From: a virus
Direction: 5' to 3' (one strand)
DNA: 64,000 bases
Virus record (IMG/VR): IMGVR_UViG_3300006028_000010
Location: 36,330-100,329 of that record
The notes under the pieces: model-generated
What the model saw: only the letters and a program-made list of their open reading frames with translations
What the model was told of the DNA's origin: nothing
The model's database searches: none
Shown here: positions 1 through 64,000 of the stretch, one piece after another
Numbering within the stretch: the stretch's first letter is position 1
Layout of the letters: each line of letters starts with the position of its first letter
Program-made: the position numbers and the translations under genes

Positions 1-929
1 GCCACTGACGAACGCGGAACGGTCACGGCTACCGAGCAGAACGGACCCGTGGCCCGAGTTAGAACAGTTATGGGGCCGGCTGACCCCCGCACAGAAGCAC
101 GCCGTCGTGTCCCTGATCGGCGCGTTCACCGAAGGGCGGAACCCCGCGCCCGGGCGGGAACCCGTGAACGTGGTCCGGTTGTCCACAACCGACGGCGTCC
201 CAGAAGACATGAACAACCATTAAACCCGGCTGTCGCAGCCAGGGCAGCCCTCACTGCACCCCAACAGGTGCTGCCCCCGCCTCGTAAGTTCCGCCGTGAC
301 ACGGGGATCGTCCCCAGTGGGGTACACCGCGAAGACCTCCCCGTCCTCGGTCAACGCGAGGGTGACCCAAGCGGCCACCGGTTTACCGACACGCTCAGCG
401 ATGTGAAAGCGGGCGCTGGACGTGTCAACGGCGCCGCCAAGACTCTCAGGCATAGCTATGGGGTACCCCCTCCGTAAGGTCGCGGGGTTCGCCACATCGG
501 CTACTGGTGGGTCACCCGATCGATCCTTTGCTAACGGGGGTGGCTCCCAACCGGTGGACTTACCGGCGGCCTGCACATGCACGTGCCGATGCTAACCCCA
601 GCACGCTCAGCGTCGCATCCGTCAACACGGATTAAACCCGATGCGCTGCCCCTAGCCCAAACTGTCACCACGGTCGTAGACACGCAAACACACCCTGTTC
701 CATAATGGCCCGTTTGCCACCACCGGAGTAGCCGCGTCAATGGTGCGTTTGTCGTATTCCTGGTCGGTGAGCGCGGCTAGCTGGGGTGCCATGCGAAAGC
801 CCACTCTGGCGCTGGTTCCGCCCTGGGGTTGCCCTTATGTTGGTATGCACTGTCGTGCGTTGTGCGGCACAGTTCGGGGCGGCCGGCTTGGCATGATGCC
901 ACGTAATGCACTGTTACGCACGAGCGCCA

Positions 930-970
930 GTTAATCGCAGGGTTGTTGGTTCGAGTCCAACTCGGGGAGC
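930..970 (+). mobile_element. attP-like core: 3' half of tRNA-Asn(GTT)
   Basis: GTTAATCGCAGGGTTGTTGGTTCGAGTCCAACTCGGGGAGC covers the anticodon onward, the T-arm (GTTGG-TTCGAGT-CCAAC) and the 3' acceptor strand. There is no 5' half. The integrase is about 0.9 kb downstream. Confidence 0.85.
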
Positions 971-1074
971 CCAAACGCCCAGGTCAGAGGCCGAGTTAAG
1001 GGCAGACGTCACCGTTAGGTGATAAGATCGGCCCGTACGCACGCCCATGATCACCGTTCGATCGAGGGCGTAAT

Positions 1075-1133
1075 AAGAGACCCCGGCAACGGCGGCAACC
1101 GTCCCGGGGCGTGGCCGACTGGTAGGAGTCGAC
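1075..1133 (+). promoter_or_regulatory. Nuclease-associated two-hairpin leader, copy 1
   Basis: AAGAGA CCCCGG CA ACGG-CGGCAA-CCGT C CCGGGG CGTG GCCGACT-GGTAGG-AGTCGAC, then GTG. Confidence 0.8.
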
Positions 1134-1844
1134 GTGGGCAACAGTAAGACGAAGGTGAACCGACCGACCCCCTCTGTTGTCTTTCAGATAGACGAGTTCA
1201 CCTACGAGGGGCACCCTGTGCGGACGGTGGTCCTTGACGATCAGCCCTGGTTCGTCGCATACGACGTGTGCCGGATCACCGGGTGGAACCTCATGACTGC
1301 TGTATGGTCAGTTCACGGTGATGACCGGTACAGCATCCCCGCGCGATGCCTAGGAACGGGTCAGGCTCATCTGCGGATCACTGGCGACGATGCGGTCTGG
1401 TTCTTCTCCGAGTATGGCCTTCATGACGTCGTGTTTCGCAGCGGCGATCCCTACAGGAAGAACTTCCGGCGTTGGATCATCGGCGAGCTGCTTCCAACCA
1501 TCGCGGCACGAGGACTGCCTTCAACTAACAGAACGGACCTGCCGGCGCGTCGCCACAAAGTGACGGTCAGCAAGAGCGATCAGCGTCGCCAGAAGGTGGA
1601 TCCCCTGTGGCGCAAGCCGCACGCTCTGTATCGCTTGTTCACCGACCGCTGCGATCTGTTGTATGTGGGCATATCACTATCGGCGCTTCAACGGATGAGT
1701 TCGCACCGGGCACGACAGCCATGGTGGCACGAAGTGGCATCGATCGAGATCGAGTACTACCCGACTAGGCAAGCCGTACTTAGTGCTGAGAGACAGGCGA
1801 TCCGCACGGAGCATCCCAGGTACAACGTCGCGCTCGTGAGTTAG
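1134..1844 (+). CDS. Bro-N antirepressor domain fused to a GIY-YIG endonuclease
   Basis: N-terminal FTYEGHPVRTVVLDDQPWFVAYDVC...SEYGL...FRRWI (Bro-N); C-terminal ALYRLF...LLYVGIS...R...H...AERQAIRTEHPRYN (GIY-YIG). Confidence 0.8.
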   Translation: MGNSKTKVNRPTPSVVFQIDEFTYEGHPVRTVVLDDQPWFVAYDVCRITGWNLMTAVWSVHGDDRYSIPARCLGTGQAHLRITGDDAVWFFSEYGLHDVVFRSGDPYRKNFRRWIIGELLPTIAARGLPSTNRTDLPARRHKVTVSKSDQRRQKVDPLWRKPHALYRLFTDRCDLLYVGISLSALQRMSSHRARQPWWHEVASIEIEYYPTRQAVLSAERQAIRTEHPRYNVALVS

Positions 1845-1859
1845 CAGGGGGGGTCAACC

Positions 1860-3122
1860 ATGCCGAACAGTCGTTTGCGTCCAGGCGAGCCGCCGCGCAC
1901 CGTCCGTTTCGACGAACGCACTCGCACGCTTGCGGACGGCACCACCAAGACCGTTATCCGTGCGCGGGCCTACGTGTGCAACCTTCAGGGCCGCCGCGTG
2001 GAGTGCTCCGCGAGCGCGGCCACACAGAAACAAGCCGAACGCAAGCTCCGTCACCTCATTGCTGAAACCTTCTCCAGTCGTCGACCGACCATCAACGGCC
2101 AGACCCGCTTGCGCGCGTTCGCTGAGGTCATGTTCGACGAGAAACGCGCCATGGTCGCCGAAGCCCAGATGTCACCCGGCTCCCTACGGACTTATGAAGG
2201 GCACTGGCGGCGACACATCGAACCCGAACTCGGGGACCTCGCCGTCGAGTGGGTCGGCGTGCAACGCTGCGACCGGTTCCTGAAAACCCTGCGGGCCGCA
2301 CACGGCTATGCCACCGTGAAAGGCGTCCGCTCGGTGCTGTCAGAGATCCTCGCGGTCGCCGTGCGGCATGAGGTCATCCCCCGTAACCCCATCGAAGGCT
2401 GCGCCGACATCCACGGCGACGGCCGGCGCCGCATCAAAGCCCTCGAGGCCGGGGAGGCGGTGCACATTTGGCGGTTACTGTCAGACCTTGCCCGCACCCC
2501 CGCGCCGGCGGTGAACAACCGGCGTTACCGGGCGATGATGTGCGAGGCGTTCATCCCTGATCTGTGGTTGTGGATGCTCGGCACCGGGGACCGGATCTCT
2601 AACGCCCTCGCTGTCCGCTGGCCCTTGATCGACATGGTCAACGGGACCGCGCGCCTCGGCCCGAACGTGATCCGGGTCCCCGGCGAAGGTTTACGGATCA
2701 ACGAGGGCACCAGCAAAAGCCAGGAAGTTGAGGGCGTTGATCTGCCTGAGCAGGTGATCGCGATGCTGCTCGCCCGCCAACAACGGGATGACTACAACCC
2801 GAAGGGGCTGGTGTTCCCCGGCCGGTTCGGGGAGCTTCGTGACCCGTCGAACGTGTCCAGCAAGCAGCTACGGCCAGCGTTGAAAGCGATCGGTTACGGG
2901 CATGTGTCGTCGCATTGGTGCCGCCGCACCCTCGGGTCGGAACTGAACGCCGCTGGGTGCACCTTGATGGAGATCGCTGGTCGTCTCCGTCACTCCGATT
3001 CGCGGACGACTGAACGTCACTACATCGCTAAACGGGGCGGTAACTCCCGCGTCAAGGCCGCGATCGAGGCCATGCTGGACACCGATCCTGAACAAACCGT
3101 GATCACATTGAACCGCAACTAG
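1860..3122 (+). CDS. int: Tyrosine integrase
   Basis: Catalytic motifs GDRISNALAVRW (R), SHWCRR (HxxR), LRH and TTERHY (Y); next to the tRNA-derived core. Confidence 0.92.
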   Translation: MPNSRLRPGEPPRTVRFDERTRTLADGTTKTVIRARAYVCNLQGRRVECSASAATQKQAERKLRHLIAETFSSRRPTINGQTRLRAFAEVMFDEKRAMVAEAQMSPGSLRTYEGHWRRHIEPELGDLAVEWVGVQRCDRFLKTLRAAHGYATVKGVRSVLSEILAVAVRHEVIPRNPIEGCADIHGDGRRRIKALEAGEAVHIWRLLSDLARTPAPAVNNRRYRAMMCEAFIPDLWLWMLGTGDRISNALAVRWPLIDMVNGTARLGPNVIRVPGEGLRINEGTSKSQEVEGVDLPEQVIAMLLARQQRDDYNPKGLVFPGRFGELRDPSNVSSKQLRPALKAIGYGHVSSHWCRRTLGSELNAAGCTLMEIAGRLRHSDSRTTERHYIAKRGGNSRVKAAIEAMLDTDPEQTVITLNRN

Positions 3123-3142
3123 GGAAAGGAGGCCACTAGCCG

Positions 3143-3652
3143 ATGCAGACCTGGACAACTGTGGCGGATAAAGCTGCTTGGGGCGATGGCCCGTGGGTGG
3201 ATGAGCCCGACAAGGTGCAATGGGTCGACCAGGCAACCGGTCTAACATGCCTAGCGAAGCGCAGCGGGACGTCTGGGAGTTGGTGCGGTTACGTCGGTGT
3301 CCATGCCGATCACCCACTCCACGGCCGTGACTACGACTCGGATGCCGCTGGGCACCTCGAGGTGCATGGTGGCCTCACGTACGCGGACGGCTGTCAGGAA
3401 GACGAACGGCCTATTGAACACCGCGTGTGCCACATCCCGGCACCCGGTGAGCCGGATGACGTGTGGTGGTTCGGTTTCGACTGCGCGCACTGCAGGGATT
3501 ACAGCCCAGCGATGGCTGCCTGCATGACCGCGGTGGGGGTGCCCTATGACCGTTTATACGGTGAGGAGTACCGCACCTTGGCGTACGTGCAGGCGGAATG
3601 CGCGGATCTTGCTAAGCAACTCGCTGACGTAGCGGCAGGAGACGCGTCATGA
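3143..3652 (+). CDS. Conserved phage hypothetical protein
   Basis: WCGYVG / VHGGLTY / WWFGFDCAH motifs; strong AAGGAGG RBS. Confidence 0.75.
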   Translation: MQTWTTVADKAAWGDGPWVDEPDKVQWVDQATGLTCLAKRSGTSGSWCGYVGVHADHPLHGRDYDSDAAGHLEVHGGLTYADGCQEDERPIEHRVCHIPAPGEPDDVWWFGFDCAHCRDYSPAMAACMTAVGVPYDRLYGEEYRTLAYVQAECADLAKQLADVAAGDAS

Positions 3653-3658
3653 TCCTGG

Positions 3659-3877
3659 TCAATGGTGAATTGTGTTCGTTGGTGGAGGCGTTGGAGCGTG
3701 TGCGCCGCTGGTTCGGGGTGGTGTCGGGGCCGGTGTTGTCGTCGGAGAGGCCATGAATGGCTGACATAGCGGCAGTGGCGCTCCCTCGCAACAGCTCGCG
3801 CGATGAAAACAGTTAGGGCAGCGCCAGCGATACCTGATCGGGTCAAACTGCCGGTTGCACTGGAGGCAGGTCTCCAC
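3659..3877 (-). CDS. Small zinc-ribbon protein
   Basis: GTG start: METCLQC...WRCPNC...SCCEGAP. Confidence 0.5.
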   Translation of the reverse strand: METCLQCNRQFDPIRYRWRCPNCFHRASCCEGAPLPLCQPFMASPTTTPAPTPPRTSGAHAPTPPPTNTIHH

Positions 3878-3882
3878 GGGCT

Positions 3883-4032
3883 CTACAGCACCGTGTGCAG
3901 CAGCAGGATGATCCCGGTGACCGCGAACAGGACGACGCCGATCAGGGCGAGCAGGGCGAGTTTGATGACGAACCCGAAGATCGCTAACGCAAGCCACACG
4001 AGGAGCGCGACGAGGATGAGGGGGAGCATCAT
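3883..4032 (-). CDS. Small membrane protein (49 aa, not in ORF track)
   Basis: Translated by hand: MMLPLILVALLVWLALAIFGFVIKLALLALIGVVLFAVTGIILLLHTVL. Confidence 0.6.
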   Translation of the reverse strand: MMLPLILVALLVWLALAIFGFVIKLALLALIGVVLFAVTGIILLLHTVL

Positions 4033-4465
4033 CGGTCACCGGTGGTGGTGAAGCTGGTGTTGACTGTGACGTAGCGCCAGGCGAACACACCGGCGGCGGT
4101 GATGAGGGCGACGGCGGGTGCCCATTTGGCGGCGTTGCGTAGGTGTGGGTGTTTGGGTTGTTGGGGGTGGAGTTGGTTGAGCGCGTCGCGGACGTGTCGG
4201 CGCGTTGTGCGTTTGCTCAAGTGTGTTCCTTCCGGGCCCGGCTCTCTGTTTGTGGTAGTTGGCTCGCCGGTCGGGGCGGTGGTGGCTGGCCATTTAACCG
4301 AGGTGGTCCAAGTCTCTCGCCGGTTGGACACGATGACCCCGTAAACCGGGTCGTCCGCTCCGGGATTGAGGACGATGAGCCCAGGGCCGCCCTGGGGTAG
4401 CGCGCCCATCTCACTGTCCGGGGCGCGGGGTATTTGACAACTGGGTGTCTTTCCGTCTGGTCGTG

Positions 4466-4507
4466 GGTCGGTCGCGTGCCGCTCAGACGAGGGACACGCG
4501 ACCGACC
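4466..4507. terminator. 13-bp inverted repeat after the lysis/Ig genes, likely terminator
   Basis: GGTCGGTCGCGTG ... CACGCGACCGACC perfect arms. Confidence 0.5.
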
Positions 4508-4545
4508 TGGGGGAGGATCTTTTAACCCGACCTAGCTGGGTGTTT

Positions 4546-4839
4546 TTACTGAGCGACGGGCGCACCGGTGGTGATCGTGAGGCTCGTGGCGTCACCAGCG
4601 GTCACATCGACCGCCAACGTGCCTTGAAGATCCCCACCGGGACTGTCGGGCCAGTCCGCTGTGATCACGGTAGAGCCTGGGTTGCCGGCGACGACCCAGA
4701 CTGTGCCGTCCGGGTCTGTGGTGATCGTGGCGATCGTGGGGTCTGCTGAGGTGAAGGTGACGTCGGTAACGGAAGCGGTGACTTGACCTTTCGCGTCTTC
4801 AGCGGTGACGGTGATCGGCGCTTTTTCGGTGTCTTTCAT
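4546..4839 (-). CDS. Ig-like domain protein (start may be further upstream)
   Basis: VTFTSADPTIATI...VVAGNPGSTVITA Ig/Big-like pattern; GAAGGAG RBS. Confidence 0.6.
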   Translation of the reverse strand: MKDTEKAPITVTAEDAKGQVTASVTDVTFTSADPTIATITTDPDGTVWVVAGNPGSTVITADWPDSPGGDLQGTLAVDVTAGDATSLTITTGAPVAQ

Positions 4840-5139
4840 CGTGTCTCCTTCGTTGTTTGTTGGTTGCCTGGTTGTTTGGTCAATCGTTGGTCCGCGGTTG
4901 AGGGTGAGTCGGATGGGTGCGGTGAGCCAGCAGAAGTAGAGGTTCGCGGTGCGCAGCACCCGGCGTGGGTTGCATGGCCCGAAGTCGTTTCTGTGTGAGA
5001 GCGCCGCGTACATGAGCGCGTAGTTACGTTCATCGCTGTAGTCGGTGATCCCTGATCCCTCCCTTCGCGAGTTCTGGTGTGTCGGGAGGTTACTTCCCGC
5101 TGGGGGTGAGGCCGGTGGCGGCGAACCAGTTGGGCATGG

Positions 5140-6093
5140 TCAGATCCCTTTAGCCCGTCGCCAGGTGTTGATGGCGTCGGCGATGTTCTGCGTCCACGGA
5201 TGCCAGCCCTGCGTCGCCCAGGGTCCGACAGCGGTGACGAGGGCCTGGTCGGCGGCGTCAACAACAGGCGTGGGGGTTGGTGTGGGGGTTGGTGCGACAG
5301 GGAACGGTCCAGGCTGCCCGGTCAACTGCTGGAACGCGGCATTAAGCGCCACCACGTCCAGCCCTTGCGGGGCCTTATTAGCGCTGATCCACTCAAATGA
5401 GACCGGAGCCCACGCTTCTTCCATATAACGCGCCCAGAACCTGGGGGTAACATGTTGCAATCGTCCCCATGTCGTTACCACCAAATCCTGCCCGTTCACG
5501 TTGCAACCTAGATGGACGCAGTGACCACCAGCAATACCCCCGTCATTAGGGACCACATCCCAGGGTTGCCCGTTGCGGAATTGCTGAAGGGCGGAGTTGG
5601 GGCAGTTGAGGCCCACATAGAGTCCACCGAATAGATACAACGCGGCTTTGAGTTCGACCAAGTCCGTGACGTTGATCTCAAAAAACGCGCCGATCCTGTG
5701 CCCGCCGATCCCGGTTTTGCGCCAGATGTTGAGGCAGTCCTGCATTACCGCGCCGCTGTCACTGCTGGGATTGTTTGGATTGTACCCGGAGCACAGTTCG
5801 TAGAAGGTGAGGACATCCTGGTCTGTCGGTGTTGCGGTCACACCGGAACCATACGTAGTCCACGCCTCGGTGCAGTGGCATGCGGCTGATGCTGTGCAGC
5901 ACCCGAGACGGTCGTTCAACGCCATCGGCCACGTTTTCACCGACGACAGATAATCAACAGTTGGGGGAACTTGGCCGGTGTACTCGGCTCTAAGGAACGG
6001 GCTGAGCCTAAGCCGAGGCTTCGTTGGGTCGTTCGGTAAACGACCGAATTTCAATTCTGGGTAGTGAGTACCAATATGTGGGGGTGTTGGCAT
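5140..6093 (-). CDS. Papain-like (C1-related) cysteine peptidase
   Basis: NDRLGCCTAS (catalytic Cys region), GGHCV (His), VVTTWG. Confidence 0.65.
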   Translation of the reverse strand: MPTPPHIGTHYPELKFGRLPNDPTKPRLRLSPFLRAEYTGQVPPTVDYLSSVKTWPMALNDRLGCCTASAACHCTEAWTTYGSGVTATPTDQDVLTFYELCSGYNPNNPSSDSGAVMQDCLNIWRKTGIGGHRIGAFFEINVTDLVELKAALYLFGGLYVGLNCPNSALQQFRNGQPWDVVPNDGGIAGGHCVHLGCNVNGQDLVVTTWGRLQHVTPRFWARYMEEAWAPVSFEWISANKAPQGLDVVALNAAFQQLTGQPGPFPVAPTPTPTPTPVVDAADQALVTAVGPWATQGWHPWTQNIADAINTWRRAKGI

Positions 6094-6145
6094 TGTGACC
6101 CCTTCGCATGTTGAGTGGTCCGACGCGGAATACCGCACCAGGTGG

Positions 6146-6901
6146 TTATCCTTTGAAGCCGGCGCGGGTTAACGCTGCGATGGTCTGGGGTCCGATGTCT
6201 CTACCGTCCGCGCCGGTGATGCCCACTCGCCGCTGAAATTCGGCGATGACCGCTCGGGTCATGTCCCCGTAGTATCCGGTCACTGGTAGTTTGCTGTATG
6301 ACGCGTAGTTCGCGTTGAGCCAGGTTTGTAGGCGCCGGATTTCGTCGCTGGTCTGGCCGTAGTGCATCTCAATGATCGGGCCTGGCTGCGGTGGCGGCGG
6401 CGGGTGGTTGCCGCCCGGGTTGGCGTACGCCATGAACACGTCCCACGGGAAATTCGGGCCGGGGTCGGTGTGCGTTCCATCGTTTTTTCCGAGGGTCCAG
6501 TCCCAGTGCCCGCAGATACCTGAGTGGTCCGCGCCGACTTGCGCTGGGGTGAGTTTCACCGCCGGGATGCCCCACTTGGCGCACCATGCGCGGGCGACGG
6601 CGGCGGCGGAGCGGAGCATCCGGTCGTGGGCTAGCCATTCGGAGCGGGGCCATTTCGCGAACCCTGTGAAGCAAACTTGGAGTGATCTGTGGTTGCCGGA
6701 CAGCATCGCCCATGCTGCGACGTCGTCGGGTAGGTATTGGATGGTGGTGGTGTCGTCGACGATGACGTGGTAGGAGGCTTCGACGCCTGGCTGGTCCAAG
6801 TAGTTGACTAGGCCCGCTGCTGTGGTCGCGCCTTCCGCAGTGTGCACGCTGATGAGGCTGATGGGGGTGCCTTGGCGGTTTTCGCAGCCTCGGGGTATCA
6901 C
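6146..6901 (-). CDS. Endolysin: N-acetylmuramoyl-L-alanine amidase plus peptidoglycan-binding domain
   Basis: VHTAEG, ASYHVIVD, ICGH..., HTDPGPNFPW; C-terminal GYYGDMTRAVIAEFQRR...IGPQT. The GTG overlaps the holin stop; the upstream part of the 482-aa ORF is shadow. Confidence 0.88.
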   Translation of the reverse strand: MIPRGCENRQGTPISLISVHTAEGATTAAGLVNYLDQPGVEASYHVIVDDTTTIQYLPDDVAAWAMLSGNHRSLQVCFTGFAKWPRSEWLAHDRMLRSAAAVARAWCAKWGIPAVKLTPAQVGADHSGICGHWDWTLGKNDGTHTDPGPNFPWDVFMAYANPGGNHPPPPPQPGPIIEMHYGQTSDEIRRLQTWLNANYASYSKLPVTGYYGDMTRAVIAEFQRRVGITGADGRDIGPQTIAALTRAGFKG

Positions 6902-7122
6902 CGGAGGTGTCCTTGAGGTGGCGGCGCTGGGGGTGTGTTGGGTATTTGGTGTACGCCGAGCGCGCCGAGCGCGGCGGTGGCGATGATGAGCCATCCGGCG
7001 GTGGTGAATCCGCCGGCGATGTTGACGGCTTGCGCGGCGGTGAGTGCGGCGAAGAGGACCGCGACCACGGTTTTCGAGTAAGGGCGTAGGTCCCACGCGG
7101 GCGGGCTGGGCACAAGGATCAC
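6898..7122 (-). CDS. Holin (2 TM)
   Basis: Two hydrophobic helices, ALGALGVHQIPN; translationally coupled to the amidase. Confidence 0.7.
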   Translation of the reverse strand: MILVPSPPAWDLRPYSKTVVAVLFAALTAAQAVNIAGGFTTAGWLIIATAALGALGVHQIPNTPPAPPPQGHLR

Positions 7123-7128
7123 TCCCGG

Positions 7129-7521
7129 TTAGTGGGTGATGAGGGGGTCGAGGGCGACGGTGCCTTCGGCGAGGCACGCTGGTTCGTCTTGGGCGTGGGT
7201 GAGGAAGCAGTCCCAGGACGCGAGCCCGGGGAAGGTGAGCGCGGCGGTTTGCGCGCCGGTGATGACCAGCGTCAGGGTTGAGGTGAGGGTGACCGTGGAG
7301 TAGGTCAAAGCGGCGGCGCCGGTCTCTTCCCCGGGGGTGGTGTTCCATTCGAACAGGGCCGGGCCGCCACCGGCCCGGATTTGGGCGCGTGCCCCGTATC
7401 CGGTGGGGTCGGTGATGGCTGCGCCTAGCCGGTCGACGACGGTGAGGGTGATCACGGCCCCGGCGCCCTGTTTGAGGACCAGGTTGAGGTTGAGGATCGT
7501 CGGCGCGAGAAGGGTGGACAC
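7129..7521 (-). CDS. Tail fibre/baseplate adaptor-like protein
   Basis: LVLKQGA...DPTGYGARAQIR pattern typical of BppU/fibre adaptor domains. Confidence 0.55.
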   Translation of the reverse strand: MSTLLAPTILNLNLVLKQGAGAVITLTVVDRLGAAITDPTGYGARAQIRAGGGPALFEWNTTPGEETGAAALTYSTVTLTSTLTLVITGAQTAALTFPGLASWDCFLTHAQDEPACLAEGTVALDPLITH

Positions 7522-7536
7522 GGGGGGCTCCTCGCG

Positions 7537-9987
7537 TTAGACGTACGCGGCGGATGGGGCGGTGGGGGTGTCGGCGAGTGCTGCGGTGGCGCACCCGGTT
7601 GTTGATTCGGTGGTGGTGTTGGTGGCCGAGGCGGCGACGATTGTGACGCGGCCGTTGGTTGCGGTGGCTGCGCCGGCGAGGGCGGCGGTGATGCTGTGGT
7701 TCCCGACCAGTTCGGCGTTGGACACGCCGCTACTGGTGACGACCAGTTCCCCGTTGGTGGCGGAGCTGAGGATCGTGACCCGGCCGTTGATTCCAGCTGC
7801 GGTGACGCTGATGCCACCGGCGGTGGCCAGCGGGGGCCAGGCCGCGGGGTGGGAAACCACCGCGTGTCCGTGGGCGTTGTCGGCGCTGGCGGCGATGTCG
7901 TCGCTGACTGGCCGTGCTTGGGTGGTGAGCCAACGAATGGCGGTGTCGGTGGTGGTGGCAGCGTCTGCGGCGAGGGAGAGCAGGGGGGCGCGGTAATAGG
8001 CGCTGGACACAACGTCAGCGGCGACGGCTTGGTCGGTGCTGGTGTCACGAAGCAGGTCTTGTGTACGGGTCGTGGTGTCGTCGCCAGCCCCGGTGATGTC
8101 GGTGGCGGCGCGGTAGGTTACCCCGGACGCGGCACCGGCCGTGTCCGTTGCGGTGGCGGCGTCGCTGACCACCCGGCTGCTGACGGTGGCCGCGCTGGCG
8201 CTGTCCCCAGCGGGAGCGGTATCGCCGCTGGCTACCCGATTGCTGATGGTCGCGCTGGCGGCGCTGTCCAAAGCCGAAGCGGTGTCGTTGACCACCCGGC
8301 TGCTGACGGTGGTCGCGCTGGTGCTGCTTTCCCCAGAGGAAGCGGTATCGCTGATCGGGCGCCCGGCACCCGTAACGGGAGTAACAACATCGGCGGAGGT
8401 CGCGGTGTCGGCGCGGTCGCGTGCCGCAGTGTTTGACCGGGTTGCGGCGTCGCTGGTGACAGCGGCGTCACCAAGGGCGCGGTCTTGGAGACCGCTAGAT
8501 GATGAGGTGCTGACGAATTCCGTGGCGGGCGCGGTGCCCGATGTTTCGCGTAACACGATCAGGGCGCGACCGGCGCCGTCTGCGGCGGTGCCGCTGTCCG
8601 TGACAGCGCGGGTAACGGTCAGACCGCGGCTGGTGGCTTCTACGAATGCTGCTGTGGAATCGGCGGTGCTGCGGGCAAGGGACCGCGGGGAGCGGGTTGC
8701 GGTGTCAGCGGTATTCGCCGAGTCGGCGCAGCCGCGTACCCGGGTGGGGATACTGCGGGCGGCAACGTCGAGGAAAGCGGCTGCCGTGTCCGGGGTGGCG
8801 CGGGCCTCAGATAGCGGCGAGTGAACGGCGGTGTCCGCGGCAGCGGCGATGTCAGCGGCAACACGCGCCCGGACCGGGGCGCTACGCGCGGTCGTGTCAG
8901 CGCCCAACGCGCTCTCAACGGTGGCTCTGCCGAAAGCCTGGGTTGCGCGGCTTTCGGTGTCCGCGCCCGCAGCGGTGTTGTCCGTGGCCACGCGAACCAG
9001 GGCGAAGGCGCGGGACGAGGCGTCTGAGGCGGTCGCGGTGTCCAGCGACGCGATGCGGACTTTGGTGCCAGCGCTGCGGGTAACGCTATCGGTGGCCGTG
9101 GTGATGTCAGTGCTGACCCGCGCCCAGGTGGCGCCGCCGCGGGTGGCGCCGTCCGCGGCTGTCGCCGTGTCCGGGGCGGCGCGGGTACTAGATCGCGATG
9201 AGCGGGCCGCGGTGTCAGCGACGGCAGCGCTATCAGCAACGGAACGCGCCCAGCCCACGAGTGCGCGGCCAATCGCATCAACAACAGGTGCGCTGTCAAT
9301 ACCCAACCTGGGTAGAACCGGAGTTGCCCGGGTGGCGGTTTCCGTTGCTTGCGCGGTGTCCGCAATGACCGCTCGGATCAGGGCGAAGGCGCGGGCCACG
9401 GCGTCGGTGGTGGGCGCCTGATCTGAAGTAGTACGCGATTTGGCGGCGCCGCAGGTCACAGCGTCCGTGGCTGTCGCAGTGTCGGCGCGGGCACGGGTGA
9501 AACTCAGCGCCGAGCGGGCGGGGGCATCCGACGCGGCGGACGTGTCCCCAGCAGCCCCGGCTTTAACCGAAACCCGTGTCGCGGTGTCCGTTGCGGTGGC
9601 GGTGTCCGTCGTGACGCGGGTGAGGGTTGACGCTGCCCGGCTGGTGGCGTCAACAGCGCCGCCAATGTCCGTGGCGGCGCGGGAACCCGCAGCGCCCCGG
9701 GTTGCCGCGTCGGTGCCCGTCGTTGCGTCCGCGACGGTGCGGGTGACTTGAGTGGTTCTCCCCGCCGCGTCGGTAGCTGGCGCGTTTTCGCCGTCAGGGC
9801 GGGTTTTTAATCCTGCGACCCCGGTGACGGAATCCGTCGCTAGGGTCGTATCAACCACGGTCCGGGTTTTCGCGGCAAACCTTGACACGGAATCAGTCGC
9901 TGACGCCGTATCGGTTGCCGTCGCAGTAACAGTGCGCGCCGCTAGGGGAAGCCAGTGAGCGTGATAATGCTTGACCGCCACGGTCAA
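7537..9987 (-). CDS. 816-aa Ala/Thr/Ser/Asp/Arg repeat protein, putative tail fibre/appendage
   Basis: R-x-x-x-D-x-A-x-A-x-D repeats of about 20 aa throughout. Confidence 0.7.
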   Translation of the reverse strand: MTVAVKHYHAHWLPLAARTVTATATDTASATDSVSRFAAKTRTVVDTTLATDSVTGVAGLKTRPDGENAPATDAAGRTTQVTRTVADATTGTDAATRGAAGSRAATDIGGAVDATSRAASTLTRVTTDTATATDTATRVSVKAGAAGDTSAASDAPARSALSFTRARADTATATDAVTCGAAKSRTTSDQAPTTDAVARAFALIRAVIADTAQATETATRATPVLPRLGIDSAPVVDAIGRALVGWARSVADSAAVADTAARSSRSSTRAAPDTATAADGATRGGATWARVSTDITTATDSVTRSAGTKVRIASLDTATASDASSRAFALVRVATDNTAAGADTESRATQAFGRATVESALGADTTARSAPVRARVAADIAAAADTAVHSPLSEARATPDTAAAFLDVAARSIPTRVRGCADSANTADTATRSPRSLARSTADSTAAFVEATSRGLTVTRAVTDSGTAADGAGRALIVLRETSGTAPATEFVSTSSSSGLQDRALGDAAVTSDAATRSNTAARDRADTATSADVVTPVTGAGRPISDTASSGESSTSATTVSSRVVNDTASALDSAASATISNRVASGDTAPAGDSASAATVSSRVVSDAATATDTAGAASGVTYRAATDITGAGDDTTTRTQDLLRDTSTDQAVAADVVSSAYYRAPLLSLAADAATTTDTAIRWLTTQARPVSDDIAASADNAHGHAVVSHPAAWPPLATAGGISVTAAGINGRVTILSSATNGELVVTSSGVSNAELVGNHSITAALAGAATATNGRVTIVAASATNTTTESTTGCATAALADTPTAPSAAYV

Positions 9988-10002
9988 CCCCCGGAGGTCA
10001 GG

Positions 10003-10659
10003 TCAGTCCAATGTGAGCACGCACCATGGGTACGCTCGCCCGGTGCCAGCGGTTTGTTTAAGGATGAACGTGGCCCCCTGGTTGGACGACACCGGAACGG
10101 TTTCGATGATGGGGACACCGAGCGTGTTAGCGAATGTCTGATAATACTGGTCCCGCAGGGTGCCGGCCGCCAGTACGGGTGTTTGTACATGCAATTCCAG
10201 AATATCCCCGGATGCCATCGCCGCGAGGTCAACACGCAGCACCCGCGTTTTGTTGGTGCTGGGCGCCGCCAATGTGTGCGAGGTGCCGATTACTGCGGTT
10301 TGGGTGCCAGATGATTCGACCGCCGGGACGAGGCCCGTAGTAAGTATCGTCCACGGATATGCTTTGGCTGCGCCCGCGGTTTGTTTAAGGGTGACCGTCA
10401 AACCCTGGTTAGCGGTAACCGGGATGGTTTCAACGATCGGAACACCGGGCGCGTGGAAATAAGTCTGATATAACTGATCGCCCACTGCGCCAGCGGCGAG
10501 TACCGCTGACTTGAGGCGAACCTCAATCGTGTCACCGGCCACCATCGCACCGCGATCAATCCGCAGCAACCGGCACTGACTAGTGCTCGGCGTCGCCAGC
10601 GTATGCTCAGTACCTATGACTGTTGTTTGGGTGCTCGATGACTCGACGGTAAGGGTCAT
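10003..10659 (-). CDS. Virion accessory protein with two tandem homologous domains
   Basis: VESSxTQT...LRxDxxAMxxGD...LKQTAG...YPW occurs twice. Confidence 0.7.
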   Translation of the reverse strand: MTLTVESSSTQTTVIGTEHTLATPSTSQCRLLRIDRGAMVAGDTIEVRLKSAVLAAGAVGDQLYQTYFHAPGVPIVETIPVTANQGLTVTLKQTAGAAKAYPWTILTTGLVPAVESSGTQTAVIGTSHTLAAPSTNKTRVLRVDLAAMASGDILELHVQTPVLAAGTLRDQYYQTFANTLGVPIIETVPVSSNQGATFILKQTAGTGRAYPWCVLTLD

Positions 10660-11483
10660 CAGCCGAATCCCGTCAGCGTGATGTTAGGCCGCGAGGCGGT
10701 GGAAATCGACGTGCACTGGTAACGCGCCGCGAGGCTAATGCCCGCAGGAATGTCCACGGGGAATAGCAGCGGTCTCCCGCAGTTGATCTCTTCATTCACG
10801 GACACAGAAAACGGCAGGTCCGGGATGATGACCCCGGGGGTGGCGCCCGTTCCAATGTCCAACAAGCCATCCCCCGCGGTCGCCGTCGTGGTGGGCGGTG
10901 AGCTGATGCCTACCAGCATCCAGCGAGCGGGGGCGGTGGTCGTGGCGATGGCTGTCCACGCCGATTTGGTGTTGATCGCGGTGGGTGCGGCGATCGCGGT
11001 TCCGGTGCTGGATGCGGTGACCGCCCCGTAGGTCACCGCCCGGTGCGCGGCCTCGATGCCCTGCCCCCCACCGAAAAGGCGGATGGCGAACGTGTTTGCT
11101 TTGCTGGCAACCGCGGAACGGACTCGCATTACCACGCGGCTACCGATAGGGATGTACAGCGGGAATGACCAGGATGCGAACGCTACCGATCCGCCGAACG
11201 CGATATCTTGGCTGATGGCGACCTCAGCTCCGGATGCTCCCCGACCTAGGTCTAGTAGTGCCTGAGTGTTGCTGGCCGCTACCGCCCATCCGGTTTTTCC
11301 CATAAACAGCTCGACACCGAAGACCGGAAACGTGACCCCCGCGTGCAGCTGTATCCAGTTTCCTACCGCGTTAACCGTGGCTGAGGCTGTCACAGTCGTC
11401 ATAAGCGAAGTGGTCGGGACGTGTCCGCCCATGCCGTTGCATCCCGCATCGGACACAAACCAGGGCACTAGCTCGACCCCCAC
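10659..11483 (-). CDS. Putative tail accessory beta-protein
   Basis: Internal repeat (LLDxGxGA...; IPxGxxxxxR); coupled to neighbours. Confidence 0.65.
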   Translation of the reverse strand: MGVELVPWFVSDAGCNGMGGHVPTTSLMTTVTASATVNAVGNWIQLHAGVTFPVFGVELFMGKTGWAVAASNTQALLDLGRGASGAEVAISQDIAFGGSVAFASWSFPLYIPIGSRVVMRVRSAVASKANTFAIRLFGGGQGIEAAHRAVTYGAVTASSTGTAIAAPTAINTKSAWTAIATTTAPARWMLVGISSPPTTTATAGDGLLDIGTGATPGVIIPDLPFSVSVNEEINCGRPLLFPVDIPAGISLAARYQCTSISTASRPNITLTGFG

Positions 11484-11893
11484 CCGGCCTGCAAATCGAT
11501 GTCCTGAAAATCGAACCGGTAGCGGTACGGCCCGAGCATCTGCCCGATCCGAGCCTGCATCGCTTGACTATCGTTAGCGGAAAGTGAAGCCCATGCCGAG
11601 GTGAGTGTGGGGTCGGCAACCAGATCCACCACCCGGTCCACGAGAGTAGCGACAGGGGCGGCCACATAATTTCTCGCGGTGGTGTCCCAGATCAGTGAGG
11701 CGTCTGGTTCGTTACCTATTACTAAAACATCAGTACCGGACGGCAGAGGTAAATCCAGGGTGGTACCCAAAGAGAGCAGTTCACCCGTGGTCGTGTCATA
11801 GAGGGCGTACCAGAGGGTTTGCGGAACGGCAGTTATATTGTTGTAGGGGGTGATTTTTGCTTGGAGCGCGTAGCTGCGGCCTAAACGAGACAA
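11468..11893 (-). CDS. Hypothetical protein with N-terminal SRLGRS motif
   Basis: TTG start after a G-rich RBS; operon context. Confidence 0.6.
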   Translation of the reverse strand: MSRLGRSYALQAKITPYNNITAVPQTLWYALYDTTTGELLSLGTTLDLPLPSGTDVLVIGNEPDASLIWDTTARNYVAAPVATLVDRVVDLVADPTLTSAWASLSANDSQAMQARIGQMLGPYRYRFDFQDIDLQAGWGSS

Positions 11894-11950
11894 CTGAATC
11901 CCCCCCTGCACTGTTACTGTTGCGTGCGGTGGGCAACAGACCGTCCCCGA

Positions 11951-12451
11951 TCAACATTCTTGCCAGAGCACCCATGTGTAACAATTGACGGCGACTGGGG
12001 CGGTGACCCGCACCCTCAAGAACTTGCTGACCGGGACTTGTGGTTCGTTGTCCAGTGGCCACTGGTAGCTGTATTGGTTGGTGGGCGCGATGAATTGTAA
12101 ATCAAATTGCCGGGTGGCGGTGATGGTGCCTTCGGCGGTAGCGGTGTATCCGGTGGCTGTGGTGCCCAGTGTGACTAAAGATAGGGGAGCATTCGGGTCG
12201 TTGAACGCCTGCACCCCGGTGGAGGTGTGCGCGGTGACCGTGGCAGCCACGTCGGTTTGGAGTAGTTCACATCGGATGGGGGTAGCGGCGGCGCTGCCGT
12301 CGAAGCTGATGGACCATGCTTTGATGGTGAGCGGCCGGGTCGCTGGGGTGGCGATTTGCAGCATCGTTTTGATGGCGGAGCCGGTGGTGACCGGTGCGAA
12401 CGCGGCGGTCGTGGGCATGGGGCCATTGCCGGCCCAGTACAGATCAGGCAC
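11951..12451 (-). CDS. Tail accessory protein (paralog of 16935-17420)
   Basis: SISFDGSAAATPIRCELL...IAPT...YQWPL...WQE resembles SVTFNGTSATAVPVIVRVV...ISPT...YQIPL...WTE. Confidence 0.65.
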   Translation of the reverse strand: MPDLYWAGNGPMPTTAAFAPVTTGSAIKTMLQIATPATRPLTIKAWSISFDGSAAATPIRCELLQTDVAATVTAHTSTGVQAFNDPNAPLSLVTLGTTATGYTATAEGTITATRQFDLQFIAPTNQYSYQWPLDNEPQVPVSKFLRVRVTAPVAVNCYTWVLWQEC

Positions 12452-12510
12452 CTTAGTCTACCCCATTACCGATAGTAAGATCGTCGGACGGCCTCTTGGG
12501 CAAAGAGTGT

Positions 12511-13062
12511 TCATTCGCCTGGGTCGAGGCCGGCGATCGCGCTGAACACATTCGTCGGGACAGTGGAATTAACGGTGAAATTGAGGTTGGTGTCCGTTTC
12601 CATCTTCTGCACCGTGCCGGTCGCGCCACCAACACCGTTACCAGGCCAAGGGATTGAGAACGTGGTGGTGCTCAACACCGTCACGACCCACGTACCGTTG
12701 GCGTTGGTGTTCACCGCGTGGTTGAGGACCTCCACCACATCACCGGAGGTGTATCCGTGTACTGGCGTGGTGATCACGATGGGGTTAGCGTTGGTCGATG
12801 ACGTGATCGCAATTGGGGCGAACCACGACAGCGATAGCCCAGGGTCGGAGGCCACCGCCGCCACAAACGACGGTAGATACGAGTCCGGGTTAACGAGGAT
12901 CCGGTTAGCTAGTCGTCGACGCTTCCACCAAGCGTTGACGCTTAGTGTGCCTTGCGGTTCGGTGGATACGTTCATCGCGGCCTTGACCATCGCCGCTCGG
13001 ATCCGTGCCTGGAATGACGCGTCGTTCACGAGCTGCGCGCCTTGACCTAGCGTCAACGCCAT
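12511..13062 (-). CDS. Virion accessory protein with an FCCH-like beta insert
   Basis: ITSSTNANPIVITTPVHGYTSGDVV...NGTWVVTVLSTTTFSI motif common in tail proteins. Confidence 0.6.
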   Translation of the reverse strand: MALTLGQGAQLVNDASFQARIRAAMVKAAMNVSTEPQGTLSVNAWWKRRRLANRILVNPDSYLPSFVAAVASDPGLSLSWFAPIAITSSTNANPIVITTPVHGYTSGDVVEVLNHAVNTNANGTWVVTVLSTTTFSIPWPGNGVGGATGTVQKMETDTNLNFTVNSTVPTNVFSAIAGLDPGE

Positions 13063-13088
13063 CGAGAACTCTCCTCATGCGGGCTCGA

Positions 13089-13754
13089 TTACCAGTAATA
13101 GGACCGTCGCACAGCCTCCTGAACCAACACCCTCGGAGGAGGTGGCGGAGGTACAGGCGGAACAGCGAACGTCACCGCGAACCAAGTGCCAGACCCCCCA
13201 CCGAACGCGCCGGGGTTTTCGCTTGCGGCGTTGAGCTGGCGCGTTCCTACAGCCACACTTAGACCAAGCCCGTTCAGGGGATTAACAAGCCCGGCATAGT
13301 TCGTTGGGAGAGTCGCGGCGGTTGACCCCGCATACGATTCAGCGGCTATCCATAACGTGTCGAGTTGGCCGTAGCTCGGCGTGTACGAGGGTGGGTCACC
13401 ACTACCTGTACCACTAGTCGCGAAAGTACCGATCTGTGGTGCAGTGACAGCCGATGCGGTAGTAATCCGGAGCATCACCCAAGCCCACGAAACGGTAGTA
13501 GCCGCAGTTAATGACGGTGGCGAATCACCAGTCTGATAATACCGGTACCCAGACTCCAACTTATTGGCGGTGCCACCGTTGTTGTTGAGCTGTGTCCAAC
13601 CGGTCCAGCCTGTCGTTTGCCCAGCAGAAGTACCCGCAGCGGCAATCAACAGCAACAAATCGCCTTGGGTTACACCTGTGGGAAAAGTTATAGTGGTTAT
13701 CGTTGCTGCGGTCGCTATACCGTTAGAGCTTGTGGCAACAGACGGAAACGCCAT
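13089..13754 (-). CDS. Single-domain copy of the 17437-18699 beta-domain
   Basis: Near-identical protein and DNA to the C-terminal half of 17437-18699. Confidence 0.75.
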   Translation of the reverse strand: MAFPSVATSSNGIATAATITTITFPTGVTQGDLLLLIAAAGTSAGQTTGWTGWTQLNNNGGTANKLESGYRYYQTGDSPPSLTAATTVSWAWVMLRITTASAVTAPQIGTFATSGTGSGDPPSYTPSYGQLDTLWIAAESYAGSTAATLPTNYAGLVNPLNGLGLSVAVGTRQLNAASENPGAFGGGSGTWFAVTFAVPPVPPPPPPRVLVQEAVRRSYYW

Positions 13755-13861
13755 CTACATCACGCTTTGATTAAAGCTGGAAAAACCCATCGGTGATGAG
13801 GCGTCTTCAGGAATAGGCATGGGCCTCCTTTGGGTACCTCTGAAACGAGGGCGCCTCGCGT

Positions 13862-16852
13862 TTAGTGAGCAATAAATGCGGGTGGGGTTAGTGTGGCGGT
13901 GGGTGCTCTGAGTGTCGCGAATTGTGGTCGGCTGGTGGCGTTGGGGATGAGCGCGGCGCTGGTGGCGTGTGGTGGCCACGGCGCGGGGTACAGCCAACGG
14001 GTGGTGTCCGCTGCGGCGGCGGTGTCCGCGGTGGTGGCGGTGATCAGGACCTGGGTGATCGCGGTAGCGGCGTCGGTGGTGGGCGCGGGGTCGCCAAGGA
14101 GTCGGGTGATGCGACGGCCGGTGACGGTGGTGGTGTCGGTGACCGCCGCGGTGTCCGTAGCGGTTCGGGTCTTGACTGGCGCCCCGACGGGGGTGTCGGC
14201 TGCGGGTGCGGTGTCCAGCGCCAGGGACCGGAGCTGGGTCAGCGCCTGGGTTTCCGCGTCTAGGGCGAGAGCTGTGCCGGTGACCGGTCGGGCTGTGCTA
14301 ACCCGGCGGGTCAACGCGTCGGCGGCGGGTGCGGTGTCGGTGGTCGCCCGGGGTTGGGCCGCTGCCCTAGTGACGACCCCGGTTGCTGGTGCGGTGTCGG
14401 TGGGGGCGCTGGACTGGGTGCCCGCGGTTGCGGGCGTGTCCACCGCGGTCGCGGTGTCCCCTCGGTTGCGGGTCAGGGTCAGCCCGCCGCGGAGTGCGGC
14501 GTCCGCGGCGGGCGCTGTGTCGGTCGTGACCGCAGACGCGCCCCGAACTGGGGTGGTCGTGTCGTTGACGGTGGCGGCGTCGGTTGCGGTGCGGGTGAAT
14601 AGCTGAGCTGTTCGGGTGGTGAGGGCGGTGGCGGTGGCGGGGTCTGGGGTGCTGCGGACGCTGGTCGTGGCCCGGGTGGTGGTGTCGGTCCCGGCGGCAG
14701 CGTCGGTTGCGGCGCTGATCCGCGTCGTGGCTCGGGTGGCGGCGTCGCCGGCAGTAGCGGTGTCCGCGGTGGCCCGGGGCGTGGTGGCCAGGACCCGGGT
14801 GGTGGTGTCCGCTGCGGTCGCCGTATCGGTGGGCGCGGCACTCGCGACGTGACCTGAAGAAGCAGCGTCCCCCGCCGTCGCGACGTCGCCCGTGCTGCGC
14901 CCTAGGGCCACCGTGGCGCGCTGGGTTACGTCGGCGGGTAGGGCAGTGTCGGTGGCTGCCCGCGTCGCAGTGCGGGCTCGCGTGGGCAGGTCAGTGACGG
15001 TGGTTGCGTCCGCCGCGGCCCGGGTCCGGGTGGTGCCACCACGGGTGGCGGTGTCCGATGCGGTGGCAGCGTCCGCGGTGCCCCTGGCCCCCGCACCCGC
15101 GGCCCGACTCGTGGCGTCGAATGCCCCCGCGGTGTTGTCGGTAACCAGTCGGGTCTCGATCGGCGAGCGGGTTGCGGCGTCGGTGGCGGGTGCGGGGTCG
15201 CCACCGATCCGCGTGGAGGTTCTACCCCGAACAGCTACGTCAACAGCGGAAGACGACGCGTCGGTAACCACCCGGAGCTGCGCCGACACCCGGCTACCCG
15301 CATCGGTAACCGGTGCGAGATCACCGACCGCGCGGGCGCGGACCGATATCGGGCCGGCCACGTCGGCGCTGTGCGCGGTGTCGCTGATCGGCCGTGCCGC
15401 GATACCAGTACGAGAAGCTGCATCAGCGGCCGGTGCGATGTCGGCAGCGGCGCGGGGGTTTGTTTCAGCACCCCGAATGGCGGTGTCAGTAGCGGGCGCG
15501 GTGTCCGCGGTGGCGGTGCGCGTGGCGTGCCCAACGCTCACCGCATCAGCTGCGGTCGCGGTGTCTGTGCCGCCGCGGCCCAACCCGAGAGCGCTCCGTC
15601 CGGTACTGTCCGACGCCGACGCAAGGTTGGTACCGGCGCGACTGAAGGCGCTAACACCGCGGGCGGACACCTCGCCGGCGTTGGCGGTGTCGCTGGCCGC
15701 ACCCGTAAGGCTTTGACCTGCGCGAACGGCCGCATCGGTCGCAGCAGCGGTGTCCGTAACGGCGCCGCGGGTGAGAACCAACCCGGCCCGGGTGACGGCA
15801 TCCGCCACCGGGGCGGAATCAACGAGGCCGCGGGTTTTCCCGCTCGCGTCGCGAACAACCGCATCGGCTGCTGCGCTGGTGTCAACTGTTGACCGCGCCA
15901 GTAACAGCGTCGCCCTGACCGGGGTGTCCGCGGCGGGTGCGGAATCCGCGGTGCTACGGGTGATGCTTTGCGCTGACCGCGCGACACCATCAGACGCGGA
16001 CGCTAGATCACCAACGGTTCGCGCTTTGGTTAACGCGCTGCCCGTGGCAACGTCGCTAGCCGAGCTCGTGTCACCTAATGCCCGGGCGAACAGCTGAGAT
16101 GGGCGGGTAACAATGTCCGCGGCGGGGCTAGCGTCCGCTCTAGCCCGAGCCGTGGTGATAGTTCGGGCGCAGCTATCACTAGCGCTGGCCGAGTCGCCCA
16201 GCGTGCGTGACCAAGCCGCTGCGCCACGAGAAGTGCTATCAGTGGCCGCTGCCGCGTCGGCGGCGCCGCGAATGAACACCTGGCCAGCGCGCGAGCTTAC
16301 GTCCGTGGCGGCAGCAGCGTCGGCGACGGCCCGGGAATGGGGCGCCGTCCGGCTGGTGCCATCGACCGCGGGGGACGTGTCGGTGGCACCACGAACCCAC
16401 GCCGACCCGGATTTGGCCGCCGCGTCCGCGGCTGACGAGGTGTCCGTGGTGGCCCGCGACTGCACAGCAGCACGGGTCACGGAATCCGTGGCGCCGCCGC
16501 CGGAATCAGAAACAGCGCGTGTTTTCAGCGCCGCGCTGCTTACTGTCGCGTCCACTATGGGAGCCGTGTCCGCGGCGGCGCGGATCAGGGCTTGCGCGGT
16601 TTTCGACGAGGTGTCCGTGGCCGCAGCGGTGTCGGCGGCCACCCGGGTTTTGATTGCTGCGCTGGTGGTGACCGCATCGACCGCGCCCGCGGTGTCCACG
16701 GCGCCCCGGGTGGGGACAAAAGCGGCCCGAGGGGCCGCGTCAGTCGCCGCAGCGGTGTCCGCCGCAGCGCGCGTTAAAGCAGCCGACCCCGCCCCGGGAA
16801 TCGGCCGAATCCAGCGAACCCGATCGGGGAAACCGCGCCCAAGCCTGGCCAT
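13862..16852 (-). CDS. 996-aa Ala/Thr/Asp/Arg repeat protein, putative fibre/appendage
   Basis: MARLGRG N-terminus, dozens of ~20-aa RxxxDxAxAxD repeats, C-terminal PWPP motif. Confidence 0.7.
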   Translation of the reverse strand: MARLGRGFPDRVRWIRPIPGAGSAALTRAAADTAAATDAAPRAAFVPTRGAVDTAGAVDAVTTSAAIKTRVAADTAAATDTSSKTAQALIRAAADTAPIVDATVSSAALKTRAVSDSGGGATDSVTRAAVQSRATTDTSSAADAAAKSGSAWVRGATDTSPAVDGTSRTAPHSRAVADAAAATDVSSRAGQVFIRGAADAAAATDSTSRGAAAWSRTLGDSASASDSCARTITTARARADASPAADIVTRPSQLFARALGDTSSASDVATGSALTKARTVGDLASASDGVARSAQSITRSTADSAPAADTPVRATLLLARSTVDTSAAADAVVRDASGKTRGLVDSAPVADAVTRAGLVLTRGAVTDTAAATDAAVRAGQSLTGAASDTANAGEVSARGVSAFSRAGTNLASASDSTGRSALGLGRGGTDTATAADAVSVGHATRTATADTAPATDTAIRGAETNPRAAADIAPAADAASRTGIAARPISDTAHSADVAGPISVRARAVGDLAPVTDAGSRVSAQLRVVTDASSSAVDVAVRGRTSTRIGGDPAPATDAATRSPIETRLVTDNTAGAFDATSRAAGAGARGTADAATASDTATRGGTTRTRAAADATTVTDLPTRARTATRAATDTALPADVTQRATVALGRSTGDVATAGDAASSGHVASAAPTDTATAADTTTRVLATTPRATADTATAGDAATRATTRISAATDAAAGTDTTTRATTSVRSTPDPATATALTTRTAQLFTRTATDAATVNDTTTPVRGASAVTTDTAPAADAALRGGLTLTRNRGDTATAVDTPATAGTQSSAPTDTAPATGVVTRAAAQPRATTDTAPAADALTRRVSTARPVTGTALALDAETQALTQLRSLALDTAPAADTPVGAPVKTRTATDTAAVTDTTTVTGRRITRLLGDPAPTTDAATAITQVLITATTADTAAAADTTRWLYPAPWPPHATSAALIPNATSRPQFATLRAPTATLTPPAFIAH

Positions 16853-16934
16853 CGCGACAGCCCCCCACCGAGCGGCTCAATACGTTATTGCCCGGCGGGG
16901 GATGCCCTCAAGAAACGGGCCGCTACAGAATGGG

Positions 16935-17420
16935 CTATTCAGTCCACGCGAGGCAGGCTGTGCACGCCACTATAGCCGGGGCCACGCATTGAATACCGAT
17001 ACCGCTGCCAGCCACCGCGGGGGTCACCACCTCTAAACCGAGGGGTATTTGGTAAACCATTCCCGAGGTGGGGGAGATGTACCAGCTGCGAAGCATGACA
17101 CCCACGGTGGGTGCTGTTGTTGCATACACCCCCGGGCTTGCCGTGGTGGGCATATACGCGGTGCATAAACTGGCCGGGGAGTTGGTGTCGGTCGGCGTTG
17201 GCGCCTGGGTGATCGTGCCGCCCCCCACCGGAACCACCGTGGTCCGCACCACCCGAACAATTACCGGTACCGCCGTCGCGCTGGTGCCGTTGAACGTCAC
17301 CGACAGCTCATTCAGGCCCATGCGCCGGGTGGTGCCAGTGGGGGTAACATCCAGCACCACCAAGGCAGTCGCCGCGCCCAGGTTAATACCTTCCGATATG
17401 GCAACATACTGGTCGGCCAC
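16935..17420 (-). CDS. Tail accessory protein (paralog of 11951-12451)
   Basis: Shared motifs; GAGGG RBS. Confidence 0.65.
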   Translation of the reverse strand: MADQYVAISEGINLGAATALVVLDVTPTGTTRRMGLNELSVTFNGTSATAVPVIVRVVRTTVVPVGGGTITQAPTPTDTNSPASLCTAYMPTTASPGVYATTAPTVGVMLRSWYISPTSGMVYQIPLGLEVVTPAVAGSGIGIQCVAPAIVACTACLAWTE

Positions 17421-17436
17421 AGCACCCTCTTATTCG

Positions 17437-18699
17437 CTAAAAGTTCGCGGCGCGTGCCACGGCCTGGGAGACAATCCGAAGTCTGATGGGAACACCACCT
17501 GACACCGGGGGTACGGCGAACGTCACCGCGAACCAGGTGCCAGAACCCCCACCGAACGCGCCGGGGTTTTCGCTCGCGGCATTGAGTTGGCGGGTTGCTA
17601 TAGCCACGCTTAGACCAAGCCCGTTTATGGGATTAACAAGCCCGGCATAGCTCGTTGGGACGGTAGCCGCGGTTGACCCCGCATACGACTCCGCCGCTAT
17701 CCATAGCGTGTCAAGCTGACCGTAACCCGGCGTATACGACGGTGGGTCACCACTACCTGTACCACTAGTCGCGAAAGTACCAATCTGCGGCGCCGTGGAG
17801 GCCGATGCGGCAGTGATCCGAAGCATTAACCAAGCCCAAGAGACAGTAGTGGCCGCGGTTAACGTCGGAGCGGTATCACCGGTTTGGTAATACCGGTACC
17901 CGGATTCCAGTTTGTTAGCAGTACCACCATTGTTGTTCAGCTGAGTCCAACCGGTCCAGCCTGTCGTTTGCCCAGCAGAAGTACCCGCGGCGGCGATTAA
18001 CAGTAATAGATCCCCCTGCGTTACACCCGCAGGGAAGGTGGTGGTTACTGATGCCGCGGTTGTTGTGCTATTAGAGTTACTAGCAACGGTCGGAAACGCC
18101 CCGGGTGGGACGGCTATCGTTGCGGCATACCAGGTGCCACTGAAACCGGCAAAAGCGCCGGGGTCTTCCGTGGCGGTCGTGAGTTGCCGCGTTCCTATCC
18201 CCACGGTCGGCCCGACCGCCGCGGAAGACTGGACCAATCCCGTGTAGTTGGCGGGCGCGGCACTCGGAATCGCGTTACCGGTAGCTGACGCTATGGCTAT
18301 CCATAACGTGGCGGCGCTTCCGTAGCTCGCGGTATACGACGGCGGGTCAGGCTGACCGCTCGCGGAGGTCGAGAATGTGCCCACCTCGGGCGCGGCGGTA
18401 GCACTTCCTCCGGTGATTCGTAGCATTAGCCACGCCCACCCCGTGGACGGTCCACCAATGGTTGGTGCGGTATCCCCGGCCTGATACCGGCGATAAGCAA
18501 TCTCCGCTTTTCCACCGAGCGTGGTGTTCACGAGCTTGGTCCATCCGGTCCACCCGGTGGTGGTTCCCGGTGCCGCACCCGTCGCGATCACTAGGAGCAG
18601 TAAATCCCCAGCGGTGACACCCGTGGGAAATGTTGTCACCGCTGAGGTACCGGAGGTGACCGTGTTACTTGAACTGGTGGCAACAGTGGCGAAACTCAC
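17437..18699 (-). CDS. Tandem two-domain beta-protein, putative adhesin
   Basis: FPxGVTxGDLLLL...GWTGWT...DPPSYT...LWIA...ExPGAF occurs twice. Confidence 0.72.
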   Translation of the reverse strand: MSFATVATSSSNTVTSGTSAVTTFPTGVTAGDLLLLVIATGAAPGTTTGWTGWTKLVNTTLGGKAEIAYRRYQAGDTAPTIGGPSTGWAWLMLRITGGSATAAPEVGTFSTSASGQPDPPSYTASYGSAATLWIAIASATGNAIPSAAPANYTGLVQSSAAVGPTVGIGTRQLTTATEDPGAFAGFSGTWYAATIAVPPGAFPTVASNSNSTTTAASVTTTFPAGVTQGDLLLLIAAAGTSAGQTTGWTGWTQLNNNGGTANKLESGYRYYQTGDTAPTLTAATTVSWAWLMLRITAASASTAPQIGTFATSGTGSGDPPSYTPGYGQLDTLWIAAESYAGSTAATVPTSYAGLVNPINGLGLSVAIATRQLNAASENPGAFGGGSGTWFAVTFAVPPVSGGVPIRLRIVSQAVARAANF

Positions 18700-18708
18700 A
18701 CGCCGTCC

Positions 18709-19359
18709 TTACATACTGACTGTTTCAGTAACGGTCAAAGCGTCGCCGGTGGCCGTCAACGTGGCGGTGGGTGAAATAAGCGTCAAAAACTGCGGACGAC
18801 CAGTCGCGCCGGACAGGGTATTAAAAATACCCATCTTTCCAATAGTGCGCGCCCCAAAAGTCTGGTCAGTACCCGTGTACGTAAAAGTCGCCGCCAGCGA
18901 ATAAGAGGCCACCGTGGTGGTGTGCGCGTAGGTGGCGAGTTTCCGTAAACAACCCGAGCTGGCCGCAGTAATTTCCGAAGTAAGGGTCGAGTCCGTGGCC
19001 AAGACGGTGGCCGTGTCAGTGCTGATCGCCATATACCAGTAGGGCGCCTGGCCAGGCACAATCATGAACACGGTGGTCGCGGTCGGCGTTGTCGCCGGGC
19101 CGGAACCGGGGGTGCCCAACGCATACCACTGATCCACCGTCAACTGAGACGTAGTATTCGCTGTGATAACCCCGTACGCCGCTGCTGCGGAAACGGTGAC
19201 CACAATGTGCCCAATGTAGGCACTGGCCACGAACGGTGTGCCGGTGGCTGTTAATGTGGTGGCCGTGCTGGCGGTGGCTGTGCCAGTATACCCAGCAAGA
19301 TCACCACCCATCGAGGCGGCTTGGGCGTCAGTCCCGCTATTGATCCGGATCTTGAACAC
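18709..19359 (-). CDS. Tail accessory/fibre base protein
   Basis: Thr-rich beta protein ending GDALTVTETVSM. Confidence 0.6.
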   Translation of the reverse strand: MFKIRINSGTDAQAASMGGDLAGYTGTATASTATTLTATGTPFVASAYIGHIVVTVSAAAAYGVITANTTSQLTVDQWYALGTPGSGPATTPTATTVFMIVPGQAPYWYMAISTDTATVLATDSTLTSEITAASSGCLRKLATYAHTTTVASYSLAATFTYTGTDQTFGARTIGKMGIFNTLSGATGRPQFLTLISPTATLTATGDALTVTETVSM

Positions 19360-19379
19360 CTTCTTCTATTTAGGGCACG

Positions 19380-19411
19380 AAAAAGCCCCGGACGATGATC
19401 CAATCCTGGGC
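19380..19411 (-). terminator. Intrinsic terminator inside the tail accessory region
   Basis: Minus strand GCCCAGGA...TCCGGGGC followed by TTTTT. Confidence 0.5.
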
Positions 19412-19496
19412 GGTTCGCGCGGGAGTGACTTAAAGCCACCCAACGTTTAGGGTGGGTCGGAGGCAGCGACTAGGTAGCCAATTGCTGCCATAAGCC

Positions 19497-19787
19497 TTAT
19501 TCGGTGAGTTCGCGGGCGTCGTCGGGTGCTTTATCTAAATCGGGTTCGCCGGCTGGGCAGTCGAAATGCCGGGCGAGCGCGGCTTCGAGTTCGGGGTCGT
19601 CGGACGCGACCCACGCGGGGGGTTCAGCGGCGAGCCGGGACCACAACCCGTCCCGGTGGGTGATGTTCCGCATCCGGTCCTCGTGGGGGTCCGTGTCGGG
19701 GATGTGGATGGTGGTGATCTGCTGACCGGGTACGGTGTTGCCGTCCGGGTCGAGCGCGGCGTGGTTACCGAGGCGGACAGTGGGCAT
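19497..19787 (-). CDS. Hypothetical protein
   Basis: AAGGAG RBS; PPAWVASDDPEL motif. Confidence 0.6.
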   Translation of the reverse strand: MPTVRLGNHAALDPDGNTVPGQQITTIHIPDTDPHEDRMRNITHRDGLWSRLAAEPPAWVASDDPELEAALARHFDCPAGEPDLDKAPDDARELTE

Positions 19788-19799
19788 AACACAACTCCT

Positions 19800-20153
19800 T
19801 TAGTGATGCGTTTCCTCGCGGTGCCGGCCGGTGGGTTCGTTGGGGGACAGTTGGTGTTTGAGCCGCAGGTCGAGGAGGCTGCTGCCCAGCCAGAGGCATT
19901 GGGTGAACCCGAAACACAGGAACGCGGCGACCCCGGCGACGGCTGGGGTGACGAGCAGCGCACCAGTTCCGAGGAGCACGTAGAGGGCGGCGGCGAACAC
20001 GCGGCAGGCCACGGTGCGGACCAACCCGCGGCGCCGCACATCACCTGCCGTTTTGTTGCGTCGGATGCGGATGAGGGTCACGGTTTGCGCGGTCAACGCG
20101 ACCGTGCTGATGACGAGGAAGGCGCCGGGTGCTGCGTCGAGGGCGAAACTCAT
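19800..20153 (-). CDS. Membrane protein (3 TM), holin-like
   Basis: Three hydrophobic segments. Confidence 0.55.
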   Translation of the reverse strand: MSFALDAAPGAFLVISTVALTAQTVTLIRIRRNKTAGDVRRRGLVRTVACRVFAAALYVLLGTGALLVTPAVAGVAAFLCFGFTQCLWLGSSLLDLRLKHQLSPNEPTGRHREETHH

Positions 20154-20183
20154 CGGTCGGGGCCCCGCCTTCAGGCGTGGGGT

Positions 20184-20636
20184 TTATGACCGCGGGGCCT
20201 CGTCTTCGATGAGTTCCCCACCTTCGGTCATCGCGTCTTCGGCTGCCTGGGAGGCTTCGGCGTTCATCCGCATCCGGTTGGTGACCCGCAGTTCCTCGAT
20301 TTGGCGGTGCGCGATGTCCAGGTCGGTGTGGAGTGTGGCGATGATCGCGGCCATGCGGGAGTTCTCGTCGTGCGCCCTGGTCAATTGTTCGGTGAACCGG
20401 GTGCGGTCCGTGCTGGCATCGCTTTCCGCTTTTTCGAGTCTCGTGTCGAGGGCTTTCACTTGCTCTTGAAGCATGGTCACCAGCGCCGCCGCGGCGGTGA
20501 TTTGGGTGGCGTCGGAGGTGGTGTTGTTCATCCGCAGTTGGGATTTGCGGGTGAACAAGAAAATGAACAGGGGCACGGAGGCTGCGAATATGGCCACCAT
20601 GGAGGTGGTGAGCGCACTGGGCAGGTCGACGGTCAC
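20184..20636 (-). CDS. TM plus coiled-coil protein, lysis-associated type
   Basis: N-terminal TM followed by a heptad-rich region. Confidence 0.6.
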   Translation of the reverse strand: MTVDLPSALTTSMVAIFAASVPLFIFLFTRKSQLRMNNTTSDATQITAAAALVTMLQEQVKALDTRLEKAESDASTDRTRFTEQLTRAHDENSRMAAIIATLHTDLDIAHRQIEELRVTNRMRMNAEASQAAEDAMTEGGELIEDEAPRS

Positions 20637-21091
20637 GAACCGTGGGGGTCGAGCCGGTCACGGTCACGGCCGTCGGTGACCTGAATGTGGACACGCCCCA
20701 ACAAGGAAGCGATGACACAAACATGCCCAGCGGCGGCGAGTAAACCCAACATCCCCAACCCGAGCAGGTCACCGACAACATAAATTCCGCTGCCTAGGGT
20801 GATGAGCACTAGCCCGACAACCTCGTAGAGAGGGTCGTTACGCCAAATCCCCCACAGTTTGGTCACGCTACCAACGGTCCACGCCGCCCCCAGGATACGA
20901 ACGTCGGCGCCGCCGCCCACGTTGGTGAACGCGCGAGAAACGTCCTCACCGAGGATCATGGCGATGATTCCGATGGGGCCCAGGATGATGGGGGTGGTTA
21001 ACCCGGCTTGGTGGTCAACCCAGGCGCGGATGAAACGCGGCACCCAGCCCCGGATCCTGCCGCCGGTGCTCAAAGGGTGTTCCCCGCGCAT
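20633..21091 (-). CDS. Membrane protein (4 TM)
   Basis: Four hydrophobic segments; GTGA coupling to the next gene. Confidence 0.55.
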   Translation of the reverse strand: MRGEHPLSTGGRIRGWVPRFIRAWVDHQAGLTTPIILGPIGIIAMILGEDVSRAFTNVGGGADVRILGAAWTVGSVTKLWGIWRNDPLYEVVGLVLITLGSGIYVVGDLLGLGMLGLLAAAGHVCVIASLLGRVHIQVTDGRDRDRLDPHGS

Positions 21092-22158
21092 TGGTGCCCG
21101 TTGTGGCTGGTCACTAATTTGTCAACGACCTCAGTTAAGGAGTCCACTCTGGCTTGTTCGATCCCTAACGCTGTCCACAACACGCGGACCATTCCCGCGG
21201 TTTGGTCCGCACCTGACGGCTGCCGGGTAGTGCGGTTACCGTCTTTGTTGGCTATCGGGGAGTAGGTGCGGTAGGGGCCGAACCCGGATACTGTGACTTC
21301 GGATCGGCGGGGTTCAACCAACAGGGCGGGAAGGTCTTTGCGTACGGCTTTGACGAGCCACCACACGTCGATGTTTCCGGGACCGTCAGCGAAAATACGG
21401 AAACGACCCCCGGTGGGGTAGGTGGCGGAGAGGACGGGGGTGTCGATCACGTCTCGTACCGTGCGATCGGGTGGGGCTGTCGCGGTGAGATGCACCGACC
21501 GGTTCCCGGTTTCGGTGAGGGATTCGAAATAGGGGGGCAGCGCAACATCTACGAAACCGCCGGTGAGGGTCGCGGCACCCCAGTATTCAACCCCGTTATG
21601 CGGCGCCTCGGTGCAGGCGTGCACCAGCCAACGCTGCGAATCGGTGGGGTGGTCAACAACAAACCCTTTAGGACCGGCGGGTCCAACGGGGCCCACAGGA
21701 CCAACAGGACCCTGCACCTGGGGGAACACATTCCCGAAGTGGTTTCCGTGACTATCCCCGAAGATGACCCCGTCTACCACATCGCCGTGATGGATACCCA
21801 CAGTGTGACCATTGAAATAATACCAATCACCGGTTACTCCGACATCACCGTGGTGGGTGCCGAAGGTGGCCCCGTTCACATTATTTGCGGTGACGGAGTC
21901 CGCTTGCACGGCCCGATAGTTCGAGCCGGACTCGTCCATAACATGCAGCGTGCCTTCACGCATATTGAGGGCGACGTCGTGGCCTTGCGCGGCGAGTAGC
22001 GGGGTCGCCGATGTGGGATCGAGCGCGAGAATGTTCCCCGACGGGTCACGCAGCGCTGGCTGCCCGTGACTCACCGCCCGCGACAAATCCGCCTGGTTCT
22101 GCGCGAGCCGCTTGATGTGGTCCAGTGTGGACGTGTCAATTTCGGGGTGCGCGCCCAT
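21070..22158 (-). CDS. Minor tail protein with short collagen-like repeat
   Basis: GPVGPVGPVGPAGP; FVVDHP...LVHACTEAP...VEYWG domain found at tail spike/fibre C-termini. Confidence 0.7.
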   Translation of the reverse strand: MGAHPEIDTSTLDHIKRLAQNQADLSRAVSHGQPALRDPSGNILALDPTSATPLLAAQGHDVALNMREGTLHVMDESGSNYRAVQADSVTANNVNGATFGTHHGDVGVTGDWYYFNGHTVGIHHGDVVDGVIFGDSHGNHFGNVFPQVQGPVGPVGPVGPAGPKGFVVDHPTDSQRWLVHACTEAPHNGVEYWGAATLTGGFVDVALPPYFESLTETGNRSVHLTATAPPDRTVRDVIDTPVLSATYPTGGRFRIFADGPGNIDVWWLVKAVRKDLPALLVEPRRSEVTVSGFGPYRTYSPIANKDGNRTTRQPSGADQTAGMVRVLWTALGIEQARVDSLTEVVDKLVTSHNGHQCAGNTL

Positions 22159-22173
22159 AGGTTCCCTTCTCCC

Positions 22174-24681
22174 CTATAGTGATTCTGTGCTGGCCAGGGA
22201 CACCCACGGGCTGGCGTCACCCGAGACTTCGGTGATCCGCCGGGTGTACACGTCGGGAATGATGATCGGGTGCCGCCTAATATCGAGCAGCATGGAATCA
22301 CCCACCCGATAGGAGCCGAGGCCGGGTTCACCGTCGGCGCGGGTTTTCACCGTCCATTTGTCAACGGGTAGCGTGTACCGCGCCAGTGAGGCCCGCGCGT
22401 AGGAGTCCAACGCGGCTGGGTCGGCCACCGAACTTTGGGAGGTGTCGACCTCTTCCAACGCGGGGAACCCTTGATCCACCAACTGGTTGTCCACCCACCA
22501 AGACATCAGTTTCTTCTCGTCTTGTCCCGAGCCGGGGACGAACAGCATGCTGGCCATTCGGGCGGCGTCAATGTCTTGGCTGATCAACGAATTGGAATCG
22601 TCGAAAACCCAGGGATCGCTGGTCGACCCAAGGTGCGGGTTGCCGATGTTGAGTTCCCACGCCACATACAGCCCGTCGCGCCCGGTTTGCAGATAGGGGT
22701 CCAAGCGAAAATCTGGGCCGTCTTCTAATGTGACGATGCTGTTGATCGCTTCGGTGGCTGTGACGGTGTCGAACCCTTGGAAGAATCGGGTGACCGATCC
22801 TTGGGTTGAGGGTGGGTTGCTGCACGTGATGGGCAGTTCCCGCCCGGTGCGCCACCACGTGGTTCCCGGGATTTGTGAGGTGGCCGAATCGATGATCTGT
22901 TTGACCATGTCGCCGGGGCTGGTGGGTCCCAGGCTTAACGACCCGGCGGGGTCCGTCAGGACGCGCTTATCGAAAATGCGGGCCAGCTCGGAGGCGCCGA
23001 TATCGATTTTCGGGGTGTCCCCCGGGATGGTGCCCGGCAGGTAGGGGCCGGCGAACACGACAGCGTTGCCCCACACCAGGACCAGCGAGATCCGGTAGGG
23101 GCCGGTCAGGACTTCCCGGAGGGTGGCCCTCGGATCGATCGACCCGGTGGCCGCGATCTGGTCCAAGGCGTCTTCGATGACCAGGGATGCGCGTAGCTGC
23201 CCGACCGCGTTGATCGGGGTGTTCCATTGGATCGACTCGAAGGGTAGTTCCCACCCGATGCGCCCGGTGCGGGTGTCCGCCGCGTAAAGCCGGTACTGCG
23301 GGGTTTGCACCGGGTGGTAGACGCTGCCAGCGGGGGTGACCAAAGCCGGTCGGTAAGAGTCCGCGTTGGCAACAAGCCGGGATGAGACGACCAGGAGTAC
23401 GAGGTCCGAACCGCCGCCTACCAAATATGGGCCGATGACAGTGAATTGCGCGGCAGCGCGCAGCGTAGCCGCTACCGCCGGAACAGTCCCACCGGAAGTT
23501 AATACGGTGATGCTGCGCAGATTCGCGGCCCCAGCCCAGGTGGTGAACAACGTACCCGCGAACCCCGACTGGGCGTTAAGTTGCGCACCAACCGGGATGA
23601 ACCCGAACCCGACAATCCCCAGGCTTGAGGTCGCGGCCAATCCGCCGCCCGCCTTGGCGGGTGTTAACAACCCGGTGGTGACCAGTTGGGAATTCGCCAG
23701 CAGCGCGGTCGGGGGTGTCGTCAACCCGCTGAACAAAGACGTGGCGCTCAAGGTGGCCTGGGACACCGCGTAATACGTCAGCGCCGCGCCCAGATTAGAG
23801 CTGGTCACCAACGTTGCCGCGGCTACAGGTACCGCCGCGCCGGCAACAAGGTTGGATTGCCCCGCTAACGTGGCCGTCAGGAGCTGGGTAGGTGCCGACG
23901 CGGATATGTTCGATGTCGCCGCCAGCGTTGCTGCCCCGGCCGGAAGTGACGCCCCCACCGTCAATGACGATGCGGCAGCCAGCGTCGCCACACCGACCGC
24001 GGCGGCCGTGGGCAGAATCTCTAAAGCGGCGGTGTTGCTCTTGTCCGCGGTGGGCCACGTGCCACCGAACGACGGGGACGTGCCCACCGCAGCTGACGTG
24101 GTGGCGCTAGCCGAACGCCACGCCACAAGCCGTACCGTGTCAGTCGTGTCGTTATAGTCACCACTCGCGACAATGGTAGTAGCCGCATTAGGGGTCAGCG
24201 CCTCATTGATCGAACAGTTATCCGAGATCCCATAAACCCACGACCCGGTAACTGTCAGCGGGACAGTGAGCGCCCCATTAGTGGTGCCCGTCGCATCAAC
24301 CCGTGTGTTAGAACCCGCGCCCGCCTGGCTACTAGCCGCGCCCGTAAGCACCCGAACGGCCAGCATCCGCCCGCCACCAAGATTGGTGAACGTCGCGGAC
24401 ACCGTCATCGCACCCGGCGCGGTAGTCAGATAACGCGTGAATATTTTGGCGACACCACGCGCGGCACTCGCTGTGCCCTGCGCATTAGGCCCCGCGGTCC
24501 ACGTGCCCCCAACGGAGTCCGTGACCGAAGCATCCATGAGGCTGCCGCTGCCCCAACCACCAGCGACCAAAGCGACCAACAGTGACTGCGCGGGGGGCGT
24601 GAACGACGCGGTGGTACACGCCCCCGACGTGCCAGTAACCGGGACAGGCGCCGGGGTTGATGCGTCTTCGGCGATAGCCAC
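22174..24681 (-). CDS. Minor tail (Gp37-like hub) protein with long N-terminal beta/repeat extension
   Basis: C-terminal ~380 aa YRLYAADTRTGRIGWELPF...VFAGP...GPDFRLDP...YRVGD; N-terminal ATLAAxS repeats. Confidence 0.65.
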   Translation of the reverse strand: MAIAEDASTPAPVPVTGTSGACTTASFTPPAQSLLVALVAGGWGSGSLMDASVTDSVGGTWTAGPNAQGTASAARGVAKIFTRYLTTAPGAMTVSATFTNLGGGRMLAVRVLTGAASSQAGAGSNTRVDATGTTNGALTVPLTVTGSWVYGISDNCSINEALTPNAATTIVASGDYNDTTDTVRLVAWRSASATTSAAVGTSPSFGGTWPTADKSNTAALEILPTAAAVGVATLAAASSLTVGASLPAGAATLAATSNISASAPTQLLTATLAGQSNLVAGAAVPVAAATLVTSSNLGAALTYYAVSQATLSATSLFSGLTTPPTALLANSQLVTTGLLTPAKAGGGLAATSSLGIVGFGFIPVGAQLNAQSGFAGTLFTTWAGAANLRSITVLTSGGTVPAVAATLRAAAQFTVIGPYLVGGGSDLVLLVVSSRLVANADSYRPALVTPAGSVYHPVQTPQYRLYAADTRTGRIGWELPFESIQWNTPINAVGQLRASLVIEDALDQIAATGSIDPRATLREVLTGPYRISLVLVWGNAVVFAGPYLPGTIPGDTPKIDIGASELARIFDKRVLTDPAGSLSLGPTSPGDMVKQIIDSATSQIPGTTWWRTGRELPITCSNPPSTQGSVTRFFQGFDTVTATEAINSIVTLEDGPDFRLDPYLQTGRDGLYVAWELNIGNPHLGSTSDPWVFDDSNSLISQDIDAARMASMLFVPGSGQDEKKLMSWWVDNQLVDQGFPALEEVDTSQSSVADPAALDSYARASLARYTLPVDKWTVKTRADGEPGLGSYRVGDSMLLDIRRHPIIIPDVYTRRITEVSGDASPWVSLASTESL

Positions 24682-24812
24682 CCGCCCGCCACCACCTCAC
24701 CTCAACCAGTTACGGGCGGTGACACCTTCGCACGGGTGACAACGTCACATGTTTGCGTTGCTCCACGAGGCTTGACGCAAACACGCAGGTCAAACCAGAC
24801 AATCGGCGCATA

Positions 24813-25226
24813 CTAGGTGAAACTGGCGACGAGCGCCCCTATGGCAAAGCTAAGCGTGTCACCGGCGGCGGTTATACGGGGAGTAGTCAACGCTCCGAAC
24901 CATTCCCGGCGCGGGGTGGCCCCGTTGTCGTAAACCTCGACACCTTGCACACCAGGTGAGCCAACGGCGGGCATCCCGGTGAAGTTGATCGCCGCGACGT
25001 TCGAGTTACTCAACGACGCAGCCGAGGCCATCGTGAACGCTTGCCGCGCGTAGGAGCCGCCAGTGACTTCGGTGCCGGCCGTGGTGGTTGTGCCCACGGT
25101 GCTGCTCAGAGCGAGCCGCATCCCGGAGGTGCCGCCCCCGCCGGTGAGGCTGGGTGCGGTGTAGGTGGCGACCCCGAAGCTCGCGTCTAGTAGCCGGTTG
25201 CCTTCGGTGGTGGTCAACGCTGCCAT
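24813..25226 (-). CDS. Tail fibre-associated protein
   Basis: GTEVTGGSYARQA...FGALTTPRI...GDTLSFAIGAL family pattern. Confidence 0.7.
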   Translation of the reverse strand: MAALTTTEGNRLLDASFGVATYTAPSLTGGGGTSGMRLALSSTVGTTTTAGTEVTGGSYARQAFTMASAASLSNSNVAAINFTGMPAVGSPGVQGVEVYDNGATPRREWFGALTTPRITAAGDTLSFAIGALVASFT

Positions 25227-25553
25227 TTACTTGTCGTCCCTTCCCGGCGGGTCATGGCGCCGCTTTTCTTCCGCGTCTTTCTTCGCCTGGGCGTGCTGCA
25301 ACAGGTGCAGCCGCAGCTGGTGCCCGGTGCGGCCTTCGGCGCCGTGGATCGCGACTTGGATGTCTTCCCACCCGGGCTGCTGGGAGATGACGTAGCAGTC
25401 GTGGTGCCAGTAGATGGGTGGGGCGTCCAGCGCACCGGTGATGAGTTTGGGGTGGTTGTCTCGTTGCCCGCAGGCGATGCAGGTCCGTTCCAGTGCCCCC
25501 ACCCACGCGGGCACCAGCTCGTTGGGGGGAGGCTTTTCGATAGCGTCGGTCAT
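25227..25553 (-). CDS. Hypothetical protein (CxxC-GQxDxHPK)
   Basis: Abuts both neighbours; motif seen in actinophage tail regions. Confidence 0.6.
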   Translation of the reverse strand: MTDAIEKPPPNELVPAWVGALERTCIACGQRDNHPKLITGALDAPPIYWHHDCYVISQQPGWEDIQVAIHGAEGRTGHQLRLHLLQHAQAKKDAEEKRRHDPPGRDDK

Positions 25554-26749
25554 TACAAAAGCTCCATTTCCCCGGTGATACTCAAAATTCCGGCCTGCGG
25601 GTAGTTACCCGAGATGTAGGGGATGCCGGTACCCGTGAATTGGGATGATGTCGACGCGACTTGGTAGTAGCCGAGACGGCAGTCGCTGGACGAGAACGGG
25701 TACTGCGGGTACATCAGGTTCCCGGATGCGAAGATGACCGCGTCGCCAACCCACCGGGTGGTGTTGGTGGCCACATACAGCCAGGTGTGCAGGTGGGTTT
25801 CTTGTTTGGCGAACGCCCCCGCGGGTAGGAGTGTGAATACCGCGCCCCATCCCATGTTGTAGGGGGAGTTGCCCCAGTCGAAGAAGTAGTTGAGTCGCAG
25901 TGTTTTACCGACGGTTTGGTAACGGGCCACGGTTACCGCGCCGGACCCGAGGCTGCAAATTTTGGTGAGGTCGACTGCGCTGCCCGGCCCGCTGGGCTGG
26001 TAGTAGAGGGACGGGGTGAAACTGGACCATCCGGTGAGCGACACGATAGGCACCCACGCCTGTGCGGTGCCCTCCCACCCTTCGTAGGCGAGGGTGGTGA
26101 GGTTGTACCGCATTTGCCCCGGGTAGCCGCCTTGGCGGGTGTCGATTGATGTTGCTGGGTAGATGCCGCCGCGGGCGGTGGCGTACACCCTGCGACCGGA
26201 GATGTCGCTGGTCAAGATTTGGGTGGTGGCTGCCCGGACAGTGACCGCGGCCAGCAGGAAATCGCCTTCGGTGAGCAGCCCGGTGGGTTCCGCCGGGGTT
26301 GATGAGGGGGTGCCCTGAAGGATGACGATGTCCGCGGTGCGTGTCGGGGCGGGGGTGTCCACGTCACCGTCGCGGATGCGGATCACCACGTAGTCGATGC
26401 GCGGGTTGGAGGCGTTAGCGGTGGCGAACGTGATCGGAACAGGTGAGGTGATCGCACCCAGGTACACGCCCCGGTAGGAGCGGGCGATCATGTAGTTGCC
26501 GAAGTTGACTTGGGCGCCCATGTTCGCGGTGGGGGTGTTCGCCGTGACCTGGCAGTCGGTGATGGTGCCGTTGCTGGTTTGGGTGGGGAAAATACCCGAG
26601 CCGAAACCGAACGAGCCGCCACCGGGCAGCCCCTGGCTTAACCCGCCGAGCGCGATCCGCCAGTCGTCGGTTGTGTTGCCTATCCCGTTAGTGACATCCT
26701 TGTGCACGGCGACGGGATCCGTCATTTGGGATAAATTGGAAATTGTCAA
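25553..26749 (-). CDS. Minor tail protein
   Basis: ANASNPRIDYVVIRIRD...GTPSSTP...LAAVTV...GGI; TTG start overlaps the HNH stop. Confidence 0.75.
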   Translation of the reverse strand: MTISNLSQMTDPVAVHKDVTNGIGNTTDDWRIALGGLSQGLPGGGSFGFGSGIFPTQTSNGTITDCQVTANTPTANMGAQVNFGNYMIARSYRGVYLGAITSPVPITFATANASNPRIDYVVIRIRDGDVDTPAPTRTADIVILQGTPSSTPAEPTGLLTEGDFLLAAVTVRAATTQILTSDISGRRVYATARGGIYPATSIDTRQGGYPGQMRYNLTTLAYEGWEGTAQAWVPIVSLTGWSSFTPSLYYQPSGPGSAVDLTKICSLGSGAVTVARYQTVGKTLRLNYFFDWGNSPYNMGWGAVFTLLPAGAFAKQETHLHTWLYVATNTTRWVGDAVIFASGNLMYPQYPFSSSDCRLGYYQVASTSSQFTGTGIPYISGNYPQAGILSITGEMELL

Positions 26750-27345
26750 GCCCCCATCCTGGCCCCCTTGCGCTGGTTGCACACCAGGTGAGCCAATTGG
26801 ACGTTATGTAGCGCGTGAACGCCGCCGCGAGTCAACGGAGTAATATGATCTAGTGTTGGACTTAGCGGGTGTGTGTACTTTACGCCTTTTTGTACAGGCT
26901 CCCCGCACAACTGGCAGATCCAGTTATCACGACGACACACGTCTATCCGAGAAAACGTAGCCATCTCGATACGATAACCCGTACGCCGTTTATACCCGTT
27001 GCGTCGTGTTAGTTCCTTAACAATATCATGATTGTCAGCACGGTAACGCGCCTCTCGTCGGAGAATCATCTCACGCCCAGGCCCTAGCCTACGCGCTTTC
27101 TGTGTACATGAATTGCTGCAAAACCTACGGTTACGCTGGACACCCGCGGGAAGCATTCGGTCACAGCCAGTGCGTTCACAACTCCGAGCGGTTGAAGAGT
27201 CCCCTCGCGCTCTGCGTTCACATCTTAAGCCGACGACATGATGTTTACATGCGCGTGAACAATAAATCTTGTCAGAACGATTAGGTATAAAACGCTTGCC
27301 GCAACGTGTATCCGCGCAAGCGCGCGGGGTATGTATAATCGCCAC
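26746..27345 (-). CDS. Free-standing HNH endonuclease with two N-terminal Cys4 repeats
   Basis: RDNWICQLC...LDHITPLTRGGVH...NVQLAHLVCN; YCSRAC and FCSNSC. Confidence 0.88.
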   Translation of the reverse strand: MAIIHTPRACADTRCGKRFIPNRSDKIYCSRACKHHVVGLRCERRARGDSSTARSCERTGCDRMLPAGVQRNRRFCSNSCTQKARRLGPGREMILRREARYRADNHDIVKELTRRNGYKRRTGYRIEMATFSRIDVCRRDNWICQLCGEPVQKGVKYTHPLSPTLDHITPLTRGGVHALHNVQLAHLVCNQRKGARMGA

Positions 27346-27426
27346 TGTCTGACCTGCCTCACAGGTTGGGCCACGCCCCCGGACGGTTGCGCCCGTCGCG
27401 GGGGTCCGTTTAATCTACGCAGCATA
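27346..27426 (-). promoter_or_regulatory. Nuclease-associated leader, copy 2
   Basis: TATGCT...AAACGGA CCCCCG C GACGG-GCGCAA-CCGTC CGGGGG CGTG GCCCA ACCTG-TGAGG-CAGGT CAGACA GTG. Confidence 0.82.
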
Positions 27427-27436
27427 CAGTAAATGA

Positions 27437-28369
27437 TTAGTACCAAGCTGAGCGCACGGACGCGACGAGCACGGCGGTGGACAGCGCGGACGCTGTGATT
27501 TGGTAGGTCGCGATGTCCTGCGGGTCGATTTGTGGCCAGTCGCCGTTGCGGACGACTTGGGACCACACGTTGGTGGCCCCGTTGAGGAGGGCGCTGTGCC
27601 CTGGTTGGCCCCGTTGTGGGAATTCGTCGCAGTTGATGGTGAGTACGTCACCGGCGAGTAGGGACCCGATGAACAGCAGCGACCAGCCGGAGATGAGGTC
27701 GGTGATTCGCGGCTGGTCAACTGGTCCGGTGATCGAGATGTATGGCCCGACTGGGGCGGTGCCGTAGTTCGCGACTTGCGCCACCGCTGGTGAGCCGCTG
27801 ACGCCGTAGTCCATGCCGTTGGTGAAGTCGACACCCCCGGTGTAGTCGACACCGTCGGTGCTGGGGGTGGGTAGTAGTGAGGTGCGGTCCATCCACGCGG
27901 CTGACCATTTGCGGGGGTCGGGTGCCACGAACTGGGCGCTGACCAGCAACGACTGCCATGTTCTTGGGGCGATCAGCAGCGCGTCGTCTAGTTCGACGAG
28001 CGCTGTTTGCGGGTCGAGGGGCGGGTCGCTGACACTGAGCTCATAAAGCCGGCCACCGTCGGAGCACCACGCGCCTAGTTGTTGTTCAACGAGGCGGATG
28101 GTGGGCGCGTCGGGGGCGGTGACCACGAACTCGATACCGATGATGCGGCTGTCCTGGTATGCCCTCGAGCGGAATGATCCGGCCCCGAACGGTTTCGCGG
28201 TCCGCGCGGTGCGGGGTTTGGGCCGCCCAGCCCAGCCGCTGAGTTTGGTGCACACCCATTCGACCCCGCCGCTATCGACTGGTTGCGGTCCGCCGATCAC
28301 CCGCATCAGCAGCTGAACCCCGTCGAGGGTGACGGTGGATTGGGTGGTGACCGGCGCGAACATTGTCAT
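27437..28369 (-). CDS. Distal tail protein (Dit-like)
   Basis: Follows the tape measure; LSGW...GSF...FVAPDPRK...NYGTAP...ITGP...RSAW. Confidence 0.75.
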   Translation of the reverse strand: MTMFAPVTTQSTVTLDGVQLLMRVIGGPQPVDSGGVEWVCTKLSGWAGRPKPRTARTAKPFGAGSFRSRAYQDSRIIGIEFVVTAPDAPTIRLVEQQLGAWCSDGGRLYELSVSDPPLDPQTALVELDDALLIAPRTWQSLLVSAQFVAPDPRKWSAAWMDRTSLLPTPSTDGVDYTGGVDFTNGMDYGVSGSPAVAQVANYGTAPVGPYISITGPVDQPRITDLISGWSLLFIGSLLAGDVLTINCDEFPQRGQPGHSALLNGATNVWSQVVRNGDWPQIDPQDIATYQITASALSTAVLVASVRSAWY

Positions 28370-31300
28370 GAGCGGAGGGCGAACGCTTGCCGGCGGTCAA
28401 CCATGAGGGCGATGGATTCCTCGTTTTGGTCGGCCCGTGGGTAGATGTGGAACACCGACTGCTCCCTAGTCCGGTCACGGGACTGCTGGTACATCCACGA
28501 CGGGTCCGGTCGGGGTGAGTTGGCCATTTCACCCGTGTAGGCCCGGTCGTAGCCGGGTGGCAGCGCGGTGGTGGTGGAGGGTCCGGCGGTGGTGCCGATA
28601 CCGGTGCCCTGGTGCCGCGGCCACCACTGCCCTAATTGGGGGCTTTGCGGCGCTATGGTTTGCATCGCTGCGGTGAAGCTCGCTGCCTGCTGTTGCAGCA
28701 GGCCCGCCAACTGCTGGCCACCACCAGCCCCGGCCCCGGAGAGGGCTGGGGCGATGAACTGCGCGAACAGGCGCCGCAGCAGACCCCACAGGTTGAACCC
28801 GTCGAAGCCGTCGCCTCCTCTGCGACGCCCGCGGGGGCCGTAGTCCGGTGCGGGGGCATCCGGTTCGGTGGCGTAACCCAACGCCGCCCCCGAGTCGTCG
28901 GTGGCAAGGATCCTGCCCTGGGCCAGCCCCAGGATCGGGGCGAGCATTTTGAGCAGCGGCAACAATTTGCGGGGGATGAGCATTTGCCCCATCAGTTCAG
29001 CGGTCCGGGCTAGAATCGCTTGGGACATCGCTGACTGGTTGATGGGAATGAACGCTTCCATTCCTTGCAGCCGGTCACCGATGACGCGCCACGTGTTGGG
29101 GGGCACGATTTGCGCGATGCTCGACGACATTGGGGTGAGTTTCCCCCCGGCAGCCATTCCCACGACCCCACCGGCCGCCATAGGGGCCACGATCATTCCG
29201 CTGGCGCCGCCGGTGACCGCGTTGACCACAGCGGTCCAGGTGCGGCTGACGATCGATTCCAGGCTGGCGAGAATGCCCTGAATAACACCGGATGCGTTGT
29301 CTAGGGCACCGATCGTCGCGTTCCACGCCCTACCGACGTATTCACCGGCCTTGCTGATAACGGTTTGGATGACGCTGCTAGCACTGTCAGTGGCGCTGAC
29401 CACAGCATCCCACGCCCGCCCAACCCACCCACCAACGGTGCTGATCACGGACTGGATGACGCTACTAGCGGTGTCGGTGGCGCTAACAACAGCGTCCCAC
29501 GCCCGCCCGACCCACCCACCGACCGCGCCGATCACGGACTGGATGACACCACTCGCGGTGTCGATCGCGCCGACGACAGCGTTCCACGCCCGACCAGCCC
29601 ATTCGCTGGCTTTGTTGATGACAGCCTGAATGGCTGCGGTGACGGCGGTGAACGCGGTGGTCGCGGCGCTCGCAATGCCGCTCCACAACGCAGCCGCACC
29701 CGCCGAAATACCAGCCCACAAACTGGAGAAGAACCCGCTGACAGCACCCCAAGCGGTGGTGATCCCCGTCCAGGCAGTGGACGCGGCGGCGGTGATCCCC
29801 GACCACGCCGCCGTAGCCCCCGACGAGATACCAGCCCACAAACCGGCGAAGAACCCTTGGACAGCGCCCCACGCCGCCGTGATCCCCGACCACGCCGCCG
29901 TAGCCGCCGCTTTAATGCCGGTCCACGTCGCGGACGCCGCTGCCGTTATCCCATCCCAGCCCTGTTTCAGCCCAGCAACGAACGTGTCCCAACCGGATTT
30001 GATGGCGGTCCACGTCGCGGAAGCTGCGGTCGACAACCCGGAACCGGCGTCCTTGAACCCCTGAACGAACTTGTCCCAACCGGCTTTGATTCCCTGCCAC
30101 GCCCCGTCCGCGCCGGCTTTGATACCAGCCCAGGCGTCTTTGAATCCTTGCAGGAACATGTTGTCGGGGTTGATGGCCTTCCACATGTCCTTGAAGCCCT
30201 GGATAGTGAAATCCCAGTTTTTCCACACCAGCAGCGCGATACCGGCCAAAGCCAGCAGCGGTAGCGCGATCGCCGCCACCGGGGCTAGCGCGGCTAGGAA
30301 TCCAGCGGCGATGCCTTCACCCGCGACGGCCCCTGCCACTCCTGCTTCCGCTCCCGCCACGGTCGCTGCTTCCTCCGCGACGGTCACAGCCAACCAGGCC
30401 GCCCGAAGCTTCCCGAGTAACCCGATCGCCGACCCGATGGTGGACACCATCCCAGCGGCGCCGGATACGAGTTTCGCGAACAGCCACGCATCGAAAAACG
30501 CCTGAATAATGGCGGTGGCACCGGGCACGTTGTCCATGACCCAGCGGATGACGCTGGTGACGTCATGCAGTGCTTGCAGGAAGTTAGGGCCGAACCCTTG
30601 GGCTGTCGCCAAGTCCTTGATGATCGCCACAAGGTCTTTGAACGCGCCCCACAGCTCCTTCACCGCAGCCATACCAGATTGGATCCACTGCGCTAACTGC
30701 CCGGTTTGCCGGGCATTAGACACAAACGCGGCAGCAGCTTGCGCGGCGGACGTGAAACTCGCCGCCAACCCGGGCAGAAACTGCGAGCCCACCCGGGCGA
30801 CATCGGTGAAAATCTGCAAAATGGGTTGCACCGCGCCCGCCAGCGAATGCGCCGCGGTACCAATATTGTTGAAAATAGCCTGGTAATCCGCGATCGCTGC
30901 TTTCGAAGTGGCGAACTTCGCGAAGTTCAGGACAGCCTCATTGATCGCTGCCGCTACTTGGGTCAACCCGGACCGCAGCACCGGTAACACGGTGGTGCCC
31001 ATGTTGAGCATGGCCGCACCGACACCCTGAAACAGTTGCTGCTGAACATCCATTTTCAGCGCATCAAACGCGGGTTTGAGCTGAATAATCGCCGACACAA
31101 CCTGCTGAGCGGCTGGCGCCAAGTTCTTGAGGGACGCTGCGTAGTCATCAGCGGCTTTCGCTGCGCTCTTATGCGCGGCTGCTGCTGCTGTCACGGCCTG
31201 GGTGGCGGCCTGGTGCGCCGCGGCGGACCCACCCACCGCAGCCGCGACAGCCTTGTTAGCCGTCGCGTCCGCCTCGGTGGCTTTCGCGGCGGCATCCGCC

Positions 31301-32173
31301 GCGGTGCCCGCACCTTTCAGCGCCTCACTCATACCTTGGACACCGATGGCCACCGCGCCCAAACCGAGCCCAGCACCCAACGCGATAGCGGGAATCAAAC
31401 CCAGCACACCGGTCAATTGAGCAGCGGACGCGATCGCAGGAACAAATGCCGCGCCCATGGCGACACCCATCAGCGAGCCCTTGCTGCCAACATCGGTGAC
31501 CGCTGTCCCCAACGTTTTAAGGGCAGTCGTCGCCGAGTTGGTATCAACATTGACTTTGATATTCGGGGACCGGGCACCCAAAGCGGCTAACGCAGCCTCC
31601 AACTCAGCGATTTTCGCCATAGCCGCAGCGGTGTCAATGTTTACACTGACATGAGCGTCCCTCAACGCGTCCAAGCGGGCCTTGAGCTCATCAATCCGGG
31701 CCTCAGCCTCAGCGATATCCGCATCAACCTTAACGCTGGACGGCTGAGCCTTCAGCCGCTCCAAATCGGCCTCTAAACGAGTCAGCTCAGCCCGAGCAAC
31801 AGCATCATCAAGCTCAATCCTCAGTTTAGCGGCCTGCGCCGCCGCCAACTCCGCCTTAAGAGCCGCTATCTTCTCACGGAACAACCCCGGATCAGCATCC
31901 ACCCGGATCTTGGTGTCACCGATCGTCGCGGTCTCAGCGGCGACCTTCTCCTTAAAGCCGGCCATGTTCGGGGACACGTCAACTTCGGTGTCCCGAATGT
32001 TCGCGGTCTCAGCGTCGACCTTTTCCCGGAAACCCGCCATGTTCGGCGAGATGTCGACCTCAGCGTCGTTGAGGTCGGCGAGAGCCGCGCGGATCTTCTC
32101 GTGCAAACCCTCCAGCGAAGGCGTGACCTGAAGGAAGGCTCCCCTAAGCCTCGCCTACGTTGAAGCGAGCCAT
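28366..32173 (-). CDS. Tape measure protein, interrupted by a 10-nt gap after codon 9
   Basis: Ala-rich protein with Trp-periodic repeats. The ATG at 32173 has a GAGGGGGT RBS and gives MARFNVGEA-stop; the main frame resumes AFLQVTPSLEGLHEK. Confidence 0.85.
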
Positions 32174-32219
32174 GGGCACCACCCCCTCACTGCCCGAAGG
32201 CGGTCAAAGGGGGTGGTGA

Positions 32220-33049
32220 CTACGGTGACCCGTTGAGCGGTGGTTCGGTGAGCCGGGCTAGTTGTTGCTCGAGGTCACTCATGGCCTCATCGCGACGTTG
32301 CCGGTGGACGCGTTGCACCGCGGTTTCGGGGCGGGGTTGGGGCCGGAATTCCGGGACCCGGCCTCCTTGGGGGGTGTTGACGAGGATAATGGTGCGAACG
32401 ACCATGGCGAGCCCGTCGAGCAGCGATGCCCGCAGCTCGGCCATTTGGTCCCAATGTGACAGTGGTATCGACGCTGTGGTTCCGCGTTGTTCTGGGTCGT
32501 CTTCGTCGTCGAGTACGGCGGCGGCGGTTTCGTCGTCGTCAACGATGGCTAGTTTGTAGGCGGAATCCCAGGGTAGTCGTTCGGCTAGCGTCAGTAGTTT
32601 CCGCCAGGAGTACCGGCCCCGGAAAAAGTCCAGTAGATCGATCCCGAGGCGGGCGTGGAAATCGTATTCGAGGTGCTCGCCGTAGCGCTCTATAAGCGAG
32701 ACGAGCGCCGCAGGTTTCCCAGGTCGTCGTCCTCACCGTCGTAGTCGGGGTCGAACGGGTTCCGTTTCCATAACCCGAATTCGACCATCACATCACCGAG
32801 CATCCGCTGCAACGCCCCCGCGGGGGCGTCGATGGCCGCGTCAAGCAGTTTACGGCCTTGCTCGGCCCCCATGAGTGCTAAAACGAACTGGTCGTCGTCG
32901 GAGCGCCGGGCTTTGTTGACGAGGTCGATGGTCCGTTTGGAGGGGAACGGGATGGTCAGGATTTCCCCGTCGGGCATTTCCAGCTCGACGGGTTCCCGGG
33001 CGGCTTCTTTGGTGTAGGTGTCCCAGCGGCTCGCGAGACGTTTAGCCAT
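32220..33049 (-). CDS. Tail assembly chaperones G (32690-33049) and GT via -1 frameshift
   Basis: G GGA AAC slippery site at 32714-32720; the -1 frame is open (PAALVSLIERYGEHLEYDF...DFFRG...) through to the stop at 32220. Confidence 0.85.
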
Positions 33050-33252
33050 CAGCCGCCGTCCCCTAATCCTGGTGGTTTGTCGGTGGCCCTGGTGGGTTCC
33101 GGTTCGGGGGCATGTTCAGCGCGGGCCTCAGCGGGGGCCTCAGCGGGGGCGTCTGGGGCGATGCGGTATCCGTGACCGAACCGTAGATCGTTCGCCTCGA
33201 CGGGGGTGGCGGCCTCGTATTCGGTGCCGTCGGGGGCGATGAGCCGGATCAT
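33049..33252 (-). CDS. Small hypothetical protein
   Basis: AAAGGGGG RBS; coupled to the chaperone gene. Confidence 0.55.
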   Translation of the reverse strand: MIRLIAPDGTEYEAATPVEANDLRFGHGYRIAPDAPAEAPAEARAEHAPEPEPTRATDKPPGLGDGG

Positions 33253-33268
33253 GCGGGATCCCCCTTTC

Positions 33269-34210
33269 TCAGGAGGTGGTGACGGTGACAACGTTGGATG
33301 GGGTCGCCGAGGGGCCGATGGTGTTGACGGCGAACACCTCGAAGTCGTAGCTGGTCGCGGTGGTCAACCCGGTGATGGTGGTGCTGTTCGTGGTGGGGGT
33401 GCCACCAGCGCCGGACAGGACCGCGGTGAAAGAACCGGACCCGGCGGGGGTGCGCTTCGACACGGTGTAGCTGGTGGCCCCAGCGGTGGCGTTCCACGAC
33501 AACACCACCGTGGTCGTTGTCTTCGCCCCGAGCGTAAGACCGGTGGGGGCGACGGGCACCACGATCGGCGGGAACCCCATGGCTGGTAGCGCGGCCTGAA
33601 GCCCAGGGCCGCCCCACAGTTCGGACACCGCGTAACCCAGGGCGTCGTCCACGGTGGCTGTGAATGTCACATCCACCTGAATTTCCGTGGTTTCCGACCA
33701 CGACTGGGCGTTGACGTCGGACACCAAAACGCGGGGCAGGAACCGGGCGTAGTAGTACGTGGATGTTCCCGCGCCGTCCTGCGCCAAGGCCAGCAGCCGG
33801 AAGTATGTGGTGGACGGTGTGGTGGGTCTCCGGAAGTAGACCTCCCCGGTGACCGGGGTGGGTACCACGGTGGATAGGTCAGCGTTGAGGGCCAGCTGCA
33901 ACGTCATCAGCTTCGACTCTTGCAGTGTGACCTTCACCGACATCACATCGGAGGTGATGTCGCGGCGGACCGCGTCGGACACGCCGTGGCTGAACACCTC
34001 ATCGTTTTTGATGTCCCGGTTCCACACCAGGCCATGATCCTTGGTGTGTCGCCCGAGGGAAACGTAGGCGGGGTCAATCGCGTTCAGCGTCGGGGACGCA
34101 CCGGAAGTGATCGACGTGATCTCCGGGGCGGTCGACGGCCCCAGCATGATCACCGCGTCCTGCGCCTTGCGGATCAGGCCCGAGTTACGAGTAATGGCGG
34201 ACAGTGGCAT
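33269..34210 (-). CDS. Major tail tube protein with C-terminal FN3 domain
   Basis: Position in the operon; APTGL...LSWNA...Y...GLTTATSYDFEVFAVN FN3 signature. Confidence 0.85.
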   Translation of the reverse strand: MPLSAITRNSGLIRKAQDAVIMLGPSTAPEITSITSGASPTLNAIDPAYVSLGRHTKDHGLVWNRDIKNDEVFSHGVSDAVRRDITSDVMSVKVTLQESKLMTLQLALNADLSTVVPTPVTGEVYFRRPTTPSTTYFRLLALAQDGAGTSTYYYARFLPRVLVSDVNAQSWSETTEIQVDVTFTATVDDALGYAVSELWGGPGLQAALPAMGFPPIVVPVAPTGLTLGAKTTTTVVLSWNATAGATSYTVSKRTPAGSGSFTAVLSGAGGTPTTNSTTITGLTTATSYDFEVFAVNTIGPSATPSNVVTVTTS

Positions 34211-34284
34211 GACAAACGACCCCTTTCACGGGGTTGGGCTGCAAAACCGGACATCCCCGAAATTTGGGGTGGGGAAAAAATGAC

Positions 34285-34686
34285 CTAGAAGGGGCGGCGC
34301 AAATCCACGCGGTACTCGGCGACAATGAACCGGATATCGGGGTTCGGGTAAGGGATTTGTTTACCCGAAGAAATCGTTTCGGTGTAGTCGATCAAAACGT
34401 CGGTGACGAAATCCCCACTCACTGCGGTGCCGCAGGCAGCGAGAATGACCTGCTGCACATCCCGGTACAGCGACCACGCCTGCGGCCTGGTCGACCCGAA
34501 TGTGCTGACCTGAATGATGGCGTGGTCCGTGACCCCGTCATCGGGCCCGCCGATACGCTGAACCAGAATGTAAGGCGGGACCAGGTTCTCGTCGGTGTGG
34601 GTGACCGTGGTCCCCGGCGCGGCAACCGGTTTAAGCAAATCCATCATCACCAGCTCCGCATCGGGGTACGGGGCCAGAACAGTCAT
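34285..34686 (-). CDS. Tail terminator protein
   Basis: YPDAE...VQRIGGPDDG pattern. Confidence 0.75.
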   Translation of the reverse strand: MTVLAPYPDAELVMMDLLKPVAAPGTTVTHTDENLVPPYILVQRIGGPDDGVTDHAIIQVSTFGSTRPQAWSLYRDVQQVILAACGTAVSGDFVTDVLIDYTETISSGKQIPYPNPDIRFIVAEYRVDLRRPF

Positions 34687-34982
34687 TAGGCCCCCGATGC
34701 TCTGCGGAGCACGTGCTGGCCCCGACCGTGGGTATGCGCGTTGCCGAACTCAACAGCGGCGCTGTACGGGACTGATGCGATGACATCAGCCGCGACCCGC
34801 CCATCCCAGCCGCGGCCAGCCTCAACGTGGATGCTGGCCTTGTACCGCCCAGTGCGGACCGGGGCGATAGCCCTAGCTACGTCAGCGATCCGCTCAGCCT
34901 CAACACGCACCGCGGCGCTCAGGTCACCACTGGACCGCAACCAGGCCCCCGTCTCGGCGATGTTCGCCCGATACGTCGCCAC
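34686..34982 (-). CDS. HK97 gp10-like neck protein
   Basis: APVRTGRY...YSAAVEFG. Confidence 0.75.
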   Translation of the reverse strand: MATYRANIAETGAWLRSSGDLSAAVRVEAERIADVARAIAPVRTGRYKASIHVEAGRGWDGRVAADVIASVPYSAAVEFGNAHTHGRGQHVLRRASGA

Positions 34983-35002
34983 CAACCCTACCCCCCTCTC
35001 GT

Positions 35003-35341
35003 TTAGCCCGAGAAGTACCGCAAGGGGACCTGCATACCCGGCAGCCACCCGGTGAACGGGGACTGGAACTCGGTGGGCAACCCCCACACCCGCCACACCG
35101 TGCCATCATCAAGAGTGATCGTGTCCGAGTTACGGATATCGGACCCGGAAGGTGCGAACAGAATGGTGCGGGACACCACAATGTCGTGCTCGTAGGTTTC
35201 CAACTCGAAAGTGGACCGGGTTTTCGACGCGAGACTGATCGCGCATCCCGGTAACCGGTACGAGCTGACAATCGTGTAATCCCCGTTACGGTCCGCTGCG
35301 CGATGATTCACCGTCACCGTGATCGAATGGAGGAAAAACAC
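35003..35341 (-). CDS. Head-to-tail stopper
   Basis: DRNGD...SPFTGWLPG pattern; synteny. Confidence 0.72.
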   Translation of the reverse strand: MFFLHSITVTVNHRAADRNGDYTIVSSYRLPGCAISLASKTRSTFELETYEHDIVVSRTILFAPSGSDIRNSDTITLDDGTVWRVWGLPTEFQSPFTGWLPGMQVPLRYFSG

Positions 35342-35968
35342 TCACCCACCCCGCAGTTCCAGCGAGGACATCGGAGCGGGCTGATAGGCGGCCAGGATGC
35401 TTTTCTCGGCGCTCGTCAGCGCCATCGGGCCCTGCACGGCGATGTCCGACAACCGGTACCCGTAGTCACCGACGTTTTCCGAGACGACACCACCCATGCT
35501 GGGGGCGGTGATGAGGCGGGTCACCACGGAGCACACCACGGCCACCACATCTTCGGGGATTTCGGTGTAGCCGTGGGTGTAGGTCACCGCGAACATGGGT
35601 GTTTGCCACGCCAGGGTGTCGGTCATCTCCTCCGGCATGTTGATGACGTAGTTCCCGGAGGTGAGTAGCCATATTTCGTTGGACCCGTCCCAGAACCATG
35701 CGGGGAACGGCGCCGGGTCGCCGTCCCGCTGCAACCAGACCCGCACGTCGTCAACCGAAATAACCGGCTGGTTGGGTAAACGCAGCCGGGATCCCACCGG
35801 GCGGATGTTCGCGGTGGATTGGGTGGCGGTGAATGTTTGTTTCGTGAACCGGCGGACCGCTGCGGATGCGTCCGCGAGTAGCGCGGTGACCCGGATGGGT
35901 TCCACGGAGATCGTTGATGGCAGCCGGTTGGTGACGTCCCGTACTTGCGCGAGCGGAGGCAACCCCAC
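35342..35968 (-). CDS. Head-to-tail adaptor
   Basis: LLADASAAVR...VTYTHGY..IPEDV...SENVGDY. Confidence 0.78.
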   Translation of the reverse strand: MGLPPLAQVRDVTNRLPSTISVEPIRVTALLADASAAVRRFTKQTFTATQSTANIRPVGSRLRLPNQPVISVDDVRVWLQRDGDPAPFPAWFWDGSNEIWLLTSGNYVINMPEEMTDTLAWQTPMFAVTYTHGYTEIPEDVVAVVCSVVTRLITAPSMGGVVSENVGDYGYRLSDIAVQGPMALTSAEKSILAAYQPAPMSSLELRGG

Positions 35969-35995
35969 CAGCCACCCCCTCAATCAAGGTTGTTT

Positions 35996-37030
35996 TCAGA
36001 CCGTGGTCAGGCGGCGGGATGTGGGGACCAGGGATTCAGCCGCCGCGACCCACCGCTCGAGGTCGGTGTCGGTGTCCAACCGGTCCGCGATGCCTCTGGC
36101 CCGGGTCGACGCGGCCAGCCACTCCCGGGGGGTGGTGAGCCGCTGCAACGCTGCTACCCACGCCGACAGATCATCCCGGTCGCAGAACGTGCCCCCATCG
36201 CCCAACGCCTCCACCAAACCCGCAGTGGGATGCGCAATGGTGGGGATACCGGAACACGCCGCCTCAACCCCAGCCCGGCCGTAGCTTTCGTACGAGCTGG
36301 GCATCAACAGGATCCGGGTGCGGGCATACACCTTACGGGGCATGTCATGCGCCGCCACATGTGGAATGATCTCAACATTCGGCAGGCCATAACGGATGTC
36401 CTGCGTGCCGTAGGCGCCCCGCACACCCAGAAACTTCAGCCGAGGGAACCGGGCCGCCAACGCGTAAAACACGTCAGAACCCTTCTCCTCAAACAAGTTA
36501 ACCAACGTGACATGCCCTGTGGCGGCCGACGGGGGCTTCACCCGGTACCGGTCCCGAACGATCGGCGGGTGCACCACAATCCCCCGCGGTGGGGTGTCGT
36601 TGTGGTGTGTTCGCCACCACAACTCAGCATCGGCGCGCATCCACTCCGTGTTATAAACCGCGAGCCTGCAACCCCACCGCAGGTCAGCGAAACTCTTCGA
36701 ATGCCCATTGTGCACGATAACGGCGACCGGGATTTTGTGCATGTCACCCAAGATGCTCGCCCGTAGCGTGTTCTCCAGGTAGGTAACAATCAAATCTGGT
36801 GGATGCTCTGACTCAACCCAACGTATCGGATCGTACTGATCCTGATAGGGAAATACTGTCACGCCTTCATAGGTGTACGGTCCGGTGGCGAACATCGGGT
36901 GCGGCGTTGACAATTGCACCGAACACTGATGCCCGCTGGCCACCAACGCTTTCAGCAACTCACTAGACATGACCTCCGCGCCGGCACAGTGATGCGGCAA
37001 CCAGAGGTGCGCGCAGCACAGGACCCGCAC
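35996..37030 (-). CDS. GT-B (family 4-like) glycosyltransferase
   Basis: AGAE...LMPSSYESYGRAGVEAACSGIP (EX7E motif). Confidence 0.85.
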   Translation of the reverse strand: MRVLCCAHLWLPHHCAGAEVMSSELLKALVASGHQCSVQLSTPHPMFATGPYTYEGVTVFPYQDQYDPIRWVESEHPPDLIVTYLENTLRASILGDMHKIPVAVIVHNGHSKSFADLRWGCRLAVYNTEWMRADAELWWRTHHNDTPPRGIVVHPPIVRDRYRVKPPSAATGHVTLVNLFEEKGSDVFYALAARFPRLKFLGVRGAYGTQDIRYGLPNVEIIPHVAAHDMPRKVYARTRILLMPSSYESYGRAGVEAACSGIPTIAHPTAGLVEALGDGGTFCDRDDLSAWVAALQRLTTPREWLAASTRARGIADRLDTDTDLERWVAAAESLVPTSRRLTTV

Positions 37031-37057
37031 GTGTGGCCCCCTTGATCCAACCCTAGA

Positions 37058-38308
37058 TCACCCCGTAGAGGGGAGTGGCTCACCTGGGTGAAACGTGGCC
37101 CAGTAACGACACCTCTTATTGCAGTAAGTAGCCCCACGGCGGCGGCCTGGTGCTATCTCTGTACCGCACGCAGGGCAGTGCCTGTAGGCAGGATCACCAG
37201 GGTAGTTCGGGTTATTTCGTTTGTAAATGTAGCACGACCTACAGCAGCCCTTTACTTGGATAAGGGCCGACTTGCCGCACAATGCACAAGGTAACCGTTC
37301 GCTAGAAACCGGGGGGACATCGTTCATTTTAATGAAATTTTCGATGTTCCGCCGAGACCCACGACTGCGCGAACCAGCGCGCCATTCAACAAGCAGTAAC
37401 GCATGCTTGGACACGTTGCATGTGGCGCAAGCTGGCAGGATGTTACCTATCCCACCTCGACCACCCCGAGAAACCGGCACCACATGGTCAATATGTAGTT
37501 TGTTCGGCCGATCCCCACAATAGGCGCAACACCCACCGTAGCGATTCACGAGACGACGCCAGTCGCGTTCTAGTACCGCGACAGTGAAAGGGTTGTCTCT
37601 CACTAGCCTACGTCGATTACGGCCCCATAGACGCATATACAACCTGTTGTTTTCGCGCCACACACGCTGCCCCTGGCGTTGACTACACTCCTTTGAGCAG
37701 TATTTCCAACGCACAAAGTCGCCAGGCGTGAAAACTGAGTCGCACTCCTGGCACATAACTTTATCGGGCAACGCCGAGCGACCCATAGTCGCGCGGGAGT
37801 AGCACAAGCTGCCACAATATTTTACATCAATTCGGCGATGATCCAGTGACTTCTTGCACCCGATATAGTTGCATTGACGACCGGCTTTCGGTGGACGCTT
37901 TCGGCCAGCATTACCGCCGCCGACTGCCCACGACTTGCATCTGTCTGAACAGTATTTCCGTTTACGGTCCGATTCAGCTGGAATTATCGTGTCACACGCC
38001 AAGCAAACACGATCACCAACTGGCAACCGCTTTACCTCAGGTGGGTGTTCCCGATACCAGTGAAGGCAAGCGGAAGAACAGAATCTTCGTTTCCAGTTTG
38101 CTTCCGCTGGTATCGCGGCGTCACACGCCAAGCATGCCCGCCCTGCCTGATTGATTCCATCTCGTTTACGCCGAAGTTCAACGAGTTCAACGGCACATGC
38201 TTCACATAACTGACGGTGAGCGCGGCGCTGTTGATCGCGCCTTACAATAAACTCACTAAGCGGCTTACACTCATTACACCTAGTGCAAACGTTGGTACGC
38301 TGGGACAT
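37058..38308 (-). CDS. HNH endonuclease with multiple Cys4 zinc-finger repeats
   Basis: CAYCG...IDHVVPVSRGG...NILPACATCN; four CxxC..(F/Y)CxxxC repeats before the nuclease and one after. Confidence 0.88.
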   Translation of the reverse strand: MSQRTNVCTRCNECKPLSEFIVRRDQQRRAHRQLCEACAVELVELRRKRDGINQAGRACLACDAAIPAEANWKRRFCSSACLHWYREHPPEVKRLPVGDRVCLACDTIIPAESDRKRKYCSDRCKSWAVGGGNAGRKRPPKAGRQCNYIGCKKSLDHRRIDVKYCGSLCYSRATMGRSALPDKVMCQECDSVFTPGDFVRWKYCSKECSQRQGQRVWRENNRLYMRLWGRNRRRLVRDNPFTVAVLERDWRRLVNRYGGCCAYCGDRPNKLHIDHVVPVSRGGRGGIGNILPACATCNVSKHALLLVEWRAGSRSRGSRRNIENFIKMNDVPPVSSERLPCALCGKSALIQVKGCCRSCYIYKRNNPNYPGDPAYRHCPACGTEIAPGRRRGATYCNKRCRYWATFHPGEPLPSTG

Positions 38309-38376
38309 GTTGGACCTGCACTCTCAGGTTCGACATGTCCCAGCGGGCTGGCCTAATCGCTTGCCGGGGCCTTACT
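38302..38376 (-). promoter_or_regulatory. Nuclease-associated leader, copy 3 (divergent, buries the ATG)
   Basis: AGTAAGG CCCCGG CAAGCG...CGCT GGGACATGT CGA ACCTG-AGAGTG-CAGGT CCA ACATGTCCC. Confidence 0.7.
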
Positions 38377-38392
38377 CCGTCGATCTGGACCA

Positions 38393-39352
38393 CTAGCTGG
38401 AAGCGCTACCCGCAGTAAGCACTCCGAAAGGAAATCGCGTGGCCGAGTTAGCGTTCAACGCGGTCACCGGGTTCACCGTCGCGAACGCTAACCTCATGAC
38501 CACACGCATGATGCTGCCGTCCATCTGGACCGCGTTGTAAATAATTTTGCCGTCAGCATCATTGATGGTGCCCTGATCAAAGATCTTAAAGGTGATATCT
38601 TGCCGGGTGCCGATAATGGCCTTGGACCAGTCCCCGACGAGCAGGTCCGCGACGCTGGGATCCCACGCGCCGTTCGCGACCTCGGTCATGGGGTAGCCGT
38701 ACAGGCTGCCACCGCGACCGTTTTGCAGGTCAGGCTCATAAATGGGGTCACCGGAACCGGTGGACCGGATCCGCAGCAGACGCCACTTGAACCCGGGCCT
38801 AATCAACCATCCGTTGATGTTGGTGTAGCCGTCGAGGGCTACTTTCTCCGCGAGAAGCGCCACACTGGCCGGGACATCAGCAGTCGTGTCAGCGACCGTG
38901 TTCCCCGCGGCGATAGCAGCTGGGATAAGAGCCTGGGACCACGTAGCTGGCTTGTTCACACCGAACAGGCAGGCTTGGTCGATGGCTTTGCCGAGGGCTT
39001 CAACGAGACGGGGGCGGACTTCATCCCACAACGGGACACTGGTGTCCGCCATGTACGCGTCGGGAATCGGCACGAGAGCGGCCAGTTCCTCAACCACCAG
39101 CGAAACGTTCTTCCACTCAAGGTTCGTGGATTGCTTGAGACCGGAATCCCCAGACACGAAATAGGCTTGGGGTAGGACGTCGAGCACGGCGAGCCGCTGG
39201 GTGCGGGTGGACATGGGCACGCTGCGCGCCATGTTCAGCACCGCGGATTGGGTGGGGAGTTCCTGGATGATGTCCTCGGACAACGGTTCCGGGACGAGGG
39301 GGTCGGTGGTGGGCGGTGTCGCCCTGGTGATTCCCGTGTTGTAGGTAGGCAC
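38393..39352 (-). CDS. Major capsid protein (HK97 fold)
   Basis: LVPEP...EELAALVPIP...IDQACLFG...LYGYP...GDW; follows the scaffold gene. Confidence 0.9.
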   Translation of the reverse strand: MPTYNTGITRATPPTTDPLVPEPLSEDIIQELPTQSAVLNMARSVPMSTRTQRLAVLDVLPQAYFVSGDSGLKQSTNLEWKNVSLVVEELAALVPIPDAYMADTSVPLWDEVRPRLVEALGKAIDQACLFGVNKPATWSQALIPAAIAAGNTVADTTADVPASVALLAEKVALDGYTNINGWLIRPGFKWRLLRIRSTGSGDPIYEPDLQNGRGGSLYGYPMTEVANGAWDPSVADLLVGDWSKAIIGTRQDITFKIFDQGTINDADGKIIYNAVQMDGSIMRVVMRLAFATVNPVTALNANSATRFPFGVLTAGSASS

Positions 39353-39416
39353 GAGGCCCGTCTCCTGTCTTTATGGCGCAGCTAGGAGCCGGGCTTGGGC
39401 CTGGCTGCTGCTGGGG

Positions 39417-39983
39417 TTAGTGCCCGTACCCGGCGAGCCCGCGGAGCAGCTCATCGCGTGATTGCTGCGCGGGGGTGTGGGGTCGGGTGCCTTGTTTGAG
39501 GTCCGCTGGTTTGGGCTCTGGGGTTTTGATGTCTTTGGCGAGTTCTTTGGCTTGCTCCAGCGCTTCCGCCTCATCCGCGGCGGTGATGTATTTCATGTAT
39601 TTCGGGGGCAGCCCAGCGGCTTCCGCCGCGCCGCGCCGGATCTCGGCTACCCGGAAACCCTGTAATTCGACTTGCGCGGAAGCCAGCTGGTCGTTGAGTT
39701 TCTCAACTTCGCTTTTTTGGGCGTCTTGCATCTTGTCGAACTCGGTGGCCTTCTTTTTGAGCCCGTCGTAGTCAGCGAACTTTTTGCGTTCCCTGGCCAG
39801 CCGGTCGGTGAGGAGCCGGTCAACGTCGGCCTGGGTGAATGTTTTGTTGTCGTCTTTGCGGTCCGGTTCCCTCGGCTGGTCCTGGTTGGTGTCGTCGCGC
39901 TGGGCGCGCGGGTCACTGTCCTGGTCGTTTTGCTGGGGTTCCGTGGTTCCGCCCTCGTTTTCGGGGGCGTCGTCGTCTGCCAT
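39417..39983 (-). CDS. Capsid scaffolding protein (DUF4355-like)
   Basis: KTFTQADVDRLL...RLARER...KSEVEK. Confidence 0.85.
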   Translation of the reverse strand: MADDDAPENEGGTTEPQQNDQDSDPRAQRDDTNQDQPREPDRKDDNKTFTQADVDRLLTDRLARERKKFADYDGLKKKATEFDKMQDAQKSEVEKLNDQLASAQVELQGFRVAEIRRGAAEAAGLPPKYMKYITAADEAEALEQAKELAKDIKTPEPKPADLKQGTRPHTPAQQSRDELLRGLAGYGH

Positions 39984-40076
39984 GTGGTTCTCCGTAAGCC
40001 CGTCGGCATTGCTCCGGCCTTCAGCGCGGCCGTGGCGCGTCAACCCGCCTATTTGCGGGGCGTCTTCAGTGAGGGG

Positions 40077-40313
40077 TCAGGAACGCAGGGTGCCGTCCGG
40101 TCGCCAGTTCGCGGGTATCTTCCCGAGTTGATTCATGGCCCTGGCACGCTTATAGACGTGCTTTCGTTCCACCGGGGTCCTGGCAAGGTTGATGGCCGAG
40201 TCCAGGTCGGAGCTGTCAGCGATGGGGAACCGTGGCGGGCCGCCGTCCTTGCCGGGCAGCGCCTTACCCTGCTTCAGCAACTGACGTCGCGCCTCAGCGT
40301 TGTGGTTACCCAC
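40077..40313 (-). CDS. Small head-associated hypothetical protein
   Basis: RFPI...DLDSAI...KRAR...IPANW motif. Confidence 0.6.
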   Translation of the reverse strand: MGNHNAEARRQLLKQGKALPGKDGGPPRFPIADSSDLDSAINLARTPVERKHVYKRARAMNQLGKIPANWRPDGTLRS

Positions 40314-40315
40314 GA

Positions 40316-41158
40316 TTAGCCTCCCGGGATCTCGCTGGGGCCGGTCCAATGCTGATCCCGCACAGCCAGGACAGGACCGAGTTCCCCATGGTTGTGCGTG
40401 ACGAGTATTTTGTGGTAATCAATAGGCCCGCTGGTGCCACCGGCCGACACGTACTTGTCACCTAAGTCCCGAGCTATCACAGCGTGCAACTCTTCAGCGG
40501 GCACTTCATCTGGGCGAGCACCACCGAAGAGGGGTTCCACGGCACAATCACAATTATTGTGGATAGGAAGCAGGTCACCACGGCTGTACCGCCGGGTTGA
40601 CGCTAAAACACACAGCGCGCAAGAATGCGGACCAGTAAGAACGCGGCGATAACCAGTAACGCGTCGATCATTCCGCATCACCTCTCGGGCAGTGTGCGTT
40701 TTGGCCAGCTGCAAATCGGTGGCCGCGATGCTCTGCGCCCGCCGCCCACCAGCAGCCACCGCCACATCAAACGGTTTACCGCGGGACAGATCGGTCCACA
40801 CCTGAACGTAGGGCCGCCGATACACCTCGGTCGGGGCGACGCCACGCAGCCCGCTCAACGCATCCTGAGAGATGCCCACGGGGGCGGTGCTGCCCCCACC
40901 GGCAGCGGCTATCACCTGCGCAAGATAAGCGCTGGTCACACCCGCCATGACCTGCTGGGCAGCCAACACAGTGGGCACCACCGACAAAACGAACGCCTCA
41001 GCCGCGGCATCCCGATAATCACCCTGAGCGGCGTACATCATGGCCACAAAACCCAGCAGCCGGGACCTCAACGCGGTGGTAGCCGCGAAATAGGCGGCGG
41101 TCATGGCCGCTGTGCTGGCGTCCTGGGGTTGCGGCGGCGGATTGGGAGGGGCGGTCAC
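40316..41158 (-). CDS. MuF-like minor head/maturation protein
   Basis: GYRRVL...CALC...PIHNNCDC. Confidence 0.8.
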   Translation of the reverse strand: MTAPPNPPPQPQDASTAAMTAAYFAATTALRSRLLGFVAMMYAAQGDYRDAAAEAFVLSVVPTVLAAQQVMAGVTSAYLAQVIAAAGGGSTAPVGISQDALSGLRGVAPTEVYRRPYVQVWTDLSRGKPFDVAVAAGGRRAQSIAATDLQLAKTHTAREVMRNDRRVTGYRRVLTGPHSCALCVLASTRRYSRGDLLPIHNNCDCAVEPLFGGARPDEVPAEELHAVIARDLGDKYVSAGGTSGPIDYHKILVTHNHGELGPVLAVRDQHWTGPSEIPGG

Positions 41159-43905
41159 GGCTGCGAACTAATGGCAGGACCAGACGGTCGCACCCTTTCA
41201 GCGGCAGCGCTACCAGCGGGCAGCCCCATAGCCCGAGCGACCGCCTGGGCGGGAACCGCGGCACCACCAGGGGCACCAGCCGGCTTAGGCGCATTGAACG
41301 GCGCCGCCGGTGGAGACAGAATCGAGTTCAGCATGGCGTCCGATGCCCGTTCCGACTGCATCCGATCAATCTGGCTGGGCGTGAACGGTAACAAACTCAT
41401 CCGGGTACGCCACGGAACCCCCGCAGTGACCAGCTGCACATTCGCCGCTGCCATCTCCATCAACGTCCGGAACTGGGGGTCCTGCCAGATCACTTCGCAA
41501 TCATCGGGGACGGTTTTGCCTTGCACCATCCCCGCGAGCTGATACACGGTCTCCCACGATTCCCCGAATTCGGCGCTGCGTTCGGTGACCTTGCTGGTCA
41601 GGCCGGTTTCGGCGGCGGCCAAGGCGTCGCCGCTGTTGTGTGTTGCGATAAATGCATCGGTCACGCAGAACAGATGCGATGGGCCTGTTACAGTGATGCA
41701 CCGCACCGGCACAGAATCAACCGGGTCGCATGACACGATGAACCGTTGGAATACCTTCTGCTGCCCTGAGCTACTGAACTCAGTGTTCTGGAGTGCCGCT
41801 TTGCGCGCCAACCGGAACACTGGGTCGCGGGCCGACCATACCAAACGCCAACGATCCCCCGCGATTCCCTTGCTTTTTGACGTGAACCGGCCCTTTCGCA
41901 ACATCACCTTGTGTCCAAGGGACTGAATCAAGCGCGCGGCGTCTGTAGATAGCCGCTCATCATGGAAGCCTAGCTCCATTCCACCCTGGCCACGTTTCAC
42001 GGTGCCATCGGTGTCCATCAACCCTTGCAGCAACGCAAGCCGCTGCTTAAATGATCCGTGGAAGTACTCCTCGGGAATGTGCTTATTCTTCCACAATCCT
42101 GCAAGTTTAAGCCGCGCCACGAATGACCGGTTGGACCTAGCCGGAAGTTGGCTCGGACGCCCATGATACTTGTCCAGCTGCCGAACGCGATCACACTCCA
42201 TGCAATGCCTGCTGATCGTGTGAGTACCCTTTGGCTGTCCCCGATCGTGCCCATAAGGACACAGATCCGGGTCATGCCGGATACAGATATGCATACAGTT
42301 CCGGTGTTCGTGATCAGTGTAGGGGCGTACATCCACACGCTCACCACAGTCACGTAAGTGCGTGGCCATCTCCGCAGCGTCATCAACATGTGATGTGATC
42401 AGGCCGTTCACTCGGTCACCGTCACCGAGCCACACACCTAGTACATAGGGATGGATCAAGTACTCACGTTCCGGGCCATCGGGTGGTCCGGCCACCTCGA
42501 TGAAGTGGTTGTTCGTGCCCATGCTTGTGCGCAGCGACGCAGCTATCTGCTCCGTCGTCACCGTGGAGGTTTCCCGGAAAGCGCCTCGCAACTGTTTGCC
42601 CGTGTATCCAGTACCTCTGGTCGGCCGCCAGTACGGCCGTTGCGGATCACTGAAGTGGGTAGTTGTCCACAAGTGCGCTCCGTCAGCAACCACTGACGTA
42701 CCGTCAGAGAAGACGACTCTGTAGCAATCCCGATCGACGAAAATCGGAGAGATCGCTGTGACTTTCTGAACAGTGCCCGTCTCATCGAACACCGCATCAC
42801 CGATGGACACATCACCCATGGTGGTGCGCCCATCGGGGGTAGGAATGACCGTGTCGAGAGCTAGGGGAGCGTTGATAATTGATCCTAGCAGGTAGTGCGG
42901 CGGGGTGCGGGTGATAGCCGCTAGATGCTGCACATCGGCCTCGACCGCTTTCAGCACCGACGTCAGGTCGGCGGGTTGGAATTCCCCGAATTTCGCGGCG
43001 TCATCAGCCACGTTCCACAACAAATCAGCACCCGGGTCGAAACCCCCGGCGGGGTTACCGTTCTCATCCGTGAGATCCACGCCGGTGGCCCACCGTTGCC
43101 GATACGCTTGCATCGTGGAAATCACCATCCGGTCCAACACTTCAGTGTTGATCCGGTCCTGCACCGGTAGTACGTCCTCGAATTCGCCTAACGTGTTCCC
43201 ACCAAGGTCGGGGCAGCACATGAAGGGAACAACGGGGACCTCGCCGAGGGTGTTGACGGCGTACCCGTCGGGGTAGTCGTCGCTGACGTCTGGTTCCCAC
43301 GCGGCTTGGGTCCACATGTTGGTGGGGGGCTGTTTTTGGGTGCGGCCCCGGTAGTAGTGGATCGAGTCGGGTAGGTACAGCACGGCTTGCTGGCGGCTGT
43401 TGATGTCGTCCCACCACGTTTTGAGCGCGGCGAGCCGTTTCCGCCGGTTGGTGGGGGAGCTTTCGTGGATGACCTGCCGCGGGTCTTCACCTGTGACCAG
43501 CGGCTGCCCGGGGTGGTCCGGGTCTTCCCCGACGATGACGTACGCGCGGGACATGACGATCGCAGCCCTGTGTACGAGCCCGGAGTCGGCGTCGAGATGG
43601 TTGGACTGCCACCATCCCCAGGCTTGTTTGTCGAGGGTTTCGGAGCCGTCACCCCCGGTGCGGAACCCGGTGACTTTGAGGCGTTCCACCACGGACTCGG
43701 CGACCAGTTTGCAGAAGTTCGTTTTGCTCTGCTTCTGGAATTTGCGGTACGCCTCCCGCATCTTCATATTCCCGAAGGGCAGGGGGTGGTTACCGCGCCA
43801 GTAGTCGTCGAGGCGGTCCATGCGGGGGATGTCCCCGCCGAGGCGGGCCCCGAGGCGCAGTAGCCACCAGTCGGGGCTGTTGGGGGTTTTCGCGTCAGGC
43901 AGCAC
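41155..43905 (-). CDS. SPP1-like portal protein containing an intein
   Basis: NFCKLVAESVVERLKVTGFR, VPVVPF, GEFE, QAYRQRW, TPPHYL. Confidence 0.9.
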   Translation of the reverse strand: MLPDAKTPNSPDWWLLRLGARLGGDIPRMDRLDDYWRGNHPLPFGNMKMREAYRKFQKQSKTNFCKLVAESVVERLKVTGFRTGGDGSETLDKQAWGWWQSNHLDADSGLVHRAAIVMSRAYVIVGEDPDHPGQPLVTGEDPRQVIHESSPTNRRKRLAALKTWWDDINSRQQAVLYLPDSIHYYRGRTQKQPPTNMWTQAAWEPDVSDDYPDGYAVNTLGEVPVVPFMCCPDLGGNTLGEFEDVLPVQDRINTEVLDRMVISTMQAYRQRWATGVDLTDENGNPAGGFDPGADLLWNVADDAAKFGEFQPADLTSVLKAVEADVQHLAAITRTPPHYLLGSIINAPLALDTVIPTPDGRTTMGDVSIGDAVFDETGTVQKVTAISPIFVDRDCYRVVFSDGTSVVADGAHLWTTTHFSDPQRPYWRPTRGTGYTGKQLRGAFRETSTVTTEQIAASLRTSMGTNNHFIEVAGPPDGPEREYLIHPYVLGVWLGDGDRVNGLITSHVDDAAEMATHLRDCGERVDVRPYTDHEHRNCMHICIRHDPDLCPYGHDRGQPKGTHTISRHCMECDRVRQLDKYHGRPSQLPARSNRSFVARLKLAGLWKNKHIPEEYFHGSFKQRLALLQGLMDTDGTVKRGQGGMELGFHDERLSTDAARLIQSLGHKVMLRKGRFTSKSKGIAGDRWRLVWSARDPVFRLARKAALQNTEFSSSGQQKVFQRFIVSCDPVDSVPVRCITVTGPSHLFCVTDAFIATHNSGDALAAAETGLTSKVTERSAEFGESWETVYQLAGMVQGKTVPDDCEVIWQDPQFRTLMEMAAANVQLVTAGVPWRTRMSLLPFTPSQIDRMQSERASDAMLNSILSPPAAPFNAPKPAGAPGGAAVPAQAVARAMGLPAGSAAAERVRPSGPAISSQP
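41635..42867 (-). mobile_element. Class 3 intein (411 aa) with LAGLIDADG endonuclease
   Basis: Starts PLALDTVIPTP; HLW (block B Trp), VRCITV (block F Cys), THN|S (block G Thr); LGVWLGDG and LQGLMDTDG motifs. Confidence 0.9.
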
Positions 43906-43957
43906 GCACACCCCCTCGGCTGTGCCACCAGGGCACGAGTTGTGCTAGTGTTGTGTC

Positions 43958-44212
43958 ATGAACGAACACCTGTTGACAAGCAGCCAGCTCGTTGCCCGGT
44001 TCCGAGCCATCCGGCGCAAACGTGGCATGTCCGCGCAGGATGTCGCTAACGCCACCGGCATCCCCAGGCATGTCATAGCAAGTCTTGAAACAGGGCGAAG
44101 GGCCACGCTCACCATCGATGAAGCGAAGGCCATAGCCGACGCACTCAACGCGGACCTCATCGCCTGCCTACAACCCGACCCGATCGAAGTGATCCCAGCA
44201 GTAACCGCTTAA
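43958..44212 (+). CDS. XRE-family HTH protein
   Basis: IRRKRGMSAQDVANATG...IASLETGRR...IADAL. Confidence 0.85.
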   Translation: MNEHLLTSSQLVARFRAIRRKRGMSAQDVANATGIPRHVIASLETGRRATLTIDEAKAIADALNADLIACLQPDPIEVIPAVTA

Positions 44213-44218
44213 CAACAA

Positions 44219-44500
44219 TTGCAGAACGGAATAATCATGCGTATGTCAGTGGGCGTCGGCCTGCTCCGCTTCTACAGCAACGGCCGCAGAATGTCCCCCG
44301 AAGGCCGAGGACTCCTCCTGCTACTGTTCATCACACTGATGACCATACTCATCGCCATCAAATTCTGGTACGTGTCACTACCCCTCATAGCGATCGGGAT
44401 ACTGACCTGGAAACTGTACCCAGCCGCCCGTAAACAACAGGCGGCCAGCAAGACGACGGACAAACCCGGCAACCAGGCGTCAGTCAGCAACCGCCGCTAG
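44219..44500 (+). CDS. Small membrane protein (start uncertain)
   Basis: Two TM segments. Confidence 0.55.
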   Translation: MQNGIIMRMSVGVGLLRFYSNGRRMSPEGRGLLLLLFITLMTILIAIKFWYVSLPLIAIGILTWKLYPAARKQQAASKTTDKPGNQASVSNRR

Positions 44501-46110
44501 AAACGCACCAACCTCTTGGACTTGCGCGGCTGGACGGTCACACCGGCCGCCACCGCGTCAGCCCGAGCCTCATACGCCAACACCGCAGCCATCGCCGCGT
44601 CAATCTTCCGGGAACTCGACGGGTTCTCCTTACTGATCAGGACCCCTGAACGCGTCACCCGACGGTGAGCGTTAAGGACATGCCGAGTGAGCACCGAACC
44701 ACCGTCATGCCGAAGCGTCCCAGCTGCAGCAGCTTCCCGGAAACGCTCAAGAGCAGTCACCATGCTTCTCACCCGGTTCGTCCACCACTCCAAAGGGCGT
44801 TCCCTCGTGGCATGCACCCGCATCCGGGAACCGAACTCCGCCGACCAACGATCAAGGTAATCCTGCCAATGCGCGGGATCGGCGTAAAACCCAACCACCT
44901 GGAACCGGTCCATCGCCCCAGCGACCGCCGCGTCCACCGCAACCCGGTCAACCTGCCATTCCACACTGGCAGGCAGGTCGGGACGTTCCCAACAACCCAG
45001 AACGTTCAGGTAGGCATCCTCGATCCGGCAGGCGACCAGCGCGGTGGAGTCCTCCCGCACCGACCCGTCAAACCCGAGAGTCACTATGTCCCCGTCACGG
45101 AGACTGGTTGTGACATCAGCGCACGCACCCCACTCATGCGGCGCGATCCACGAGTCCTCCATCGCGACGATCTGGTTGAGATAAAACCGTCTGGACATCG
45201 CCGGCGGGGTTGCAGGGTCGTAAATCTCCTCGATCAACCGATCAACATCCAGCCAATGCGAGTCCCCCCGAGCTGTTAACAACCCGGCCCGCAGAGAGTC
45301 CCGATCCGACATGTCGGTGTCCGCTGGAGCTTCCAGGGAGTCGTACAGGAATCCCGTCGCTTTCGATCGACCCTGCTTAATCGCTAGATAGGCTTCCCAG
45401 TCCCGTTCGGCCACCGAGTCCTCACCCGGCTGGTGGGCGTTTGTTAACGCCAACGCGCGAGCTGAGCCGTCCCGCGATTTAGCGAGGTTCCTGGCGATGG
45501 CCCGAGCCATCTCATGCCCCTCAGTTGAGGCGATCCAGTGGTGCACCTCGTTGAGGATCACGTAGGAAGGTCGGCCACCCTCCAGCGCGCGCGGAGAGCT
45601 GGTGACAGCCTCGATCCGGCCACCACCCCGCGAATAGATGATTGTCTTCCCAAGGTCGATGCCGAACTCATCAACCGCTTTCTGTGAGAACATTCCGGGG
45701 AACAGGGTCATCGTGTTCCGCGTCTGGTCCACCGACACTGCCGCGACCTGCACCCACGGCGCCGAGTACGGGATCGCCACCGGTTCACCCTGAGCGTCCC
45801 AACCACCGAAACGGCACGGACCGCAAAATTCCGTCGCAGCCAGAGCCGCCGCAATCGGGTCTTTACCCCAACCCTTCATCCGCCGCAACACGGCGCGGCG
45901 ATACACGAACCGACCTAGGTCGTCGATGGCGTACCACCACAAAAAAAACCGCAACTGCTCCGCAGTCAACCGCCACGGCGACCCCGCATCCGGCCCATCT
46001 GGTTGCAGCAAGTACTCCAGCTGCCACTCCAGAATCGACCACCCCAAGGTCCGGTTCTCCAGCGGGAAACCCTCCGGTCCGATCCGCACCGCCACCGACG
46101 CCGTGGTCAT
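44497..46110 (-). CDS. terL: Terminase large subunit
   Basis: RRMKGWGK (Walker A), VILNE (Walker B), LGFDGS, KIDAAMA. Confidence 0.92.
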   Translation of the reverse strand: MTTASVAVRIGPEGFPLENRTLGWSILEWQLEYLLQPDGPDAGSPWRLTAEQLRFFLWWYAIDDLGRFVYRRAVLRRMKGWGKDPIAAALAATEFCGPCRFGGWDAQGEPVAIPYSAPWVQVAAVSVDQTRNTMTLFPGMFSQKAVDEFGIDLGKTIIYSRGGGRIEAVTSSPRALEGGRPSYVILNEVHHWIASTEGHEMARAIARNLAKSRDGSARALALTNAHQPGEDSVAERDWEAYLAIKQGRSKATGFLYDSLEAPADTDMSDRDSLRAGLLTARGDSHWLDVDRLIEEIYDPATPPAMSRRFYLNQIVAMEDSWIAPHEWGACADVTTSLRDGDIVTLGFDGSVREDSTALVACRIEDAYLNVLGCWERPDLPASVEWQVDRVAVDAAVAGAMDRFQVVGFYADPAHWQDYLDRWSAEFGSRMRVHATRERPLEWWTNRVRSMVTALERFREAAAAGTLRHDGGSVLTRHVLNAHRRVTRSGVLISKENPSSSRKIDAAMAAVLAYEARADAVAAGVTVQPRKSKRLVRF

Positions 46111-46118
46111 ACCACTCC

Positions 46119-47363
46119 TCACGGCACGGGGACGAACGACACCTCATCCCCCGTGGACTCCAGAACCGGCACCGTCCCAGTGTGCTCCTGAAACCGCCGG
46201 CAAATCACGTCAGCATATTTTTCGTCCAGTTCGATGAGCGCCGCTCTGCGGTTGGTTCCGTGGCAGGCGATGAGCGTGGATCCGGAGCCGGCGAACGGGT
46301 CGACCACCAAGTCCCCAGGGTCGGTGGAGTTTTCGATGTGTCGCGTAATCAGTTCCACTGGTTTCATCGTGGGATGATCCTCGGACCGCTTCGGCCTAGC
46401 GATCTCGAACACCGTGTCCTGCTTGCGGTCTGGTGGCGGGTGATGTGCCGCGCCGGGAGTCCACCCGTAGAACACCGGCTCGTGACGGTAGTGGTAATCA
46501 GAGCGGCCCATCACGAATTGGTCTTTCACCCATATTAGCGTTTGCCTGTAAACTCTTAGCTCGACAAGGAGGTCGCCGAATGTTAAATGCAGCGGCCCGG
46601 GCGGAGCGGCTACGTACCAGGCCGCTCCAACGTCGCATGAGGTGAACGCAATCCCCAGGACCGATCGTAGGAATTGGCGCAACCCGTCGGAACTCAACTC
46701 GTCGTTGGTGATGGTCAGTGCGTCTTTTGTTTTGCCGACGTACGAGACCCCGTACGGGGGGTCGGTCCACATGCAGTCGGCCTTGTTGTCGTCGAGCAGC
46801 AGTTCCCACACCAGCGGATCGGTGGAGTCGCCCACAGCTAAACGGTGGGGGCCGAGTTGCCACAGGTCGCCGCATTTCGTGACCGTCTCGGCTGACAGCC
46901 CGGGCGCGTCATCGGGGTCGTTCAACGCGGGAGGCTGATCCCGCGCCGCAAGCGCACGTTCCAACTCGTCCAGATCACCAGGGTCGTACCCCGTGCCATC
47001 CAAATCCGGCAAATCAGCCAGCAACTCCAGCAACAGCCGGTCGTCATACTCACCGAGATCAGCGGTCCGATTATCCGCCGCAACGATCCGGGCGGCCTGG
47101 TCCTCATCTACATCAACGAACGTTACCGCTATCGTTTTCCACCCGAGATCCCGGGCCGCCATAAGCGTATGATTCCCCGCAAGAACCTCATTAGGGCGAC
47201 CAGTGTGAGTACCACGATTAACAGCTATCGCCCTGTACTGGGAATTAACCTCCAACGACCGGGCAATAGCCCCCGTGTTCCCCCGCCGAGGATTCCGATA
47301 ATAAGTCCGCAACTCACCCACCGGCACATACGACACCGCGAGCTCATGCCGCGGAACCGTCAC
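46119..47363 (-). CDS. ParB-N domain fused to an N6/N4 DNA methyltransferase
   Basis: NPRRG...LAGNHT...AADNRT; TDPPY; HPTMKP; DPFAGSGST. Confidence 0.9.
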   Translation of the reverse strand: MTVPRHELAVSYVPVGELRTYYRNPRRGNTGAIARSLEVNSQYRAIAVNRGTHTGRPNEVLAGNHTLMAARDLGWKTIAVTFVDVDEDQAARIVAADNRTADLGEYDDRLLLELLADLPDLDGTGYDPGDLDELERALAARDQPPALNDPDDAPGLSAETVTKCGDLWQLGPHRLAVGDSTDPLVWELLLDDNKADCMWTDPPYGVSYVGKTKDALTITNDELSSDGLRQFLRSVLGIAFTSCDVGAAWYVAAPPGPLHLTFGDLLVELRVYRQTLIWVKDQFVMGRSDYHYRHEPVFYGWTPGAAHHPPPDRKQDTVFEIARPKRSEDHPTMKPVELITRHIENSTDPGDLVVDPFAGSGSTLIACHGTNRRAALIELDEKYADVICRRFQEHTGTVPVLESTGDEVSFVPVP

Positions 47364-48061
47364 CGAGCCATCCGCCGATACGCATCCATCGCCGACACCA
47401 CCGCCAACTCAGCATCCGGCTCCACATCCGGCTCCACATACCGAATCCGCAAATCCCGACGCGCATCATGCGTCGTCCCCAAAATCTTCTCCCGCTGCCG
47501 CAACTCCGCCGCCACCCGCACATCACCCGCATGAAACGTCGCAGCCACCACAGCCGAATCCAACGCAAACTGCCAATCAGCCGCAGACCACAACACACAA
47601 TGCGGCATCCGCGACACCGCCGCCCACCACCGCCGAGTCTCAGCCGGCCACTCCCCAGGCACCGACCGCGCACTCGACAACCCCAACGACGCCAACCCCG
47701 CCGCAACCTGCTGATCCAACACCCGCAACGCCGCCCGCTCCCGCCACCCCTTCTCCCGCAACACCTTCACCCGCAACGGCACACGCTCATCCATCTGCTC
47801 ACACAAAACCAACAACGCCTCAGCATCCACCGGGGCCGTACCAGCCTCATTCCACGCCTTACCCCACAACTCCAACCCAAACCGACCCAACGGCCGAGAC
47901 GGCTCAGGAACCTCACGAGGCTCCACACCACGCGGCCTAGCCGGCAACTCCGGAACCACCCCGCTATACGGAACGTCGGGAACCTCGGTCCAATCCACAG
48001 GGGACTTCACCCGATGCCGCTTCATCCCCTCAGGCTTCGGCTTCGCCCCAGAAATAGGCAC
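47360..48061 (-). CDS. terS: Terminase small subunit
   Basis: AAGGAGG RBS plus GTG; GAKPK N-terminus; AAELRQRE..LGTT.DARRDLRI. Confidence 0.75.
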   Translation of the reverse strand: MPISGAKPKPEGMKRHRVKSPVDWTEVPDVPYSGVVPELPARPRGVEPREVPEPSRPLGRFGLELWGKAWNEAGTAPVDAEALLVLCEQMDERVPLRVKVLREKGWRERAALRVLDQQVAAGLASLGLSSARSVPGEWPAETRRWWAAVSRMPHCVLWSAADWQFALDSAVVAATFHAGDVRVAAELRQREKILGTTHDARRDLRIRYVEPDVEPDAELAVVSAMDAYRRMAR

Positions 48062-48544
48062 AGCGGCCCTCCTTATCCCAATCAGAAAGCCCCCTGGCCA
48101 ACAACCCGGATCTATACCGACCGGGACCGGCAGAACCTCCCGGTGTCGGTATCTGTGCGTAGGGGGGTGACCCCCGGGGGTAGTCGTCGTGGGAGGGAGC
48201 TGGAGTGCCAGCGGTGGTGTTGCTGCTTTGCTGTCGCTGTGGCTGCTCATGTTTGTTGCGCTTGCGCTTAGGTCTCATGTTCGAGCATACGTAGGTTAGG
48301 CGCGTCGGGGTTGGCTAGCCACACATGAAGTGTGATTCCTCTAACCGTGGTGGGTGTCGCCTGGTTGGGTGGTGGGGTGACTGTGGGTGGGTGGTGTGGG
48401 GTGGTGTGTGGGTTGGTTGTGGCCTCGTGGTTACCGTTGTGGGGGGTGGGGGTGTGGGTGGGTGCGGGTACGCTTCGTGGTCCTAGCAGCGTCTTAGGCA
48501 GTAGGGCGTTGGTCGTTCCTCCCTGGACCCCGGAGGTTTGTGTT

Positions 48545-48808
48545 ATGTCGTTGTTGTCGTCTTCGCGTGCTGCTGCGTATCGTCCGGCTCCGCCGCCGGC
48601 GTCGATTTTGCGGGAGCTTGTGGTGGAGGGTTTCGATCAGCGGTTTGATGCGTGTGTTGCGGTGGCTGCGACGGTGTGGGGTTATGGGTTGAACATGTGT
48701 CGTACTGTGGCGGAGCGTAGGGCGTGGATGGATGCTTATTTTGAGCATTTGAGGTTGGCGTTGTCGGCGCGTTCGGGGGTTGAGTCCGGGCCGGGGGGTT
48801 CGCCGTAG
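48545..48808 (+). CDS. Hypothetical protein
   Basis: GGAGG RBS before the ATG at 48545. Confidence 0.5.
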   Translation: MSLLSSSRAAAYRPAPPPASILRELVVEGFDQRFDACVAVAATVWGYGLNMCRTVAERRAWMDAYFEHLRLALSARSGVESGPGGSP

Positions 48809-49050
48809 TTCCTGGGGGTTTTGGTTGCGCCCGTGTCGCGTTTTTTGGTGGGGGTTTGTCCTGCTGGGGAGCGTGGCGCGGGCGTCTTTTAGTGGAGGAG
48901 GGAGAAGATGAGGGCTAGCGCGAATGCGACGACGGCGGTGATGCGGCTGGTGGTCGCCGCGGATGGTGCGGGTAGCAGGAACGACAGCGCGAGGAGGAGG
49001 AGTCCTGCGGCGACAGCGGTTGGGTAGTAGACGGTCACCGGTTATCTCCC

Positions 49051-49356
49051 CTAAACGTTTAGTCCTGGGTGTGGTTCTTGGGGTCTGGTTTCGCGGTGGC
49101 GCCATCGTTCGGTGTTGCCTTCGGTTGAGCTTTTCTTGCGGTGGTGCGCGGCGCAGAGTGAGCGCAAGGATTCGAGGGTGTGGTCGTCGGTCATGGGTTT
49201 GATGTGGTCGACGTCGGTGGCTGGTTGTGGGCAGCGTTGCCCGTTGTGTATCCAGGTGCATTGGTGTCCGTCTCTGCGGAGCACAGCGGCCCTGATAGCC
49301 GGCCAGTTGGCGGGTAGCCTGGCACGTCGTTGGCTGCTGGCCCACCTACCCGGCAT
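49051..49356 (-). CDS. Packaging-associated HNH endonuclease (HK97 gp74-like)
   Basis: RAAVLRRDGHQC...DVDHI...LRSLC..HH..KS; upstream of terS. Confidence 0.85.
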   Translation of the reverse strand: MPGRWASSQRRARLPANWPAIRAAVLRRDGHQCTWIHNGQRCPQPATDVDHIKPMTDDHTLESLRSLCAAHHRKKSSTEGNTERWRHRETRPQEPHPGLNV

Positions 49357-49608
49357 AAAGGCTCCCACTCAGCGCGGGCCAGCCCCGTTTTGTAACGCGG
49401 CAAGCTGTTTCGTCGACATGTTAGGTGTGACGCGCAACTTTTTTGATGATGTGATGGACGCTAGATGGGCCCGCCGGGAACGTCGCGGGGATCCTCGGGT
49501 CCTCATCATCGTGCTCGCGATCCTCGCGATCATCGCGCTCATCACCCTGATCTGATTTAGGGCGGGTGACCTGCCAATCGGGGCCAGTGTTGGTCGCCTG
49601 CCCTGCCC

Positions 49609-50016
49609 TCACAGTGCTGGCGGAATCGTGACCGCGATAACACGGTCCTTGCCAACCATCTCCACCAACTCGGACAGCGGCTCCCGTCCGACATACGCGC
49701 CGAAGGGCATAGGTGCGACTGGATGGAACTCGCCATACTTGCTGGCCAGCGCGGCAAGCCATTCATCAACGTGCGCCTTGTCACGGAACTCATCTGGCGC
49801 GATCACTTCAGCCAGCCATGGGTGTTGCTTCAGTAACCACGTTTTGCATTCATCGGCAGCTCGGGGTAGCTGATGGGTGAAGTGTGGGATTCCAGTGATG
49901 TAATCAATGATCCGATAAACGCCGTCCATATGATTCGGTGAGACGAGATGCCCGTCAGTGATAGACAGCATATCGCCGAGGTGAAATTGTTGTGGTTCAG
50001 GTGTGGCGGTGGTCAT
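49609..50016 (-). CDS. Conserved phage hypothetical protein
   Basis: FHLGDMLSITDG...FTHQLPRA...QHP. Confidence 0.7.
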   Translation of the reverse strand: MTTATPEPQQFHLGDMLSITDGHLVSPNHMDGVYRIIDYITGIPHFTHQLPRAADECKTWLLKQHPWLAEVIAPDEFRDKAHVDEWLAALASKYGEFHPVAPMPFGAYVGREPLSELVEMVGKDRVIAVTIPPAL

Positions 50017-50891
50017 TCCACCTCCAATGCTGCCCTGACGCCCTGCTCTAGGCCGATCTTCGGCTCGTAAACTTTGAGCATCTCGGTGGGGTCACCAACC
50101 CGATACCTGACCCCAACGGGTGAATCCAGACGGTGGTGTATCTGAGGGCCGTAGCCAACGCTCTTACACACGAGGTCGGCGAGCTGGTTGAACGAGGTGC
50201 CGATCCCGGTGCACAGGTTCAACGGACCGGGGTGGTCCTGTTCCACGACGGCGAGGGCGGCGGATATCACATCGTCCACGTGGATGAAGTCTCTGACCTG
50301 CTCACCATCACCCCACACGGTGAACGGTGACTCCCGTCGGCGTGCCCGGTCGATAAAGCTGGGGAAGGGGTAGTCGAGGCTCTGCCCAGGGCCGTAGCCA
50401 GAAAAGGTTCTGAGCACGTGGGTTCTGATGCCCTCAGCTTGCGCCTCAGCAGCTAACCGCTCCCCAGTAAGCTTCACCCACCCATAAGTGGCATCCGGCA
50501 ATTCTGGATTGTGAAGATCGACGTCAATCTCTCGCAGCAAGCCTGCATCATCTTTACTTTGACGTGATACTGGATAGACCGCTGAGGACGACCAGTAGAT
50601 GATGTGATCCGGTCGAGTTCGTAATGTCCATTCGAACATCGCCCCATCTAGCATCAGGTTCATAGCACCGATATATGTGGGGCGGCCCTCAATGTCTACT
50701 CTACCACCAACATGGGCGGCACAATGCGCGACCAGATTGAACTTCGTGCTTTCGCGACGGAAGAAATCTCGGGCATCTATTCCATTATTGTTTATGTCAA
50801 CCGATGTGACGGACCAATCGCATTTATCAAGCTGGCAGACTATGTGTCTGCCGATAAATCCATCAGCCCCAGTCACCAGCGCCCGCTTCAC
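50013..50891 (-). CDS. NAD-dependent sugar epimerase/dehydratase
   Basis: [36 protein letters not shown]; GTG overlaps the HNH stop. Confidence 0.9.
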
Positions 50892-51466
50892 TTCTGTCTC
50901 CGAGGCTTCTTGTCTGCGCAGATGCCACCCTGTCCACGATTGCAGTTGCATCGACATTTACGCGGCCTAGTGTACGGTCGCCGGTTAAGCATCTGCTGAT
51001 TTGGAGTTGCCCACCTTACGTTACCCGGCTCATAGTTACCGTCGTTGTCGATCCGATCCAGGCTCATGCCTGGCGGTCTGGGTCCCATGTCTTTGTAGAA
51101 GTTTTCAAACTTCATCCATCGATCGCAGACTTTGATTCCTCTGCCACCATAATCTGAGTAGCTGGGAACATTCGGATTCAAGCACCGCGATTTCATGGTT
51201 TTCCACACGCCGTATATTAAAGTGTGTCGCATTCCATGAGTTCGGTGTGTATCCCCTGCATGTTCTCTCCGGTAGCATCCGCACGAAGACGTGTGCCCAT
51301 TTCTGAGGTCGGCAGACAACTTAATGCAAGCGTTTCCACATTCACAAATGCAGTTCCATCTAGATGTACCACCAGGTAGCGAACTAGACCCCTTAGAGTT
51401 ACTAGCTTGGGATATTACGGTGAGCCGGCCGTAGACGTGGCCGGTCCGGTCTATAAGCTTAGGCAT
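50888..51466 (-). CDS. Free-standing HNH-type endonuclease
   Basis: GRLTV...WNCICECG...SCGC...[12 protein letters not shown]...[20 protein letters not shown]. Confidence 0.88.
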
Positions 51467-51545
51467 GTCGGTCCTGCTCCTAACAGGTCGACCATGGCCT
51501 CGGGCCTGTTACCGCAGGCGCCGGGGTCCTTACTTGATCAGTATA
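51467..51545 (-). promoter_or_regulatory. Nuclease-associated leader, copy 4
   Basis: TATACT GATCAAGTAAGGA CCCCGG C GCCTG-CGGTAA-CAGGC CCGAGG CCATG GTCGACCTG-TTAGGAG-CAGGACCGAC ATG. Confidence 0.85.
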
Positions 51546-51557
51546 GCGTATCGGGCC

Positions 51558-52130
51558 CTAATACCTGCTTCGCCCGGCGATGATTTGGGACCAGTCCACT
51601 GTTTCGTGAACCATGATCTCGAAGTGTGGTTCGATCAACGCTCGATAGCCCGCCATGTCCCACGCGTAGCTATGACAGTCACCGTGCTGAAGGTCGGTTT
51701 CGCCGTGCGGTGAGGACGCCACCAGATACCGGGCGTGGTGGGCGACCCATTCCACGACGCTATGAGGGGCGGCTAAGTGTTCGAGGACTTCGGTGCATAC
51801 GGCGAGTTCACCCCAGCGGGGAACGTCACGATCGTTGAACACGTCGCGGAGTTCGGCGGTGACACCACGCTCGGCCCAGCCGGCCTGGTTGGTGGGTTGG
51901 AAGTCGTAGCCCCACGCGTCCAAGCCGGTGAGAAGAGATAGGAGTCCACCGTCACCGCCGCCTAGGTCAACGACGCTGGCCGGGTTGAGTTGGTGAATGA
52001 GTTGCGCGGTGCGCAGCAGCCGGGCCCGGTGGTCGGGTTGCTCGAGGTGGGGTGCGCGGTCACGGTCCGCGTGGAACTCGACGGTCGACACGAACGGTGT
52101 AGCGCCGGTGAACAACCGCCATTCAGCCAT
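51558..52130 (-). CDS. Class I SAM-dependent methyltransferase
   Basis: VVDLGGGDG, CTEVLEHL. Confidence 0.82.
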   Translation of the reverse strand: MAEWRLFTGATPFVSTVEFHADRDRAPHLEQPDHRARLLRTAQLIHQLNPASVVDLGGGDGGLLSLLTGLDAWGYDFQPTNQAGWAERGVTAELRDVFNDRDVPRWGELAVCTEVLEHLAAPHSVVEWVAHHARYLVASSPHGETDLQHGDCHSYAWDMAGYRALIEPHFEIMVHETVDWSQIIAGRSRY

Positions 52131-52740
52131 GCGCGCCGCGGGCTCTGATCAGGTTCGCGGTTTCGTTGGGGTTGCCGCTGTTCCGGTCCGAGGGGTGCCA
52201 CAAATGCCACACCACCCCTTCGTGCCGCACCGGCGGCCCGATCGTGGCAGTGACCACGGTGTGCCACGCGTTGTCCTCGAAACCCCAACCGACGAAACCC
52301 TCATCCATCCCACCAGCGGCGAGCCACCCATCGGCGAGCATCACCATGATCCCACCCTGGGCGGCGGGGATGGAGAACTCGATCCGCGCAGGGTCCGGTG
52401 GCTGACCGTGGAGAACCTCGCGGGTGCCGGCCTCGGTGAGGTAGTGGCAGATCGTGTACGGGTAGTGCAGCCGCCCGTCGTACGCGGAGGCGACCGCCAA
52501 CGCGAGAGGCTGCGGGTCGGGCAGAATGTCGGCGTCGCACACCACCGCAACATGCCCGGCGGGGGCGGCGCGGACACCGAAGTTACGCGACGCCGCCCGG
52601 TTGAACGTTTCGTGACCGGAATCAACAAGCAGCACCGGGAAACCAGGCAGCGCCCGGCGCAGCGCGGCGCACACAACACGACACCCAGCCGCCCAATCCC
52701 CACCCGGCGTGTCCCGCCACGGAACCACAACGATGGTCAC
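52123..52740 (-). CDS. GT-A glycosyltransferase
   Basis: VVVPWR, FNRAASRN, DAD, GGMDEGFVGWGFED, HLWH. Confidence 0.85.
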   Translation of the reverse strand: MTIVVVPWRDTPGGDWAAGCRVVCAALRRALPGFPVLLVDSGHETFNRAASRNFGVRAAPAGHVAVVCDADILPDPQPLALAVASAYDGRLHYPYTICHYLTEAGTREVLHGQPPDPARIEFSIPAAQGGIMVMLADGWLAAGGMDEGFVGWGFEDNAWHTVVTATIGPPVRHEGVVWHLWHPSDRNSGNPNETANLIRARGAHG

Positions 52741-52799
52741 CGCTTCCCCCACTGCGCGTCGCGGGCCGCCCGGCGGGAACACCGAGTCAACACACCCGA

Positions 52800-52976
52800 C
52801 TAGGTATCCTCCCCGTCGTCGGTGACAATCTCCAGTTCACCGCTAGCGACCGCAGCAGCGGTTTCAGCGGACAGCCCTTTCACCTGCGGGATTTTCGCGC
52901 GGAGGATCTCAGCGCTTCGCTCTCTTTCCAGATCATCGGTGAGTAGCCGGCGAACCGTTTCCCACTTCTCGCCCAT
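52800..52976 (-). CDS. Small hypothetical protein (58 aa, not in ORF track)
   Basis: Hand translation MGEKWETVRR...DGEDT; fills the operon gap. Confidence 0.45.
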   Translation of the reverse strand: MGEKWETVRRLLTDDLERERSAEILRAKIPQVKGLSAETAAAVASGELEIVTDDGEDT

Positions 52977-52985
52977 AACGCCCAG

Positions 52986-53285
52986 TCACTTTCTTCCCGC
53001 GCGCCGTGGACCACCCGGCGGGTCACCAGTCAACACGACCACCGTCAGGAACGCGGCGACAAGCACAACATGCGCCCCGACCAGCGACACGAGCCGATTA
53101 CCCGGGCCACGCCAAAACGTGACCGCCCCATTAACCGCCACGAACACGGCAGTCACAACCCAACCCCGCCAACTAACAGGCGCCCAGCCCCAACCGAGAT
53201 ACCGTTTCGGACCGAACCACGCCGTTCTCGTCACCCGAAACGACCTCATAAACAGGGCCACCTTCGCATCCGCCGGTTCGGTCAC
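52986..53285 (-). CDS. Small membrane protein
   Basis: WFGPKRYLGWGWAPVSWRGW motif plus 2 TM. Confidence 0.65.
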   Translation of the reverse strand: MTEPADAKVALFMRSFRVTRTAWFGPKRYLGWGWAPVSWRGWVVTAVFVAVNGAVTFWRGPGNRLVSLVGAHVVLVAAFLTVVVLTGDPPGGPRRAGRK

Positions 53286-53509
53286 TGCGGTGGCGGCGCA
53301 ACGGGGTTAGGCGATGGGATTGGTGCAACAGACGACGTGGGCGACGGGGGAATCACAACACCCCCACGCCTAAGGTTGAAACCACCCACAGCCGCAACCA
53401 CAACCAACGCGATCAACACCAACACCAACACCACACCAAGCAACACATACGGCCACCGCTTACGCTTCGGCGCCGCCACATAAACCACACCAGGCTGCGG
53501 AGCCGTCAC
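53282..53509 (-). CDS. Small membrane-anchored protein
   Basis: KRKRWP, one TM and a Pro-rich tail. Confidence 0.55.
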   Translation of the reverse strand: MTAPQPGVVYVAAPKRKRWPYVLLGVVLVLVLIALVVVAAVGGFNLRRGGVVIPPSPTSSVAPIPSPNPVAPPPQ

Positions 53510-53557
53510 CAGTCACCCCGTCCCTTCCCGAACCAATGAGACGGCGCTAACCCGCAC

Positions 53558-54241
53558 CTAAAGGAGGGCCTTCAACTTCGCGACATCGTCATGGAACCGG
53601 TCCGCCATATACGTGAAATACGCGGCACTATCACCAGACATCCGCCCCGGACTGTTCGCGTCCTCATACCCAGCGTCCATCGGAGCCTTCCCCAACGCCG
53701 GATGAACATGCTCAACAATAACATCCGGCAGGTAAGTGATCCGGTTAATCGCATTACCAAGCTCAAGCCACACAAGATCCACACACAAGTGGACCATCGA
53801 TGGTGGAGCCATGTAACCCAGGGTGGTCACGATGTCCGACGTCATGGCCACCGCAGTCGGCATGTTCTCGCCCTGCAACAAATCATTGCCATACACGAAA
53901 CCCGTACCACCCGACAAACACTCACAAAACCGCTGATCCCACCCGGCGGTGCGAGGCCGATGATCATCCCCCATGAAACCCAAAAACCGGTACCTCGACG
54001 CGTTAGCTACAGCCACCGCGTTCAACGTGCCCACCATGCGCAGCCGAGGACCAACATGCAACAACACACCCCGCATGCGGCTGATCACAGCCTGGTAACG
54101 GTTCAGCTCCGGGTCATCAACATCCACAGCGAACAACAAATCAGCCGCACCCGTAGACGTGGACTGCCACGCCTCCCACAGAGCCTCCGCATTATGAGGA
54201 CGACCCCGGGTCGGGACAATAACTAGGAGGTCCGCAGTCAT
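53558..54241 (-). CDS. GT-A (family 2-like) glycosyltransferase
   Basis: VIVPTRGRP, FAVDVDD, FMGDD, VEHVH. Confidence 0.82.
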   Translation of the reverse strand: MTADLLVIVPTRGRPHNAEALWEAWQSTSTGAADLLFAVDVDDPELNRYQAVISRMRGVLLHVGPRLRMVGTLNAVAVANASRYRFLGFMGDDHRPRTAGWDQRFCECLSGGTGFVYGNDLLQGENMPTAVAMTSDIVTTLGYMAPPSMVHLCVDLVWLELGNAINRITYLPDVIVEHVHPALGKAPMDAGYEDANSPGRMSGDSAAYFTYMADRFHDDVAKLKALL

Positions 54242-54480
54242 CAGTGTTGTTCGGACGGCGCGCGTCCCGGCCAAAAACCGGTAGCTCTGTGGTGAAGATT
54301 GGCGCACAATCCGTCAACTACAGTTGGACCTACGAATTTAGACAGGTGGATTCGGCATCGATTAAAGTCCCCCGGAACTCCCCAGCGAATCTTGGCTGCA
54401 CCCTCTCCTTCAGCCCAATACCGCATTAAGCGCTCGGTTGAGACAGCATCTCCGGGGGTCACTTCACGTCCGGCTACCAT
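54241..54480 (-). CDS. Conserved actinophage small protein
   Basis: YW..GEGAAKIRWG.PGDF.RC...GLCANLH motif; GGAGG RBS. Confidence 0.7.
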   Translation of the reverse strand: MVAGREVTPGDAVSTERLMRYWAEGEGAAKIRWGVPGDFNRCRIHLSKFVGPTVVDGLCANLHHRATGFWPGRAPSEQH

Positions 54481-54502
54481 TTGACACCACCTCCTCCTTC
54501 GG

Positions 54503-55312
54503 TCAGGGACGAGGTTTTATCCCTCTCCGCATTCGCCATTCCATGAGGAATGAGTCATGCTTGCTACAATTGCATGACTTGCACGCGGCAACAATGTTGC
54601 CTATCGAATGCGCTCCACCACGGTTAATGGGAACCACATGCTCCATCGTTAGCGGTTTCTTACCTCCGCAGTAGAAGCAACGGCCTCGACTACGCAGACG
54701 AATTCGGCGCCACTCCAGCTCTGGAACTCCGTAACCGACGGTAGCAGCACGTTTGACCGCATTGCGTTGCTGTTGCCGAGCCGCGTACCGTTCACGGTTT
54801 TGAACTTTGCCGTATTGCCCACCGCAATAGCTGGAACACGTCTCCGCGTCGGCCCTGTATGCGGTAATATCCGTTTGGCAGATTACACAATACTTCGGTG
54901 CCCGGGCGGCTATGCGGACCACACGAGTTCTGCGTGCTATTAGCACGTATCGGCAATGCTCCGAACAGTACGAGCTATCAGACCGCGGTCGTTCGAACAC
55001 GCGACCGCACGCCTCGCAGGGCATTTGAATGCGCGTTACGTGTTTTTTGGCGTTCTGCTCAGAGTTATTCAGATTTACACGGCATGGCTTGCTACACGTT
55101 CGCTGTGTTGCACGGGTCGGGGTGAACTCAGCTCCGCACCACTCGCAGTTGGCGGGTTCGTGCACACGAGGTAAGCGCCCGTGTTGGCGACGTAGTTCAA
55201 CTTTCCTTGCACACCGTAACTGACTACGGCATTCATCGGAACATGCGCGTTGATTGATCCTCTGCGGAACATATAGTGCCGAACACCAGGAACATCGGGT
55301 ACCGTGGGCCAC
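54503..55312 (-). CDS. HNH endonuclease with four Cys4 zinc-finger repeats
   Basis: Four CxxC..CSxxC repeats; CFYCG...MEHVVPINRGG.HSIGN...CKSCN. Confidence 0.88.
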   Translation of the reverse strand: MAHGTRCSWCSALYVPQRINQRACSDECRSQLRCARKVELRRQHGRLPRVHEPANCEWCGAEFTPTRATQRTCSKPCRVNLNNSEQNAKKHVTRIQMPCEACGRVFERPRSDSSYCSEHCRYVLIARRTRVVRIAARAPKYCVICQTDITAYRADAETCSSYCGGQYGKVQNRERYAARQQQRNAVKRAATVGYGVPELEWRRIRLRSRGRCFYCGGKKPLTMEHVVPINRGGAHSIGNIVAACKSCNCSKHDSFLMEWRMRRGIKPRP

Positions 55313-55402
55313 GGGCGTTGCACCTTCTAAGGCTAGGTGTAGCTGCCTAGGCCCTGGGTGACGTGTGGAGCGTCCCTGGGGCCGTTTTGTTGCTTAAGGG
55401 TA
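55313..55402 (-). promoter_or_regulatory. Nuclease-associated leader, copy 5 (divergent)
   Basis: TACCCT...AAAAC GGCCC CA GG GACG-CTCCACA-CGTC A CC CA GGGCC ... CACCT-AGCCTTAGA-AGGTG ... GTG. Confidence 0.6.
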
Positions 55403-55407
55403 TCACG

Positions 55408-55770
55408 TTATTTTTTGACGCAGGTGACTACGATGTTGTCGTTGGATTGGGCGGTGCTGCCGGGGGCTGGTTCGATTTTGGCGACGGTCCAGTCGGCGAG
55501 GTGGGCGGTGTCGACGGATTGGTCGGTGTTTTGTGAACCGTATTTGATGTTGTCGAAGCCTGTTTTGCGGAGTTCGTCGTCGGCGAGTTGCGCGTTTTTG
55601 CCTACGAGGTCTGCGGGGATGGTGAGTTTGGTGTTGTTGCCGTTGGTTTCTGTGGCTGCGGTGGTGGGTACGGGTGGTTGGTTGGGGTTGGGGTTTTTGT
55701 TTGTGCAGCCGGCGAGTAGTGCTGCTGCGGTGAGGGTGGTGAGGAGTGTGGCTGTGACGGGTTTGTGCAT
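55408..55770 (-). CDS. Lipoprotein with PASTA-like domain
   Basis: Lipobox LAGC; IPADLVGKNAQLA..ELRKTGF...PAPGS. Confidence 0.7.
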   Translation of the reverse strand: MHKPVTATLLTTLTAAALLAGCTNKNPNPNQPPVPTTAATETNGNNTKLTIPADLVGKNAQLADDELRKTGFDNIKYGSQNTDQSVDTAHLADWTVAKIEPAPGSTAQSNDNIVVTCVKK

Positions 55771-55817
55771 GATCGCTCCGCTGGGGGTGAGGGGTTCTGG
55801 GTGGTTAAGTCGCTGGG

Positions 55818-56318
55818 TTACCGTACCAACCGGCCTGGATAGTCCTCGCCGACCGCCGCGCAATGCTCACGAACCCGTCTGGTCAGACAGGCGATGCTGA
55901 CGCCGAACTGGGCGGCGATGACTCGCCACAACGCACCGGTGAGGCGTTTCTGGTAGGCGGCGTGGATGTCGTCGTCTGTAAGTTTCTTCACCGGCCCGCG
56001 TATCGCGCGGGGCTTACTCGCCCGTTTCACCGTTTGTCGTAGAATTGTTGGTCGCAGCCCGATGCGTGTGGCGATCTGATCCTCAGCGAGTCCGCTACCG
56101 GCAAGACACTTGTAGTCATCCAGCGTGTCTGCCCATGGTTTAGTGAGTCGTGCATAGTCGGCCCACGACCCGTCGCATTTCGATGCGTAGCAGCAGTTGA
56201 CGCACACGCCGCGCCCAGCGTGAACAACTGCCCCGTCGTACCGCTGCGACGCCCACGTAACCATCGGCAGATCGCAGCGGCGACAGTTCGGTGGGCGAAC
56301 GATGACACCGCCGGGCAT
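55818..56318 (-). CDS. Zinc-finger/HTH DNA-binding protein
   Basis: CRRC...GRGVCVNC plus two HTH-like segments. Confidence 0.55.
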   Translation of the reverse strand: MPGGVIVRPPNCRRCDLPMVTWASQRYDGAVVHAGRGVCVNCCYASKCDGSWADYARLTKPWADTLDDYKCLAGSGLAEDQIATRIGLRPTILRQTVKRASKPRAIRGPVKKLTDDDIHAAYQKRLTGALWRVIAAQFGVSIACLTRRVREHCAAVGEDYPGRLVR

Positions 56319-56490
56319 CCTGCGTCCTCCTGTGGACTATCGTCTTGGGGGTGCTGTGAGCGTCGGAGTCCCTATCCGATTATCTGGCGGAAGTCAGACC
56401 GAAACGATGGCGGCTCGGCGTGTCGCCGGAGGGGTCCGGGGCGCGCACCGACGCTCACAGCACCCCATCTAACGCTGACCCCGCCTCTAC

Positions 56491-56520
56491 TTGACACACT
56501 GCTCCGTACCGGAGCATGAT
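56491..56520 (+). promoter_or_regulatory. Housekeeping-type promoter with an operator in the spacer
   Basis: TTGACA-18 nt-CATGAT containing the palindrome TGCTCCG-TAC-CGGAGCA. Confidence 0.7.
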
Positions 56521-56527
56521 AGGTGGC

Positions 56528-56740
56528 GTGACTAAAACCCCGACACCCCCAGATGTCACGGATCCCGTTGAACGCCAATGGCGTAACGACTTCACCAGCC
56601 TCGCGAACGCGATCCCGACCTCTTGGATCGTCACCGACGAAGACGGATTGATGTGGATCACCACAGACCACAGAGACGACCCCCGAGCCAAGCTATATCA
56701 CAATCATTGCATCGTCGGGTACGCAAAAGGATGGCTGTGA
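56528..56740 (+). CDS. Hypothetical protein (probably leaderless)
   Basis: GTG 7 nt after the -10 box. Confidence 0.5.
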   Translation: MTKTPTPPDVTDPVERQWRNDFTSLANAIPTSWIVTDEDGLMWITTDHRDDPRAKLYHNHCIVGYAKGWL

Positions 56741-56741
56741 C

Positions 56742-57038
56742 ATGGCCACATCGACAGATGACAGTGTCTACGACGCGATCACAGAACTGTCGCAAACGCT
56801 GATTACCTGCTTTGACCGGGCAGGTGACCTACCCACGACAGGATCCGACTACAACATGGGTCAGCGCGTCGCCTACGGTGACTGTGTTCGCCTTGTGCGT
56901 CAGCATGCTTCCACATATCTACTCGCGGGTAGACCCGAGAAACAGACCGCATCATTGCTTCAGCACATGCGTAACGGATTGATCACCCCGGACGGAGACT
57001 CGCCGTCACACGTAACCTCATCAGCGACCAATGCGTGA
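56742..57038 (+). CDS. Hypothetical protein
   Basis: Abuts the previous gene; AGGA RBS. Confidence 0.5.
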   Translation: MATSTDDSVYDAITELSQTLITCFDRAGDLPTTGSDYNMGQRVAYGDCVRLVRQHASTYLLAGRPEKQTASLLQHMRNGLITPDGDSPSHVTSSATNA

Positions 57039-57189
57039 CGATCAGCTTTTGTCCAGAGAGCAAGTCGCGGAGCTGCTGGGCATCGACCCCGAGTCGGTGC
57101 GGTCGACAATGCGCCGAGCTGGAATAGCCGAGGAACGGGGCTACCCTCGAGATCAAGTGCTGGAACTGTTAAGGAACCGTCACCGGTAA
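57031..57189 (+). CDS. 52-aa MerR/Xis-like HTH protein (not in ORF track)
   Basis: MRDDQLLSREQVAELLGIDPESVRSTMRRAGIAEERGYPRDQV... Confidence 0.7.
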   Translation: MRDDQLLSREQVAELLGIDPESVRSTMRRAGIAEERGYPRDQVLELLRNRHR

Positions 57190-57229
57190 GATCGCCGCGC
57201 TCGCTAAGAGATCCCAAAAGGAGGGGCCT

Positions 57230-57583
57230 GTGATGACCGTCCCTGACGCTGCTGCTGCCCTGCTCGCTGGGATCACGAAGGGCGGTATGACGTATGGCAT
57301 CAACCCGGACATGGTTCATCATGTGCTCGCCGTGTTGGAAGACGCCGACATGGCCGTCGTGGCCCTGCCCCCGGCGAGCGGTAAGCGGGTCACGCCGGCG
57401 GGGGTTCGCATCGCCGAGTTCGATGGTGTGGTGGGGGTGAGTTTTTACCCTGAGGACGGCACGTGGCGGGTGTACGAGATTCATGACCGCTGCTTTTGGG
57501 ATCATGACGATGACCCGCTGCGGGTGGCGGCGGCTATTGTCGCGGCTGTTCGTTGGGCGCAACGCGAGAAGCGTCGTCGGTGA
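57230..57583 (+). CDS. Hypothetical protein
   Basis: AAGGAGG RBS. Confidence 0.55.
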   Translation: MMTVPDAAAALLAGITKGGMTYGINPDMVHHVLAVLEDADMAVVALPPASGKRVTPAGVRIAEFDGVVGVSFYPEDGTWRVYEIHDRCFWDHDDDPLRVAAAIVAAVRWAQREKRRR

Positions 57584-57598
57584 CGCCGTGGCGGATGC

Positions 57599-57985
57599 TT
57601 AGGGCGATGTTGAGCTGATTCGGGTTTCGAGTCCTACTGCGGCGCGGAGTTCGGCGCTGTCGGTGCGTAGGTCGCCGTGGTCGGTGGTGAGTTCGTCCAT
57701 GAGGTCGGCGAGGCCGTCGGCGATGGCGTTGAGTTTTTGTTGTATGGCGCTGTCGGCGCGGCGTTGGGTGTTTTGCAGCAGGGCCACCAGGATGAATGTG
57801 ATTATCGTGGTCAACGTATTTATGATCAACTGCCACAGATCGACATCACGAAACGCGAAATACGAAGGCAGCCACAACACGACCAACAGAACACACAAAG
57901 CGAAGAACCAGGCCCGGGACACGAACCCCGCCGTGGCGGTGGCGAACCGGTCAAACAGGGTCAGCTGGCCGGGTTCAGGCGGCAT
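57599..57985 (-). CDS. Low-affinity iron permease (Fet4-like) family small membrane protein
   Basis: FDRFA...WQLIINTLTTIITFILVALLQNTQRR...AIQQKLN. Confidence 0.8.
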   Translation of the reverse strand: MPPEPGQLTLFDRFATATAGFVSRAWFFALCVLLVVLWLPSYFAFRDVDLWQLIINTLTTIITFILVALLQNTQRRADSAIQQKLNAIADGLADLMDELTTDHGDLRTDSAELRAAVGLETRISSTSP

Positions 57986-58671
57986 GAACGATGCCTCCTG
58001 CGGGTCCACCGGCGTTGAGTTTGTTGATGGTGACGTGGGGTGCCCGCCGCCTAGGCGGGTCCGGTCAGGGCACGCCTCGGGCAACTGTCTCGGAGGTACT
58101 AGTGTCGAACCAGCACCCGCAATTACTACGGGATCTACCGTCGCGCCCAATCCGCCATTGCCACCATGCGAATAACGAACCACAGAGACGACAAGGACGA
58201 GGTGTCACTACGCCCCGTCGCTTCATTCGATGAGCGGGATTATGCCTAGGGTTCTTAGAACGCCTTGCGTTCCATGCGTGGGCGCTCACACTAGGTATCC
58301 TAGCTTAATCCCTCCGTGGGGACCCGCTTCTCTAACAACCGCGACAACGTCACAGCGGGGGTCACGGTGTGGACAGCAGGAACACGAGCAGGGCGAGGGT
58401 CAGCAGCCCCAGCAGCGCAGCGCAGACCAGCACCCCGGCACCGATAAGGATGGCGTAGGCGACGGTGGTGACGGCCCGGCGGGGACGGTGACGCCCGGGG
58501 CACAATCCGCCACCCCCGGCCGCTCAGGGTGCCGGGAACAGATCTAAGCCAGCTGCGGCGAGCACCGCGACGATCCACCACGCCTGCCACACGGATACAG
58601 CGCTCATCGCCACCCAGATGCCTGAGCCGATGACGATGACGAGGACTGCCTCGCGCACCATGGCTGGTGGT

Positions 58672-59376
58672 CTAGTTGATGAGTCGTCGGGCCTCAACGA
58701 AGCCGTTGGTGTAGAGCGGTCTTACGTGAACTGGTACCCCGAAGGTTGAGGCTTCAGCGATTTTGCCGTCGCCGACGTACATGACGACATGATCGATAGG
58801 CGTGTAATACAGGAGCAGGTCACCAGGGCGTAGGTCATTCAGGCTGACCCGGTAGCCAACACTGGCTTGCGCGGCTGCGGTGCGGGGCAGGTTGATCCCG
58901 GCTTGTTTGTAGGCCCATTGGATGAGCCCGGAGCAGTCGAAGCCACCTGGTGAGTCGCCGCCGTAGACGTAGCGTGATCCGATTTGGGAGATGGCGGCGG
59001 TGACGGCTTTCGCGGCTGCTGGTGCTTGTTGCGGTGCGGGGGTTTGGGCTGGTGCCGGGGTTGGCAGCGCAACCGGCGCGGGCCGTTGCGCGATGGGGGT
59101 TTGGGGCGGAACGCTGTACCAGCGCCGAGCCGCTGGGGGCGGGTACCAGTCAACGCCGGCGGGGGCCATCCGGGGCGGCGCGAGCATCATCAACGCCGGA
59201 CGCGGGTGGGGGTGGGGGCGTCGCATCGGTTGGGTAGCGGCCACGGTTTTCACCGGGGCGGTGATCACGGGCAGGGTGCCGGTGGTAGTGACGAGGGTGA
59301 GCGCGGTGACGGTGGCACCAGCGGCGGTGGGAATCAACTCCCGCGCCGGGTTCCGCTTCCTGTGCCGGCCCGCCAT
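58672..59376 (-). CDS. Secreted NlpC/P60 peptidoglycan endopeptidase
   Basis: YVYGG...FDCSGL...LPRTA...PGDL...HV.MY.GDG. Confidence 0.9.
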   Translation of the reverse strand: MAGRHRKRNPARELIPTAAGATVTALTLVTTTGTLPVITAPVKTVAATQPMRRPHPHPRPALMMLAPPRMAPAGVDWYPPPAARRWYSVPPQTPIAQRPAPVALPTPAPAQTPAPQQAPAAAKAVTAAISQIGSRYVYGGDSPGGFDCSGLIQWAYKQAGINLPRTAAAQASVGYRVSLNDLRPGDLLLYYTPIDHVVMYVGDGKIAEASTFGVPVHVRPLYTNGFVEARRLIN

Positions 59377-59756
59377 CAGAGGCCACCCCAACAGCTGCGG
59401 GACGCTGCCCACGGGCTCAACCCGGCAGACGCGAATGCCCGATCAGCGACGGCGAACTGCTGAGCAACGGTCGCGTCCTTAGCGCGATGCGCGTACCTGC
59501 CGCCGCCAAACGCGAGCCACGTGGAATCTAAAAATTGAAACAGGCCACTGGCTGTTGACGACGGGTTCTGCGCGTGAGGATTGCCACCCGATTCACACCG
59601 AATGATTGGGCCCCACGCTGGGTCGGCGTACGCCGTTCCCGTGTCGAGCACGATAGTACAGGCGACGGCCGCGACGGATGCGCCGATCACAAATCGAGGT
59701 ACCCGCCTACGGCATTGCCCGGGCTTCCGGTGACGACCACGACATGCTTGATGCAT
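59376..59756 (-). CDS. Secreted Rpf-type transglycosylase
   Basis: Signal peptide ending AYA; W..IIRCESGGN...GLFQFLDSTW.AFGG...QQFAVA...G..PW. Confidence 0.85.
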   Translation of the reverse strand: MHQACRGRHRKPGQCRRRVPRFVIGASVAAVACTIVLDTGTAYADPAWGPIIRCESGGNPHAQNPSSTASGLFQFLDSTWLAFGGGRYAHRAKDATVAQQFAVADRAFASAGLSPWAASRSCWGGL

Positions 59757-59768
59757 GGCGGTAGTGCG

Positions 59769-59947
59769 CCAGTGGGTAACGCCTCACGGAAACCCTTCGC
59801 TGGTTCCAACCAGCTAAGCGGTCGGTTTTAATCGCCGAACGGTCGTCTACAATGGACTACGTTCCATCAGGACGAATCGCTGTCCGGTGCTCTATCTGCG
59901 ACGGCGAGACCCTTGCAGGTCTCCTCCATGCAACCGCTCTCCACCGG
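59769..59947 (-). ncRNA. Candidate multi-branched structured RNA or leader
   Basis: Seven mutually compatible helices found by eye, two with GNRA loops. Confidence 0.55.
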
Positions 59948-60670
59948 AGGCCGTTGCGCTGGAGTGAACGAAAGATCAGCTAAGCTCAGCCTTCGATGTG
60001 AGCGCCCCGGATTTAGGCGTCTAAATTGCGCCTGCTTGCATGCTTGATTACAGAATTTCGCGTTTCGCCGCTTGGTGTCCGGGATCCTTTGGCCGCAGAA
60101 CCCGCAGTGGCGTACTGGTCTCGGCGCGCTGGCGCGCCGATGTCTCGGCTTCACCGGCCACACGCCGTACTGATTGGTGACCCAGCCACGCTCTTCGGCG
60201 TGCTCCAATGCATGCTCTGCTTTGGTCTTGGCTTTGAGGTTAGCGGCACTGTTGTCGATTTTGACTTCGTTGACGTGGTGTACGTCGTGATCGGGATTGA
60301 TCAGCGCGCCCGCGTCCCACATCTGCTTGCGATGTTCAAAAACATAACCATCACGACGCGCTAACGGGTGTGACGGCTCGTAAATGTCTACATACCCATC
60401 AGGACGAACGCGTCGCTTCACCCCGTAATTGCGTACAGTGCAAGTCGGGTCGCCATGCCGTTTCCATCGGCAGTAGTGCTTCAAGCACCAGCCACGAATA
60501 CGTGCAACCCCGCCGCAATCAGAAATCGAACAGATAGTCACTGGTCGGCGACGCGCATCACCCGCCGAGCCGGGATCTCCCCGCAATCGCCACCGTTGGT
60601 AGTGGGTTCCGCACCACCCACGAGCCTTTCGTGGTCTGTCGCAGCCTTCAACCGCGCACGTAACATCCAT
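59867..60670 (-). CDS. HNH endonuclease with Cys/His zinc-finger repeats
   Basis: Two C...C...RGWC..HY.RW repeats; GYVFEHR...VHHVNE.K.DN...NL; C-terminal CGFC...FCNQAC. Confidence 0.85.
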   Translation of the reverse strand: MDVTCAVEGCDRPRKARGWCGTHYQRWRLRGDPGSAGDARRRPVTICSISDCGGVARIRGWCLKHYCRWKRHGDPTCTVRNYGVKRRVRPDGYVDIYEPSHPLARRDGYVFEHRKQMWDAGALINPDHDVHHVNEVKIDNSAANLKAKTKAEHALEHAEERGWVTNQYGVWPVKPRHRRASAPRPVRHCGFCGQRIPDTKRRNAKFCNQACKQAQFRRLNPGRSHRRLSLADLSFTPAQRPPVESGCMEETCKGLAVADRAPDSDSS

Positions 60671-60751
60671 GAACGTCGACCTGCCTTCATCAGGTTGACC
60701 ACGCCCCGGGGTCGTTGGCGCGACCGCCGGGGTCCTTACTGTCTTATTCTA
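60671..60751 (-). promoter_or_regulatory. Nuclease-associated leader, copy 6
   Basis: TAGAAT AAGACAGTAAGGA CCCCGG C GGTCG-CGCCAA-CGACC CCGGGG CGTG GTCAACCTG-ATGAAGG-CAGGTCGAC GTTC ATG. Confidence 0.85.
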
Positions 60752-60827
60752 CCTGCGCTAAGCAACTCGCCGTGTCTTATTGGGTGGGCGGCGGGCGGCC
60801 TACGGTGGAATGGTCGTCGTGAGTTGT

Positions 60828-61019
60828 TCAGGTGTTGAACTGGTCGGCTCGCACGGCGACGATGAATGCGTCCCACTCGCCGGCGTTGACGGTCAAGACA
60901 CGGGCCGTTGGGTTCTTCGAATCCCGGACGGCGATGGCGCCGTTATCGGAACAAGCAACTTCAACGCAATTTCCGACGCCGGAGAACGTTGACTTGCGGA
61001 AACCACTGGCACGAGTCAT
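60828..61019 (-). CDS. DUF397 protein
   Basis: FRKSTFS...NCVEVA...AVRDSKNP...W.AFI. Confidence 0.9.
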   Translation of the reverse strand: MTRASGFRKSTFSGVGNCVEVACSDNGAIAVRDSKNPTARVLTVNAGEWDAFIVAVRADQFNT

Positions 61020-61179
61020 CGACCGAGCCTCACGTGGGAGGGGGGTGCTGGGCCCAGCGGGGTGGGTGATGACACTGTCGCTGGGCCCAGCGGCGCGTCC
61101 AACAGCCGGGCGAACGGAACCAGGGCCGCGAGTCGGGGGCCGCGCTGGTTCCGGCGGCGTGGACGCGGAACAGGTGGTG

Positions 61180-61572
61180 TTAGCAGCCGCAGGGTGCTGG
61201 GGCGGCTACGGGGCACGGCGCTGGGGCTGCGACCACACCGCAGGCCGCGCCTACTGAACAAGGAGACCCCACCGGGACACCCACCGGGTAACCAACGGGG
61301 ACACCAACGGGGACACCAACGGGGACACCCACGGGGAAGCCGCAGCCCACACCGCAACCACCCACCGGGACACCCACGGGGCTCTGCTCCCACCAATCAC
61401 CGAGATGCAACCCGAGAAGCCCGTGGTGAGGGTGACCGAGGTCGATGCCGACACCGCTGCCACCCTGATCCATGGGGGTGACAGTGTCAGCGAACGCCGC
61501 ACCCGCACCAGCAGTGGACAACGCGACCACGAAACCAGCCACAACCAAGGCACGCTTACCGACAGCGACCAT
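61180..61572 (-). CDS. Secreted Gly/Val/Pro/Cys repeat protein
   Basis: Signal peptide ending AFA; GxPV repeats encoded by 12-bp tandem repeats. Confidence 0.6.
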   Translation of the reverse strand: MVAVGKRALVVAGFVVALSTAGAGAAFADTVTPMDQGGSGVGIDLGHPHHGLLGLHLGDWWEQSPVGVPVGGCGVGCGFPVGVPVGVPVGVPVGYPVGVPVGSPCSVGAACGVVAAPAPCPVAAPAPCGC

Positions 61573-61845
61573 TCTTGCTCCTTTGTGTGACCCCGACCTG
61601 ATGAGTTGCCAATTGTTGTGTTGCTTAGACGTGCTGCCCGTTGGGGGCGTTGCTCCACCCCTGGCGGTGGTTACCGGGGTGGTGGGTCTTGGTTGGGCCA
61701 GAGCGCCAGCATGTCGAGCAGTGTCCGCAGCTCGTCTGCGTCGCGGGCGAACCGTGCGGCCGTGAGGCGGGCTTTGGTGCGTTCCTCCACGGTGCCTGGG
61801 GGCACCAGCGGCACCGGATGACACTCGTGGATCGTCACCGGCTGG

Positions 61846-62001
61846 CTACCAGTACCACCGGCGGCCACCGACCGCGTACGGTGTGGCCCCCAAAATGGCC
61901 AGGATGACCCCCACTACTAGCAGGATCAGCCCTAACGTTTCGAGCACACCGATCCCGACTAGGTAACCCACGATTATCAACACGAGACCGAGAACGATCA
62001 C
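61846..62001 (-). CDS. Small membrane protein (DUF6131-like)
   Basis: MIVLGLVL...AVGGRRWYW; GGAGG RBS. Confidence 0.7.
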   Translation of the reverse strand: MIVLGLVLIIVGYLVGIGVLETLGLILLVVGVILAILGATPYAVGGRRWYW

Positions 62002-62051
62002 AGCGCGCCTCCCCCCTTGGGTGGATTTGTGGGGCAGGTGGGGGTGGACGC

Positions 62052-62085
62052 AAAAAATCCGCCGACCCGGGGGCAGGTCGGCGGA
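62052..62085 (-). terminator. Intrinsic terminator
   Basis: TCCGCCGACC/GGTCGGCGGA 10-bp stem followed by T6 on the minus strand. Confidence 0.8.
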
Positions 62086-62110
62086 ACTGGGCATAGTAAT
62101 GCCGTCCGTC

Positions 62111-62140
62111 AGGGTATGGCACTAGAACGCGATCACGCAA
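62111..62140 (-). promoter_or_regulatory. Putative late promoter
   Basis: TTGCGT-18 nt-TACCCT at the head of the late operon. Confidence 0.45.
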
Positions 62141-62152
62141 ACGCGGGGGCGG

Positions 62153-62497
62153 TCAAGAACTGTCGCGGTGCCCGGCGATCCAGCGCCGAACCACCCCATG
62201 CTGAAATCTGATCCCCTCATTCGTGACCAGCGACGGCATGCCCCGGTGCCGCCAGGAGTACACGGTGGCGAGGGACACACCGGCGTACTGGGCGACTTGC
62301 TCCGCGGACATCCAATCGTCCTCGGACCACGCCACCACCCGGGGGACGATCCAATCAACCCCCATGGTGATCATTTGTTGGTCGAGTTGGTGGCATATGT
62401 CGGGGGCTATGTCTTCCAGAACGGCTCGGTAGCTGGCGGCGATCCGCCGGGCTCGGGTCAGGGCGGTGTCACCCGGCCATGGCCACTGGCTGCTCAC
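62153..62497 (-). CDS. HTH DNA-binding protein
   Basis: MSAEQVAQYAGVSLATVYSWRHRG; GTGA coupling. Confidence 0.7.
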   Translation of the reverse strand: MSSQWPWPGDTALTRARRIAASYRAVLEDIAPDICHQLDQQMITMGVDWIVPRVVAWSEDDWMSAEQVAQYAGVSLATVYSWRHRGMPSLVTNEGIRFQHGVVRRWIAGHRDSS

Positions 62498-63408
62498 GCC
62501 ACCGTGGGTTGGTGCTCTTCGGCTTGCCTGGCTGCGAGGCACACAAGGACTAGGCGCCGGTACTCCTCCTCGGGGAAAACCACGGGGCACCGGACGCAGT
62601 GGACCTCGCTGGCCCCGTTTTCCCGCACCAACTGCCCCCCGCACGCTGGGCAAGGCGCCGACCGGGGGAGTTCGTGGGTGAGTTTCGTTAACCCGAGGAT
62701 CACGCGTGACGCGTGATGCAGTTCGAGTAGCGCCAGGGCGCCGCTGATGCCGTCGGTTTGCTCATACGAGGAGTACCAGCCGTTGTCGGCCCACATTTGC
62801 ACTTCGACGCCTTTGAGGGCGAGCAGTACGGAGACGTGGCGGCCGAGTAGCCGGGTGGCGCGTTGCAGCGCGAACCCTGGCCGTGCGTTGCGGTCCATTT
62901 TTTGGGAGTCCCAGTCGATGCGTAGGAGCTCCGCGACGGGTTCCGCGAACACGGTGGCGATCCGCACCATTTCGGCGGCTACGGCGGCCACGTTGATCCG
63001 CAGCGGTGCTGGTAGATCTTTGGTGGCGGCGACTAGGTCGGTCATGCCGATCACACCGTGTTCGAGTGCGACGTGGAGGTCGACGTAGTCGCGGGGGAGT
63101 TCGTTGATGGCGTATACCACCACGCGGGTGCAGGTGGGGCACAACCCGTCGGCGGCCATGATCGGGCCGCCTACTCGGGTGGGGACCGTTTTATGTAAAT
63201 GCCCGCAGCCGCCGCTGACACTGCATGCGTATCCGGGGCCGAGGTGGCATCGGCATTCGTCGCACACGGGGGGGCGTAGCTCAATTTTGGTGGACTCGTA
63301 GCAGCGTTCCGCGCGCCGACACCGGTGGTCGGTCACGGGGCCCGGTCCCAGAGCACGATCGCGGGCGCGACGGTCGTGTTGACTGCTGCTGCCGACGGCG
63401 GATACCAC
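62494..63408 (-). CDS. Cys-rich zinc-binding protein, candidate late regulator (start uncertain)
   Basis: LCPTC...ELPRDY..L; C-terminal CPAC...CVRC...EY; position before the late operon. Confidence 0.55.
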   Translation of the reverse strand: MVSAVGSSSQHDRRARDRALGPGPVTDHRCRRAERCYESTKIELRPPVCDECRCHLGPGYACSVSGGCGHLHKTVPTRVGGPIMAADGLCPTCTRVVVYAINELPRDYVDLHVALEHGVIGMTDLVAATKDLPAPLRINVAAVAAEMVRIATVFAEPVAELLRIDWDSQKMDRNARPGFALQRATRLLGRHVSVLLALKGVEVQMWADNGWYSSYEQTDGISGALALLELHHASRVILGLTKLTHELPRSAPCPACGGQLVRENGASEVHCVRCPVVFPEEEYRRLVLVCLAARQAEEHQPTVA

Positions 63409-63773
63409 TTGACTGAGAAAACGGTCTGCTCCCGGCTAAGCCCACTGAGGTGCAGGGCTTCGTTAAGCCGCCGGGACAATTCCTCAAAGGTGTTCCCGCC
63501 AACAACATGGTTGTGACCGCGGATCGCGGCCCACCACAAGCCGTTCTCGCGGTGCACCGCGATCGTCAGGTCTTTACTGGACTCGTCGCTACGGTGGGCG
63601 GCTTCGATCGCGAGTGCGCGCAGCGACCCTGAGATCGTGAGACCGTGGTCTGTTGCGTACTTCTGAAGTGATTCCAGTTCTTCGTCGTTGAGCCGGACAC
63701 TCACGACCGTTGACCGTTGACGCGGTGGTGGGGGCTCGGCGGTGTCAAACTCATCGAACTCGCCGGCTGTCAT
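63333..63773 (-). CDS. RHH/CopG domain plus HicB-like domain
   Basis: STVVSVRL..EE...L...A...G.TIS..LR; HRENGLWWA...GNTFEEL...EAL. Confidence 0.5.
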   Translation of the reverse strand: MTAGEFDEFDTAEPPPPRQRSTVVSVRLNDEELESLQKYATDHGLTISGSLRALAIEAAHRSDESSKDLTIAVHRENGLWWAAIRGHNHVVGGNTFEELSRRLNEALHLSGLSREQTVFSVKWYPPSAAAVNTTVAPAIVLWDRAP

Positions 63774-64000
63774 GGTAGGCCACCGATGGTGATCAGCAGC
63801 CCGTTGTCACTATCACTCGGTTCGCCGTCGGGGTGGCTGTTCCAGTGGTCGTTGTGGTCATCCCCTTCGCGGTGCGCGTCGCTGTCGTTGTTGTTGTGGT
63901 TGCCGCGCCGGGGGTGGGGTGTCCAGTTGTCGTCGGGTGGGGGTTCGGCCCGGTCCGGGACGGTGGGTGCTGGCGGGGGCGCTGGTGTGTCGGTGACCGC

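Follow-up and report, generated by a model that had tools for sequence, protein, structure and literature searches.

Nuclease genes and the elements preceding them

The window analysed here is a stretch of 64,000 nt from the 100,329-bp genome of a soil phage, in which six genes are preceded by an element with two hairpins. As had been read from the sequence beforehand, all of these genes encode nucleases, namely one Bro-N/GIY-YIG protein, three HNH proteins, one HNH_3 protein and the protein encoded at 50888-51466, as judged by Pfam and PHROG matches (Table 1). The product of 59867..60670 was above the cut-off in the family search. The gene at 49356, previously labelled a packaging HNH, gave no HNH match in domain searches.

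A covariance model (R1) was built from five of the elements and used to search the window and the whole phage genome. Exactly five matches were found in each, and every match ends on the start codon of a nuclease gene. Their E-values (1e-10 to 1e-18) were obtained with the model's own seed sequences, and the next match had an E-value of about 0.03-0.1. Independent support for the family comes from more than 150 further loci that match the full model. The sequence-only reading had placed one conserved leader in front of all six genes; this holds for five copies but not for 55313-55402, which is alike in layout and different in sequence. The latter was recovered by neither R1 nor a second model, R2 (E>10), and is not a family member by either. 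On re-reading, the inner stems listed earlier proved correct, as did a 6-nt loop ending in AA in four copies and a TAnnnT hexamer in four copies (27417-27412, 51545-51540, 60751-60746, and TAACGT before copy 5). The putative sense -10 of copy 4 lies 12 nt past the stop codon of the upstream gene, and the real ATG of copy 6 (60670) is 4 nt beyond the canonical start position.

No Rfam 15 family matched the 64-kb window at its gathering score, bearing out the earlier impression that the element does not belong to a named RNA family. In a relaxed Rfam search with copy 6, only Pseudomonas sRNA P37 was matched, and at chance level (12.8 bits, where the cut-off is 50; E 2.9). A description of the element was not found in the literature searched.

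Table 1. Modules and nuclease genes in the window; the strand of a module is that of its predicted antisense RNA, -10 hexamers are putative, and folding energies are antisense/sense.
Feature	Position	Strand	Support	R1 match	Internal signals	Fold (kcal/mol)
Module copy 1 (predicted antisense RNA gene and promoter)	1067..1152	-	R2 72.3 bits, R1 69.2 bits	1065-1136(+)	Antisense -10 TACTGT 1141-1146; anti-hairpin 2 1116-1131; hairpin 1 1081-1109; U-rich tail, complement of 1071-1078	-31.0/-24.6
Bro-N/GIY-YIG nuclease gene (copy 1)	1134..1844	+	Pfam Bro-N 9.7e-12, GIY-YIG 2e-4; PHROG endonuclease 1.9e-21			
Module copy 2	27328..27418	+	R2 65.2 bits, R1 78 bits, sequence reading	27344-27420(-)	Antisense -10 TATAAT 27334-27339; hairpin 1 27377-27403; sense -10 TAGATT 27417-27412 (-)	
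HNH endonuclease gene (copy 2)	26746..27345	-	Pfam HNH 2.6e-8			
Module copy 3 (divergent member)	38290..38383	+	R2 28.1 bits, E 1.7e-5 in genome	38306-38384(-)	Antisense -10 TACGCT 38296-38301; anti-hairpin 2 of 12 bp; hairpin 1 imperfect	-32.6/-23.9
HNH endonuclease gene, 416 aa (copy 3)	37058..38308	-	Pfam HNH 2e-10			
Module copy 4	51448..51540	+	R2 68.8 bits	51464-51542(-)	Antisense -10 TAAGCT 51454-51459; sense -10 TATACT 51545-51540 (-)	
HNH endonuclease gene, 192 aa (copy 4)	50888..51466	-	No Pfam match; phrog_374 HNH endonuclease 5.2e-63			
Look-alike module (copy 5)	55296..55405	+	Sequence reading, folding		Antisense TACCGT 55300-55305; two strong antisense hairpins; terminator-like stem 55350-55383	-56.7 (z -3.4)/-31.6 (z -0.4)
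HNH endonuclease gene (look-alike copy 5)	54503..55312	-	Pfam HNH 8.1e-11			
Module copy 6	60655..60746	+	R2 75.4 bits, R1 89.6 bits	60672-60748(-)	Antisense -10 TAACAT 60661-60666; hairpin 1 60704-60732; sense -10 TAGAAT 60751-60746 (-)	
HNH_3-type endonuclease gene (copy 6)	59867..60670	-	Pfam HNH_3 1.3e-4; PHROG HNH 1.1e-15			

Strand of the conserved fold and accompanying signals

The strand on which the fold is conserved was assessed in 89 distinct copies at 19 pairs, giving 1672 cells. When read on the strand opposite the gene, 99.0% of the cells are standard pairs, at most 17 are non-standard, and compensatory changes occur at 12 of the 19 pairs. The covariation score was 0.478 as compared with 0.150 in shuffled alignments, none of 500 shuffles reached this value, and controls in which the structure was slid paired at 39-49%. 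A total of 258 of the 1672 cells are G.U pairs on the antisense strand and hence A.C mismatches in the mRNA. The sense structure is also 95.7% paired and includes compensatory changes, and in its helix 1, 18 cells are mismatched and only one is G.U. The antisense strand folded more stably in 100 of 102 loci, by a mean of 5.0 kcal/mol (Wilcoxon p 3e-18). As judged by these pairs and energies, a fit of both hairpins to the strand opposite the gene is favoured.

In the sequence-only reading, the element was taken for an mRNA switch in which hairpin 2 covers the ribosome-binding site (RBS). The loop of hairpin 2 contains the purine-rich Shine-Dalgarno (SD) sequence, which is separated from the start codon by the 3' arm alone. 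Given also the strand-diagnostic pairs, the folding energies and a nearly invariant antisense -10 hexamer in codons 3-5, an RBS-sequestering switch is not the best explanation of the element.

The hexamer is evident from positions counted after the start codon on the sense strand, where +7 is A in 88%, +11 is T in 89% and +12 is A in 88% of the copies, inside unrelated ORFs. An antisense TANNNT was found at +5 to +9 in 140 of 158 loci, in 127 of them at exactly +7. On the sense strand, TANNNT occurs at -25 to -13 in 80 of 160 loci, as compared with a background of 1.5%, and the other half of the modules include no recognisable sense promoter. The earlier view that the element is portable and brings a promoter-like -10 of its own is supported. 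The two signals are convergent: the sense -10 precedes hairpin 1 by about 18 nt, the antisense -10 is at +7, and the putative promoters are about 95 bp apart. In Streptomyces coelicolor, TANNNT forms the -10 element at 80% of start sites and the -35 element is weak (PMC4895711). Copies 4 and 6 gave no promoter call in a scan for the E. coli-type consensus, and no -35 was found for them.

On the antisense strand, hairpin 1 has a GC-rich stem of 12-13 bp followed by an 8-nt tail with a mean of 3.6 U (background 1.4); 57% of loci, against 3% of the background, have at least 4 U in this tail. A strict E. coli-type terminator scan (at least 5 T in 8) did not call copies 4 and 6, in which the tail includes 3-4 U in 8. 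The look-alike copy 5 has a terminator-like stem that is followed by GUUUUGUUGCUU, a clear U tract when read antisense. This non-homologous copy is of the same design, and its strand difference of 25 kcal/mol and GUUUUGUUGCUU tail suggest that it counts for the antisense reading.

Distribution and mobility of the modules

Using a restrictive sequence pattern together with the covariance models, 160 unique copies were recovered from viral contigs, actinobacterial genomes and the window. The outer stem and CGTGG linker were fixed by the search pattern, and their conservation outside the window is therefore by construction. Further matches by model or BLAST were found in cultured Rhodococcus, Gordonia and Arthrobacter phages. 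Carriers of the module include Rhodococcus phage REQ2, Gordonia phage GMA1, Arthrobacter phage Hestia and Streptomyces natalensis ATCC 27448, and 17 of 151 genomes sampled evenly across the phylum had a match, one of the 17 (G158) being unpublished.

Of 85 distinct proteins encoded downstream in viral contigs, about 56 belong to nuclease clusters (HNH, HNH_3, endonuclease VII, MUG113/T5orf172, GIY-YIG, and proteins with NUMOD motifs), and there are single Pfam matches to LAGLIDADG and DUF559/Vsr. Together with all five copies in the present genome, this supports the strong tie to free-standing nuclease genes in phages that had been proposed. Only 3 of 47 ORFs downstream of copies in bacterial genomes encode nucleases, most being small ORFs with no assigned role, and control of nucleases is hence not the whole story.

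The proposal that the modules define mobile cassettes was also supported. The copy 4 cassette is absent between homologous neighbours in a syntenic relative (G003), and cassettes, which sit immediately behind the stop codon of a preceding gene in the same orientation, are found at differing sites among related phages. Furthermore, pairs of leaders that are 95-97% identical precede unrelated proteins, with homology ending at the start codon. Past this boundary, the A...TA letters of the hexamer are kept in the differing coding sequences of such pairs.

A predicted cis-antisense RNA and its counterparts

The motif, covariation that is specific to one strand, the hexamer within the codons, and the portability and distribution of the copies point to a module that sits at the start of a selfish gene. 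It is considered rather likely that each copy is a portable control module encoding a cis-antisense RNA predicted to be about 68 nt long, and this RNA probably holds translation of the nuclease down. On the gene strand, 5' to 3', the module would open with an optional -10 and hairpin 1, and a short linker would connect these to hairpin 2, which is followed by GAC and the start codon. The sense -10 (TANNNT), where present, would place the mRNA start about 6 nt ahead of hairpin 1, and the opposite-strand hexamer within codons 3-5 would direct antisense transcription from about the start codon. The antisense RNA would then traverse the mirror of hairpin 2, with an anti-SD in its loop, and end at the mirror of hairpin 1, the GC-rich stem and U-enriched tail serving as its putative terminator. 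Its complementarity would extend over the full 5' UTR together with the SD and the start codon, and the RNA is therefore proposed to pair with the mRNA and repress the nuclease. Pairing, with loop-loop contacts made first, would block ribosome binding and/or lead to cleavage of the duplex, keeping the nuclease low.

The same observations were weighed against four other explanations. If the two hairpins acted in the mRNA as a 5' stabiliser and translational switch, with the opposite-strand signals as by-products, it would be understandable that the module always ends on the start codon and has the SD within hairpin 2, that a sense -10 lies at a fixed distance in half of the loci, and that the mRNA strand, which carries the SD and start codon, also folds. 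However, covariation shows up on both strands for any helix, and the wobble pairs that tell the strands apart speak for the opposite one; the sense fold is the weaker in nearly all loci, the SD is in a loop and not a stem, a possible CGUG/start-codon helix is invariant and hence untestable, and the conserved TANNNT in codons 3-5 is left unexplained. Such a leader is unlikely. Transcriptional interference or insulation, by collision of polymerases or by stopping antisense or read-through transcription, would involve no RNA-RNA pairing, and is improbable. It would suit the convergent promoter geometry and the position of cassettes directly after a co-oriented gene, but for collision there would be no need to select two precise antisense hairpins, of which one has an anti-SD loop, and half of the modules have no recognisable sense promoter.

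An element acting as DNA, with bottom-strand hairpins in single-stranded or cruciform form serving cassette recombination, homing or replication, was rated as distinctly improbable. Strand asymmetry alone is no proof of RNA, since DNA hairpins also tolerate G.T wobble, and the homology block is sharp-ended in cassettes that move between sites. This explanation does not account for the fixed register with the SD and start codon, the well-placed and oriented -10 or the U-enriched tail, and no transposase- or integrase-like partner is shared by the unrelated downstream genes. Finally, the nucleases might use the element as a protein-binding RNA cofactor, in the way of the IscB omega RNA (HEARO). 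The sequence-only reading had already considered this the less likely option, and it is highly improbable because the proteins concerned are of unrelated folds (HNH, GIY-YIG, endonuclease VII, MUG113, Vsr-like and LAGLIDADG) and many are small and not nucleases. Although the element is structured and adjoins HNH genes, the omega RNA is a large gene-strand RNA of one nuclease family, whereas the RNA predicted here is short and on the opposite strand, and no match to HEARO in Rfam was found.

Returning to the cis-antisense reading, all copies have identical stretches of 11-13 nt in common, and it is therefore conceivable that the antisense RNAs might act in trans on one another's mRNAs. If so, all homing nucleases in a multi-copy genome would be subject to copy-number-dependent damping (multicopy inhibition). 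Tentatively, and with considerable doubt, the copies may represent one recombining module that serves selfish or toxic genes across the phylum Actinomycetota and its phages as a portable 'safety catch'; its parts would be the promoter, the 5' UTR, the antisense-RNA gene and the first five codons, on which the antisense promoter would impose constraints.

To our knowledge, how free-standing homing endonucleases stay tolerable outside the T4 group is largely unknown. The predicted antisense module would provide a concrete mechanism for those of actinophages, and cultured phages carry matches. An uncatalogued, strongly covarying family of predicted small RNAs is added, and the predicted promoter in codons 3-5 would constrain the N-termini of unrelated proteins. 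For annotation, the implication is that what looks like a 'leader hairpin' may in fact terminate an antisense RNA. In Streptomyces engineering, the module could be put to use as a compact means of repressing toxic genes.

In T4, late transcripts of homing endonuclease genes start inside the RBS hairpin. The problem of limiting free-standing or intron-encoded nucleases is the same, and expression of I-TevI/II/III, segB and mobE in the T4 family is limited by RNA structure at the ribosome site and by their own promoters (PMC2988022). The RBS of T4 is in the stem of an mRNA hairpin, whereas SD-like purines are in the loop of hairpin 2 here, the sense -10 is upstream of both hairpins, and selection is on the opposite strand, given 18 mismatches in sense helix 1 against 258 G.U and at most 17 non-standard cells for the antisense structure. 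A T4-type hairpin was supported on neither count.

A further likeness is to SymR/SymE and other type I toxin-antitoxin systems. SymR has its antisense promoter within the toxin ORF and covers the ribosome site, and silent -10 mutations were the decisive test (PMC1891008). The same antisense layout is predicted here, and the cargo could plausibly be toxic where it is a nuclease. SymE belongs to the SOS genes on the enterobacterial chromosome, whereas the present module is portable, multi-copy and found with many unrelated genes.

In IS10/Tn10 (RNA-OUT/RNA-IN), a DNA-cutting enzyme is repressed by a small, stably folded cis-antisense RNA; RNA-OUT is 69 nt long, blocks ribosome binding and gives multicopy inhibition (PMC5006887). 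Comparable antisense control of the DNA-cutting enzyme of a mobile element is known for art200 of IS200 (PMC4513863). As in IS10, a putative antisense promoter in the 5' end of the target faces the gene's own promoter at the sequence level, and pairing, folding and geometry are consistent with a stable stem-loop RNA that has complementarity to the translation initiation region, including the SD and start codon. RNA-OUT has no sequence or Rfam relation to the module. Unlike IS10, the hosts here are actinobacteria and their phages, the targets are not transposases but homing-type nucleases (HNH, GIY-YIG, endonuclease VII and similar) and small ORFs, and the predicted RNA has two hairpins and would span the whole 5' UTR, with its -10 in codons 3-5.

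Module copies and their genes in the phage genome

The six leader stretches that a sequence-only reading had described in front of endonuclease genes were re-read and are as described. A covariance model of the gene's strand (R1), built from five copies of the two-hairpin element, here called the module, recovered exactly those five, whether run on the window or on the complete genome. Every one of them has a start codon at its end, and the next-best matches in the genome had E values of about 0.03-0.1. The proposal of six conserved copies therefore stands for five, the look-alike copy 5 being recognised neither by R1 nor by R2, the model of the opposite strand. As had been proposed, all six downstream genes encode nucleases, as judged by Pfam and PHROG; the 192-aa protein among them was missed by Pfam and matches PHROG 374 (HNH endonuclease) at 5e-63.

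A weak sixth/seventh model match was dropped because its folding z-scores were ~0 on both strands. Two further HNH genes outside the window are without the module, and one of these is a 628-aa open frame with the HNH near its N-terminus. The gene that had been called a packaging HNH contained no Pfam family at E<=0.001, and genome searches with HNH and HNH_3 were also blank at this position.

Coordinates of the module, of related features and of their genes
Feature	Coordinates	Gene or remark
Genes behind the six leaders		Bro-N/GIY-YIG; three PF01844 HNH; one HNH_3; one 192-aa protein
Look-alike copy 5	window 55296-55405 (leader 55313-55402)	before the 55312 HNH gene
Dropped model match	57893-57981	
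Supposed packaging HNH	window 49051-49368	
HNH genes without module, whole genome (G000)	G000:C1:2146-3993; about 28000-28800	
Module in the syntenic relative G003, locus L241 (G003:C1:86000-95770)	6445-6535	gene to 7119, endonuclease VII-type
Module in Gordonia phage GMA1 (L118)	NC_030902.1 about 40340-40429	gp68 (HNH)
BLAST match in Microcystis phage MinS1 (H37)	MZ923504.1, 40378-40450	HNH gene

The IMG/VR record (100,329 bp, 62.7% G+C, of which the window is 36330-100329) was judged complete. Given that its large terminase shares ~50% identity with the terminases of Streptomyces, Gordonia and Curtobacterium phages (best ~51%), the source is an actinophage, and it has no close relatives in culture; a megablast search of the phage database gave no match. 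Among public sequencing runs, the only one listed that contains the record in full is a rhizosphere metagenome, possibly its source, and no RNA run was listed as containing it.

Folding strand and predicted embedded promoter signals

Relatives were collected with the pattern GACCCCSGC-N12-20-CSGGGGCGTGG, which gave at least 117 loci in viral contigs and at least 120 in bacterial genomes (one genome per species). The pattern fixes the outer stem and the CGTGG linker, and hence only the remaining positions carry independent information.

The explanations weighed against an antisense RNA were a sense-strand leader, such as the mRNA switch hiding the ribosome-binding site that was originally proposed, transcriptional interference, a DNA-level element and a protein cofactor. 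Strand-specific pairing bears on the first of these. Counted on the gene's strand, A.C cells outnumber G.U cells among the variable pairs of both hairpins, 22 versus 1 in hairpin 1 and 24 versus 5 in hairpin 2; helix 1 of the sense model has 18 mismatched cells and a single G.U cell. The A.C cells of this strand are G.U on the opposite strand. There, R2 gave 99.0% standard pairs over 89 distinct sequences among the matches listed, with compensatory changes in 12 of 19 pairs and a covariation score of 0.478 versus 0.150 in shuffles, none of 500 of which reached it; slid controls paired at 39-49%. G.U occupies 258 of the 1672 cells, including two nearly fixed wobble pairs. Minimum free energies likewise favour the opposite strand, in 100 of 102 loci among the matches listed and by 5.0 kcal/mol on average. 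A 'closing helix' between the CGUG after hairpin 1 and the start codon gives no evidence for or against because it is invariant.

The predicted opposite-strand RNA consists of two clean hairpins. The first has a 7-9-bp stem and a loop complementary to the Shine-Dalgarno sequence, and the second has a GC-rich stem of 12-13 bp in which a single G is bulged. Positions +7, +11 and +12 past the start codon are A, T and A on the sense strand in 88-89% of the listed loci, even though the ORFs are unrelated; on the opposite strand these letters read TANNNT, often preceded by G. Among the matches listed, antisense TANNNT lies at +5 to +9 in 140 of 158 loci, and exactly at +7 in 127. In Streptomyces coelicolor, 80% of the mapped start sites have TANNNT as their -10 motif, and the -35 element there is weakly conserved (PMC4895711). 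Judging by the spacing of the hexamer, antisense transcription would begin at about the start codon. In the 8 nt past antisense hairpin 1, the listed loci have 3.6 U versus a background of 1.4, and at least four U were found in 57% of them versus 3%. The antisense RNA predicted from the module is about 68 nt long.

On the sense strand, TANNNT lies 13-25 nt upstream of hairpin 1 in 80 of 160 listed loci, versus 1.5% in the background. An mRNA from this putative promoter would begin about 6 nt upstream of hairpin 1, and its whole 5' UTR would thus be covered by the antisense RNA. Promoter and terminator scans of copies 4 and 6, with an E. coli-type consensus, called none. The possibility that the antisense RNA itself carries a leaderless ORF was rejected, as there is no conserved start codon on this strand: GTG starts, a quarter of loci, read CAC.

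The predicted antisense -10 also constrains the N-termini of unrelated proteins (ORFs 1134, 38308 and 51466; loci L001-L117). A is the second base of codon 3 and the first of codon 5, and T is the last base of codon 4, resulting in starts of the form M-x-(E/Q/N/K/D)-x-(T/R/I/K), for example MSQRT, MAEPT and MPKLI.

Copy 5 has antisense TACCGT at +7, with folding energies of -56.7 kcal/mol (z -3.4) on the opposite strand and -31.6 (z -0.4) on the gene's strand. A terminator-like stem is followed by GUUUUGUUGCUU, and this putative U-tract terminator is much clearer than in the module family. Copy 5 shows the same antisense design in another sequence family, which may be a sister family of the module.

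Distribution, cargo and mobility

R1 matched over its full length in 109 of the at least 117 viral loci listed, and in 58 of the first 100 bacterial-genome loci among the matches listed, nearly all of the latter belonging by record title to Streptomyces, Nocardiopsis and related actinomycetes. Pattern matches in Planctomycetota, Gemmatimonadota, Proteobacteria and similar groups, in which R1 failed, served as a negative control. At least 2-7 copies were present in four of five actinomycete genomes tested, and a module match (E<=1e-6) was found in 17 of 151 genomes evenly sampled from the phylum (16 of 150 without the unpublished genome G158). Streptomyces natalensis ATCC 27448 carries at least 7 copies. 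Large Streptomyces plasmids (six records, H38-H43) carry the module as well, mostly where no gene is listed.

R2 matched Rhodococcus phage REQ2, Arthrobacter phage Hestia and Gordonia phage GMA1, and BLAST matches included the Gordonia Asapag group. The annotated start codon is the exact end of the module in REQ2, where the gene is gp37, and in Hestia, where it is gp86. In GMA1, the annotated gp68 start, 40382, falls inside the module, which predicts a start at 40411-40413, and the recorded start is therefore probably 10 codons too early. The match in MinS1 is 78% identical; this phage is reported for a cyanobacterium, an odd host for an otherwise actinobacterial motif.

Among the 85 distinct proteins downstream of the viral matches listed, Pfam identified HNH_3 (17), HNH (15), endonuclease VII (8), MUG113/T5orf172 (6) and His-Me zinc loop (5) families, as well as NUMOD motifs, DUF559/Vsr, GIY-YIG and LAGLIDADG. 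When clustered, nucleases account for about 56 of the 85, and the remaining ~29 are mostly small Cys-rich ORFs without a family. The bacterial cargo differs, with nucleases making up only 3 of 47 downstream ORFs among the matches listed; the module is therefore a general device, heavily used by phage nucleases but not nuclease-specific. One ~100-aa family of unknown function, in which a hydrophobic stretch at the N-terminus precedes an Arg-rich region with motifs such as RLVRPYLV and HGID, provides 20 of the 47. It had no Pfam match, and Protein Atlas gives only 'hypothetical protein'; its members might act as the toxins in a type I toxin-antitoxin system. Across the loci from Streptomyces and related genomes (L121-L220), the module chiefly heads small ORFs, e.g. 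L129:3820-4122.

Modules are 95-97% identical in pairs of loci whose proteins show no detectable similarity, and the proteins are unrelated in 54 of 97 pairs with leader identity of at least 85% among the matches listed. In two such pairs, the homology block begins in the sense promoter region and breaks off at the start codon, yet the A...TA letters are retained in the differing coding sequences, which argues for selection on the embedded hexamer.

The distant relative G003 (95.8 kb, with direct terminal repeats) has a gene order in common with window 50000-62500, and carries four module copies at positions differing from those in the window. Homologues of window 51558-52130 and 50013-50957 adjoin in G003, whereas the copy-4 cassette lies between them in the window. 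Conversely, the G003 homologues of 53558-54307 and 52123-52782 are separated by a module and its endonuclease VII-type gene, and the window has none at this position.

Proposed antisense control and known systems

It is fairly likely that the module encodes a cis-antisense RNA that base-pairs across the translation initiation region and holds protein output down; we infer its transcription, its ends and the repression from sequence features. Kissing contacts would be offered by the complementary loops, SD with anti-SD and those of hairpin 1.

In agreement with the original impression that this is not a named family, the Rfam search returned none at gathering or relaxed thresholds, and literature searches by motif sequence and topic found no description of the module; one paper (PMC6582537) was irrelevant to it. 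The module would be a new RNA family in a new host group with new cargo; insertion sequences and type I toxin-antitoxin pairs already provide examples of the principle of antisense control. For the IS10 transposase, the 69-nt RNA-OUT pairs with the initiation region and keeps translation low (PMC5006887), and the RNA predicted for the module would resemble it in acting on that region. The SymR promoter is embedded in symE, and SymR likewise holds down SymE (PMC1891008); an antisense promoter inside the target ORF is also what is predicted here. This design differs from that of T4-family homing nucleases, where a hairpin of the mRNA itself buries the ribosome site (PMC2988022).

Follow-up and report, generated by a model that had tools for sequence, protein, structure and literature searches.

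A 10-nt frame-breaking insert at the start of an actinophage tape-measure gene and its possible passage by a translational hop

The stretch of DNA analysed here (the window) comprises 64,000 nucleotides, bases 36330-100329 of a 100,329-bp IMG/VR virus record, and all positions given below are those of the window unless a contig is named. The source is an uncultured rhizosphere (soil) actinophage. The window has a GC content of 62.6%, the large terminase shares about 50% identity with its counterparts in Streptomyces, Gordonia, and Curtobacterium phages, and an integrase gene (1860-3122) indicates that the phage is temperate. No tRNA genes were found in the phage record, and a phage-encoded tRNA was thus rejected as a contributor to the events described below. 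When the phage collection was searched with DNA and with the N-terminal protein sequence, no cultured close relative was matched. Free-standing HNH endonuclease genes (26746-27345, 37058-38308, 54503-55312, and 59867-60670, all on the minus strand) are scattered over the structural and late regions, one of them between the capsid and connector genes and another among the tail genes. The 918-residue portal protein (41155-43911, minus strand) matches SPP1_portal within residues 27-284 only and carries a LAGLIDADG_3 domain at residues 623-676, an arrangement that suggests an intein with an internal homing endonuclease. Genes for an NAD-dependent epimerase, a methyltransferase, and a glycosyltransferase (50013-52782, minus strand) may serve modification of the cell envelope or the virion. 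The genes and signals surrounding the locus of interest are as follows.

38393-39352, minus strand: capsid gene
37058-38308, minus strand: HNH endonuclease gene
33269-34210, minus strand: major tail protein gene
32690-33049, minus strand: tail assembly chaperone G (PHROG tail assembly chaperone)
32714-32720, minus strand: slippery heptamer G_GGA_AAC, site of the usual -1 frameshift that leads into the T extension
32732-32220, minus strand: open frame of the T extension, in which the part at 32220-32444 matches the C-terminal part of chaperone family phrog_2624
28366-32136, minus strand: main part of the tape-measure gene, from TTC at 32136-32134 (FLQVTPSLEGLHEK...) to the stop at 28368-28366, matching PHROG tape-measure families
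27437-28369, minus strand: Dit gene

The initial annotation took the long gene to encode the tape-measure protein (TMP), and this assignment is borne out by a match to phrog_305 (E 7e-49), by matches to 16 further TMP PHROGs, and by the flanking major tail protein, chaperone G/GT pair (with its G_GGA_AAC site), and Dit. The middle domain is 34% identical to mycobacteriophage TMPs, while the N-terminal 60 residues gave weak matches only, inside annotated TMP genes of Gordonia and Rhodococcus phages. A cluster-mate of one TMP homologue was found in a Pseudonocardiaceae MAG. The other structural genes examined appear intact, as had been stated at the outset. The start of the TMP gene comprises the following elements.

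32181-32188, minus strand: Shine-Dalgarno-like (SD) sequence GAGGGGGT, 7 nt 5' of the ATG
32147-32173, minus strand: ORF1, the ATG (32173-32171) and eight codons, MARFNVGEA, equal to residues 1-9 of intact homologues
32149-32147, minus strand: GCT, the last codon of ORF1 and proposed take-off codon
32144-32146, minus strand: TAG stop codon, which would occupy the A site with GCU in the P site
32137-32146, minus strand: 10-nt coding gap, TAGGGGA plus GCC, with GGG A at 32143-32140; a hop would leave 32146-32140 undecoded
32139-32137, minus strand: GCC, proposed landing codon; after take-off no GCN triplet precedes it in any frame
32120-32155, minus strand: interrupted 14-bp hairpin predicted in context by ViennaRNA (-16.4 kcal/mol, z -2.2)
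32104-32106, minus strand: TTG, the first canonical in-frame start of the TMP frame and the rival initiation site, with GGAGG 2 nt upstream

The layout of ribosome binding site, ATG, eight further codons, TAG, GGG A, and GCC is exactly that first written out for the minus strand. Eight codons follow the ATG (GCT CGC TTC AAC GTA GGC GAG GCT), and the arrangement of a GCU codon, an immediate UAG, and a downstream GCC is real. The TMP frame of 1,246 codons is +1 relative to the frame of the ATG; it is closed upstream by a TAG at 32157-32155 and contains no start before the TTG at 32106. Removal of exactly 10 nt yields MARFNVGEAFLQV, i.e., MARFNVGEAFLQVTPSLEGLHEK, and this joined product equals the N-termini of intact homologues residue for residue, so that the early remark on its resemblance to actinophage TMP N-termini proved well founded. 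At least seven protein homologues, plus the metagenome contig L052, are intact, with N-termini such as MARFNVGEAFLQVV (P0006), VARFNVGEAFLQVV (P0005), MALNVGEAFLQITPSLEGLHEK (P0004), MATFQVGEAFLKVTPSLAGLHKK (P0002), MARFQVGEAFLQVT (P0022), and MAKFNVGEAYVQVLPS (P0041). Judged against these N-termini, the 10 nt are precisely an insertion relative to intact genes, with a fit far beyond chance. A motif of the form G-x-A-[FYLVI]-[LVI]-x-[VIL], with its Gly at residue 6-11, is present in 25 of the 165 TMPs retrieved, and its spacing is unchanged across all 25. The insert divides this motif between Ala9 and Phe10, and the break therefore falls inside the most position-fixed motif of the family. Three homologues have been called without the motif, namely P0001 (JGI, 19,957-bp contig), which starts at HEK, P0165 (NCBI MGH3985742.1, 54,577 bp, in a Pseudonocardiaceae MAG), which starts at VPSLAG, and P0161 (Logan, 8,024 bp), which starts at its first internal Met; these provide only hints of further broken alleles. 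In P0020 (ENA, 402 aa) the N-terminal TMP motif lies at residue 126, after some 120 residues resembling part of a tail chaperone; here the chaperone and TMP genes appear to be fused in one frame.

Several other origins of the break were considered and rejected. An assembly or sequencing error, named from the beginning as a way in which the proposal could fail, is ruled out by an independent Logan assembly of run X1 (the probable source run), in which the contigs hold the identical stretch at a word depth of 20.5 (a contig-level value), and by a sister allele with one extra T (+1T) in five data sets. No variant was reported in the X1 contig, which is covered about 20x. Among the runs listed as containing this stretch, none is an RNA run. 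The 10-nt and 18-nt motifs occur once in the 100-kb record, which excludes a repeated or mobile mini-element. Reassignment or readthrough of TAG fails on two counts: TAG terminates six of 20 sampled genes and is thus an ordinary stop in this phage, and readthrough would stay in the wrong frame and meet a TGA 39 codons on. Transcriptional slippage was also dismissed, with the stop lying upstream of the sole homopolymeric run (G4) and the run of four T residues in the relatives being too short.

The initial annotation also proposed a search of related TMP genes for similar gaps. The 10-nt gap is absent from the related metagenome contig L002, but the same motif is broken there in another way. 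L002 is 96.2% identical to window 33373-29510 (about 3.8 kb), with no gene-sized difference in that interval, and its TMP gene starts GTG GCC CGT TTT C AAC GTC GGT GAG GCG TTT CTC CAG, in which one extra T at codon 4, within UUU_C, shifts the start codon out of frame by one base. A Logan contig of run X2, from another study (a microbial fuel cell metagenome), carries the same allele and the same substitutions as L002; relative to the window, 10 nt are left out and one base is added at 32162. A more distant group, lineage A, is made up of contigs from three IMG samples (L003/L022/L050, L004/L023/L049, and L024/L051) that are 99.9% identical to one another, with 4-8 SNPs, and have a TMP just 40% identical to that of the window. 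Their start, GTG GCC CGC TTT C AAC GTA GGT GAA GCT TTC CTC, contains the extra T as in L002. The start frame of lineage A ends as MARFQRR-TGA, a seven-codon zero-frame ORF, and the TMP frame contains no ATG, GTG, or TTG before codon 42, with only CTG and ATC upstream of the SD; the structural module of this lineage is otherwise ordinary. The +1T sites lie at L003 4101-4125, at the equivalent positions of L004 and L024, and at L002 1191-1215, and five data sets contain the allele. In these sister phages gene callers would place the start 19-41 codons late. In the window this codon is TTC, without the extra T, and L052 is intact, reading GTG GCG AGG TTC AAC GTC GGT GAG GCC TTC CTG CAG. The SD motif GAGGGGG(T)G is also present 5' of the start in L002, lineage A, and L052. 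A search for further relatives added only L052 and the unrelated L055 among viral contigs, and none among genome contigs. In lineage A (L049 5874-6173, then about 6222) and in L052, a tail-completion or Neck1-like gene directly precedes the TMP gene, with the gene for the major tail protein and two small genes farther upstream, an order unlike that of the window.

At the frame junction of L002, X2, and lineage A lies a UUU_Y sequence (CGY TTT C AAC), and joining the two frames there gives VARFNVGEAFLQV. The sister alleles are hence candidates for a +1 frameshift at UUU_C, in which tRNA-Phe would re-pair by +1 from UUU to UUC at codon 4. [quoted passage not shown] With CGY_UUU_C at the junction and a move from UUU to UUC, these alleles resemble E. 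coli UUU-pyrimidine sites, YopN-TyeA, and influenza PA-X (UCC_UUU_CGU; PMC5009743); unlike those cases, the shift would take place immediately after initiation, at codon 4, and would be needed for the main rather than a minor product. No obvious pause element follows UUU in the sister alleles, and a rare A-site codon was rejected as an explanation, the A-site CAA accounting for 40% of Gln codons in the phage.

Differences between the window and L002 are clustered in the start region, where 19 mismatches and three indels fall within 200 nt vs. about two differences per 100 nt elsewhere. Two patches of high divergence from L002 (32273-32077 and 30876-30677) contain 19-30 mismatches per 200 nt amid 96-100% identity and look like recombination patches. 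The first of these spans the TMP start module. The start module of L002 is common to the distant lineage A, which suggests that start modules, breaks included, have been exchanged by recombination.

The codons on both sides of the breaks have been conserved at the protein level. In the first 13 codons, every nucleotide difference is synonymous for the joined peptide. Between the window and L002 the first 40 joined codons contain 10 synonymous and no non-synonymous changes; between L002 and lineage A the ratio is 5:0 in codons 1-12, with 15 non-synonymous changes in codons 14-40, and L052 retains Arg3 despite a change of CGC to AGG. This synonymous-only change covers the codons between the breaks and the TTG as well as codons 2-4 upstream of the +1T break, and the selected codons include some that precede the break in one allele but follow it in another. 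Such divergence indicates strong purifying selection on the M/V-ARFNVGEAFLQV peptide. No other frame break was found in the 1,100-1,250 codons of any allele. Read directly from the sequences, the insert belongs to an allelic series, and this series, together with the synonymous-only divergence and the lack of other breaks, indicates that the breaks are not random decay or assembly errors.

These comparisons bear on the proposal that the insert arose recently and inactivated the gene in a copy of the phage that is defective or non-viable, for example a lysogenic one, possibly through a templated insertion at the AGGCCT centre. The phage is temperate, the 10-nt allele is known from one sample only, the insert lies at the centre of the AGGCCT palindrome and extends it, as quasi-palindrome mutagenesis would, and a stop soon after a frame-breaking insert is to be expected in any case. 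Against this, the relatives show at least two separate frame-breaking events, +1T and +10, all within codons 1-10 of a gene of about 1,250 codons that is otherwise unbroken; by chance this would be expected with a probability of roughly (10/1250)^2. The +1T allele is shared by TMPs of just 40% identity and by five data sets, and the remaining structural genes examined look intact in a contig of about 20x depth with no reported variant. Inactivation is, on this evidence, quite unlikely.

A second way to dispense with recoding is initiation at the TTG at 32106 or further downstream, the TMP functioning without its first 19 residues. On this view the nine-codon ORF would be a remnant or, alternatively, a leader that, when translated, would unfold the RNA near the TTG. 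GGAGG is present just upstream of this codon, as seen in the initial annotation, and in a 76-nt fold the GGAG pairs with codons 4-5 of the mini-ORF, making such coupling conceivable; moreover, gene callers begin P0001 at the equivalent codon, and breaks at the extreme 5' end are those most easily tolerated. The spacing from SD to TTG is, however, merely 2 nt. The TTG is also the Leu codon of a conserved EG-L/I-HEK sequence and is replaced by ATC (Ile) in lineage A and L052, and in lineage A the first in-frame start comes only at codon 42 and lacks an SD. The region upstream evolves as coding sequence, with synonymous change only, and the portion that would be lost is the family's most conserved, N-terminally anchored part. 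A downstream start thus seems unlikely.

Recoding of some kind is the best-supported reading of the TMP start, and ribosomes probably hop or shift over the breaks found there; all of the alternative alleles would require a net displacement of +1. For the window we tentatively favor, at slightly below an even chance, production of full-length TMP by a short translational hop in which the ribosome leaves GCU, passes UAG, and lands on GCC, the nearest GCN codon downstream. Initiation would occur at the ATG at 32173, and nine codons would be read, bringing peptidyl-tRNA-Ala onto GCU with UAG in the A site. The tRNA-Ala would then release GCU, the mRNA would slide by 10 nt, and the tRNA would re-pair on GCC, after which decoding would restart at UUC. 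One tRNA-Ala with G34 reads both GCU and GCC by wobble decoding, and for such a tRNA the landing would replace a wobble pair with a Watson-Crick pair, as would the move from UUU to UUC in the sister alleles. The junction peptide predicted by the hop is GEAFLQVTPSLEGLHEK, without RGA. In the window, the conserved peptide would be recoverable solely by a 10-nt move of the P-site tRNA-Ala from GCU to GCC, and other take-off and landing pairs, such as GAG to GAG, were discarded, as their landing is not in the TMP frame. The hop itself, its efficiency, and its purpose are inferred, and the limiting or timing of TMP synthesis named in the initial annotation is a conjecture.

[quoted passage not shown] Several observations count against it. 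The nascent chain is nine residues long at take-off, and a tunnel signal needs the residues 14-30 from the P site; a nascent-peptide stimulator of the gene 60 type therefore cannot act, and the site is not classed as a gene-60-type element. Take-off and landing codons are synonymous, not identical. A random insert would begin with GCN followed by a stop in about 1 in 300 cases, too often to be neglected when many sequences are scanned. Stop-hops in E. coli are reportedly inefficient when unstimulated, at about 1% (Weiss et al. 1987). The z-score of the predicted RNA structure is modest. Folded alone, the small hairpin described in the initial annotation does form (7 bp with a loop of 4 nt, -8.0 kcal/mol), but in context ViennaRNA prefers the 14-bp hairpin, whose 5' arm includes both the take-off codon and the UAG and whose apical loop, GCCU, contains the landing GCC. 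Of 200 shuffled sequences four fold as well as this predicted hairpin, which is represented by a single allele and of which much would lie within the ribosome at take-off; the same region of insert-free relatives gives z-scores of -0.1 to -0.4.

A related alternative is a +1 frameshift at GCU_UAG_G without long-range re-pairing, as in prfB or Ty3, in which AGG in the +1 frame would be read and the product, MARFNVGEA-RGA-FLQV..., would be three residues longer. The two frames overlap across GGC GAG GCU UAG only, an A-site stop is a classical stimulator of +1 shifts, and the sister alleles apparently shift +1 at UUU_C. In Ty3, a P-site peptidyl-tRNA-Ala permits out-of-frame decoding in the A site (PMC5009743). 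Re-pairing of tRNA-Ala on CUU is impossible, however, and only one Arg codon is used less than AGG in this phage (6% of Arg). A shift of this kind would also place Arg-Gly-Ala within G-x-A-F-L-Q-V, whose spacing is invariant in 25/25, an argument also used for phiHau3. The +1 shift is for these reasons very unlikely. The two products differ in their junction peptides, with FNVGEAFLQVTPSLEGLHEK expected from the hop and ...GEARGAFLQ... from the shift.

To our knowledge, natural bypassing is certain only for T4 gene 60 and its relatives and for one yeast mitochondrial lineage. Bypassing in the terminase gene of the Streptomyces phage phiHau3 is still a candidate. It is the 10-nt inserts of that gene that form the closest precedent for the proposed hop, and the bypass of this length that the initial annotation mentioned for a Streptomyces phage gene has indeed been proposed. 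The phiHau3 terminase gene contains two frame-disrupting 10-nt inserts, and 7-nt terminase inserts are found in two prophages, including StrepC.1 of S. catenulae (Smith et al. 2013; PMC10732093). The flanks of phiHau3-type inserts are adjacent in homologues, conserved junction peptides argue against simple frameshifting, and the phiHau3 junction peptide has been detected by mass spectrometry in E. coli (PMC10732093). Like the UUA-triggered candidates of phiHau3 and StrepC.1, the site described here is a short frame-breaking block in an essential late gene of an actinophage, with flanks that are adjacent in homologues. As in phiHau3, the junction peptide is conserved, extra residues are unlikely, and local RNA pairing, here predicted, would bring landing near take-off. 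The two differ in the A-site codon, which is UAG here and the rare sense codon UUA in phiHau3; UUA is found here out of frame only (GC-UUA-G), and TTA is not especially rare in the phage (4.6 per 1,000). They differ further in the gene (tape measure vs. terminase) and in the position of the break (codon 9-10 vs. internal), and there is no bldA-type developmental logic here, while the sister alleles have a 1-nt break.

T4 gene 60 offers a second comparison. Shared with it are a UAG directly after take-off, a landing codon read by the same tRNA, a stem-loop (here predicted) that includes the take-off codon, an SD-like run in the gap (GGGGAG here), and a phage rich in free-standing homing endonucleases. 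Unlike gene 60, the gap is 10 nt rather than 50, the codons are synonymous (GCU/GCC) rather than identical (GGA/GGA), the nine-residue chain is too short for a KKYK-type tunnel signal, and no endonuclease gene adjoins the site, the nearest being about 4.8 kb away on either side (26746-27345 and 37058-38308). In having matched codons that flank a stop, a short gap, and no elaborate signal, the site resembles the stop-hops and hungry-codon bypassing of E. coli (Weiss et al. 1987; Gallant and Lindsley; reviewed in PMC5009743). Those events are synthetic or adventitious and inefficient, whereas the hop proposed here would be natural and required, in an essential gene.

A broader reading is possible, though doubtful: the first 13 TMP codons may be a recoding hot spot, in which alternative frame-breaking alleles, rescued by the ribosome, are held by selection. 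These alleles would include the extra U at UUU_C and the stop-hop gap of 10 nt, and further ones may underlie P0001, P0165, and P0161. With this ultra-conserved DNA site broken, the phage could escape a nuclease that recognizes a specific sequence, be it a homing endonuclease, a restriction enzyme, or CRISPR; the benefit could instead be that recoding, if inefficient, fixes the very low dose of TMP. If the hop is true, a required 10-nt stop-hop at codon 9 would mean that minimal signals and hardly any nascent peptide suffice for short hops. The natural allelic series at one motif (intact, +1 U, and +10 nt) provides ready reporter controls. For annotation, the consequence is that gene callers start such TMP genes 13-41 codons late. 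The finding also bears on why frame breaks cluster at the TMP start in soil actinophages.
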